Assembly: GCA_012026655.1 (NCBI GenBank)
Contig: JAAILG010001699.1
Span: 1 to 62,952 of the forward strand
DNA from: Hydrolagus affinis
Lineage: Eukaryota
Direction of reading: 5' to 3'
DNA length: 62,952 nt
The notes below the pieces were generated by a model. It ran no database searches, was not told the origin of the DNA, and saw only the letters and a list, made by a program, of their open reading frames with translations. Made by a program: the position numbers and the translations under genes. Positions 1 through 62,952 of the stretch are shown piece after piece (position 1 is the stretch's first letter; every line of letters starts with the position of its first letter).

Positions 1-481
1 ACCCCCACTCTCGCCCGTCTCCACTGGCTCCCCATCCTCCAGAGGATCGAGTTCAAGATCCTCGTCCTCACCTTCGAGGCCTTACATGGCCTTGCCCCAC
101 CCTACTTAACCAATCTACTCTCCCCCTACAAGCCCACCCGGACCCTCCGTTCAGCAGGACTTGGCCTGCTCCAAGCCCCCCGCCCGAACCGCCCCACCAT
201 CGGAGGCCGGGCCTTCAGTTTTTCTGCCCTGACCCTATGGAATTCCATCCCCCAATCCCTCCATCTCGTTTCTTCTCTTTCCTCTTTCAAGGCCGGTTTG
301 AAGACTTTCCTCTTCGACCGTGCTTTTTGTTCCACCCCGAATTTTTTGACCTCCCCTACGTGTATCACCCCTTCCCGAACACTCCCCTCCCAGCTCGGGT
401 CACACTCCCCCTGTGCAGCGCCTTGGGATGTCCTCCCGACGTGAAAGGCGCTCTATAAATGTAATTTGTTGTTGTTGTTGT
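1..481 (+). mobile_element. L2-clade LINE 3' end (ORF2 C-terminus plus tail)
   Basis: Encodes [21 protein letters not shown]-type L2 ORF2 end and terminates in gtgaaaggcgctctataaatgtaat(ttg)n. Near-identical to the minus-strand copy at 30738-31220. Confidence 0.85.
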
Positions 482-637
482 TAAGCATTGACTGTCATAG
501 AGTGAATTAATGGACCATAATGTACACTTAATAATTTCAATAATTCCTGGCAGTCTATAGATCTGATATACCACTTCAATCAAAGAAAGCATGTTAGTAG
601 GTATTGAGTCTGGAAATGAAATTGATTTTGTTCCCAG

Positions 638-1620
638 GATCATGTCTTCTGGATTGATGGACAGAATGAAGCTCTCTATGGTGCCAGTAAGCTAACGGGA
701 GAGAATGTGGTGATTTTAGCTACCAACCTCAAAGAACCTCGGGACATCATTGTATACCATGAACTAATTCAGCCACCTGGTAAGAGCTCTAGCATGCTGA
801 AACATTTAATGGAACGAAACTTGATTACAAACTTCTCAGTTTGTAAACACTTGACATTTCTTCATTGTAGCATATTGTGTCGCTCTCCCTCAAGACAAAC
901 CTATTTAAATGCTATTATCTCAATTGTGCTTGTCTTCAGTTCATAGACATTTCTCTTTGACTGTGTCTACAGTAACCTATGCCCTCATTCTTGGTTCATC
1001 TTAAGCTCTTCCATTGTTGTGCACCCTGACACTGCCCTGCATGAAGGGTACTATCTGATTGGCAGCTGTATCAGTACTGTAAATCAGGTTAACTCAAACC
1101 TCATAACTGAGGTATGAATGCAACTTGCTCCAGTTGTGTACAGTACTTCAAACCTACATAGTATTTCTTGTGGGTAGGTTGGTCATATGTCTTGATCAGC
1201 ATAGCACTTCTTTCCCTTTTTCCTCCACACCCATACCACACATACACAAATAATTCACTGTCTCTCCAAATTTATAGCACAATTGTACTCTTTAACCACT
1301 TTAGTGGTTCATGTCTTACCTATGGCAACATCCATCTACTAGTGTATAGCAGATCAGTTCTTCTTTCTGAAATCTATTTATTTTTGTTCACAGGCACAAA
1401 CTTAGTTTACATTAATTGAATAGTTTGATTTGAACTGTGCTCTAGATAATCTATTGATTTTGTTCCACAGGCACAAATTGGTGCAATGAGGGTGTTAAGA
1501 ATGGCGGCTGTGAATACCTGTGTCTCCCCGCTCCTCAGATCAACAGTCTGTCCCTAAAATACTCCTGTGTGTGTCCCCCTGGGATGCAATTGAAGGCAGA
1601 TGGGCAAATGTGTACAAATG
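638..1620 (+). CDS. Module 0 (partial): last propeller exon and EGF-C exon of an upstream ectodomain module
   Basis: Exon 638-779 ([15 protein letters not shown]...VYHELIQPP, 142 nt) and exon 1471-1620 ([25 protein letters not shown]...CTN, 150 nt). The rest of the module lies before base 1. Confidence 0.9.
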
Positions 1621-4600
1621 GTGGGTTCTGCACTTTGCTACAATTCAAAGATAATCTAATCATCTGGATCAATTCAACTCATGAAGATATACAGTAGGCC
1701 ACAACTATGAAGCAGATATTGATATTGCAGTACTTTTCCTTAATATTTCTCCAAATAGTAGACATTAATATGTAATCTGTGGTAACTTTTGAAAGAAACA
1801 GAAGTAAGTTTTGCTGACATGCAGGTTTTGCAGTGTTGGAGCAGACTTCCCGTGAGACGTGTGACTTTGGTTTCAAGTTTGACATCTGCCTGTTCACTAA
1901 TGTCTATGATGTTTAAACATCTTGTCCTCTTTCTGCGTTTGAAAGCTGTAAATAGATTTCCAGACCTGGAGTTGTCTTAATTAACATTAAATTCATGTGA
2001 CTTATTTGAATTAAGTATTAAGAACTGTCAAGGAAACAGTGAAGAGAACTGGGTATGGAGATGGAAGCTCTCCTGGCATTGTGCTTAAGTTGAAGTTGGC
2101 TTAGGGCTGCCTTCTCTGCTGCCAACACTTCAAAATCACTGTTGTGGTTTCCATGTGCCGTATCCTAAATGCTCCTATAGCTGAAGTAAAATGATTTGGA
2201 AAATGGGGAGAGAAAACCAGGCAAAATGATTTGGGGAGAAGAGATAAAAATGGGGCATGGTGGCTGAAGGCTCGGCCACCAATGGTGGGACAGAGCAAAA
2301 TGAGGAACTTTCATAATAGCATTTCTATATTGTTATATTCCATAGGAATTATGTACAGTATTCCTTTACTCAAAGATAATTTTTTTCTGAATCGTATCAA
2401 ATTAGTGTCCAACTTTAAATTGGATTGATTCCAGTAGCTGCATGTGGTACAACCTTCTCTTCCCCCCACCCTACCCCCAATTTGTCTCTTCAAATGCTCA
2501 GGAACCAATCTTCCCATTTGCCCCGCCTGGTTTAATTATCCTATTCCTTTTCTCCTGTCTGTAGTGTCCTTGCTGTTCCATGCTGTAGGCAATATTTGTT
2601 TACTTCCTGATCAGTTGGCTATTCCATGAATGGCCACATTTACGGCATTAGTCATGCACTTAAATTTTTAAAATATTTGCAATTGAAACCAGTCTTCGAT
2701 CTACCCATTACTAAAGCTCCCTGTGCAGATCTGTTCCTATGCATTTCATCAATTGATTATAACTGTGGAGTGACAGCTTGGTAATGAAATACAGAAGATC
2801 ACTTATCATTCAAGTGTAAACTGAATTGAGCTGGAAATATTTAGATGCGTAACATCTAAAATAAGGCATTAAATCCAGGTTCTTGATTATTTCCTAGCAA
2901 GTCATGGAAAATCACACATTCTCACTGGAAGGGAGATTTTAGATTTAAGTTGGCACTATTTGGATGGATAAGCTTTACTATGTCATAATCTGCAGCACAA
3001 TAGTAAAATCTAGGACATCCCGCCCACTAGATGAGTTAGTTGTGTCCAAATTAGAAGTGGCAATAAATAATGCTGAGAACTGTCAGCCTGTTGCTCCATC
3101 TGCTTTACAATTGACTTCTCATAATGGAGGAGTTGGAAACCAAAGATGATTGATGAAGTGACATTGCTACTGTTCTCTTCCTCCTCATTGTTTTTGCCAT
3201 GTTTATTTCCCTGCATTCTATAAGCAAATGCTAATTAATGTTGCTTTGCCGGCAACAAATGTTCAAAACTTTTGATTTGTAGAAGGTTGAGAGAGCTTTA
3301 AGAAATCTTATTTCAAGCCAGTGAGTAAAAGTTTCTCATATCAAATCAACCACAGATGTCCTTTCTTGCCCCCCATTGAATTATGCTAATTGGAGAAAAA
3401 ACAATAGGTGTAGATTTTTGTTGTAATCATCATCTCCAAAATATGGGGTGGATTACATGCATTTGACTCTTCACAGCTACTCTTCCCTCCCCTTCTGCTC
3501 CAAATAGTTCAAAATAGTGGTATGAAGATGAGGGGTGTGAGATGGCGCAGCATACAGCTTACATTGTATTTTAACTTTCATATTTTCTCGGTCGTAAGAA
3601 ATGTTTTAATCTTGTGATGTTTCAGATAGCAGTAGATGCCATGTCAATGAATTCAGCTGTGGTCCTAGATCTATTCGTTGTATTCCTGTCTCCTGGAAAT
3701 GTGATGGAGGAAAGGACTGTGATGATGGCAGTGACGAGGATGATTGTGGTAGGCTCTTAAGAGTTTAGTTATGAATCTTTTTGAAATGGTGGTGAATGTC
3801 TAGGAGAGCAACTTCATCTAAAACACAGTTGTCATAGTAGTTTCAAGTTGCCAATAAAGATGAAACTAAGCATGTGACTACTTGAATTCAGTGATATGTT
3901 TCTAAACTCTTATTGGATTAACATCAACAATGGACCAATTTTTAAATCCCTGCCCAGCCTTACTGAACATTAATTATTGAGTGTTAACTTTCATGAAGGC
4001 GGATAGAATAAACCTCTGGATCTAGCTGATTGAATGGAACACTAAGTACATAAAAAAAATTCTTTCTATTCTTTGAAATGAGATCAACAAACTCATCAAA
4101 GACAGCTTGGTTCTATATGAATAGGACCTATCCATTCAGATTAGCTTCACCCTTCTGCCTTAAATCAAAGGAAATCTTATATTTTAGCTTATTTTCCCTA
4201 TATTTCTCATAATTCAAAAGTATTCAAAGATCCTATCGAAGAGCACACCCAAATTAGAATTTACATAGTGATGAAGCAAACCTTGTATCAAATGGTCTGG
4301 TTTAATTTTATCTTTCAGCCCAGCCTACTTGCAATCCATTAGAGTTCACATGCTCCAGTGGCCAATGTGTTTCCAAGACCTATGTCTGCAATGGGGAGGA
4401 TGACTGTGATGATGGAAGTGATGAGCAAGGTTGTAGGACACCTACCTGTGAGCCACATGAGTTTCAGTGTAATAATTTGGAGTGTATCCCACTGTCCTGG
4501 GTGTGTGATGCCAAACATGACTGTTCAGATGAGTCTGACGAATCTGCAAGCTTCTGTGTGCGCACCCTTTCTCCTGTAACCTGTTCTCCTCATGACTTCC

Positions 4601-7600
4601 AGTGTAGTTCAGGTGAATGTACTCATGAATACTGGCGCTGTGACGGAGACACCGACTGTAAAGATGGAAGTGATGAAGTGAACTGTCGTAAGTAGCTTTA
4701 TTTTCTGTCCGAGGGAACCTTTTTATGTATTTCTGAAGTACAGGCTATCATTAAATATTTCCCTGTGCACTCAGTTGATGTGAGTTATATTGAGTGCAGT
4801 GACTATAACCCCATAGACTTTCTGATCTTTAAATCTGAAGAAATGCATTTTCCTTCTGTAAATCTTGCACTCTTGTTACTTCAAACTGAGGGATTGCCTT
4901 CCAATTCTTTCAATTTGAAACCTTTCCATTCTTTGAATGAATGTTGTGTCTCGCTTCGTGAAAACTGGGTCACCTATTTCAAATTGATGTTTGATAGTAG
5001 CATAATGCAAACTTTTGTTGGAGCAATAAGCCAAGGAGGCTGCTGATGGGACAATGGTTCTGCTTGGGGAAACCTGGCTGAGATGTACTTGCTTAGATCA
5101 GGCTGGCGCTCCAACGCCTTGCTGCGGGAGTGTCACATTGTCTGCAGTAGCATCCTTTGGAACGAGATGTTAAATCTATCATCTGCCTGAACAGGCAAGT
5201 GAGATTTCAAGATCCTGAGGTGCTATTTGAAAAGATGATGGTTTCTCCTGATGACATTTTGTTTATTTCTTGGATTGTTGTGACTTTTATCCTGATTTTT
5301 CAGCTACTCAAACATGTAGACCAGATTACTTTAGATGTGATGACGGCCACTGTATTCGTGGAGGAAGGAAATGCGATGAGTTTAAAGACTGCAATGATGG
5401 CAGTGATGAGGTCAACTGCAAGAATGGTGAGCACCCAATTTAATGAAGCAAAGTGAGGCTTTCAGTTTCAAAGGCGTTCGGTTTGACCTTTGTTTTTTTC
5501 TCTGCAGTTTCAGAGTGCAAGGAACCAAATAACTTCAGGTGTCAAAGTGGAGAATGTATAGACATCACCAAAGTGTGTAACCATATTCAGGACTGTAGGG
5601 ACTGGAGTGATGAGCCCTTTAATGGATGTAGTAAGTGCTTAAGGCTTGCAGTTATTGTTATCAGTTTAATCATAGAGCAAAGTCTCAAGTATGTTGTATA
5701 TCATGGAAGTTGATCTTTGATCTGTCAATTTTCTAAACATCTTGATCACACAGCAGTTTAATGTTGTGCCTGGTGGGGTACTGAATGGAGGAAAACAATT
5801 GCTTTCCCAGAGGACTTGTTCAGTGACCACACTTTCAGCTACTATGTCCCAAAACTCTGGAACACTCTTCATCTATTCCTTCACCTTGCTCCTTCCTTTC
5901 CATCTTCAGGTCATGCTAGAAAACCTTCCTGTTTGACCGCTGGTGTGTGTTCCCTCTTTAGAGAAAGGCGCACTACAAAATTATTAAGGCAGTAATGATT
6001 CCTTTTCTGCTGTTTGAATCTGGGACTCGAGTTTTAAGATCAATTTCTATTTAATCAGTTGGCTTTGCTGGCAAAAAGCCTTGTGTGTGATTATCGAGTC
6101 AGAAGCCATCGTTGCAACCAACTAATTTTTGTAAGGGTTAAGGCTACCAAAGGCTGTTTTGCCATGGTTTTTGTTAATAAATGTGATATCTGATTTTTTT
6201 TTCTGCTCCCCAAAAGCATTTGAAACCATTTCGCCCATAAATATACAGTTAATTCTGTGAAGCACTTTGAGACGTCTAGAAGATGTGAAAAACGCTGTAT
6301 CAAATGCAAGGATAATTATTATTATTATTGTATTGAAATGTGAGGCTTCTCTTTCTAGAGGTGAATGAGTGCCTGGTGAACAACGGTGGCTGCTCTGACA
6401 TCTGCAAGGATCTGGTCATTGATTACGAATGCGATTGCCCACCTGGTTTTGAGCTGGTTGATGGAAAGAACTGTCGTGGTAAGTTGGCCGATTCATAACC
6501 AGTTTCAGAAGATTTGACCTCTGATAATGAAACACTAATCCATTGCAAATTCTCTCACAGATATTGATGAGTGTCAAAACCCTGGAACTTGCAGTCAAAT
6601 TTGTATCAATTCAAAAGGAAGTTATAAATGTGAATGCCGTGCAGGATATCGCATGGATCCAGCTTATGGGCTTTGCAAGGCAGTAGGTGGGTATGTTTTT
6701 AACAAGCAGTGACTTTCACCTAAACTCTATTGCCAATTGCTATAGGTACAAGTCTATGGGTGCTGGGAAAAGCCCACTTGTACGTGATGGATGATTAGAA
6801 CTGTTGCCATTCCTTACCTAAGTCTCTAATTCTGTATTTCACCTGTCTTGTATCTGATGCAAATCCAACCAATTTTTCCAATTGCCTATCTATTATGATA
6901 ATTGCCACTTCTATAGTATTAGCCCAGTATTAGTCCCATTTTAATATTGATTTACAACACTGTTCACTTGACCATGTTGTAAGGCATGGATAAAACCAGT
7001 CCCAATATGTGGACTGACCCTTCTAAATTATTAATCCAATTGAATTTAGCTCCTAGGGAATTATAGATAATGCAACATGAGTATTTTGTTGCAGATTCCT
7101 GTAGAGTACACACTGGAAAGCATTGTGAATGCAAACGTGTTGAATATCAATGGCGATCTTGATCTTTTTATATCACATATAAAGTACCAATATAATTTTA
7201 ATTTTGCTCTTCACAAATCACTGGCAAGAGTATTTCAGAATTCACGATGGGAATGAATAACCTTGGAACTAAATCTTTGACCTTTCTGATAGGAAAGGAA
7301 CCCTACCTGATCTTCACTAATCGCCATGATATCAGGAAACTGGGACTCCACCACAAAGAGTACACCCAGGTAGCTGTGCAGCTGAGAAATGCAGTAGCAT
7401 TAGATGCTGACATTGCTGCACATAGGATCTTCTGGGCTGACTTGGGAGAGCAGGCCATTTTTAGGTAGGTAAATACTGAACAGCAATCGTAATCCTGAAG
7501 CTACAATACTGTAGCAATACTGTAAGTATACAATTGCAATACTGTAACGCCCATCGACAATACTGTCCTATCTGTTAACTTCTATCTGTTTTCTAGAAGA

Positions 7601-10600
7601 TTCCTTGTGATAGTTAAAGCACAATGTTGTGGCTATGTGGGGGCTTATTTAAACATATAATCAGGCTTAACTTTAAATGATTATGATGCTTCATCCAAGC
7701 CTGTGCATAACTGAATTTATTAAAACCTTGTGCAGCCGCTTGTTTATCTTCATTCCAAAAAACTTTGAACTTGTATCTGTGCACTGTATGACAATTTATT
7801 ATTATTATCATGGGCTTAAAGTTGATGCATTTGACACTGATCTAAGAGACTAGTTTAAAATAATCCAACCATAACCATATCACTTTGCTTTCTGCATGTA
7901 CAGTATGCCAATTTAGTCTTTACAAAACATTTTTCAGAAGTTTTGTTAGTTGAGTAAACTAAAATTAAATTGCTCTTATGAGCAGTTTCAACATAGTGTA
8001 CAGAATTAGATCTTCATGCTATGCACTTTTATTTGCAGCATGTCCATGAATAAGTGGGAAGGCACAGCTGGTATACTCAGACCGGTCAAGGTTGCCCAAA
8101 TGCCTGTGGGAATTGCTGTAGACTGGATCTACAAACACATCTATTGGACTGATCGTGGCACTAAAACCATATCTGTGGCTACCTTTGATGGAACCAAGTC
8201 AAAGATGCTTTTTGACACTGACTTGAGGGAGCCAGCTTCTGTAGCAGTTGATCCAATAACAGGGTACTGAACATTCCTATGGATGAATGTGTCTTGGTTG
8301 AATATAACATGCGATGCCTTTGTTTAGATAACAAAACATGACTAATTACATATCTCATTGTGCTATAAGATTGCAGGCAAATATGTTGAGTTTGAAAACT
8401 CTAATATTAGAGTATTAGGCTGGGTCAGCAAAATAAGCTGAGGGGAAAGAACTTACTAGGATTTTGTTTTTGAAAATATTTATTTATAAATATATTTATG
8501 ATATGAATCCAAAACCAAATACAAGACAGAAAAAACGCACACAGATTGTGCACAGATTTTTCCGGATACGCTTCCTTTAAACAGTTGGGAGTTGCTCCTG
8601 TGTGCACCGTGATCATATTCATTCCCATGCACACCCTGAGAAGATTACCTGCCATTTTCGGAAGGTGTCCTAATGTGCACCATGGTCTATTTTACATACA
8701 TTTCTGGACGTTCTTTGGTTACACGTTGAGCGTCCTTCTGTACCTTTATGCTTTTGCTTTAAAACCCTGTTTTGGGGCCACTCATGGACTACCCAGTAGG
8801 TGCGCCCTGAGTGCTTTGTGCAGGAAAGTCTCCTGCCAGGGTCAGGCCCCATCTGGCCTTCGCCACAGCTCATCCAAATTTCAGCTTGTCCCTCAGAACA
8901 TACTCCCTGATCACCAGGTTTCGGGAATGGCAAAGGGCTTCCTTTACCGAGTTTATGATCTTTCAGGCACACTCAATGTGGATTTTGCTGTGAGTACCTG
9001 GGAACAGCATCGAATGCCGCAACAGTGGGTCCCCAGGGACGAACTGTGAGAGTATCCACTCTATCTTGCTCCAAATGTTTTTGCAAAACTACACTCCAGG
9101 ATGAGATGGTCCATGGTTTTCTCCCCTCTGCAGTCAGCCCAAGGGCAGTGAGCTGACTCGCCCAGACCTCAATTGTGCATGAAAGCCCTGAGGGGAAGGG
9201 CCCTTTAAATCACCAGCCAGGCCCTGATGTTTGTTGGTCAGGATGGGTGACAAGGCATTTTGCGATATGTAGCTAGACATTGCCTCAGGCTATTTCCCAA
9301 TCTCCCCCTATTGAACCATTTCAACTACCTGTCGTGTGAACCACTTAGTGATTGCGCGGGATCTGGAATGGTATGTTATAGGAAACTCTCTATGTGGGGC
9401 TGGTGTTTCGGCACGCTCCAACTGTGTGGAATGTTTTGAGCCAGTTCTGCCAGACCCACCTTTGTTAGCACTGGGTACAGGTAGAAACCCAGTATGTACT
9501 TGCATTTATTGCCGCCGTAGCGGGTCTCCGGACACAGCCTCAGGCAACCATACACAAAGATGGCCATGAGGATCAGGGATATGTTGGGGATCCCTTTTTC
9601 CGCCCTTTCTCTGGGGCTTTGTGCATCATTTTCTGTGGGAAGAATACATCTTGGATCCTAACCCCACCCCCCTGATCAGTTGGGAAACCTCTCTGATGCC
9701 TGCAGTGGCGTTGTTCTTAGTCAAAGGCCAGACTTGGGATAGTAAAACCGAGAGGGCTTTACACTTTATCAGTAAGGTCTTACCCATGATGGACGGTGAG
9801 CACTGGCACCACGTCACCAATATTTTTTCCTCACTATGTCTAGGTGATCCTCCCAGCTTTTTGGTATGCCCCAGCAGCTCCAAACTAAATGCCAAGCACT
9901 TTGATGTAGTCTGGCTTCACCACTAATGGTAGGTGGCTGTGTTCTTTCCAGTTTCCAAAAATACATCATCTCGCTTTTCTGCCGGTTAACCTTGGCACCA
10001 GAAGAATCAAAACAGATGCAAATGTGTAGCAGGCTTGAGGCCAATTTTTGGTCTGTACAAAAGATGATGACATCATCATCCATATACAGAGAAGCCTTGG
10101 TTTGTGAGTTGTGGCTGCCCAGGATGGCGGCACCTTTGATGCTTTCGTCCCTCCTGATGGCCTGCGCAAAGGGTTCAATGGAGCTGACAAAAAGGGATCG
10201 GGGACATCCCTGCCTGACTCTGCCCCAGGATCTGTCTGGCTCAGCCCTGGGATTTGTTATTGGGAAGCGCTCTGAGAGGCTGTACATCGTGGAGGGCGCT
10301 ATATAAATCCAATTTGTTGTTATTGCCAAATGGGGAACATCTCTGTCTTGTACTGTTTACTGTGACTGTGTTACAAATGTCTGTGTAGAGCTGCTGGATC
10401 CACTTGCATATTTCCTCCCCAAAGCCCATTTTGGAGAGTATCTCATCCATGTATCTGTCAGATGCCTGAAGAAATTACTAGGATAGGCAAAAGCCAGGTA
10501 GGTACCATTGGCATTATGGGGCCAAGGAGTTGATAACATTGCTTTACTTCCCTCAACAAGATCACCTTTTGCTTTACATAAGGTGGTAAGTGACCAAAAG

Positions 10601-13600
10601 TTAACTCAATCTAAGTTTGTACATGAAAACCTTTGCTTACAAAATTATCCATTATGTTGCAGGTTCATTTACTGGTCTGACCTGGGAGAACAAGCTGCCA
10701 TTGAAAAAGCAGGAATGAATGGTGGTCATCGCCAAGTCCTGGTTAACACCAATATTCAATGGCCAAATGGCATTGCACTTGGTAAGTTACATTTAAACCA
10801 ATAGAGGGAGCACTTTTCTAATGTTTCACATAAATAAAGCCTGGTTTCTTCACTATTTCCTTCACAGATCTTGTGAAAAGCCGCCTCTATTGGGTTGACT
10901 CTAAACTGCATATGGTGTCGAGTGTGGACTTAAATGGTCAAGTTAGAATTGACTTCTTCTCCCAGTTCCTCGTTCATCCTTATGCTGTAGCATTATATGA
11001 GGTGAAATGTTTTTGGCTGGAAAAAGTTGGAATCAAAGTAGGATGTGAACTGTTATACGTTGTATGATGAATAGCTAAATTTTTGGGGGTCATTTCTTTT
11101 ATAAAATTTTTAAAAATTAGATTCTAAGAAATTGTAGATTTTCACAAGCTTTTTCATTAACATATTAAAGTTTGATTGTAAATTTTGAGCAGAGTGAAAG
11201 CTTTATCTTAAGTACTGTGCTTAAGATTAGATCAACTTCAACAGATCCTTTCCTATATGTGTGTAATATTATGAATTGAGTATTCTGAAAAGCCAGATAG
11301 ACGCAATATTCTGTTCCTATTCAGAACAGATGGCCTCTGAATAGTATTTAGCCCAACTGAACATTCAATTGTAGCAATCAACAAATAATCACAATTCGAG
11401 CACTGGTTAAATGAGACTTGCCTTGGAATAAATTGTGATTTTTTTTGTCATAGGATCGTATCTTCTGGAGTGATGGGGAGAATAACACCATCTATGAAGC
11501 CAACAAATTCACAGGAGCAGATGTGTTTGTTTTAGCTTCTAGCCTTAAAGAACCTCGGGGCATTATTGTCTATCATGAGCTGATGCAACCATCTGGTAGG
11601 AATTCAAATCTGACATGTAATATTTAACGTTGCTTTTTAAAGTGTAGGAAGATGATGCCCATCTTTCCTTAAATTAAGCCATTCATACTGTAGTTCCATT
11701 TTCTCTCTTCACCACCCCCCCCGCCCCACCAGTCTGCTTTACTGTTTAACTAGGCAAAACTGGTGACTTGCACCAATTAATTACTTCAGTGTCGTGAATG
11801 GGCTTGGCATTTTACTTTGTGCTATACAAGATTCCACACATCGTGATTTAATATCACTGAATGCTGCCTTGAGTTGATAGATGCTACCGTTTTTTTTTCC
11901 CATCCATGCCATTTTAATTGAATATCTACTGATGTTTGTCTATGCTGATTTTTCTTTTACCTTCTGCTCCATTTCACTGGAGCAGATATGTGTTTTTTAA
12001 AGTTAATATCCAATATTTAATATTGGAAGATCCCTTCAAAGTATTGGTCATTGTTGTGTCTGCTAGATTGTGTAAAAACAGGGCATCACTAGGAATTGGA
12101 AGTGCGGGGATATGAATAGCTTCTGATTCTCTCTCCAATATTATCTCTGAAGTAGAGCTCGGGTTCATCCATGCAATTTACCTTGATTTGCCATAAAATT
12201 GAATGCAATAACAGAAGAGATAGTTGAGCAGTAAATATGCTTTTCATTTATTAAATTTGATAAATTCTTCACTGATGAGAATTAAAGCAGAAAGTTGAAC
12301 TGATCTTGATGCTCAATCAGTCCAATGAACCACAATACTTGCTAATATTTACAGCATTAATTGACCTTCAAAACATCTACTTTCAAACTAGCTTTCGGGA
12401 ATCCTGCTCTGAATCTCAAGATAGACTCCAGTTTTTAACTCAGTTCTATCTACTACAGGGCTAGCTCAGACACACTCAGTGCTGGTTCTATAGATCCATA
12501 CTAACCATAAGCAGTGTTTCCAGTAATGACCAGCTGGCTTTCTGTATTGAAAATGACAACTTTGGGCTCTAAGGACACTGTCAATGAGATGCAGGAAGCA
12601 AGTTGCATCTGAACTATTGGACACTGTTTCTATGTTCCTAAAGCCATTCTTTAGATTTATCTTCCTCTCTTCATACACACATTCTAGTTTTTTTGTAAAA
12701 AAAACTCTTGTTTACAGGCAGAAACTGGTGCAGTGAGAGCTTGCAGAATGGAGGCTGTGAATTCCTGTGTCTCCCTGCTCCTCAGATCAACATTCATTCC
12801 CCAAAATACACTTGTGTCTGTCCATCAGGAAGGAACCCAGATAAAGGGGAACCATGTGGAACTGGTAAATATTTTCAGGTTTTTTCCCCACTTCGCTCAC
12901 ATCCTGCACTCCTTCCAAAAGCTGCATGGTTAATTGATTGAGTATATCCAGATCTACTTACAGTACACTACTTCCAAAACCAGTCACGGCTGTCATTGTA
13001 TTTGAAAAGCAGACGAGCTAGTATCATCTAGGGGTAAAATTTAAGAATGAGCATTTACAAGCATGTGTATTATAGCTGGTGTCAAATTAGAACTAAAGAT
13101 TGAATGAGAAACTATTGTCTAGGTTTAATTCCTAATCAGTCTTGTTAATGTTCTAATTGATGCCATGCTTCATGAACAAAACCGATGAATTGGCACCATC
13201 AACTTCCAGTTCCTAGTTGTAAAGTGTTACTAGTAAGGTAACTGTACGACTTCTTCACCAGCCAAGGCTACTTGTGGAGCATCTGACTTCAGATGCAACA
13301 ATGGACAATGTGTACTTGGGAAGTGGCGGTGTGATGGGAAACCTGATTGCAAGGATGGGTCTGATGAAAATCCAGAACTCTGTCGTAAGTATCCCCATAG
13401 GAATGAGATTGTGAGTTATTTGTTCTCTGTAAATGCTCAAGCATTCAGAGAGCCTACAATGCATTGGGTAACACTAGTTCTCCTCAGTGTCTGCACAATC
13501 TAGAATCGATATCTTGATCCTGGGAAGTCTTTTCAGTGACTGCAACAGCAATTGCTGTCTCAAGCACATGTAAGGACTATTCCTTTCTGAGTATCTTGTA

Positions 13601-16600
13601 AAAAGCAGCAGTTATGAGTGGGAAATGTTCATCTCGCCTCCGGTCAATTTATACATTAAATTTGCTCAAAGAGCTTGGAATGAATGGTACTTTCAACTCG
13701 TGGTTAAGTAGAGATGTAGTGCATTGTCCCTTGAACAAGGCAAGTATATTTTGTTTGAACAGCTTTGGGTACACTTCTCTCAGAATAATGGAACTCGTGA
13801 AAGCCATAATTACTGGTATCTGTTAAAATTCTTTGAATGTATTTCTTCCCCCTCAGGGCTACGCCTTAGAAAGGTATATACAATGCTTGAACAAAAATAG
13901 TATTAAATATTCATTGGTATGTAATAGTTTCTGTATTCTAATCTGCCTAATAAAAGGCAGAACAAGAAATTGCCGAGAGAACATTTACAAAATAGCTTAA
14001 TCTTGACATTTAGGAAAGGTTTACAAATATTATAAATCCTGCTGGTAAATTAATGCTCTAATTATGTACTCTTTCCAGTACTGACTTAGCTGTGTAGCTA
14101 TGCCGTTGTGTTTTAGGACACGTGATCTTTGCAGTTCACCTTAGTACAATCTGCTTTTTCAGACACTAGTTCATGCAATATCAATGAAATTGCCTGTGGC
14201 CCTGGATCTCTTCATTGTATCCCTGTCTCCTGGAAATGTGATGGAGGAAAAGACTGTGATGATGGCAGTGACGAGGAGAACTGTGGTATCAGATGAGATG
14301 CCTTTTTTTTATTTTTTTATTTTTTAAGTTTCATGGTCTTTACTGTTCTTAAATGCTTAAGAATAGTCGATTAAGTTTATTTAAGTTGCCATAATATAGT
14401 TCTAAGTGGATCAGCACTAATTTTCGGCATCCTGAGGTTGTGCCCTGTAAAAGCTCTTTAGGATATTAAACTACTAGCCTTGCTCAGTACCTCCATGGTC
14501 TAATTGTATGGGTATGGTTTGGCTCACACATAGTCTAGGCTGACACTCCAATACAATTTTTAAGATCATGAGGGGATTCGACAGAGTAGATAAGGAAAAC
14601 CTGTTTCCACTGGTGGGTGTATCTGTGACTCGTGGTCACATATTTAAAATAGTTTCAAAAAGAAGCAGAGTGGGAGGTGAGGAGAAATTTTTCACACAGC
14701 GAGTTGTTCGAATCTGGAATGCATTGCCTGAAAAGGTGGTGGAGGCCGATTCGATAACAACTTTTAAAAGAGAGGTAGACATTTATTTGGGGAAACGGGT
14801 TTGCGAGGTTATGAGGAGAGAGCTGGGGAGTGGGATTGAGTTGCTCTTTTTAAAGAGCCTGCACAGACTCGATGGGCCAAATGGCCTCCTTTTGTGCTGT
14901 AAGATTCTATGATTATAATCATGGGGGTGTGTTCTGTTATCTGAAGTGCCATCCATTAGATGAGATGCTAAAGTCCCTTCTACTTGATGGTAAAAATCAT
15001 ATGACTCTTTGAAAAATTTGTGTCCTGACCAACTACAATAATAATCCTTGCATTTTATATAGTCTTATCACACTTTTGAGACTTTTCAAAGTGCTTCTTA
15101 CTGTAAAGTATATTTTGTAGGCAAAATATGGCAGCCAATTGCTTACCACAGTGTTGCACAATAGTTTTGGATTGAAGGACCATACTATTTTTTATTTTAT
15201 TTTTTTAGAGATTATAATGCCCTGGAAGAGCAATCCACCTATAGAATAACAGCTGGTTAATTAAATTGATGGCTCCCCTAATTAAATTGGTTGCTCACTT
15301 CATAATTGTTTCTGGAACAGTGTGGTATGAAATTGGCTGCTGTCTGTGTTCACTTGCAAAATAGTCACTAACATCAAAGTAAATTCTGTGAAGCTCAGAT
15401 TTCCTTCTAACATGAAATGCTGTCTAATGATGTAAGAGCTATATCTTGAATCTTGCTGTAATATCTCTGATCAAGGAGAACCCATTAGCAATCGGGAATT
15501 AAGCTGACCGATCTAGTTACTTGACATCAGCAGTGTCACTCCAGGCTAGCTATGCAAAATTCATCAACTTCACTTCAAACTGAATCTTATCCAATTGTTT
15601 GGAAAAGTGATTTTGCTGCCTTAAATTAGAGCTATTTGAATGGCTTGCTAGTGGTTCTGACAGAAATTGAATTGGGTGTTTTTTTTGTTCACTTTCAGCC
15701 CCATTTACTTGCAGTCCGCTGGAGTTCACATGCTCTAGTGGTCAATGTATTTCCAAGACCTTTGTCTGCAATGGCGAGGATGATTGTTTTGATGGAAGTG
15801 ACGAACACAACTGCGCTCCTGTCGTCTGTGGCCCTCACGAATTTCAGTGCAGCAATTCTGAGTGTATCCCATTCAACTGGGTGTGTGACGACAATGCTGA
15901 TTGTATAGATGAGTCTGACGAATCTCCAGCCTTCTGTGGGCACACGCTTCCCCCTCATGTCACCTGTTCTCTGAGTGAGGTCCAGTGTGCTTCAGGAGAA
16001 TGCCTCCATCAGCAATGGTACTGTGATGGCGACACTGACTGCGAAGATGGAAGTGATGAAGTTGATTGTCGTAAGTGGCTCTCTCCTGTATGCATGTGTA
16101 CTGTGGAATCATGCTTTACCAGAAGCGGTAATTCAAGTGTTGGCTCAAGCTCAACCTGTAGGTATATGCTTCTTGAGTACATGTGCAGGAAGTGCCACAA
16201 ATGTTGCATCCAACACATAGAATGCATAGCAAGCGTGTAAAGTGAAATCTCGGAAGACAGTCTTTTTTGTGTTTGGTCTTAGTGTTAGGAGGTTGGCCTG
16301 TACTTAGCATAAGGTAATACTTTGATTCAAAATGTTTCCTCCAATTCCTACAATTCACACTTGTATAGTGCTTTTTAAAATGTGGAGAAACTCAAAGTGC
16401 TTTGCAAACAACCTGAGCTGGAACAAAGCAGGGCAGGGATAGAGGTAACCAAAGGTGCAGTGTGAGATAGATTTTTGAAAGTGGGGGTGGGGGAGCTGGG
16501 TGGAGGGGATGTTGAGAGAGGTGGAAGATTGTTGGAAGAGTTTCAACGGGTGAGGGCAAAGTTTCTGCAAAAACTTCATGGTTGGTGAGACATTGTTGAA

Positions 16601-19600
16601 AGGATATGAAATAGCCATCAATCAATTCTGGGCCATCTGTTCACCAGGCTGATTTTGGCACAGAGATTAAATTTGACCACAAGGGTACCACAGTGTATTA
16701 ATGTGATCCAGCCAGCTATGGCAGTCAACAGAGTCCAGATTTAAGCCTTGTGTGCTCTGATGCACTGGCATTGCATTTGAGGGTAGATGTGACTGTTGTA
16801 CCAGGGACACTGGCAGGAATATAAGGCAGTTCAGGATTTGTTGATTGAGGCAGAGTATTGAGTAAGTTGAGTAGTACAAGAAGCATTATGCTTGTGATAA
16901 GCAAGAGTAGGAGTTGCAGTATTTTAGTGATAAGCTATTTTTATAACACTTTTTTCAATTTTAGAAACTTAAAAACTAATCTATAGGTGTAAGGAATTTG
17001 CAATCTAAATTAAATAGTATTGGGCCAATATTGACTGTATCATTAATGTTTTTGTTACTCTGATGCCCTTTAGAGGGAATGTACACTTTCACTTGCAGGT
17101 TCAATTATGTAATTTGGTGCCTAAATTGAAACCTTTTATGGTATTTAACATGCCGAACTCCTGAGGCAAATTGAAATCCTTTCCTTACCCTACTTCATTG
17201 TCCTAGCTGAATTATGACTACACCCATTCAGAACCTCGTGACTTCTGGACCATAGCTGCTTTGGTGGTCTGTACCATTTACCAAGTCTAAACCCTTGAAA
17301 TTTTTTTTTTATACATTAGTCATTTCAATCCACGACTGTTTGTGTGGGATACTGCTGTGCGCAATTGGCTGCCGCGTTTCGACCACAAATATACAGTCAA
17401 TTCACTTTACACTTATATATATTCACTTCATATTCTGTGAAGCGATTTGAGACATCTAGAAGACATGAAAAGCGCTATATCAAATGTAAGGATTATTATT
17501 ATTAAAATCCTAATAATTCCAAATCCTTTCTCTGGATTTCAGCTCCAAAAACGTGTCGCCCAGATCACTTCAGATGTGGTGATGGCAGCTGTATCTCTCA
17601 AAACAAGAAATGCAACAGATTTCAGGATTGTGTGGATGGCAGTGATGAAGTTAGTTGTGAAAATGGCAAGTATATAAATCCACATGTTAACCTTGACTTA
17701 TGAACTCTTCATTTCAAAGCTCTTAATTGGCTTGTTCTTTCTGCAGCTCTAGAGTGTACAGGTCCAACAATGTTTGAGTGTGGGAGTGGAGAATGTATCG
17801 ACTTTAACTTAGTATGTAACCGTCGCCAGGACTGCAGGGACTGGAGTGATGAACACCTCAAAACATGTAGTAAGTGGAGTTGGTTGTTCAAGTCTTCAAT
17901 TAGAAATATTCAAGAACAGAGGCCAGTACAGTAATAATGAACACAATTTTATTTTTGCAGATGTGAACGAATGTTTGGTGAGCAATGGTGGCTGCTCCCA
18001 CATCTGCATCGATCTGGTCATTGGTTATGAATGCGATTGCCCTATTGGTTTTCAGTTGGTTGATGAAAGAAACTGTGACGGTAAGTGGAATTGATCTTGA
18101 TGAGGTTGGAATTGGCTTATTTTATAATGCTGAAGGTGTTTTTATTGATTGTTGCAGATATCGATGAATGTCTCAACCCTGGAACCTGTAGTCAAATTTG
18201 CATCAATTCAAAAGGAAGTTATAAATGTGAATGCCAAGCAGGATTTCATATGGATTCAGCTAATGAGACGTGCAAGGCAGTAGGCAAGTGCATTGTGGAA
18301 GCAACACTTAACCGTCTAAACTTAGCAGTGAATATTGCGTCACTATTAAGATTGACCCTCCTTCTCTCTAGCCTAGCTTGGGTGCCCACAGATGGCTGAG
18401 ATAAGTGTTTGGAGACATCTTTCTGATGTGAAGGGTGCTATGTGTAAATTGTATTGGAATAAGGATCCCTGTCTCTTAACAACTGCAAATTATATTTATA
18501 TTACTTCTGCGATTGAGCTTGTAGTTTATGTTCAGTATGTATGTAAATTGATCCTTCATAGGGAAAGAGCCCACCTTGATCTTCACTAATCGTCATGATA
18601 TCAGGAAACTAGGTCTGCATCACAAAGAGTACACTCAGGTCGCTATACATATGAGAAATGTTGTGGCGCTGGATGCTGATGTTGAGGCCCAAATGATCTT
18701 TTGGGCTGACGTGGGAGAGCATGCAATTTTCAGGTATGAATCTGTTCTAGCTCAACATTACACTTAATGTGGAATTAGTCCTAATGTCTTCAGTCAGTCT
18801 TTGTAACTATACAAAGGATAAGTCCTTCCTTTATTCCCCATGATTGCTTCATCCACTTAATTGCAAAATTATTATTTGAAAAAATACCTTGAATTTGAAG
18901 TCCCAGGCCCATCATCCATGTGTAACAAGTTTGGCTTGAATGAAGTTGTGTATTTGATTTACTTACACTGAATATACCTATCAAATCGGAACTAAACTAT
19001 TGTCATCTGTTGTACAGATTGTCCATGGCTAAATGGGAAGGTGTTTCCAAAATAGTGGATGCCCAAATGCCTGTGGGAATTGCCGTGGACTGGATCTACA
19101 AGCACATTTACTGGACTGATCGTGACGCTAAAACAATATCCGTGGCTACCTTTGACGGAACCAAGATGACCATTCTTTTTGACACTGACCTAACGGAACC
19201 AGCTTCTGTAGCAGTTGATCCTCTATCAGGGTACTTTACCTTCCTGTAACTTAGTGAAGGAGGGCATCTCTTGCAGTTTGGTACATCTTCCTCTGCAATT
19301 CAAAACTATAATGGCTGGTGTTTAGTTCCAGGGCTGGAGGAAAGAGGATTCTTCCATCTTCTTAAATTAGTCTTTGGAGCTAATGCTGTACTGTATTACA
19401 ATGGATTCTAACATTTTTTAATGTAGGGGAATTAGAATTTGGCAGTCCTGTTTCTAAAGCCTCTTTTCCTAATTCATTGTATTATATGTATTAATTAATT
19501 CCATTAATTAATGTAATACATTGTATTACATTAAGATGATTTCTAATGTTGTGCAATGTTAAAGGATTCTATTCACCTAGATTCTTCCAATTCAAGATTA

Positions 19601-22600
19601 CTTTTATGGTTCTTGACTTTAAAGGTTTGTTTACTGGTCCGACTGCGGTGAACCAGCAAAGATTGAAAAATCGGGCATGAATGGTGTTGATCGCCAGGTT
19701 CTAGTTACCAAAGAGATTCAGTGTCCAAATGGCATTGCATTAGGTAAGTAGGGTAATATACTACTTTATAGCCTTCTAAGTTACTAAATCCTGGCTGGTA
19801 AATTCTACTTTGTCCTCAGATCTTGTGAAAAGCCGTCTCTATTGGGTTGATTCGAAACTCCACACCTTGTCAAGTGTGGACCTCAATGGTCATGTTAGAA
19901 GAACTGTGATCCAGTCTAAAGATTCCCTTGTTCATCCAAATGCGGTTTCTGTGTTTGAGGTAAAAATCCATCTTATTTCTTTTGTACAATACTTTTTGTA
20001 TGTCTTATTTTTATAAATGCAACAGTTTAACAGTCTAATATTAATGTGGAGTGGAAACTACTGCAAAAAGGTAACTCATTGCATGGTAAACTTGTATTTA
20101 GCTTTTAAGCAATTTTTTTTCCAAACCTTTTTTTGGCTGAAAAAGTTTGTAATCTGACAGGTCCTTGTTGGGCCACAGGAAATTAGTGCTGTATGTCAGC
20201 CAAAATTAGTAGCTTGCCTATCACATTTAGTTCTCTTTAGTTGAGCTATAACAGTCTAATAGTGAGGATACAATATTTGCTTGCAGTTCAGAACAGGAAC
20301 ATTTCATCTTTAGCCTCTCAAATAACATATAATACTACTACCAATAATAATCCATGCATTTGTTATAGCGCTTTTCACATCTTCTAGATGTCTCAAAGCG
20401 CTTCACAGAATATACTGTAAAGTATATATGTGGGCAAAACACGGCAGCCAATTGCGCAGGGCAGTGTCCTACAAACAGTCGTGGATGGAAATAACCACTT
20501 TTTTTTTGAGGGATTATTATTAGGCCTGTTGGAGTAAGGAAACTTGCCCAAGGTTTCGCCTTGCCTGGAATTGAACCCAGGTCTCTCGCTTATAGGGCAG
20601 TTCTCTAACCACTGAGCTACAAGACTCCACGTACAGATCATAAAGATTGAAATGGGATGTTTTCAAGTAATGGGTGCTATTGATGGGCCAATGTGTATCT
20701 CCTGCAACTGGGAGCAGGTTTGATAGACTTGCTGTAAGCTTTGATCTGCCCATAAGGAGAGGCAAGTAATTTTTTTAAAAGAAGAAGTTAACTTAAAAAC
20801 AATGCAGTACAATTTTCTAGCTTAGGTTTGTATACTTTATAGCGGCATTTTTAAATATCTTCAGTCAATTACTGTAAACTAATTTTACTTTTGATTTAAC
20901 AGTAACAAAAAGGAAGTATTTCAAGTCTTGTCTTGAATCTGCATTTGTTTCAGGATCAAGTCTTTTGGATAGATGGGCAGAATGGAACCATATATGGAGC
21001 CAACAAATATACAGGAGAAGATTTGGTGGTTTTAGCTTCTAACCTTAAGGAACCTCAAGACCTTATTGTTTATCATGAGCTAATACAACCAATTGGTAGG
21101 ATCATTTATTCTTTGTTTCAAAAGTAAAACACAATTCATGTTGTAATGAAATAATAATCCTTGCATTTGATATAGTCCCTTATTACATTGATGTCTCAAA
21201 GTGCTTCACAGAATACATTGTAAAATGAATTGATTGTTTTGTGGCAAAAGATTATGATTCAGGATTTCTTGACTGGGTTGGAAAATAGTCCAATGGATCT
21301 TCAATCTTCAAGATGTGTGCAGAAATTGGCCCCCTTTTGCACTTTTGCATGTTAATGTCTCATCCATTAAGTATTTCTCAATGATTTGTTTTAAAACTAC
21401 AGGTTTCAGCATTGAGAAACATTGAGATATCATGCAATTCCATGGAGTGGATACCTGCTTGAAAGAGCACGTAGTGATTACAGGGCCTGTCTCAAAGTAT
21501 TTGCATTTGGGGACTACATATAGTCCAAGGTGGATTTCTTTGGGTGACAGGGGAGAACATATAAACTGGAAAGAGTTGTGATGGCCCTGTGAGGATTAAG
21601 GGAAAATTCCAAAGAGCAAGGCTGAAATCTTGCCTGCCCACCAATTGTCTAAGGTGACCTTAAAGACAATAAAGCAAACTTCTGTCTGCAGAACAGTGGG
21701 GTAGATGGAGAGAGCAGGCCTGTAGGAGAACAGAAGTAGGGTAGTTCAAGGCTATATGTTGAGGAAGGGATCGAGCTAATGAACATTGCGTTCCACATGT
21801 CTGACTTTGAAAGTTTTCATTCACAGGTATAAACTGGTGCAATAAAAGTTTGAAGAATGGAGACTGTGAATACCTCTGTCTCCCTGCTCCTCAGATCGCT
21901 GGTCACTCTCTAAAATATGCTTGTGTATGTCCATCTGGCATGCATCTGGATGATGGACAGAGGTGTAGATTGGGTATGTTCCAACACTATGATTTAGGCT
22001 GGGATACAACTGCAAAGATAACCAACATTATTCATTCTAGTCTGGGGCCATTTGCTTGTGTGGAAATCATTATGCCTGATGCTGACCTTGCAACATAGAA
22101 GTCATTGATATTTGCAATGTTGCCATGGGTGAAATTTAGTTGTAAAGGGCAATTTCAGGACAAACCAGGAATGATTGCTTTACCCCAGAGAGTAATCAAC
22201 AATTGAGACAGATGGCCAAGAAGAGTGGTTGAAATCAGGGCACTAGATTTGTTTTAAATATATAGCTTGATGCTGTAATGGGAAGATGGTAGGTAGGTCA
22301 ACTGGAAGATGAGATCAAATGAGCCTGAGGGTGTTCTTCATCCAAATCATTTTTGTAATCTATGAACTCGGTCCAAACTAGCGTCAATCAAATGTTACAT
22401 TTACTTGTTATATTTACTGATGGGTATAAGGAATTGTCTAACAGAATGCTATTTAGAACAAATGTTAAGGTAGTGTAGCAAGTCAATCTTCCAATAGCAG
22501 TAACTGAATTTCTAACGTAAATTCAATCAAGTTTTCTCAAGGATTGAATATGAGGGAGTACTTAAATTAGTTTTCCTTTCAGACATAAGGGCTTGTCCTT

Positions 22601-25600
22601 TCAATACATTGAGCTGTGACCCTGGATTTGCACACTGCATTCCTGTTGCCTGGAAATGTGATGGAGAAAAAGATTGTGAAAATGGAAGTGATGAGGAGAA
22701 CTGTGGTATGTTTCATGTTTGTTAATTCACAATGAAAAGATCTTCCTCATTCAGCTCAAACTTGGAGGAAAAAAAAGTCAACCAATTAATTGTGGGTAGG
22801 AATAGACTATTTTAATGGGGTGGAGATTAAGTTAGGATGAATATTTTAGTGAAGAGCTACCTTAAATTTGCATTTTGTCTCCTCAAATGTTTTGCAAATG
22901 CCCTTTAGGTACAAAATAAAATGTCACCATAAGATGTAAAATTCAATAATGTATGATTATAGTGATTATTAAAGTGTTTTCAAATTCTTGCATATTACAT
23001 GAGCACTACATAGGATTTACTATGATTTGTGGTGATTTTTTTTTTTACCATTCAACAATAAACTTTGAAGCACAGGTTATTTGGCCCATCCTGTCTGTGC
23101 TGGCTCTTAAGATCAATTCTTCCCCCATACCACTGTAGCTTACTACTTATAGAAAATCTTGTATGTAATCATCTTTTGCTTATTTTTTAGCCCAATCCAC
23201 TTGCAGTCCACTAGAATTCATGTGCTCCAGTGGCCGATGTGTTTCCAAGACCTTTGTCTGCAATGGGGAAGATGACTGTGCTGATGGAAGTGATGAACAA
23301 GGATGTAGTACACCAATCTGTGGACCACATGATTTTCAGTGCAAGAATTCTGAGTGTATCCCACTGACCTGGGTGTGCGATGACAATACTGACTGCACTG
23401 ACCAATCTGATGAATCTCTAGAAAACTGTGGACATACTCTTCCTCCTATCATGTGTTCCTTTAGTGAGACGCAGTGTGGTTCTGGTGAATGTGTCAACCG
23501 CAGTTGGTATTGTGATGGGGATGCTGACTGTAAAGATGGGAGTGACGAAGTGAACTGTCGTAAGTATAGCTCATTGATTCCCTTAATTATACACGCAAAG
23601 TACATTTGCCAGACCCGGAGTAGCAACGCAGTATTTAACTAGGGAGGGTATGGAAATGATGCAAAAGAGAAGTAATCAGCTATTTTTGGAACTTGCACAA
23701 GCTATGACTTTCTAAAACTGCTCTGAAGAAACTCTAAACTAGAAAACGATGCATTAGCAATCCCTCAAAAAAAAATTGGTCATTTCAATCCACGACTGTT
23801 TGTGCGACCCTGCTGTGCCCAATTGGCCGCCACATTTTGCCCAGAAATATACAGTCAATTCACTTTCCAGTATTCTGTGAAGCGCTTTGAGACGTCTGGA
23901 AGACGTGAAAAGCACTGCATCAAACGCAAGGATTATTATTAATATTGTTAACCATGTGAATGATACATTTTTAAAATAAGCACTGACATTGTGACCACTT
24001 TTATTCCAGCTCCTCGCACGTGTAGACCCAATCAGTTCACATGCACTGATGGCACTTGTATCCAGGAGGACTGGAAGTGCAATGAAATGCGGGACTGTGT
24101 TGATGGTAGTGATGAAGTGAACTGTGCAAATGGCAAGTACTGTATGTGTTATGACTGGCACTAGTATTGGGTTTCACAGATGTAAACTGCAACGAGATTG
24201 TTGATGGCAGTGAGATCATCTATGCTGAGCATAAATTATTATCTTATATTAATTTAACATACCTCCTGCAGCTGCTGAGTGTCTTGGGCCATCTGACTTT
24301 AAGTGTCAAAATGGAGAATGCATAGATGTTGCCCAAGTGTGCAACCAACAGCTTGACTGTCATGATTGGAGTGATGAACCTTCCTATTGTAGTAAGTGGC
24401 AAATCAGGGGCATGCAATTTGAACTCTAGTAGCTTACTTGCTCTGATAAAGAATAAAATATGATATCTCAGTTTCAAAATGTGCCCTGATGTCTTTACAA
24501 GCTTCATATTACAAAGCACAGAAATACTGGATTAAAAAATAATGCTCGTCTCCAATATAGCTGTCATTTTTATTGATATGTCTAGCTACACTTTATCGAA
24601 TCCTTATTCTAGTGTATGTTATTGTACCTCAATGTACATCATGCCTCTTCTGATGCAACCTAACGATATCTGAATACTCTGAGACATAGAACTGTATAGC
24701 AAATGCTTCAGGTTTTACAAATTTGCATTTTACTTCAGTAAATGTATTCCTGAGCAATTTCAATCTTGCTTCTGCAGTAGAAGTGGGTAAAAATTTGCAT
24801 ATTATATATTATATATATATTAATTATGTACATATGTATATAATTAAACAGACTGAATATAAAAGTTGCTTGGAAGTGTTTGTATTCAGATATATAAAAC
24901 AATGAGGATACTTAGCTTAAATGGTGTCCGGGGAAATAGATACTGAAATTTCTCTCTTTGCTTTACAGATTTGAATGAATGCTTAGTAGACAATGGTGGC
25001 TGCTCCCATGTATGCAGAGATCTTCCTATAGGCTCAGAATGCGATTGCCCTTCTGGTTTCAAGTTGATTGATGGGAAAACATGTGGAGGTGAGATGAGTG
25101 TCCTAATCTACAAAATCATCACTATTCAATACAACTTTCAGAATGTGGCTTTTTCTTTCAGATATTGATGAATGCCTGAGCCCGGGGACCTGCAGTCAAA
25201 TTTGCATCAATTTAAAAGGAAGTTATAAATGTGATTGCCATACAGGATATCTTGTGGATCCAGCTACTGGACTTTGTAAAGCAGCAGGTAGGATAGTCTT
25301 TGTTTGGACACTAGGGGTCACTGTTGTGAATGCTGAATTGATCCTGTCTCAAAGTGTTCCATTTTCAAACCATTTCACCTGCCCCCTTTGAGCAATGGTC
25401 ACCAGCCTACTTCATGCCCAATGTTGGCAGTCGGACTTTGCCGCTGCTCAAATTCTTCCTGAAGTATCTCCATCTCCCTCACCTTTCAAGGTCCATCTCA
25501 AGACCTCCCGCTGGTGGTACCCTTGGACCTCTTTCCACTCCTGAGCTCCCACCTTCCACAGAATTTATACCAATTTAGGACTGTAGATTACTTTGGGCAT

Positions 25601-28600
25601 CCTCACAATGTGAAAGGCGCTGTATAAATTTGAATCTGTATTCTATGCAAAGTCCATTAGTGGAAGAGCCTTACAACACTACTGTTATGTGAAAGGCGCT
25701 ATACTAATAGAATTTGTTGTTATGTCACAAATATTGCATACTTGATTTTTTTTAATAGTCTGATTCTATGCAGGCAAAATAATCTTGCCTTTCAACATAC
25801 ACTTATCTGCATGTCAGGCCTTGGCAACTATGATTTTGCTCCTGAACCTTCAGTTAAAAAAAGCCAGAATGTACAAAATAGTTTGCAACACAAAATAAAT
25901 TACATTTGTACAGCAGCTTTCACATAATAGTAACCTATGTTGTGAAAGGATAACCAATAATATTCTAAAGTAGGTATACACGACTGATATAGATAGTCAA
26001 TTAAATCCTAACTTTCTGGGTATCATCTTATCGGTGAACAATCTTAGTTTTTTAATTTATGGGTATCTTCAATGCAAGGTATTGTTCTAAAGCTCAGAAG
26101 AATCTACAATTTATCACTGCCCAAGCAAGAGTTGACAGTCGTGAAAAAGTGAATAGTGATCATAAATTGAGACATATCACGTGTGGTAGAATTGAGTTTG
26201 CTGGTTTTATTACTATGAATCATAATGGACATGGACACCAATATAGCAGTAATAGATCCAATAAAAGACAAAATTAATAATCCAAAGAATGGTGGTAATA
26301 AACAGGATGATTTGGTTTAGCAGAATGAGTGAAAATCAACTGCATTAAGCAGAATAGAATACCAGCTAGAAACATTTGGCAAAACCGTGTTACAATTTAG
26401 TAGTAAGAGCATGAACATTGTTGATACAACCAAGAATCAGAGAGCAGAAGTGAAATAATTTAACTAAAATGACCCGAATTATGGCAAACTCAATCATAAC
26501 AACGAAAAATAACTGATCAAGCAGACACTCAACAACAAGAATAATAAAAACATTTGAAACAAGTTTCCAATGATTGTCTGTGTGGTTCATGGTGAATGCT
26601 ACGAGGTGGAATTCTGCTTAATGCTTCTTGATTGTATCGACGTTGTTCATGAGCATTAGGTGAAAAACATCTAATGAAAACTATAATGGTGGTTAAAAAC
26701 ATTTGTGATAGAATTAATTATAATAATGATTATAGTTCTATTGTTTGATGTAGTGTCTAATAACATCTTTGAAACATCTCAAAGCTCTTCACAGAACAAA
26801 CTGTAAAGTGAATTATTGTATATAATTATTGTGTATATATAATCAGGGCAAAACCTTGGGCAAGTTTCCTTACCCCACAGACCTAGTAATAATCCCTCCA
26901 CAAAAAACACAATAATAAAAATTGGTCATTTCAATCCATGACTGTTTGTGGGACACTGCTGTGCGCAATTGGCTGCTGAGTTTCGCCCACAAATATACAG
27001 TTAATTCATTTTACAGTATATTCTGTGAAGATCGATTTCAAGATCCTCACTATGGTTTTCAAATCTTTCCACTCCTCTGCAGCCCCCTACCTCTCTGACC
27101 ACCTCTCTCCTCAAAACAGCACCAGTTGCCTTCACTCCTCTGATTCGGGTCCCCTGAATCCTCCGCTCCACCATCGGCAGCCATGCCTTCAGCCATTACA
27201 CCCCGAAGCTCTGGAACTCCCTTCCTCACACCCTTCGCCTCGCCCCCCTCTCTTCCTAGTTTCAGGTCTCAGCTAAAGACCTTTCTTTTCAACCGCGCCT
27301 TTGTCACTTTTTTCCCCCTGCCCTGGCTCAGCCCTGGGATTCGTTATTGTGAAGCGCTCTGAGATGCCGTCTGGCGTGGAGGGCGCTATATAAATTGAAG
27401 TTGTTGTTGTGTGCAATTGGCTGCCGCGTTTCACCCACATGTATACAGTCAATTCACCTTACAGTATATTCTGTGAAGCGCTTTGAGACATCTTTTATAA
27501 AAGACATGAAAAGCACTATATCGGATGCAAGGATTATTATTATAATAATCAATCTGGTACCAAGTTCCATTAAGTAATGCAGAGAAAGGACATCTACAAA
27601 TGTGTTTGATGTGGTTTAATATTTCAGAAAACATAAAAATTGCATTAAACTCATTCATTCTGCTGATGATTATGGCTTTCCAAAGGAGACCTATTAGAAA
27701 CGTACACCATACACACCATATCATGATGAGATCATTTCTAAAACAGTTTTTGTATTCCATAGAGTTCAGTATTGTGTGTCCTGATGTTGTGATATGACCG
27801 AGTGCTGAGATTTAGCTCCTAGTATGGATTTTGTTGTTCGTTGCATCCTGGTACTTTCACAATACAGTAATGGTCCAAGTTCATACATGAAGTTGGAAAA
27901 ATGGTTATTATTCTACCATCCATCTATTTTGTCTCATGATTATCCCGACAGTAATAAAAGCCCTGTTGTATATTACATCTGCTTGCCCATCCCAATAGAA
28001 GGGGGTAACTTATTTGTTATGCGTCAATACATTTCATTCTCCTTACCTTTGGCCCTTTTCACAGGAAAAGAGCCTTTTTTAATCTTTACTAACCACCATG
28101 ACATCAGGAAACTGGGACTCCACCACAATGAGTACACCCAGTTAGCTGTGCAGCTGAGAAATGCAGTGGCGTTAGATGCAGACATTGCAGCACAGAGGAT
28201 CTTCTGGGCTGACTTGACAGAGCGGGCCATTTTCAGGCAAGTTTAATTAGGCTGCAGTAATGTAAGATGTGGCATTTTTACTTGCAGTAATCTCTACACT
28301 TCATCCAACAAAATGTTATCCTGCTGAACTTAATAATTTAGCCTTAACTATCTAAATATTTTCACCTGGAAGGAGCGTACAGCAATGTGCATGGCCTTCC
28401 TAGGCATCTTTCAAATCAGTTTAAATTGACCATAATTGAATGAAAATGACTAAAGTAGTGAGACTATTTCATTGGGAAGTCCACCCTAATTATTTACAAG
28501 TAAACTAAATTTAATATATTCATCTTGCAGCTACCTATTGTCAAGCCAATTTTTAACTAAAACATTCCATTTTCACTCAATTTAGTAATATAACCTTTTC

Positions 28601-31600
28601 AAAAAAATTTCACTATTTCCTGATTTTTTTTCTCTCTTTCCCTTCCCCTCACCCCTGCAGCATGTCTATGGACAAACAAAGCACCAGTGGTATTCTCAAA
28701 GTCATTAGTGGTGTACAAATCCATGTGGGTCTTGCTGTGGACTGGATCTATAAGCACATTTACTGGACCAGTCTGAATATTCGGGCAATATCTATGGCTA
28801 CTTTTGATGGAACCAAAGTGAAGACACTCTTTGACACTGACCTAAGGGAACCAGCTTCTATAGCAGTTGATCCAATATCAGGGTATTCAAGTCTACTGTT
28901 ATCAAGTGTTAATTTCAGAAGGGTTTAATGAGTGAGGAGGCATTTACTATTTGATGGCCATCTTCCCAGGTAGCCTGGAAAGTTGGGACCAGGTTTCATT
29001 TGAATCCCATTGAGTTAACTCTGCTCTGCACTTGAACTTGAGTACAGTATCAAAGTTATGGGGCTTCCATGTTTTAAGGTGACCAAATGTAGGCATAAGA
29101 TAGTAACAGAATTCAGAATTACAACTTGAAATGTTATATAAGTGCAAACTTCAATTGACTTGTGTTTTGGTTGAGTTAATAAACACATTCCTCATTCCTT
29201 AAAGTACACCTTAAAAAATCAATGCAAATGCCAACATTTCAACAATTGTTACAATTCAAAAGTCCCTGAAGGGTCTCAGTGTTTAAGACTAAAGCTTTTA
29301 TTTTGACTATTTGCATTTTCCAAGGTTCATTTACTGGTCAGATTGTGGTGAGCCAGCAACAATTGAGAAATCAGGAATGAATGGTGGTGGTGGTCGTCAG
29401 CTCCTAGTTACCAAAGGAATTCAGCGGCCAAATGACATTACGCTGGGTAAGTGAAATACTTGCAATTGTCTAGCTCTCAAGTTGATAGACAATGACTTGA
29501 CTATCAACATCTTTCTTTAAACCAGATCTTGTGAAAAGCCGTCTCTACTGGGTTGACTCAAAGATGCACGTATTGTCCAGTGTGGACTTAAATGGACAGG
29601 ATAGAAGAACTATAGTCCAATCAAAGGAATTCCTCACTCATCCTTTCGGTGTTGCAATATTTGAGGTAGGTTTTTGGGGCAAAATATTGGGCAAATGTGC
29701 ACAGTAGCTTCTAGAAACTACATTTTGGCCAGTATTTAGATATTACAACCTAATTCATTTTGGTTGCTTCAATATGAATATTGTATATACAAGAGTTTCA
29801 AACAGTGTGTGGGGTTGGTGCTAATGGAACCAACCCCACTAGAATGGAAATGGTCCTTTCGTTCAGGAAAGTATACCATCAGATCATAAATTGCGGAGAA
29901 AAATAAAATTGTTTGATTGAATCCAAGGCACTATTGGCAAACGATTGGGAAAGGGTAAGATATTCGAACCATAGAAATTTATAGCTCAGAAAGCCACTGA
30001 GCACATTTGTCTGTGCTGGATTCAAATGGAAGATCATGACTTTAAGTGAATCTTTAAGGTAGAAGCCCAAATAATCTTGTTTCAGGACCATGTCTTCTGG
30101 ACAGATTGGGAGAAAAAATCTGTCTACGGAGCCAATAAGTTCACCGGTGAGGATATTGTGAATTTAGCCTCCAACCTTGAGGAACCTCAAGACATCATTA
30201 TTTATCATGAGCTAACTCAGCCACCAGGTAGGATGTCATCTTAATACAAAAACATTTGTAGTTTTAGTTGGCGAGAGTGAGAAGGATTCAGAAAAAGTCA
30301 AATTGCCAATTTACATTGCAGTTACTTTCTCTCTACGGATGGCCTCTGCTGTCACAATGTACACTATTGCTAACTTTGGGATGTCCTCCTGACATGAAAG
30401 GCGGAACACAAATTTTGTAAGCTTGCTGAAAATTATAACCTATTTTGTTATCTTGATGACCTTCAACAGAACTTGCTCTAAAAGGAGCTGTGCCTCTTTT
30501 TCTGTGCTCCATGCCATTTGAACAAAATGTTTTTTTTCATGTTTACTTATTTAAGGTTAGGCAGGAGTGTATAGAGTGAGAAGTGAACTGCCTATTTGAT
30601 TTCCCCTGGCATGTTTAATCTTTAAAGGACATTTATTGGGTTACATACTGCTCTTCTGCGCTTGCTTTAGTGGTGACAATTTTCAAAATTTAGTGCTAGC
30701 TATGGTTTCTATTGACTAAAAATTAAGGAATTTGCTTACAACAACAACAACAACAAATTAGACTTATAGAGCGCCTTTCACGTCGGGAGGACGTCCCAAG
30801 GCGCTGCACAGGAGGCGTGTGACCCAAGCTGGGGGGGGAGTGTATGGGAGGGGGTAAAAAATGTGGGGGAGGTTGAAAAATTAGGGGGGGAACAGAAGGC
30901 ACGGTTGAACAGGAAAGTCTTCAAACCGGCCTTGAAAGAGGAAAGGGAGGAAACAAGGCGGAGGGATCGGGGGATAGAATTCCATAGGGTGGGAGCGGAG
31001 AAACTGAAGGCCCGGCCTCCGATGGTGGGGCGGTTCGGGCGGGGGGCTTGGAGCAAACCAAGTCCTGCTGAACGGAGGGTCCGGGTGGGCTTGTAGGGGG
31101 AGAGTAGATCAGATAGATAGGGCGGGGCAAGGCCATGTAAGGCCTTGAAAACGAGGACAGGGATCTTGAACTCGATCCTCTGGGGGATGGGGAGCCAGTG
31201 GAGACGGGCGAGGGTGGGGGTTATGTGGTCACGGAGGCGGGTGCGGGATAGTACACGGGCTGCAGAGGTTTGGATGACCTGTAGCCTGTGAATGGAGGAG
31301 CTGGGGAGGCCGACTGGGAGAGAGTTTGCGTAGTCCAGCCGTGAGGTGATGTACGCGTGCTTTGGCAGCGTGGGGGGTGAGATAGTTGCAGAGCCTGGCA
31401 ATGTTGCGCAGGTGGAAATAAGCGGTGCCAGTCAAGGTGCGGATGTGGGGAAGGAAGGAGAGTTTATGGTCGAACATGATGCCGAGGTTCCTGACTGGCT
31501 TTGTGAGGTGGAGAGTACAGCCTTGGATGTTGATGCTGGCAGCGCCCGATGTGCGGAGGCGCTGGCTTGAGCCAATCAGGAGGGCCTCGGTCTTTCTCAC

Positions 31601-34600
31601 GTTCAATTGGAGGAAGTTGTCCCTCGTCCAGGACTCAATGTCGGACAGGCATGCTGTCAGAACATCAATGGTCTGGGGATTGAGGGATGAGGCTGAGAGG
31701 TACAGTTGGGTGTCGTCCGCATACATGTGGAAATTCACCCCATGTTTGCGGATGACATCGCCCAGAGGGAGCATGTAAATGGTGAAAAGGAGGGGGCCAA
31801 GAACAGAGCCCTGGGGGACGCCGTGAGAAACTGTGCGGGGGTTTGAGGAGAAACCGTTAGAAGATACAAAATGTAGGCGGTGGGTTACCTTTGTATAACA
31901 ATTAAGATGTATTGAAGATCCTTGATTTTCTAGATGTCTGTGGTGTTACCTCTTGAAACGGAAAGTCATTTCTACAAAGATTCCTTGCTCTTACCCTTTT
32001 TCTTCTCCTCACCCCACCAACATGAAACCAGTGTTTCTTTGACTTCAGTGATATTGCAATGTACACAATAAATCAGCCTCAATTTGTTTTCCTCCCTCCA
32101 TACATTGCAGGTCACCCAGAACTCTGCAGCCCATGTCCTCTCCCACACCAGGCTCTGTGAACCTTTCACCCCCATTCTCACCCGAGTCCACTGGCTTCCC
32201 ATCACACAGAGGACATGACTCTAGTTCCTGACCTCACCTTCAAAGCCTTACCTTCCCCACTACCGCACCTCTGGAACCTCCTAAACCCCTACCAATCTAT
32301 CCATTCCCTCGCTCAGCAGGCTCCAGCCTGCTTCACATCCCCCCACCCGCCCCTACATTGTTGGGCGAGCCATCAGCCACTCTGCCCCCAACCTTTGGAA
32401 TTCCATCCCGCAATCCCTCCATCTCCTAGCCTCCTTCAAGTTCCGCCTCAAAATCTTCCTCTTCGACCATTCCATTGGTCACCCCCCCTCACCCTTGGAA
32501 GGTCTCGCAATGTGAAAGGGACTATACAAATGTACTGCCTTTCTTTGGCACCTGAATCTTCAAAGACAGATTAACAAACTAGAATTTGGATTAAAATAAG
32601 GTACTATTATAATGACATGTGATAGTAACCAGTTTTAAAACAATGGGCTTCATTTGCATAGAAGTATCACATTTTCTCTCAGCTTTTACTCTGGGAAATT
32701 TTTCTGCTGATTACATTTTCTCCTTGTGCCTACATCTGATGATCAAACATAGGAAATATTTGCTTATAATTCACTTTAAGGCTTAAATTAGGTTACAACA
32801 GGAGCTTCTTTGAATCAAGTTTTTGGAGATCTCTAAGTATTTATGTGCCACACATTTGTTTGAACATTGGCCTGTGTGAGTTGCATTTCCATAACTGGTG
32901 TGTCATGTCCATACAGATCCTTCAGACTTGCCACTGTGATATAGCTATTGTCAAGACAGCTGTTTCTCTATGTGTAAATCAACATTTCTCATAGCCCAAG
33001 AATATGCTTTGACATAAACATCAGAGGATCCTGTTTTAGTATGGGTGTATGTATTTTTTTAAACAGGTGAAAACTGGTGCAATATGCACTTTACAAATGG
33101 AGGCTGTGAATACCTCTGTCTCCCTGCTCCTCGGATACATGGTTATTCTCCAAAATACACTTGTGTGTGTCCGCCTGGAATGCAATTAGAACATGATGAA
33201 AAGCATTGTAGAACAGGTAAATGAGAAGCAGTTGTTTTCACACTTGCAAAGGTAGCCATTTCCATGTACACGTTTACAAGACATGGAACTGCAGAGCCGA
33301 CAAGCACAAGAAGCAGAGCAGCTGCTTAGGTTCTAGCTTAAGAAGCAGCCATACTAACATACCATTGGTACTAATCTGAAGTCAGTGTGTTAAAATTTGA
33401 AATGGGCACTATAACTGATCTAAAGGTTACAAAACTTGTAATGCACACAATTAGGCTACAGTAGATAAGGGATTACTTCATAATTTGTTTCACAAGGTCT
33501 TCATACATCTTTGCATATGGAGAAGGGTTTGACTAACTTTGATTAAAATCCCCACATGAGAGGAGACAAATTGCCTAAACTGCAAGTTTTGTTTGCCTGT
33601 ACCTCCCCAGTTAGGACTGAGTCATCTAGCTAGTAAACCTATTCAATGAACTTGATTGAACTTGTCAGCGGTCCAGAGAAGGATCTTTAACAAGAGTTGT
33701 CTGATGGAACTTTCCAAGTGTCCCATTCAATACTTGATATTTAAATAATAACCTTAAAATTAGCTTGCAAATATACAGTCTATTGACTTTACAATATATT
33801 CTATGAAGTGTTTTGTTGCATAGTCTAATGTCCTAAGGCAATTTTGAATGTTCGTTCAACAGACTTGTGTCTTATTTCATTTAGTTAAATCCACCTGCAC
33901 AATATCAGATTTCATGTGCCACAATGGCCAATGTGTACCTGAGAGGTGGCAGTGTGATGGGAATACTGACTGTACTGATGGATCTGATGAAAGTCCAGAA
34001 GTCTGCCGTAAGTTCTATTTTAAACCATTCCCACCTTATCTGCACCTTGGGACGTCCTCCTGAAGTTCACTCTCCACAAATGTAATTTTGTTGTTGTTGA
34101 TTGTTCTATTTATTGATGGATCTGTTCCGTGTTTTTACCAGAGGTTATGCACTGCCCTGAAGTGGTTGTCCAATCCTCTGCTTTGTACTTCAATACTTTA
34201 CCCAGTGTGAAGGATACAATATAAATGCTTGTTATGACAATGCTCTATGAAAAGCAAAAGTTTCAGTACATTATAATACCTGCGTTTGAGCCCACAATAA
34301 CAATTGATGCAGATGCATCTTTTACTTTAGTTAAGTCTAAGGCATCTTTGGCGTCAGCAAACCAATTTATCGAAACTTTCAATGAATAAAGTTGAACCCT
34401 ATGACTTCTTCAAGCTGAATTGGCTTAGATTTTATCTTTTAAGTCCTCTCAAAAGCTATCAAAGATGTAGCCACATGTTCTTATGCCTGCTTTTTGACTG
34501 TACACCATGACTTAGTGTTATGGTTTCAATTGCACACCAACAATTAACTCAGTTGAGTACTGAATGGCAGCAACAGTATATCTGTCTTGTTGATGGATAG

Positions 34601-37600
34601 CGAGGATAAATGTTTATCAACCCCAAACTCTAATAGGTAAGATAATTCTAACTGCCAAAGACGGTGGTGACCAACGAGTGTAGTGTTTGAAGTTTCAGCT
34701 ATTGCCTAAGTGGTGCGTAATGTACATATCAACTTTTCCCTCCACAAGCTGCTGATCATCTAAAACTCTGCAGCTTGTGTCTTCTCCCGCACAGGGCTCT
34801 GTGATCTCATCACCCTTGTAAGGGACAAGGATGGAGACAACTAATACAGTGATAGAATAATCCAAGGTTTATTAAGTAATTAGCTATACCCCCGTGTAAC
34901 ATACGCGACCTAGTGTTTTTGAACACGTTTATTCATATATTTCAAAACTTTTTGAAAATAATGTATTTGTTGTTTACAAACAAAAGGGTGAGCTTTAATC
35001 ACTGGGTTGTTTTAATTTTTTAAGCTGTATTGGTTTTTATTTTCCTTTTAGAAGTTCATTGTTACAATNNNNNNNNNNNNNNNNNNNNNNNNNNNNNNNN
35101 NNNNNNNNNNNNNNNNNNNNNNNNNNNNNNNNNNNNNNNNNNNNNNNNNNNNNNNNNNNNNNNNNNNNNNNNNNNNNNNNNNNNNNNNNNNNNNNNNNNN
35201 NNNNNNNNNNNNNNNNNNNNNNNNNNNNNNNNNNNNNNNNNNNNNNNNNNNNNCACAGTGCCATCCCCATCAGGAGGACAGAATTGTGGAAACATGCCTA
35301 AGGCTTTTTTATATATATATATATATTTTTATATATAGATATAGATACAAACATCTTCATTTATTCTTAAAACTGAGACTATAGATACAGTAGAATCAAT
35401 ATGATTCCATTGGGAACGGTGCTGACCCGCTACATAACTTCAACTATTTCAAAGTTATATCTTTGTTTTATGTGTTTCTAACTCCACTCTCCTTGTTACA
35501 GAGAGCCCTCACGCTTCACAAGCTCCTAGAGATCTTTGAGCAGGCTCTTTTCACATGAGAAAATAACTGATAAGGAGAAACAGATATGGACAGCTAATTG
35601 GGAGGATTCCTGTTGCTTAGTATTGAGCTAATCAGATGTCCAGGAGTGTGCTTTGCTTCTCTGACCACCCCCTCCCCAACCCTGTTTTCACATATGCGCT
35701 CAAGGACATGATTGCTAAATTCCTAGATGGGAGAATGACAATAGAACCCAGATGAGGGAAAGTTATCAGAACCTGACCTCAGCCAGGGTCAAGCAATGTA
35801 TCTTTCATTTTGCAGATCAAGAATTCCTTCATAATTTATTTCAAAAGGTCTTCATGTATCTTTGCATATGGAGCAGAGTTAGACTAACTTATGATCAAAA
35901 TCTCCACATGAGAGGAGAATACCCTAAGTTAGTCATTGAAAACAGCCTGTTTATGCTCTCATAAGTAAGGAATGCTATACTACCCATATTATAAGTGTTC
36001 AGTTATATTTTAAAAGTATACTAATTAAAAATCATAAACAGTAAGTATCACTAATATAATCTTAAACACACACCTGGCTCCATTGGCTCCCCATTCCTCA
36101 GAGCATAGAATTCAAGACCTTCATCCTCATTTTCAAGTCCCTCCACAGCCATACTCCCTCCTAATTCTCTGACCTGTTGATCACCTATCAACTTGTCCGC
36201 TCCCTCCGCTAAGCAGTCTCCGCCCTCCATGTCTCCTGTCCGACCCGCTCTATCATCGACTGCCAGGATTTTAGCCCCTCTGTCACCACTCTTTGGAACT
36301 CCATTCCATAATCCCTCACCTTGCTACCTTCCTTGCATCGTTCAACGCTCGATTCAAGTCCCTGTTTTTCGACGTTGCCTTCAGCCGCCCCCCAACCTCT
36401 CTGCCTTCCCTCATGCTCAGGTTCTAAACCCCGACTGTTCAATACCATGGGATGTCACCCCGACGTGAAAGGTGCTCTACAAATGTAATTTTGTTGTTGT
36501 TGTAACAGACAGTACTACGAATCATAATGGGTTGATGTGAAATGTTGTGATTAATTATTGTTGCCTTTGCTGTGTGATTCAGGGTATTTTGTGTTGACAT
36601 TACTCTTAGAATGGCATCCCAGTTTCTATAAGCAACAACAAACTTACATTTCTAGAGTGCCTTTCACATCAGGGCGACATCCCAATGTGCAGAGATAAAT
36701 CTCAGATAAATAAGCACCTTTCTGAGATTCAAATGTGTGTATTTTAATGACTGTCAACAAGGCATAGCAAGAAAGCTGGTCATTTGCTATAAGTAACAAC
36801 TTTGCTGTTTTCTTCCTCAATTGATTCAGCATTCACTGGAACCTCACTATATTTCTCTTTCAGATATGAAGAAGTGTCCCATAAATGAGATCAGCTGTGG
36901 CCCTGGGTCATTGCAATGTATCCCAGTTGCCTGGAAATGTAATGGAGAAATAGACTGTGAAACTGGTAGTGATGAGAGAGACTGTGGTACGTTGAGAAAG
37001 TATTTACTCCACCAAAAGGCAAAACCCTTTTCTTCTTTCTCTTACCCCCCACTGCCTTTTATGAATATGTGTGAATGTCAGCATATCTAATTGTTTGGGA
37101 AAGAGGGAGAATTTTACACCTCATTAAGAAACATTACAGACCAGAGATTTGAATGTTCAAATCCCTGTCAGCTCAATCAGCTCTAGCTGTATGGGGGAAA
37201 CTTAACCTCAAAGGTTTTCAGATGTGCAGTCAGGCTCATCTGGGACACATACAGTGAGGTGGCCTGATGGTGCTCAGTGCCAAGATTCACAAATGAATGG
37301 GTATCTTGGTGGGATACTGTAAGGGAACCATACCCCAATGTGAGGAGGCTGGAGCAGATTTAATGAAAGAGAAAATTGGACATCAAAATTTAAAACAATC
37401 GCTTGTATTCAGCATTGCACAAAATTAAAGTAATGCACCAGAATAGCCACCTCGTACAAAATGCCAGTAGACATTTATAATGAAATTGGCCTACAGTGCA
37501 TCTGGCTCTCAAAAGCAGATGTATAAGAAGACGTTGCTATTTAAAACCTTCTGGGTTTATATTCAGGGATAATAAGGAATAAACCTTGTAATTTTGGATC

Positions 37601-40600
37601 ATTATTTTTTTATTCTGAACACTGCATGTAGTTTGTGTAGGAAGTACTCAAGTGTTCAAATCTACTCACCTACTGGCACCTCCTTCCCCAACATCATCAA
37701 TCCACCACCTGCCACCTCTGCTTAACTGGCATCAGCCTCCTGCTTGTCCCTTTACCCCCCCCTCCCCTTTTTCAAGTCCTACCTGAAAACTTACCTCTTC
37801 AACCCTGTTTAGGGCTACCACCCTATGCCTCAAAATCAGACTCCACCACTGTTAAGTGCTCTGAGACACTACCTTGCATGGAGAGTGCTTTATAAGTGTA
37901 CTTTTCCGCCCTTGGATAAGTCTCCCCCCTGGGACCCTCACAGAGGCCCTCACATCCTCCGACCTCCTACCCCTCTGGTCTTCCACCCACAGCAATCCTG
38001 AAGCAGCTGTCCAGCTGCTCCATGATCGCCTCTCCTCCACTTTCAACTCTCTCATCCCCCTTAAATCCAGATCTATCTCGAAACCCACCCGCTCCCCCTG
38101 GTACAACACTGATCTCCGCTCCCTTAAATCCCAAACCCAGCTGCTCGAGCGCAGGTGGCAGAAAACTGGCCTCACGGTTCACCACCAACTGTGGCTTGAG
38201 CATCTCCACAGCTACCGCTGTTCTTTGTGTCGAGCAAAAATGGCCTACTACTCTAACATTATCCTGGAGGCAAACAACAATCCCAAAGTCCTCATTTCCA
38301 CCATCCACCACCTCCTCCATGCATCCCCTCAGGCCTCCTCAATCTTCACTTCAAATGCGAAGTGCGAGGAGGTCATGGACTTCTTTTCCTCAAAAATCCA
38401 AAATATCCACCAGGCAGCCTCATCCTCCTGCCTCTCGTCACCCTCTACCACCCCCATCTCATTCCCCTCCCCGTCATTAGCTCCTACCTCGACCCCCTTC
38501 CTACACTCCTTCTCCCCAGTCTCTCTTTCCTCCCTCTCATGCACTCTCACCTCCTTGAAGCCAACCACCTGCTGCCTCGACCCCATCCCCACCAACCTAC
38601 TGCTCACCCAGCTCCCCCTCTGCCCACTGCTGGCTGATATCATCAACCAGTCCCTCTCCACGGGATCAGTCCCTGCCCCCTTCAAAACTGCTGCCATCAC
38701 CCTCCTCCTTAAGAAACCCTCATTAGATCCCTCAAATCCTAGCCATTACCGCCCTATTTCTAAACTGCCCTTCCTTTCAAAAGCACTGGAATGCGTTGTT
38801 GCCAACCAACTCCACGCCCACCTCTCCTCCCACTCCCTCTTCGAACCCCTCCAGTCCGGTTTTCGCCCTGCGGATAGTACAGAGACTGCGCTTGTGAAAG
38901 TCACAAATGATGTCCTCTCTATCTGTGACCAGGGCTCCCTCTGTCTCATTATCCTCCTGCACCTGTCCACTGCGTTCGACACAGTTGACCACGCCATCCT
39001 CCTCTACCGCCTGTCCTCCGTCATCCACCTCAGTGGGACCTCACTCACCTAGTTCGAGTCCTACCACGCAAACCGTCAGCAGTTTATCTCCATAAACAGC
39101 TTTTCCTCCCGCTCTTACCCAGTTACCTGTGGTGTACCCCAGGGATCCATCCTTGGCCCCCTCCTTTTCCTCATCTATATGCTCCCTCTTGGGGATGTCA
39201 TCCGCAGACATGGGGCACACTTCCACATGTACGCGGATGACACCCAACTCTATTTCTCCACTTCACTTTGCAATCCCCCAGTCCCCTGATGTTCTGTCAG
39301 CCTGCCTTTCAGACATCAGGAGCTGGATAAGCGCAAATTTCTTGCAGCTCAATGTTGACAAGATGGAGGCCATACTCTTTGGCTCTTGTCAACGTCTCCA
39401 TTCACATGGCTCTCACCTCCTCTAACTTTCCGGTCTCCCCCTGAAACTCTCTGAACCTGTGTGCAACCATGTTTGACCGCCAACTGTCCTTCCTCCCCAA
39501 CATCCAGCCCCTCACCAGCACTGCCTTCTTCCACTTCGGACGGATTGCCCGTCTCCAGCAATACCTCACCCCAAAACCAGCTGAAACCCTGGTCCACGCC
39601 TTTGTCACTTCACGGCAGGACTATTCCAATGCCCTCCTCACCGGTCTCCCCTCCACCACAATCCATAAAATCCAACTCATCCAAAACTCTGCCGCCCGCT
39701 TACTCACTCGCACCAAACTTCGCACCCCTATTACCCCAGTCCTTGCCAGACTTCACTGGCTCCCTATCTCTGAGAGGATCGACTTCAAAATCCTCACCCT
39801 TGTTTTCAAATCCCTCCACTCCTCTGCACCCCGCTACCTCTCTGACCTCCTCTCTCCTCAAACCAGCTGCGGTGCCTTCGTTCCACCGGGTCTGGCCTCC
39901 TCCATGTCCCCGAATCCTCCGCTCCACCCTCGGCAGCCGGGCTTTCGACCACTATGCCCCGAGGCTCTGGAATTCCCTCCCTCACTACCTTCGTCTTGCC
40001 CCCTCTTTTCTCAGTTTCAGGTCCCAGCTGAAGACCTTTCTCTTCGACCGCGCCTTTGGTCACCTTTCTACCCCTGCCCCTGGCTCGGTCCCGGAATCCG
40101 CTTTTGTGAAGCGCTCTGAGACGCCGTCCGGCGTGGAGGGCGCTATATAAAGGGAAATTGTTGTTGTTGTAAGTGAAAGTTGTTGGTCGCCTTGTGGTAA
40201 GAGAATAACGATGTGGGTTATAATTAAGATGGAACAGAAGGTTAAAGGGGGAGGAATCCAAATTATGGATTCTTTGGTAAGTCAGTAGCAAGAGAACATG
40301 CTCTTTTGTAGTGTGTTTGTTCAGCTGGGTGACTTGCTTGATCAACCTCAAAGTATAGAATGCAAGTGGCACATAGGTCAGACTGAGCAAGGATGGCACA
40401 TTTCCTTCCCTGGAGGTCATTAGAGAGCCATTAGGGTTTTCGCAGTCTGGCTGACTAGCATTTTCCCTGGCTAACTCAAATTACCAACCTCAAAACAGTA
40501 CAGCTGAGATCACAAACTTGTGAGTAGGGACGGTTCTTCATGTGTTTTGAATTATGTCCCAAAGCCATTTCCAAGTGTAACTTATGTACACTTACATATA

Positions 40601-43600
40601 GTTAACTGTGATGAGTTCCTGAAAATCAGTTAGATTTGCTTCTACTAATTAACAAATCTTGTGATGTATTGCAAATTAATTTAGATCACATTTATTTAAA
40701 GGAACTGTCTTAACTTTCTTTTACAAAAAGCTTTTGTTTTCCCATTCACCTCGTTTTAGGCCACCTCACTTGCAGTCCAGTAGAGTTCACATGCTCTAGT
40801 GGTCGATGCGTTTCCAAGACCTTTGTCTGCAATGGGGAGGACGATTGTGGTGATGGAAGTGATGAACAAGGCTGTGCAGCATCTCCCTGTGGCCTGCATG
40901 AATTTCAGTGCAACAATTCTGAGTGTATCCCTGTGACCTGGGTGTGTGACCACAATGCTGACTGTACTGATCAGTCTGACGAATCTCCAGGGCACTGTGG
41001 ATACACACTTCCCCCTCCTATGTTATGTTCTTCAAGTGAGATGCAATGTGATTCTGGTGAATGTATCCACCGGCAATGGTACTGTGATGGTGATGCCGAT
41101 TGCAAGGATGGATCTGACGAAATTGACTGTCGTACGTAGTTTGTTTTTACATTTCAATGCTCCTGATACTTTCAGACGTGCTCTGTTCACTCCCTGCTCT
41201 GATGGCTGCGATTCACTACTGCTCAAGTTCACCCAGATCTTTCTTGATGGGAAACTTCTGTTCCATGAGCACAAAATATTTTGTATAGAGCCTTGTATAT
41301 TGCAAAGTATTGTTGCTAACAGCTGCGATGTGAATGACTAATCTGAATTTTCATTAGGAGCAGGGATTCTTCTGCTTCAACTACTCTTAACACCGCAAGT
41401 CAAATCCCTGTTGGGTCGTGTAATCCTAGCAGCAGGAAACAGTGCTTTAGATGGCAAGCCATTGCAGTATTAACTCCTTAAACCTCAGCAGAATCCAATG
41501 CACCCTCTGGGATCCCAAAGCCTTGGCTCTTGCCAACTTGTGTTTAAAATAGTCCGAAGCTGGGCAAGCAGGAAGACTCCCTCTGCGGAGAGAGAGACCC
41601 TTGAATTTCTATGTGTACAAATGCATGCACACATGCAATGCTGTTTAGTTTGAATGGTGATTTCCACATGTCAGACCCTGGTTAACCAAAAATTGTTGTC
41701 CAAGGCACCAGGAGCAACTTTACCTTTTCAATATATTCTGTGAAGCTCTTTGAGACATCTAGAAGACATGAAAAGCACAACATCAAATGCGAGGAATGTT
41801 ATTATCTTCCCTTGTTTAGTACTTCGCTTCTTTCACCAATGTTTAGTAACCTTTCTCTTCGACCGCACCTTTAGTCACCTTTCTACCCCTGCCCCTGGCT
41901 CGGTCCCGGGATCCGCTATTGTGAAGCGCTCTGAGATGCCGTTCGGCGTGGAGAGCCCTATATAAATTGAAGTTGTTGTTATTGTTAACAGTCCAAAGGC
42001 CAAGTGCATAAGTGATAAATTCGGATTATACCTAAATATGGATTATACCTGGAGTCCTGTAGCTCAGTGGTTAGAGCACTCACCTTACAAACGTGAGACC
42101 CGTGTTTCCAATCCAGGCAGGTTCACATGCAAAACCTTGGGCAAGTTTCCATGCTCTACATGCCTAATAATAATCCCTCCATAAATTGTTCATTTTCAAT
42201 CCTGTTTGTGGAACACTTCTTTGCCAAATTGGCTTCCATGTTTCACCCACAAATCTAGTCAATTCACTTTACAGTATATTCCATGAAGCGCTTTGAGACG
42301 TCTAGAAGACGCGGAAAGCACTATATCAAATGCAAGGATCATTTATATTGTTAGAGTAAAACTTCTCTAGTTGGGAATAAGGTTACAGCCAGCCTCTATC
42401 CCTTAATAGGTTCTTTATTCAGGTTTGCTCAAGGAGCTGACACTAAAGCATATAAAATGACTACAAGGCACAAACAATACACTAGGTTTCTCATAATGCA
42501 ATCTCATACACCAATATACTACCTGGCACGCATTCTTCAGGTTAAAAGGGAATAGTCCTTTCTCTTCCTTGCCTCCTTCTTCGAGGTCTGGGGTGGGAGT
42601 AGTCCTTTCTCTTCCTTGCCTCCTTCTCCGAGGTCTCGGGGGTGGGGGTTGCCTCTTCTCAGTTGGTCTTGGGGAAAAGTAGTCCTTCCTCCTCCTTGCC
42701 TCCTCTCAGTCGGTCTCAGGGAAAAGTAGGGATGTTGATCTCTTTGGGGGTCTGCTGTCATGTTACAGCTCTTCCATCAGTTGGTTCCCTTTCTCGAGAG
42801 CGGTTTGGCTACTGTCAGTTACAGTTTCTTCCATCAGTTGATTCTCCTTCTCGAGAGCGGCTTGGCTACTGTCACGTTACAGTGTCTTCCATCAGGTCCT
42901 TCTCCTTCTGCTCCTCTGTCTCCGCTCTGCTCTATTCCTTTGTCTCAACACTTTTATCCTTTCTTGGTCGCATGGTGTTCACGTGAACATCTCATGCCAC
43001 TCTCAGACATTCTCCGTATTCCACGTCCTCTTTTACACCCAACTCTGCCTTTCTTCGCAAACGAGCTCTTCTTATCGCAGTCTGTTCTAATTGGTTTCTA
43101 ATGGTGACCTTGACGACTCAAACTATGTGTAGCAACTTCCTTTATCTTATACAGCAGTTATACAAAAACATCACATGGCATCATTCTAGCCCACTCTCTG
43201 TTTTTAACAGTCTGTACTAATTTTAACCAGTTCTTCACCAACCTTAACAGTCCCCACCTTGATACCGAATTAACATGAGGTATCACACAATCTTTATACT
43301 TGTTTGTATACATAATCCCTTTCTTTCTGAACACCGGGGTCGTGATGCAACGCGTCAAACAAATCTTCAGAACATTAAACAATACGCAACAAACTAACAA
43401 TATCACTATCATTAATGCATGCAAAAGCCAACCACTCCATTATTTCTGTTCCCTTCCGATTATTCTTTTACTTTGTTCACCCTTTTCGCCTATTCCCTCT
43501 TATCCGATTCTGCCTCGGGTCTCAATATCGCATTATGACCTAAGTCTTCACTTTTGGAGTTTACCTGTCATCTACCTCTTGTGATGACGCTCAATTACTG

Positions 43601-46600
43601 GGTTTACCTGTCATCCACCTCTTGTGGCGACGCCTAAATTATCTTGTGCCCTGTATATTTCACTTCAACACAATATTACTTTAGTGTCACCTGAATCCTG
43701 CCAACTACGCCAATTGTTAGAGATTAATTTCTCAGGTTGAAAATATCAATTTCTCCGGTCAAAAATTAGGTTACAGCCAGCCTCCGATTGACCAAGTACT
43801 ACTGATTCATTTCTTTTAAAGCAGGTTCTTTATTCAGATATGCTCATAGAGCTGGTGCTAAAGCATGTTACACAAATGGATACACACAATTCTTCATACG
43901 ACCGAGCCTCAATCGGTTCCGCAATTGTATTATCACCTAATTTCAATTTCTGGACCTTCCCTACCAGCTTCTTCTGGTAATCCAGCGCCCAGTTTATATC
44001 CCCCATATCTTATCTTGATCGATCCTTTACTCTTATTCTATTCAGCTATGCTTTAGCACCACCCGAGTCCCTGTTCAGGCGCCAATTGTTAGAGTAAAAC
44101 TTCTCTAGTCGGGAATAAGGTTACAGCCAGCCTCTATCCCTTAATAGGTTCTTTATTCAGGTTTGCTCAAGGAGCTGACACTAAAGCATATGAAACGACT
44201 ACAAGGCACAAACAATACACTAGGTTTCTCATAATGCAATCTCATACACCAATATACTACCCGGCACGCATTCTTCAGGTTAAAAGGGAATAGTCCTTTC
44301 TCTTCCTTGCCTCCTTCTTCGAGGTCTGGGGTGGGAGTAGTCCTTTCTCTTCCTTGCCTCCTTCTCCGAGGTCTCGGGGGTGGGGGTTGCCTCTTCTCAG
44401 TCGGTCTAGGGGAAAAAGTAGTCCTTCCTCCTCCTTGCCTCCTCTCAGTCGGTCTCGGGGAAAAGTAGGGGTGTTGATCTCTTTGGGGGTCTGCTGTCAT
44501 GTTACAGCTCTTCCATCAGTTGGTTCCCTTTCTCGAGAGCGGTTTGGCTACTGTCAGTTACAGTTTCTTCCATCAGTTGATTCTCCTTCTCGAGAGCGGC
44601 TTGGCTACTGTCACGTTACAGTATCTTCCATCAGGTCCTTTTCCTTCTGCTCCTCTGTCTCCGCTCTGCTCTATTCCTTTGTCTCAACACTTTTATCCTT
44701 TCTTGGTTGCATGGTGTTCACGTGAACATCTCATGCCACTCTCAGACATTGTCCATATTCCATGTCCTCTTTTACACCCAACTCTGCCTTTCTTCGCAAA
44801 CGAGCTCTTCTTATCGCAGTCTGTTCTAATCGGTTTCTAATGGTGACCTTGACGACTCAAACTATGTGTAGCAACTTCCCTTATCTTATACAGCAGTTAT
44901 ACAAAAACATCACATGGCATCATTCTAGCCCACTCTCTGTTTTTAACAGTCTATACTAATTTTAACCAGTTCTTCACCAACTCTAACAATATGACCATTC
45001 CAATTGCACAAACTCTGTTTGCTACAACAGTTAAGAATGATGATGGTTTACTTGATTGGCTGTTGATAGCAAAACTTCCAAGTATGGGACTGTAATCTTC
45101 AGTACCTATGCTCATGATTTCAGCTCCTCGAATCTGCAAACCTGATCAATTCAGGTGTAATGATGGCAGCTGTATTATTGGAAGCAGTCAATGCAATGGA
45201 ATTGGAGATTGTACAGATGGGAGTGATGAAGTCAACTGTGTGAAAGGTAAGTTTGTAATTGCATTGTACTAGTGACCTGCTTGTGAATTTCTTATAATCT
45301 GACCCCATTTCTAATGGAATTTAATGTCTGATTTTAGCTCAAGTGTGCAGACCTGATCAATTCAGGTGTGGTGATGGTATCTGCATTGTTGGAAGCATGC
45401 AATGCAATGGATTTGGGGATTGTGCAGATGGGAGTGATGAAGTCAACTGTGAACTGAGTAAGTGTACAATTGCACTGCTTCAGTGACTAATCTTGTGGTT
45501 GTTACTGCAACATAACAAAATTCATTTTTCCTTTCAGCTGTTGCAAAGTGCACAGGACCTGCTAACTTCAAGTGTCTGAGTGGAGAATGTATAAATATGA
45601 CTCAAGTATGCAACCAACACCAGGACTGTAAGGATTGGAGTGATGAGCTACTCAAAAAATGTTGTAAGTAATTTGGAAAGTGTCAAAAGTAACATGAGCT
45701 TGATTTGTACTCAATCATATTTACTTTCCCTACTTTTTAACTTAACTTTTACTGATGTAGAACATCAAATTGTATTTGTATCATTCCTTTCACACTAGGA
45801 CTACCCCAAGGTGTTGAACAATTAAGGGTTTGGACCGAAGCAGGGGATTGAGATCAGGAGGGGTGAGGGTGGGAGGGAGGGCAGGAGTAGGAGGGCCAAC
45901 AGAGGTGCAGTCAAGGAAGTGTTTTGAGACGTGCCTTATAATAATAATAATCCTTGTATTTGATATAGTGCTTTTCACATCTTCTCGATGTCTCAAAGTG
46001 CTTCACTGAATATACTGTAAAGTGAATTGACTGTATATTTGTGGGCAAAATGCAGCAGCTAATTGCACACAGCAGTGTCCCACAATAGTTGTTCTTTGAA
46101 ATGACCAATTTATTATAGGATTTTTTTGGGATGGATTATTGTTAGGCATGTGGAGAAAGCAAACTTGCCCGAGGTTTCACCCTGATCTGCCTGGATTCGA
46201 AACACAGGTCTCACGCTTTTAAGGCGAGTGCTCTAACCACTGAACTGCAGGACTCCACTCCTTCAAGGAGTCAAGGGAAGGAATGAGGTGAAGATTGGGA
46301 TTCATTGACCAATTAATTGATTTGTTTGCATTATCCTTTTTGTAGACATCAATGAATGCTTGGACAACAATGGTGGCTGCTCTGACATCTGCTGGGATCT
46401 AGTCATTGGTTATGAATGTGAATGCCCTTCTGGCTTTGAGTTGGTTGAAACCAAAATGTGTGAAGGCAAGTCAACTGATCCTGTTTCTTGTACAGTAGTG
46501 AAAAGAAAACAGATAACTTATAGACTGAAAAGATATTGTAACTTTTCTATGCAGATGTTGATGAATGTCAAACCCCTGAAATTTGCAGTCAAATCTGCAC

Positions 46601-49600
46601 CAATATAAAAGGAAGCTATATATGTGAATGCCATGCAGGATATCACATGGATCAAACAGATGGGGTTTGTAAGACATTAGGTAAGTAAAGATGATGGACA
46701 TTGTAATAATAATAATCCTTACATTTGATATTACGCTTTTCACATCTTATCAACGTCTCAAAGCACTTCACAGAATATACTGTAAAGTGAATTGACTGTA
46801 TATTTGTGGGTGAAACGTGGCAGCCAATTGCGCATAGCTGTGTCCCACAAACGGTCGTGGATTGAAAATGGCACATTTTTATTATTGTGTTTTTTTTTGG
46901 ATGGATTAATATTAGGCATGTGGAGTAAGGAAACTTTCCCAAGGTTTTGCTCTGGTCTGCCTGGATTCGAACACAGGTCTCTCGCTTGTACGGCAAGTGC
47001 TCTAACAACTGAGCTACAGGAGCTCCACATTGGACAACTATCTTGCATTGTTGTTGACTTTTCCATCATTTTCATGATCGGTTGATTTAAGGTTAATTAA
47101 TCAATTAATTTTTCAGTATTTACTGTGCAGTGAGTAATAACATGTATCTATCATGTAGGATAACAACCTTCTACCTTTGTATATAACAGCCAATTTGTGC
47201 ACAATGATGTTCTTCAAACAGCCATGAAGGAAATGAATGTCCAGATTTTTATATCTGGAGATTGTTGGCTGTTACACCTGTCTACGCATGCTTCCTGTAT
47301 ATTTTGGAGTAGCTCAGTAGTTAGAGCACTCGATGATTCCCGGCCAGGGCAAAATGATGGGCAAGTTTCCTTACTCCACACACCACTGTTTACCTAGTAC
47401 CTGTAGTAAGTAGAAACTCGGTTGCTAGTTGATTGGCAAATTGCTTTTCCAGGGCGTAATAACTCCTTTTTTTAAAAAGTCATTCAATCCACAACTGTTT
47501 GTGGGACACTGCTGTGTGCAATTGGCTGCCACGTTTTGCTCACAAAATATTCTGTGAAGTGCATTGAGACGTCTCAAACATAATAATATGCTATATGAAC
47601 TGGAAAAATTGTTATTTTGCATTACTCTTGCGTTCACTTTGCTCGATCTTTGATTCATTCACTCTTTTCTGATTTAGATGTTCATGTTTATTACAACATT
47701 AATGATCCTACCATCTCTGTAAATCCGATTTGTTAATTGGAATCCAGAGGAGCAAAACTTAAATGGCATGGCTGTAATTTGATGCCTGACCGTTCAGATT
47801 AAAAATGAATTGATATAGTGCCAAGATTTTTAGAATACATACCTTCAAATCAAATCATTGCATCACAGAAAATAAATTCCTTCAATATAAATGCTCCTTA
47901 AATCAAGAATGATTGATCTGTAAATTGTATTGAATAGGAAAAGAGCCCTTTTTGATCTTCACTAATCGCCATGATATCAGGAAACTGGGACTCCACCACA
48001 AAGTGTACACCCAGGTAGCCGTGCAGCTGAGAAATGCAGTGGCGTTAGATGCTGACATTGCTGCACAGAGGATCTTCTGGGCTGACTTGGGAGAGCAGGC
48101 AATTTTCAGGTAATTCAAGCTATGAATGCTGAGCCACAACTAGGTTTCCTTCAACTGTATAATGTGCATTCAGCACAACACTAACAGGGGTGATTGGAAA
48201 TTTGCTATTCAAGTCAACTTCCTTTTCATCTTTTCTTTCCCAACCACCCCAGATATTTACTACTGCTGCTAATTTGCTTCCTGGCCAGCAGATATACTAA
48301 TTTGATCGCTTAGTGAATGCTGGATGAATCCATTGCATTGGGTAGTTCTGTGAACAAACATAATTCAGTCATGTCTAGTAGTTGCTATCACTTCTGAAAA
48401 TCCTCCAGTCTTTGGCTAGTTACAGAAATCACAACCTGATTCTGTCCTAATTAGTGATACCTTGCACCTTTCCTCACCTATTTACCATTCATTGCTCACT
48501 ATATAATACTATACTGCATTAATGAAAACAAAATTGGGTGCATTTGTTTATAAATCTTTCTCAATGCATTATTGTCAATATAATGTTCATTTGGAACTGG
48601 TGATAAATGTTACTAATGGGAAAACTTGTTAATGAGAGAGGCCAATGTGTTCACTGTCATTAATGTTTTCATCATACATATTTTGTTAATGGTCTTTAAA
48701 CTGCAATGCTATTACAACAATACCAACAGCAAAATTACACTTGTACAGTATCTTTCTTGTCAGAAGGATGTCCCAAGGTGCTGGACAGTTATTGTTTTAG
48801 ACCTGAGCTGGGGAGGATGGAGGGAAAATGGAGGGCATTTGCGTAGTCAAGCCGGGATGTAATGAAGGCGTGAATGAGGATTTCAGCGGCCTGAGGGGTG
48901 AGGTAGTGGCAGAGTCGGGCAATATTGTGGAGGTGAGGGAAGACAGAATGGGTCATGGCTTGGATATGGGGGAGGAAAGACAGTTGAGGATCAAACAAGA
49001 CACCTAGGTTCCTGACTGGCTTGGTGAGGCTGAGTGTGCAACCATGGAGATTGATGCTGCCAGTGCCTGATGCATGAAGGTGTGGCGGGAACCAATCAGG
49101 AAGGCTTCGCTCTTGTTAATGTTCAACTGTGGAAAGTTATCTCTCATCCAGGACTTGACATCCGACAGGCAGTCTGTCAGGACAACAGTGTTTCTGGAGT
49201 TGAGAGTAGAGGCAGAAAGATAGAGTTGGGTGCCATCCGCATACATGAGTAAGTTAACCCGATGTCTGCGAATTATGTCACCAAGGGGGAGTATGTAGAT
49301 GTTAAAAAGTAGGGGACCAAGGGCACAGCCCTTGGGACACCACAGGTGACAGTGCGGGGGCTGGAAGAGAAGCCGTTGGTGGCGACAAAGTGGAGACGGT
49401 GGGAGAGGCAAGATTAAAACCAAGCAAGGGAAGGTCCATGAAGATTGATCTGGGAGGTGGTGTAGCAGGATGGAGTGGTCAATAGTGTTGAAGGCAGCAG
49501 AGTCGTCAAGGAGAACAAGGGGGGCAGAGAGAGCCCTAATCGCAGACATTTAGAATGTCATTAGAGACTTTGACCAGGACTGTAGGAAGGGTTCAAAGAG

Positions 49601-52600
49601 GGAATGGTATGAAAGAAGAGTGATGCTGGGACTCAATGGTTCATTCCAGGAACTTAGAGAGGAATGGGAGGTTGGAGATGGGGCGGTAGCTAGAACCAAC
49701 CTAAGATGTACCAGCATTGAATTGGAATAAATAAAGCTTAGCTTTTCTAGAAATACACTGTTTCATTAAAGCTGGCGACCATTTAAATCTGACTGGATGG
49801 GTCTTGTAAAGGGAATGGTGACTAACCACTAAAACCATTTGGCAGTGTGTCCACAGATGAACAGGAAGGTGAAGTCGGCATTTCCAGAGTTGTCGACGTT
49901 GAGACGCCTGTGGGAATTGCTGTGGACTGGGTCTACAAACATATCTACTGGACTGATCGTGGAACTAAAACCATATCTGTGGCTACTTTTGATGGAACCA
50001 AAAAGATGATACTCATTGACACAGGTCTAAGAGAACCAGCTTCAGTAACAGTCGATCCAGCAACTGGGTACTTATTAACTGTTATTTTTTATGCAATTCC
50101 AAGAAATGCCTTGTACAGTTAAATATTTTGTTAGAAAATCTATCCATTAAATAAGTACAAAGTTTTAGTTGTGGCATGACTGCAGTGAAGGTCTAAGAAC
50201 CGATCCTCTGCCAATTAAACTGCTAATTATTCAGCGACTTGTGCTGTTTGTAGCAAGTCAAAGCAATGTATTCAGCCTGCAGGGCAAAGCAAAGCGAGGG
50301 ACTGTTTCCAGGCATATAAAATGCCTCTTGTCAGGGTTAGTGTGGCAACATTGGCTTTGGTCTACTGTATTCCGGCTGATAATGCAGGGAGATGATAGGG
50401 ATACAATGGGAGATTAACCAAGTTTAACCTGACTAACCTAATTTCGCAATAGAGATTTGTAGTCTGTTCGCAGTGGTTTACAAACCTTACCTTTGCTAGC
50501 TCTGTCAGCTTCCCTATCAATTACAGTGGTTGAAAGATCAAAGTTCTTCGATAGGAATAGTTTCTACTTGGATTAGAGTTCCCTGTCTTCAGGAATTTAT
50601 TGGTTAAATTCAACTAAATCCCAAATTCTCGGGCTTTGTCCTATGAAGTATGCTTTGAAGTTTGTATGGAGCATTTATTTATGTATTGGTGCCTCCCACT
50701 GAATTGTTTACATTTAAACTAAATTGGGAAATTGAAATGGTCACTCTATCCTCAAAGTGACAAAGCTGTTAATCTGCAAAATAGTTTTTGTAGTAATGCA
50801 GTAGTGATTATCGCCATGTTTGATTTAGCACTTCATGTCAAAAGGCCATCTCAGATAGCTTGGTGTAATAACTAACTAATCAGTATTGTAGATTAATGTG
50901 AAGTATGCAGTTGGAAGTGATAACACACCCTTGTATTCAAAGATTATTTGTAATTTGAACTTTTTTTGTCTTAAAGGTTTATTTATTGGTCAGACTGGGG
51001 TGAGCCAGCAGCAATTGAAAAAGCAGGTTTAAATGGTGGTGATCGCCAGCTCTTAGTTAACAAAAAGATTCAATGGCCAAATGGCATTGCACTTGGTAAA
51101 TAGAGTACTTTTTAAAAAAAAAACAAGGTTGAATCTTCATTTGCTGATGTTTGGCTTTGAAATAATTCATACTTTGCCTCCAGATTATGTGAAAAACCGC
51201 CTCTATTGGGTTGACTCAAAACTGCACACCTTGTCCAGTGTGGACCTAGATGGTCAAAATAGAAGAACAGTACTCCATTCGCCACAATTCCTTGCTCATC
51301 CTTCTGCTGTCTCATTGTTTGAGGTAAAGCGTAACTTTCCAAAACATGTGACAAAGTATTTCTTTAAAAGATTTTATTTAGTTTGATTATAATCAGCATC
51401 TAATGTCAAGCTATGTAGCCATATGTACAAGTACAACTAACAAATTGAAGAGATGGCTGAAAAGCATTAATACATTGATAAATTAGGTAATGTGTATAGA
51501 GGATATACACAGAAGTACAAGATTTTGTTATTAAATTAAGCATCTGTTTACATTTTAGGAGAGAGGAAAAATATGAGCCTTGAGTATCAGATGCAATGTA
51601 CATTTTAACAGTTCAAGCTAACAGGTCATTAATTCTACATTCATATGTCTAGAGAATTTTGGAAAATATGGCTTGCGTCCAATGTTTGTGCTACTTTTAG
51701 ATTTACTTATCATACTTGCAGTGCTTAACTGAACGAACTGTGGGCATATCTTTGTATTGCCTAAGGGAGTCTCTCTTGGAGAGCATTTGGTTTTCAGCAT
51801 TTTCCTGGAATAAAAACTTTGAATTGGTCTTCTCGTAGGATCGTGCCTTCTGGATTGATGAGGAGAGTAAAGCTATCTATGCAAGTAACAAGTTTACAGG
51901 AGAAGATGTGGTGATTTTAGCCTTCAACCTGAATGAACCTCGTGACATCATTGTTTTTCATGAGCAGGTTCAGCTATCTGGTAAGGGATTGAATAATGGG
52001 GAATTTTTGCTCCTCCTGAGAATCATCCTGATTTTCTATTGCATTGGATGGAATTTGTATGTGAGATACTTCAATCCTCATTGTTTTATTTACAGGCAAA
52101 AATGGGTGCACCAACTTTAAGAATGGAAGCTGTGAATACTTGTGTCTCCCCGCCCCTTTGTTTAATGGTCTTTCAGTAAAATATACCTGTGTGTGTCCAT
52201 CTGGAATGGAGTTGTACAATGGACTACAATGTAGAACGGGTAAGCAAGATTTATACCCAACTGTACAGAGAAATTATTTGATATTAAACTGAAGGTATGT
52301 TGAAGCGATATTTGTTGGTGAGGGTTTGCTTTGGTATCTTGAACTGAAAATTTCTATTTATCCCAAACTGACATTTTTAGATCTAAATATGGGAAGCAAA
52401 AATGCTGCCAATATATAACTCTACTGATGGCAAACTATAGATGGTTTGCATATTGCATTATACTGAATAATTATCAAGCTAATAAAATGTGCCATTTAAA
52501 GAAAATTGGATGCTGATGTTTCTCTACTCAGTTAGATGTGTGATGGTCCTATAGATCTCTAGTATTGCAGAGGGACTCTGGAATGGAGTTCCTGAGAACA

Positions 52601-55369
52601 AGGGCAGAATGCCTGAAAGCTTGCCCATCGATGAGGAGATGAGGCAGGATCAGTGAATAATTCTGCTCTCAAGCAGGTTTCCATGATTGGTATTCTATTA
52701 GGCTTGGTACAGCAACTTGTGTTCAATACTGAGCATCAGTGATTTTGAGGAGCATTGTGCAGATTATAGAACTGAAGAGATGTTGGCATATTAAAATAGA
52801 GTAAAGCTAAGCAGATGCCCAGCATCTTGAAAATCTGAATGTTTTGTTCGAGCAGCTCAATTGAACTATTGTACAGCTCTATAATGATGACCACTTTTAA
52901 AATGAAGAATTTTATTTTTAGTTAAATTGTCTTTCTCTAAATGCACTAAATGTTTACTCTAGTCGATCACCAAAAGGTGTTTTTTTTTTATTTTCAGCAT
53001 CAAATGCAATGACTTTGGCTCCTGCTGGTCTTGCTACTTCAGTCACAAAATTAACACAATCCAGAGGTATACAAAGTACAGTATATCACTCTCAAATTAT
53101 TTAACTTCAAGTCTTAGTTGCTGGATGAATAGACTTGATTAAGCAATATTTAATTTTTTTTCAGCATCTCTACAGTATTCTGCTCCATTGATTAGCACTA
53201 CTGGACAAACTACAGCAATTCCAACTTCTGGTGGGACTTCAACTGAACTCGCTTCCAATTTGCCAACCGTTTTGCCCAATTCCAGAGGTAATATAATGGC
53301 CACTGATCAACAGAAGTAATTAGAACTAAAAATATTGACACCAACTTTTTCTGTTGCACTNNNNNNNNNNNNNNNNNNNNNNNNNNNNNNNNNNNNNNNN
53401 NNNNNNNNNNNNNNNNNNNNNNNNNNNNNNNNNNNNNNNNNNNNNNNNNNNNNNNNNNNNGGGGATAGAATTCCATAGGGTGGGAGCGGAGAAACTAAAG
53501 GCCCGGCCTCCGATGGTGGGGCGGTTCGGGCGGGGGGCTTGGAGAAATGACTCACCAAGAGACTTCTTCCAGGCCATGCAAATTTATTGTCTCCTTTTAA
53601 CGTGTTTTGCTTGTTGTTGATTTAATTGCCATAGTTTTCCTATCGAAAATGTTCTGCCATAAATTAGGTCTTTACATTGTTTCTTTTTCCTTCAGAGAAT
53701 ACAACTCAAGATCTTTCTCCTTGCTTTCAAATGCTCACTGACTTGTCCTATCCTTTTTGTGATCTGCTGCCCTGGTTATTCCCTCTGCTAAGCACTTTCC
53801 ATCCCCACCTGAATACTTTTCAACTGCTTTTGTTTTCTCCTAAACCCTCCACAAAGTTCAGGCTTCCTATAGCTGTACGAAGCATTTTGAAATGTCATGA
53901 CACTGAAAATCAATCACTAAATTGCAACAACAAAAAAATCTTATTTCCAGACGTGAATCCAGGTGCTTCAGTTCACAAATCAAGAAATTCTACTGTTACT
54001 GGCTGGGTTGTGCTTATCATGAGTAAGTACGGTTCATAGAAAACCAAGATTTACTTTTCCGCTGTCAACTTAATTTTGTTTCATTGGAAGCATAACTGCT
54101 TTTGTTGAAGAACTCAACCTTAAGATAGTTAATTCTTGACTGAGGAATTGTATCTTTGTTTGGATTAGAATTGGCCCGAACATTTGTTTTGGAATGAGGT
54201 TACCTGGTTCAATTTACTGGTGTCACATTTATTTGTTTGAGGCACAATTATTGCCCAGCTCAGTTGTTCGCATTTGCCTCCGAGTTTGACAACTGTAGGA
54301 AGAATTGTCCTGATTTTGAACTCAGTCTAGGCTGACACTCCTATACAATGCTGGGGTTATGCTGATTATGGGGTTATGTTATGTGAGTTACTTACCTGTG
54401 TTATTATACAGATGTGTAAACCCTATTGGAAAGGAGAACTATCTGTGAGTGGGTATATCAGAGTTTACAGCTGCAAATGGCAAAAGTTATAATTAACCAC
54501 TTTTTTTAAAAAAAACTCAGTTTTAAAATTTTTAAAGTCTTGTATCTAAAGACAATTTTAGGTCAACATTACTATACCTCTGTTTTACTTCCTAGTTTGA
54601 CATACCAATAATATTGAGCTCCTGTAGCTCAGTGGTTACAGCACTCGCCTTACAAGCGAGACTTGTGTTCAAATCCAGGCAGATCAGGGTGAAACCATAG
54701 GCAAGTTTCCTTACACCACATGCCTAATAATAATCCCTCCAAAAAACCCACAATAATAAAAATTGGTCATTTCAATCCATGACTGTCTGTGAGACACTAC
54801 TGTGCACAATTGGCTGCCACGTTTCGCCCACAAATATACAATCAATTAAATTTACAGTATATTCTGTGAAGCGCTTTGAAACGTCGATATGATGTGAAAA
54901 GCACTATATTAAATGCAAGGATTATTATTATTGTTGGATTTGCCATCCTTTAGATGAGATGTTCAACCAGAGGTACTGTTGACCTATTTTGATGGACATT
55001 AGGTTCCAAGGCACTATTTGAAAATAGGAGGAAGTTTCCCCCGGTGTCCTGGCAAATAAAATCACCACCAAATAAAATCAGTGATTCACTTCTTGGCAAT
55101 TCATGACATTGAGGTGTGCAAACTGGCGACTTGATTCATCTACAAAGTGTAGTTGTAGTGAAGTGCTCTGAGACTTCTTCCTGACATGTAAAGTACTATA
55201 ACCAAATGCAAGTCCTTCTGACCAGCCTTTCTCTTGTATTGCAGTGTTGGTGGCAGTAGTTGGTGTAGCTGGCTATCTGAAATGGCGAAGCTGGAAAAGT
55301 AGAACACACCAGAGCATGAACTTTGAGAATCCAGTCTTTCATCGTGATGATGTTGTTGAAGAAAAGTAA
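638..55369 (+). CDS. Giant VLDLR-like (LDL-receptor family) type I membrane receptor with a tandemly multiplied ectodomain; 5'-partial, 57 exons in window, about 2915 aa
   Basis: Exons with AG acceptors and GT/GC donors join in frame, with no stop until TAA at 55367-55369. Exon sizes (123,123,369/372,123,123,120,126,172,213-225,119,140,142,144-150) follow the LDLR/VLDLR exon pattern. Peptides closely match VLDLR, e.g. [22 protein letters not shown], [19 protein letters not shown], [15 protein letters not shown] and SMNFENPV. No symbol is given because the architecture is not that of canonical VLDLR. Confidence 0.9.
3626..12864 (+). CDS. Module 1: 6 LA repeats, EGF-A, EGF-B, YWTD propeller, EGF-C (12 exons, 1923 nt)
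   Basis: Exons 3626-3748, 4319-4687, 5304-5426, 5508-5630, 6359-6478, 6561-6686, 7293-7464, 8039-8263, 10663-10781, 10868-11001, 11454-11595, 12718-12864. All junctions are GT-AG and in frame. DxxDxSDE LA motifs and YWTD/YWSD/YWVD blades are present. Confidence 0.92.
8468..10500 (-). mobile_element. Decayed L1/Tx1-clade non-LTR retrotransposon (RT to 3' end)
   Basis: Minus-strand peptides include [20 protein letters not shown]...SLYMDD (RT), [18 protein letters not shown], and a C-terminal zinc-knuckle-like [14 protein letters not shown] near 9070-9130. It has many frameshifts and is interrupted by a short L2 3' tail at about 10236-10325. Confidence 0.75.
13262..21973 (+). CDS. Module 2: 7 LA repeats, EGF-A, EGF-B, YWTD propeller, EGF-C (13 exons, 2043 nt)
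   Basis: Exons 13262-13384, 14163-14285, 15699-16070, 17543-17665 (GC donor), 17747-17869, 17961-18080, 18158-18283 (GC donor), 18562-18733, 19018-19230, 19625-19743, 19820-19959, 20954-21095, 21827-21973. Confidence 0.92.
14555..14915 (+). mobile_element. CR1 LINE 3' fragment
   Basis: Encodes [11 protein letters not shown]...TRGH...[27 protein letters not shown], the typical CR1 ORF2 end, followed by a gatgggccaaatggcctcct...ttctatgat tail. Confidence 0.85.
20343..20628 (-). mobile_element. tRNA-derived SINE with Deu-like core and L2-like tail
   Basis: Reverse complement shows ggagtcttgtagctcagtggttagag (A box), gttcaattcc (B box), a ctgcgcaattggctgccg core and a gtgaagcgctttgagac tail. 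Confidence 0.8.
22583..33216 (+). CDS. Module 3: 6 LA repeats, EGF-A, EGF-B, YWTD propeller, EGF-C (12 exons, 1929 nt)
   Basis: Exons 22583-22705, 23191-23559, 24010-24132 (GC donor), 24272-24391, 24969-25088, 25162-25287, 28065-28236 (GC donor), 28661-28882, 29325-29446, 29526-29665, 30086-30227, 33067-33216. Confidence 0.92.
26843..27545 (+). mobile_element. SINE body interrupted by an L2 3' fragment (about 27030-27410)
   Basis: SINE core, then an L2 ORF2 end ([20 protein letters not shown]) with a (ttg)n tail, then the SINE core resumes. Confidence 0.75.
30738..31884 (-). mobile_element. Young 5'-truncated L2 LINE (RT C-terminal half to tail)
   Basis: Encodes [52 protein letters not shown] and [16 protein letters not shown]; (caa)n tail at 30738. 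Confidence 0.92.
32100..32535 (+). mobile_element. Old L2 3' fragment
   Basis: Degenerate [12 protein letters not shown]...VHWLPI coding remnant with a gtgaaagggactatacaaatg tail. Confidence 0.6.
33885..52239 (+). CDS. Module 4 (membrane-proximal): 8 LA repeats including a duplicated LA exon, EGF-A, EGF-B, YWTD propeller, EGF-C (14 exons, 2172 nt)
   Basis: Exons 33885-34007, 36864-36986, 40760-41131, 45124-45246, 45338-45457, 45538-45663, 46346-46465 (GC donor), 46555-46680, 47938-48109, 49846-50067, 50977-51095, 51184-51323, 51839-51980, 52096-52239. Confidence 0.92.
35069..35253. other. Assembly gap (185 N)
   Basis: Run of N. Confidence 1.
36070..36503 (+). mobile_element. L2 3' fragment
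   Basis: [13 protein letters not shown]-type remnant ending gacgtgaaaggtgctctacaaatgtaat(ttg)n. Confidence 0.7.
37903..40169 (+). mobile_element. 5'-truncated L2 LINE with reverse transcriptase domain (premature stop and frameshifts)
   Basis: ORF 37874-39052 has [45 protein letters not shown] and AFDTVDH. It continues with [18 protein letters not shown] and LARLHWLPI, and ends ggagggcgctatataa...(ttg)n. Confidence 0.93.
42051..42340 (+). mobile_element. tRNA-derived SINE
   Basis: ggagtcctgtagctcagtggttagagcact head, Deu-like core and L2-like tail. Confidence 0.82.
42349..44988 (-). mobile_element. Intact non-autonomous LTR retroelement (two LTRs of about 900 bp, no coding region)
   Basis: Direct repeats 42349-43249 and 44087-44988, each TGTTAGAG...TAACA. 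ATAT target-site duplication. Minus-strand PBS TGGCGCCTGAACAGGGAC (tRNA-Lys3-like) at 44067-44084. Purine tract AAGGTGGGGAC abuts the other LTR at 43250-43260. Confidence 0.9.
45937..46256 (-). mobile_element. tRNA-derived SINE (full length)
   Basis: Reverse-complement head ggagtcctgcagttcagtggttagagc, B box gttcgaatcc, and (att)n tail. Confidence 0.82.
46704..47026 (-). mobile_element. tRNA-derived SINE (full length)
   Basis: Same family as the copies at 42051 and 54616, in reverse orientation. Confidence 0.82.
47306..47590 (+). mobile_element. Degenerate tRNA-derived SINE
   Basis: ggagtagctcagtagttagagcact head and gggacactgctgtgtgcaattggctgcc core. Confidence 0.65.
48710..49690 (-). mobile_element. 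Internally deleted L2 fragment (RT region)
   Basis: Encodes [41 protein letters not shown] and [15 protein letters not shown]. Confidence 0.8.
52998..53287 (+). CDS. Two Ser/Thr/Pro-rich (O-linked sugar domain-like) exons
   Basis: 52998-53066 encodes [23 protein letters not shown] and 53165-53287 encodes [41 protein letters not shown]. Both have polypyrimidine-CAG acceptors and AG|GTA donors, are phase 1-1, and sit where the VLDLR O-linked exon sits. Confidence 0.75.
53361..53460. other. Assembly gap (100 N, probably of unknown true size), followed by an L2 fragment at 53461-53545 (minus strand)
   Basis: Run of N. The flank matches the young L2 family at 30970-31055. Confidence 0.95.
53951..55369 (+). 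CDS. Juxtamembrane, transmembrane and cytoplasmic tail exons
   Basis: 53951-54022 encodes [24 protein letters not shown] and 55245-55369 encodes [41 protein letters not shown]. The TM helix is split by an intron as in LDLR/VLDLR, and the sequence aligns to VLDLR [24 protein letters not shown]. Confidence 0.88.
54616..54932 (+). mobile_element. tRNA-derived SINE (full length)
   Basis: gagctcctgtagctcagtggttacagcactcgccttacaagcgag...gttcaaatcc head, core and (att)n tail. Confidence 0.85.
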
Positions 55370-55379
55370 ATAAAATAAA
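55369..55379 (+). promoter_or_regulatory. Two overlapping AATAAA polyadenylation-signal hexamers directly at the stop codon
   Basis: Sequence aagTAAataaaataaaa has AATAAA at 55369-55374 and 55374-55379. Use as a poly(A) signal is not demonstrated. Confidence 0.45.
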
Positions 55380-55519
55380 AATTCAGTTTTAAAGTATCTG
55401 GACTGTTTAATCGTTATATTTGATAGAATCAAATGGTGGTAAATATACTGAAACTATTGTGAGATTAACATTGCTGTGTCTCCTTTTAGGTGGATGTTAA
55501 ATGATCCCATAGACATGTA

Positions 55520-55825
55520 GAATCCTGCAGCTCAGTGGTTAGGGCACTTGGTTTACAAGCTAGAGACCTAGGTCCAATTCCAGGTGGGCTGAAACCTTGA
55601 GCAAGTTTCCTTATTCTACACAACTAATAATAATCCCTCAAAAAAATATTAAATTAGTTGTTTCAATCCATGAATGTTTGTGGGATACTGCTGTGTGCAA
55701 TTGGCTGCTGCGTTCCACCCATAAATCTACAGTCAATTCACTTTACAGTACATTCTGTGAAGCACTTTGAGACGTCTAGAATACGTTAAAAAAAAGTGCT
55801 ATATCAAACTGCAAGGATTATTATT
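55520..55825 (+). mobile_element. tRNA-derived SINE
   Basis: Same family head, core and tail. Confidence 0.78.
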
Positions 55826-57073
55826 GTTAGTACTATTATTCTTTTTATTATTATAGCAACCTTTGAAAAGCAAAGGGAGTTTCTCCCAGTGTCCCAACCA
55901 ACAATCCTCCTGAAGTTTAATTTATTCATGGTTGTTAATCGGATATTGCTGTGTGTAAAATTGGCTGCTGTGTCACTTACAAATAGTCACTCTGAAGTCC
56001 TTTGAGATGTTTCAATGTGATCAGGTGCTGCACTAACAACATCAATTTGCATTTCTATAGTGCCCCTCACTCAGGGTAGTGTCCCAGAGAGCTTAAAACA
56101 CTAAAAGCATGTGTTAAACTCTTCCCACAAATACCTTCTCAGAATTGGCAGGAGAGCACCAGACAAATTTATGATGGGAATGGTGGGAAAATTGAATTCT
56201 TGTGAAACCAACAAGAATTTCTTTTCTACACCATTTGTTTGGATAGTTTAACCACAGCAAATCCAGGTTACTTTACAGTGCACAGATGATCTGGCAAAGT
56301 AATAATGGTGATTTTTTCCACCTCTATTTACTTAAGCACAATGGCAAACCCTACATAGCCACAAATGTGTTCATTAAAGTCACACACTGAATATTGTGTT
56401 GTGCGTTTTGTGGGCAAACACATTAAGGTCCCAATAGTATTGTACACCATGTAGCTGGTGTTTATACGAGTGAGGGCAGTATGTATTATATTTTGATTAT
56501 TTATAATGGAACATCCAGCAGTATTTTCAGTGGGGAGGGAGCAAGTAAAATGACCAAGAAACTGCCCTGTGCCTTTGGCACAGAATAAAATAGCAAATGA
56601 ACAATAAACAATACCTATTAGGAGCCTGATCACTTCTGGTATTCCCAGTTTTCTTTCTTTATGAACAGAGTGAGAGTGAGTCAGCTTGGCTCAGATGGTA
56701 AATCTCTCACCTCAGTGAATCCCAAACCCATGTTGAAGTTCGGAAGTCATTTTGTAGGCTGATGTTCCACTGCAATGCTGGGGTTTCTGTATTGTTCGAG
56801 ATGTCATTCTTCAGATGAGACTAACTGAGATCCGGTCAGTCTATTCAGGTGGATGTTAAAGATTCAATGGCACGACTTGCAAGAAGGGACCTTCTGTCTG
56901 TATCACGGCTAAAAACACCCCAGCTAAAATTGGTCATTTATTTCATGGGAGTTTGTGGGACATTGCTGTGGCAAATTGGCTGCCATGTTCACCTATGCAA
57001 ACTTCACTTTGCAATACAGTAAAATTTGTTTAAGTCAGGACCATAATTAATGACTTGTATGAAGTATGAGATA

Positions 57074-57590
57074 CAGGGAGTCCTCTATTTGCGTTGCTCC
57101 TATTTACGTTATTTCATTTAACGGTGAATTTGGGAATGCGATTCAATTTAAAATGTGTCGATTCACTTTAACGTTGTATTGAAAGAACGCAAAATTTAAA
57201 TGTACACGCATAAACTAGTTACTGTAGTTTGGGCAGTGAACTTGATGACGCACTAGGATCTAGCAACCTCTTGAATTTGGCTTCACTTTCACAGTCTGGC
57301 CTCTTTGTCTGAGTAACTTCTCCCCACACCAGGCCTCTGTATGCAATCTCCACTCACCATTTCTACCTTATATTATTTAAATTTATAATAACATCATGTT
57401 GGGTATCTTTGGGGGGTTTTTTGTACTTATTTAATATTGTTTCTGCAAATGTTGACCAAAAATTGATCCCAGGAACATATCCTAAATTTATATAATTAAG
57501 TCAATGGTAAAATAGGTTTCGATTTAGGTTGTTTCACCTAATATCGCTTTTTCCATGGCCACATCTCCAATGTAAATAGAGGACTTCCTG
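57074..57590. mobile_element. Tc1/mariner (Tigger-like) MITE
   Basis: Terminal inverted repeats CAGGGAGTCCTCTATTTGCGTTG and CAATGTAAATAGAGGACTTCCTG, TA on both flanks, and no ORF. Confidence 0.8.
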
Positions 57591-57720
57591 TATAGGAAAA
57601 ACAAGTCGACTGCATAAGTTATATATTTACACACATGCACTCCCAATGTTGACTTTGTCTGCTATGCATTTTTCTCCCATTTGATCCCTCCTTTTTCCAG
57701 ACTACGCTATTGCTATTTTG

Positions 57721-58014
57721 GGGTCCTGTAGCTCAGTGGTTAGAGCACTCACCTTACAAGCATGAGACCTGTGTTTCAAATCCAGGCAGGTCAGGGCAAA
57801 ACCTTGGGCAAGTTTGCTTACTCCACACACCTAATAATAATCCATACAAAAAAAACTATAATAAATTGGTCATTTAAATCCATGACTTTTGTGGGAAACT
57901 GCTGCTACATTTTGCCCACAAATATACAGTCAATTCACTTTACAGTATATTCTGTGAAGCCCTTTGAGATGTCTAGAAAATGTGAAAAGCGCTATATCAA
58001 ATACAAGGATTATT
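57721..58014 (+). mobile_element. tRNA-derived SINE
   Basis: gggtcctgtagctcagtggttagagcact head and family tail. Confidence 0.8.
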
Positions 58015-58599
58015 AGATAATCGGATTTAATCAATCTACATTGCATGTATACTTCAATGCACTGAATAGGTGTGTATATTTCGATGGGTTAGAACATAAT
58101 TTCCTGCACAATTTCCTCCACATGCACAATTCAATGTGCATGTGGCAACGGATCATGACTTTGTTTCCTGATGCTTGTTTCAAAAAGAACTGTTAAGCGC
58201 TCTGAGATGCCATACGGCATGGAGGGCGCTATATAAATCCAAGTTGTTGTTGTTGTTGTTGCTATCCATACTTCAATACAGTCAAAAAGTGCACAACCAT
58301 CATCGGATCAGAATTTCATTTCCTGTGATTCAATGCAGCCTTAATATTTAGGAGATGATTTGCTCTATAATAATACTAACTGTACCCATTGCAGCTCTAC
58401 TTGCAACCAAAGGATTCAATATGGAATCTAGATTGACACACAGACCTTTCATCTTTATCTACACTTGTCTAATAGGACTCCTGTGGGAGTACTCAGTGGG
58501 AGGACTCAGGACTTTAAAAATGTAATTTTGTTGTGGTTATTGCAGCTTAGTTTTGTCTGTGTTCTTTATGTTGTTCCCGCCACTTGGCTACATAACATC

Positions 58600-59372
58600 A
58601 ACACCATTGGATGCTGCCAAATCGAAAATAGGCTTAAAACTCAACAGAGATAGTATGGGATGGAAAGGTGGACTAAATGTTAACAGGACGAAAACCTCCC
58701 TGGTCTATCCCTCAGACTCACCAAACCAGTGCAGAACCCAAACATCAGGTTCAAACCCTAGCTGTCCTCCCTTTCCCGCATCCAGTCCCTTTTACTTTGC
58801 CTACCTCCAACCGTACCTTGTCCCAGATGCAGCCGAAACACTCATCCATGTGTTCATCACCTCCTGACTCAACTTTTCAAGTGCCTTCTTTGCCAGACTC
58901 CCCAGCTCCGCCATGTACAGGCTCTGCCGCCCACGTTTTCACCCACACTAAACTCCATAACCCTTACATCAATTCTAGCTGTGCTACAGTGGCTCCCTCT
59001 CACCAAATGAATCAATTTTCAAGATCCTCACACTAGTTTTTAAATCCCTTCATGCTCCGGCACTTCACTACCCCTCTGAACTGTTTACTCCCCAACTCAC
59101 TACCCGCTGCTTCCACTCAACTGACTGCAGTCCCCTGATTGTTTCTCATATCCTCCATTCTCATATGCTGAGGTTGCAGCCACTATGCCCCAAAACTATG
59201 GAACACTCTTCCCCGATCCCTCTGCCTTGCCCTTCCTTCCCCATCTGCAGATCACGACTGAAGAGCTTTGACTTTGAAAGTGCCTAAGTGCCAACTCCCC
59301 CGGGTTGCTGTGGTACTCTGCCACGGTCAACTGCTCTGGGATGTGACCTAGCAGGAGGGGCGTTGTATAAGT
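58600..59372 (+). mobile_element. Old L2 fragment
   Basis: Degenerate PDAAETLIHVFITS and [12 protein letters not shown] remnants. Confidence 0.6.
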
Positions 59373-61974
59373 GCAAGTAGGTTTTAGGATCAATGTTGAC
59401 AGAGGCTGGGCAGTATGTTGTCTGCCCACCGTCTCAGCCACAATTAATGTTTAACCATTGGCAGAGCAGAAGGGAAAGGAATGCTATTTAAAGGTACACA
59501 CGCTCGGTCTAAAATGGAACCTGTCAGAGAGGAATGTCTCACTGCAAAGTATTTTTAGATTTAATTTTAACTCTTTAGGTAATGAGAAATCTTGCTTCCA
59601 CCCACCATCCCTCCCCCATTCCTAGCTTACAAAGTGGACCATTCAATTTGATTACTTCTGCACACAGTCCACCATACTCTAAATTGAGGTCAGATGAGCA
59701 TTAAAGATCCCGTGGCACAATTCACAAAGAGAAAGAAGTTGTCCCTGCTGTCCTGACCAATAATGTTCCAGATAAAATTGGATATTTACTCCATGGATGT
59801 TTGTGCAACATTGCTGTGTGCAAACTGGCCAGATAATTTGCCTACACATTCAGTACACTTTACAGTAAATCCTGGAAAAAACTATGAGATGTTTTGATGT
59901 TGTGATTAGGGGCTATCAAATGCAAATTTTAATGTGACCATATCGATTTTATTTCACCTACAAAATAGCCAATCCACTTTACAGTATGTCCTGTGAAGTG
60001 CTTTGAGACATCTCAATGACATAAGGTGTTATATGAAATGCAAGGCTTACTATTAATTTTTAAAAGTTAGATACCATTAGATGAAGCCTTGTAAGTGCAC
60101 GAGGAATAGAGAAACAATGTAATAAAGGTAATATGTAGCCTGGGAAGAGGATGTTGTGGGCTGGGGATACATTGTGTGAGTTGAAAAGGATCTGAAATGG
60201 AAACAAATAACTCATAAGTGAGATTTAAAAATATATTACAAAAGATGAAAAATTATTCACTGACTGTATGAACAGCTGGTTTCATAAAATCTGGGCGACA
60301 TGTGGAGATTAAGTGTGGAGAGTGTTCAGAAATTAATGAAGGAAGATGAGTGCTGATTGCAGCTGAACAAAGGGAACAGTATCCACATTATTAAAGAATA
60401 ATTATTTCCCACTGTACTTGCCAAATCTGTATCCTACACCTTCTGAAAATAGTACTAAAATGTGTAGTGTGATACATCTGTCCACTTTCTGAATTTCGAA
60501 TGTAGTGTTAAGTATCTAACCACTGAGTAATTGACTTTCCAACAAATTACAGCACTAACTATAACAGCCCAACGCACACTCCGGGGTTCCCAAGTCTTGG
60601 CTCTTACCAACCTGCACCTAATACTATCTGGAATTAGGTAAGCAGAATGTGTCCTTCCAAAGAGAGAGCTCACATTCCATTCCAACAATCAATCTCTGGG
60701 ATTTCCATGTGTAGATGGGATGCATGGGAATATCTATTTGGTTTGGATACTCTTTAACATGGTGATAGGTTTCTGTTGATCAAATAAATCTAAAACATCT
60801 CTTAGCTATTTAAATCCCAAGCAGCATGGGGCCAGGCTGGAGAACAGTGCACAAGTTGGAGAGTGTTTGAATAGGAGGTTATAGGTCCTGAAAATTATGC
60901 GTTGAAGGTTAGACAGCTAGTGGAGCTTTGCAAGAGGATGTGGTGTTTGAATAGCAGCCTTTCTGCCTCCTGAAGAGAGTTTGTCTTTCCTGGTGTACTG
61001 GCCAACAATCCCACATCATCATCATAATATTAATCCTTGGATTTGATACAGCGCCTTATCACACCTTAGGGATGTCTCAAATCTCTTCACAGACTATACT
61101 GTGAAGTGAATTGACTGCATATTTTATGTGTGATGTAATTTTAATGAAATTCTTAGGCCTAGCGAGATCGAAAGGGTAACCAAAGACAAAACGTGCTGAT
61201 CCATCTATCCTGTTCATGAAAGAGACATACATGGGCACGGCTCCTTTCAAAAGCATGTCTGTACAATACATGACACAATAAAATATTCATAGTATAATCC
61301 ACTATAAATTCATCACGTACCAATCAATGGCTCAGTTAGTATTCAGCAGCTTATCTGCTACATTGCAACCAACCCACAGAGAAATGTGCTGAACTCTTAG
61401 CACTCAACTTTTAATTAAAGGTAATTAATTTTAATATTACCAAAACTCATGAATATGATTCATATTTGGCATGTGGCTGCCTATAGCTCTTTGCGGCTTA
61501 GTGCTCCTGAGCCTTATAATAATACAATAATAATAAACCTTGCATTTGATATAGCACCTTGTCATGTAATTGAGAAATCTTAAAATGCTTCACAGAATAT
61601 ACTGTAAAGTGAATGAACTGCTGACTTTGAAGCAAAATATAACTCATGATACTGTTGAGATAATAATGATGTATGTGTTGTTCTCTCAGATATAATAGTA
61701 CTGTATTTGAAGCTATTTTTCCCTCACTCGCCCTCATTTCAAATACAGAAATGTTAAATCTACATGCATTATATTTGGTAGCAATAAATAACTAACTTCT
61801 CAAAATAAATAAAAACACTGTTTACACGTGATGATTGAGAACAATTTTGAGGAGACTGAAATTATTATTTTTTTTACACACGCAATCCACCTAAGTTCAG
61901 CCTTGGGACATCCTCCCGAAATGAAACGCGCTGCAAATGTAATTTTGTTGTTGTAATATACTTATCACCTTCTT

Positions 61975-62952
61975 AGCCACAAGTGAGTATCATAATATAG
62001 GTAAAAGTGACCGTAATCTTATTAGATTTAGATTACTCATGAACAGGGACAAAGTACAGTCAAGGGTGAAAATGCTTGACTGGAAAAGGGCTAATTTTGA
62101 TGGGCTAAAAAGGGACCTAGAGTTGGTGGACTGGCAAGTAAGACTGGCATGTAAAACGACTCATGAGCAATGGGAGATCTTCAAAGATATGATAGCTCAA
62201 GGTCTAAATAGATATATTCCCACAAAAGGGAAATGTGCGACAACCAAGCCAGCCTGGATGACCAGGGATATTCTGTCTAGGATGAAAAAGAAGAAGATGG
62301 CTTACGACAAGACGCAAGATACTGAGGATGGCAAAGCGCATTATAGAGAATGCAGGAGTGATCTTAAAAGAGTGATAAGACAGGCTAAAAGATCGCATGA
62401 GAAGAGGTTAGTGGATAACATAAAAGGGAATGCTAAAAAATTTTATAAGCACATAAAGGAAAAAAGGTTAGTTAAAGTTAGAGTGGGGCCAATCAAAGAC
62501 AATGATGGCAATCTTGTTGTGGAGGCAGAGGGCATGGCTGATGCACTGAACGAGTACTTTGCATCTGTCTTCACAACATAAATGGATGCCCCAAATGTCG
62601 CAGTATTGGATGAGAGGGTAGAGGAAATAGATCAGATTACTATAGACAGAGAGGAAGTTCTGAAAAGATTGACTGGGCTCAAAATTGATAAGTCACCAGA
62701 ACCAGATGGGTTTCACCCAAGGTTGCTGTGGGAGATACGGGTTCAAATAGCAGAGCCTCTGGCCATTATATTTCAATCTTCATTAGACACAGGAGTGGTG
62801 CCAAGAGACTGGAGAGTGGCTAATGTTACCCCCCTCTACAAAAAGGGGCAGAAAGACAAACCCGGAAATTACAGGCCAGTCAGCCTTACTTCAGTAATAG
62901 GAAAACTACTGGAGACCATAATCCGGGACAGAATAAATTTCTACTTAGAGGA
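61975..62952 (+). mobile_element. CR1 LINE ORF2 fragment (linker and start of RT), runs off the window
   Basis: Encodes LDWKRANFD, PAWMT, NIKGNAKKFYKHI, LNEYFASVFT (stop at 62579-62581), then KSPEPDGFHPRLL, VPRDWRVANVTPLYKKG..DKPGNYRPVSLTSVIGKLLE. Confidence 0.9.

Follow-up and report, generated by a model that had tools for sequence, protein, structure and literature searches.

A probable VLDLRc3-type concatemeric receptor gene in the chimaera Hydrolagus affinis

The locus on contig JAAILG010001699.1 of Hydrolagus affinis raises the question of whether its repeated LDL receptor family exons belong to one very large receptor, built from tandem copies of the whole VLDLR ectodomain, or to several neighboring genes. 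The window, which is the whole stretch of 62,952 nucleotides analyzed here, very probably covers at least the 3′ four-fifths of a single chondrichthyan concatemeric VLDLR gene of the VLDLRc3 type in a holocephalan genome. That the locus is a transcribed, real gene is confirmed, as RNA cover was seen over parts of M2 and M3, the second and third of its complete modules. The architecture itself is not new, since Ohishi et al. (2023; PMC10015161) already describe receptors of the VLDLRc2/c3 kind, which have therefore been in print since 2023.

An LRP-sized receptor made by repeating the whole VLDLR ectodomain bears on the yolk loading of the very large eggs of cartilaginous fishes. To the published picture, the present locus adds an exon map from the chimaera lineage, in which phase-1 boundaries show why the cassette concatenates, and RNA support for the removal of one inter-module spacer, this time outside the catshark of the published study. 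It also adds a tail that is truncated and has Phe conserved in place of Tyr in its motif, a new lineage member whose LA pattern is distinct from that of sharks, and a hint of differing copy history between two chondrichthyan lineages.

The exon chain and its single membrane anchor

A six-frame scan of the window found LA, EGF, and YWTD exons confined to the + strand. When the exons of module 1 were used as tblastn queries, each exon class was recovered once per module, and a P5 exon and an EGF-C exon of a further, upstream module (M0) were found in addition. Splice sites were picked via a simple score and homology between modules. The resulting in-frame chain consists of 57 exons on the + strand, spanning 638-55369. 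It passes from the end of M0 through four complete modules (M1 to M4), each with an LA cluster, two EGF repeats, a propeller, and a third EGF repeat, to a pair of Ser/Thr-rich exons and on to a single membrane span with its short tail (Table 1). All 57 acceptors are AG, and the predicted donors are GT in 51 of 56 cases and GC in the other five. The 57 exons of the model are free of in-frame stops, and no stop codon arises at a junction. The coding chain of 8748 nt corresponds to 2915 codons followed by the TAA. The core of the LDL receptor family is present, with LA repeats, EGF repeats, a YWTD propeller, and a single membrane span. The Pfam PF00057 cut-off is passed by all LA repeats (27 of 27), and the EGF and YWTD families found in module 1 are PF07645, PF14670, and PF00058.

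The original prediction had proposed four modules and the end of a fifth, joined in frame to a single anchor, with 27 LA repeats and about 2915 residues. The exon chain and the Pfam results bear this out, and the predicted spacers of 2005, 397, 609, and 668 bp agree exactly with the inter-module introns of the model.

Table 1. Coordinates of the receptor exons and associated features in the window
Feature	Position	Strand	Basis or remark
End of M0 (upstream module): P5 638-779, EGF-C 1471-1620	638-1620	+	tblastn, splice and phase check; remaining M0 beyond the window
M1, 12 exons, 641 codons, 6 LA	3626-12864	+	Pfam PF00057 (six), EGF families, PF00058; phases
M1 LA exons	3626-3748, 4319-4687, 5304-5426, 5508-5630	+	
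M1 EGF-A, EGF-B, EGF-C	6359-6478, 6561-6686, 12718-12864	+	
M1 propeller exons	7293-7464, 8039-8263, 10663-10781, 10868-11001, 11454-11595	+	
M2, 13 exons, 681 codons, 7 LA	13262-21973	+	Pfam; phases
M2 LA1-type exon	13262-13384	+	
M2 predicted GC donors	after 17665 and 18283	+	
M2/M3 spacer, 609 bp, intron-like	21974-22582	+	X3 RNA bin depth
M3, 12 exons, 643 codons, 6 LA	22583-33216	+	Pfam; phases
M3 predicted GC donors	after 24132 and 28236	+	
M4, 14 exons, 724 codons, 8 LA	33885-52239	+	Pfam; phases
M4 additional LAf-type exon copy	45338-45457	+	
M4 predicted GC donor	after 46465	+	
Retroelement ORF, not receptor	37865-39049	+	in M4 intron 36987-40759; Pfam RVT_1, E 7e-12
Ser/Thr-rich exons, both phase 1, presumed O-glycosylated stalk	52998-53066, 53165-53287	+	read from sequence; no database match
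Membrane-span exons	53951-54022, 55245-55369	+	read from sequence
Short tail with FENPVF; stop TAA	55367-55369 (stop)	+	read from sequence

The phases of the exons explain how such a chain can hold together. Every module boundary and every LA, EGF-A, EGF-B, and EGF-C exon is phase 1 to phase 1, and so is each of the four module joins. With phase 1 at both ends of the VLDLR ectodomain cassette, tandem copies splice head to tail into one frame. The gene contains two N gaps. The first (35069-35253) falls inside intron 34008-36863, between the phase-1 LA1 and LA2 exons of M4, and the second (53361-53460) interrupts intron 53288-53950, which has the second Ser/Thr-rich exon on its 5′ side and the first membrane-span exon on its 3′ side; these two exons are also phase 1. 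Since the flanking exons are all phase 1 to phase 1, the frame is independent of both gaps and of their estimated lengths. It is possible that an N gap hides a further phase-1 exon. No LA remnants were detected in the spacers or in the visible parts of the gap-bearing introns, where the best score had an E value of 0.31.

Across the whole window, the membrane span and tail of the c1, c2, and c3 relatives matched at 55271-55348 only. Neither a second membrane span nor a second tail was found in the window, in line with the claim that the spacers hold no TM or tail exon. A canonical last VLDLR exon was searched for downstream of 55369 and was not found, and there are no other LDLR-family exons in 55370-62952 on either strand. 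The cytoplasmic motif FxNPxY is absent from the tail, which instead reads FENPVF, with Phe replacing Tyr. This Phe is shared by all c2/c3 relatives examined, the tails of which carry FENPxF and end 3-9 residues later, whereas c1 retains FDNPVY followed by a long tail. The position of the stop codon fits the family, because the tails of the c2/c3 relatives end soon after FENPxF. In an insensitive search for signal peptides, 45-residue N-terminal queries matched through their LA parts only. The one short hydrophobic open piece in the spacers, 25 residues at 3157, which lacks a usable start codon, was judged to be a chance occurrence.

RNA cover, spacers, and divergence between modules

The interval 17600-23560 was covered by mapping contigs of the DNA-like run X1 and the raw reads of X2, X3, and X4, which are poly(A) RNA runs of the 'single cell' type, with X2 and X4 listed under the same sample code as X3. 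In run X3, all 16 of the 16 modelled M2 and M3 exons within this interval were covered, among them 10 of M2 and the first two of M3. The X3 exon bins that are free of high-copy repeat (n = 15) had depths of 25-746. Among the nine repeat-free bins made up of intron or spacer only, seven had a depth of 0 and the others 0.75 and 2; the five intron-only bins of M2 were all at 0. Depth in X2 and X4 was at most 8 across 17600-23560. In X3 the first mate almost always fell on the − strand, the orientation that most stranded libraries give for a + strand transcript. The RNA comes from the same species, since it shares the base differences of X1 from the window at 18645, 20970, and 21951. The read joints among the matches listed, 15 in number, all came from the high-copy repeat at about 20187-21380.

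The original prediction included a splice junction 21973>22583, and for this one spacer the RNA bin depth in X3 agrees with it. Within the M2/M3 spacer, the three bins that lie wholly inside it (21978-22574) had depths of 0, 0.75, and 0, and the flanking bins had mean depths of 226 (M2 EGF-C) and 191 (M3 LA2). Recalculated per base of exon, these means come to about 306 and 309. Judged by bin depth in one run, this 609-bp spacer behaves as an intron. An M2 3′ end or an M3 5′ exon located in it should leave cover; the spacer is near-empty, and the reading as one gene is therefore favored. The spacer also contains neither AATAAA nor ATTAAA.

A single transcription unit could nevertheless give rise mainly to shorter receptors, if whole modules were skipped during splicing. 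Such skipping would keep the frame, as each module both starts and ends in phase 1, and the public models of Callorhinchus milii do vary in module content. However, the cover per exon base on the two sides of the M2/M3 spacer gives no sign of it, and no module is conspicuously absent in X3 within 17600-23560. The C. milii models, moreover, have the look of broken annotation. In the chimeric P0270, the second half is the tail module of C. milii P0160, and P0287, the orthologue of M0, ends just past EGF-C and runs into the intron. Both P0270 and P0287 are gene predictions rather than transcripts. We consider it improbable that module skipping accounts for the main products.

The modules could also be separate tandem genes, or decaying pseudogenes lying beside one intact terminal gene. 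In keeping with this, the NCBI model P0287 stops after one module, and AATAAA/ATTAAA sites are present in two of the spacers, three in that of 2005 bp and one in that of 668 bp. Against it stand the 57 exons free of stops, the single membrane span and tail in the window, and the near-empty M2/M3 spacer with equal cover on either side, as well as shark relatives whose entries, annotated or deposited, are each one protein of five modules. The divergence between the modules points the same way. Protein identity between the window modules is 67-71%, with dS of 0.72-1.08 and dN/dS of 0.19-0.28, and every module is shown to be under purifying selection. Together with the phase-1 joins, these observations uphold the original view that the modules are not separate tandem genes, and we regard the separate-gene explanation as very unlikely.

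The same identity and dS values indicate old copies rather than an assembly duplication. An artefact of assembly, be it through collapse or expansion of a repeat or through scaffolding over the two N gaps within the gene, has a negligible chance of explaining modules that differ by about 30% in protein, with dS of 0.7-1.1, and that recur in the same architecture in other species; X1 contigs, moreover, tile 17600-23560, and the pieces 21208-22293 and 22265-23262 cross the M2/M3 spacer, although X1 is possibly the window's own assembly sample and hence non-independent.

Relatives and module trees

Among the sources reached by a full-text literature search for VLDLRc2/VLDLRc3, PMC10015161 was the only one. 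This paper describes three tandem VLDLR genes in cartilaginous fishes, with three ectodomain units in chondrichthyan VLDLRc2 and five in VLDLRc3, and expression of c2 and c3 of the cloudy catshark in the ovary only. Its authors propose that the repeats permit simultaneous binding of several vitellogenin ligands. The VLDLRc2/c3 duplicates mentioned in the original prediction are real, and both this kind of gene and the idea of yolk uptake had already been published there.

A search with one propeller exon led, through its top matches, to shark and ray concatemers. The same search was crowded by multi-propeller proteins and returned no canonical VLDLR, LDLR, or LRP8. According to an EGF-C profile, the Scyliorhinus torazame 'very low density lipoprotein receptor c3' (P0154, 3423 aa) contains five modules, and five-module proteins are also found in Rhincodon (3489 aa) and Mustelus (3484 aa). 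The c2 protein of S. torazame (P0157, 2165 aa) contains three modules by the same profile.

The original prediction favored descent from VLDLR over descent from LRP1/LRP2, and the comparisons agree with it. The window exons share 66-72% identity with each of the shark and ray concatemers, in contrast to a mean of 46-47% in the best per-exon matches to LRP1/LRP2 proteins. When the comparison is confined to solved structures of one-module receptors, the top score belongs to human VLDLR, with 265 and 90 bits, compared with 187 and 57 bits for LDLR; LRP8 reached 86 bits on the propeller exon. The window modules are 63-72% identical to VLDLR ectodomains. These sequence comparisons support the view that the modules are closest to VLDLR-type concatemers and not to LRP1/LRP2 clusters. 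The placement inside VLDLR is likewise supported, and rests on the solved-structure scores and on PMC10015161, the trees described below being built without LDLR or LRP8.

The nearest protein is C. milii P0270, which is 82-93% identical over eight exons. It is colinear with the P5 and EGF-C exons of M0 and with M1 from LA2 through EGF-B, and its residues 162-258 are 88-89% identical to the M0 exons, again colinearly. In P0270, EGF-C is followed directly by LA2, and the register there matches that of the join 1620>3626. The public C. milii gene models at this locus are, as a whole, broken or chimeric.

For the trees, 23 reference proteins were divided into 48 modules and aligned, and the window exons were added as fragments. 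The columns used run from LA2 to EGF-C (639 in total) and were pooled per window module. Four trees were obtained: a neighbor-joining (NJ) tree with 200 bootstraps, a quick IQ-TREE run under a mixture model with 51 rows, a FastTree run with the same 51 rows, and a 29-row LG+G4 tree with 1000 ultrafast bootstraps. The chimeric model Cmil_998_m2 was left out of the maximum-likelihood (ML) trees and kept in NJ. All trees were rooted on bony-vertebrate VLDLR only.

In all four trees, the window and concatemer modules fall into one chondrichthyan group with VLDLRc1. The union of the concatemer modules with c1 has a support of 100 in the NJ, quick IQ-TREE, and 29-row trees. The support for a clade of the concatemer modules themselves is an SH-aLRT of 99 in the quick IQ-TREE run, 0.85 in FastTree, 46 in NJ, and 42 in the 29-row tree. 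Modules 1-5 of shark c3 and modules 1-3 of c2 pair one-to-one across species, with values of 98-100 (NJ, quick IQ-TREE).

The window modules pair less cleanly. M3 pairs with the M0-type module of C. milii (94-99), and M1 and M2 group with module 1 of C. milii P0160 in four of four trees. A module clade made up of holocephalans only is supported by 62 (NJ), 92 (quick ML), 0.94 (FastTree), and 44 (29-row tree). M4 appears as sister to module 5 of shark c3, with 98 in the quick IQ-TREE run, 0.98 in FastTree, and 46 in NJ, but not in the 29-row tree, from which two groupings of the larger trees are missing. In three of the four trees, M1-M3 group with C. milii modules only, and modules 2-4 of shark c3 stay together. 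This pattern suggests that at most the last module may be common to the chimaera-lineage and shark genes, and the LA composition differs too, with 6, 7, 6, and 8 repeats in the window and a regular pattern in sharks. It is conceivable, though we hold this only tentatively and would not bet on it, that the internal modules multiplied, or were homogenized by gene conversion, separately in the chimaera and the shark/ray lineages after their split. If such separate expansion is true, the multi-unit receptor would be a repeatedly rebuilt structure and not one frozen ancestral invention.

Assignment of the gene to VLDLRc3 over c2 is probable. At least five units are visible, and the N-terminus with the signal peptide lies beyond the window. 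The tail of the window is 56-64% identical to that of c3 and 40-43% to that of c2, over only 23-26 residues.

Comparison with named receptors and a possible role

VLDLRc3 resembles the present gene in having five tandem copies of the VLDLR ectodomain (at least five in the window) on one stalk, one span, and one short tail. Further points of likeness are the FENPxF motif with a tail ending a few residues on, the direct joining of EGF-C to an LA repeat, and the position of both in the chondrichthyan VLDLR clade beside c1. The two differ in sequence, as the window exons are about 69% identical to S. torazame VLDLRc3. They also differ in the LA clusters: these hold 6, 7, 6, and 8 repeats in the window, and M1 and M3 are without an LA1-type repeat, whereas modules 2-5 of shark VLDLRc3 all start with one (assessed by eye, uncounted). 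VLDLRc2, represented by S. torazame P0157 and by C. milii P0160 (2164 aa), has the same type of cassette and tail as the window but three modules, compared with at least five.

Canonical VLDLR/LR8 (VLDLRc1) is the vitellogenin receptor of egg-laying vertebrates. It shares the module order of the window, namely, an LA cluster, EGF-A, EGF-B, a six-bladed YWTD propeller, and EGF-C. It differs in having one module, FDNPVY, and a longer tail that comes from a further exon, which is unmatched in the window. LRP1 and LRP2 (megalin) are of comparable size, with many LA repeats and several propellers, but their architecture is irregular and is not a repeated whole cassette. Their high scores among the PDB structures arise from many repeats summed. 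Teleost Lrp13, a vitellogenin-binding member of the lipoprotein receptors, also has additional LA repeats; it is not known to be made of repeated whole ectodomains.

The predicted product would be a type-I membrane receptor, some 3400 residues long, with five ligand-binding LA clusters that would each be paired with a propeller of their own. In LDLR, the propeller drives the acid release of ligand. The tail retains an aromatic residue where Tyr would stand, and its FENPxF motif may serve as an internalization signal. Phe can replace Tyr in the corresponding signal of LDLR. If Phe is tolerated in this way, endocytosis would be plausible, and phosphotyrosine-dependent signaling would not. In oocytes, the protein would act in endocytosis and take up vitellogenin or lipoproteins, with several ligands bound simultaneously, in line with the proposal of Ohishi et al. 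(PMC10015161).

Two minor observations concern annotation. The five predicted GC donors are unusual. The automatic NCBI names of the Rhincodon and Mustelus proteins, 'LRP2-like'/'LRP1-like', hide VLDLR concatemers.

Cytoplasmic tail and 3′ end

The cytoplasmic motif FENPxF is encoded by the last exon of the Hydrolagus gene and is present in every VLDLRc2 and VLDLRc3 relative compared (P0001, P0002, P0152–P0154, P0157 and P0160). In all of these proteins, the chain ends 3–15 residues after the motif. In contrast, VLDLRc1 keeps FDNPVY and has a longer tail. The Tyr-to-Phe change and the truncated tail are thus family-wide among the c2/c3 relatives compared. The final base of the stop codon is also the start of a pair of AATAAA signals that overlap each other, and this arrangement would allow a very short predicted 3′ untranslated region.

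The public Callorhinchus milii models of the orthologous locus are broken. In P0270, the front of this gene is fused to the terminal module and tail that belong to a different gene, P0160. The model P0287 has a duplicated LA block and ends just past a single module. The VLDLR origin of the shark genes is obscured by the NCBI names "LRP1-like", "LRP2-like" and "LRP4-like".

Exon copies and splice donors

In module M4, one LA exon is duplicated in tandem, which brings the module to eight LA repeats by a route different from that of canonical VLDLR. The two copies are separated by an intron of 91 bp. The two Ser/Thr-rich stalk exons also look like copies of each other, judging from their sequence: the first codons after the acceptor are identical, and both end in ...TCCAGAG|gt.

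A GC donor replaces GT in 5 of the 56 modelled introns, each time within the sequence G|GCAAGT. Since GC-AG introns account for only about 1% of vertebrate introns, five modelled GC donors are many for a single gene. Both exons preceding such donors within positions 17600-23560 of the window are covered by RNA.

Coordinates of features in the window
Feature	Position	Strand	Remark
GC donors	after 17665, 18283, 24132, 28236, 46465	+	modelled splice sites
High-copy interspersed repeat	20187-20783 and about 21150-21380		flanks M2 P5 exon
Reverse-transcriptase ORF	37865-39049	+	Pfam RVT_1, E 7e-12
Next ORF	39445-40116		224 residues
Tandem LA exon pair of M4	45124-45246 and 45338-45457		one is an extra copy
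Ser/Thr-rich stalk exons	52998-53066 and 53165-53287
Exon with FENPxF	55245-55369
Overlapping AATAAA signals	55369-55379

RNA cover and intronic repeats

Over positions 17600-23560 of the window, cover of the gene spreads about hundred-fold among the three RNA runs X2, X3 and X4, which share one sample code; exon bins range from 25 to 746 in X3 and reach at most 8 in X2 and X4. This spread suggests that a particular cell type or sample expresses the gene.

The M2 propeller exon P5 is flanked on both sides by an interspersed repeat of very high copy number. Its word depth rises to about 10 million in X1, a DNA-like run, and to thousands in all three RNA runs. For the ORF following the reverse-transcriptase ORF, no Pfam match was obtained. 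The reverse-transcriptase ORF itself is located within the 3.8-kb intron that separates the LA2 and LA3-5 exons of M4.
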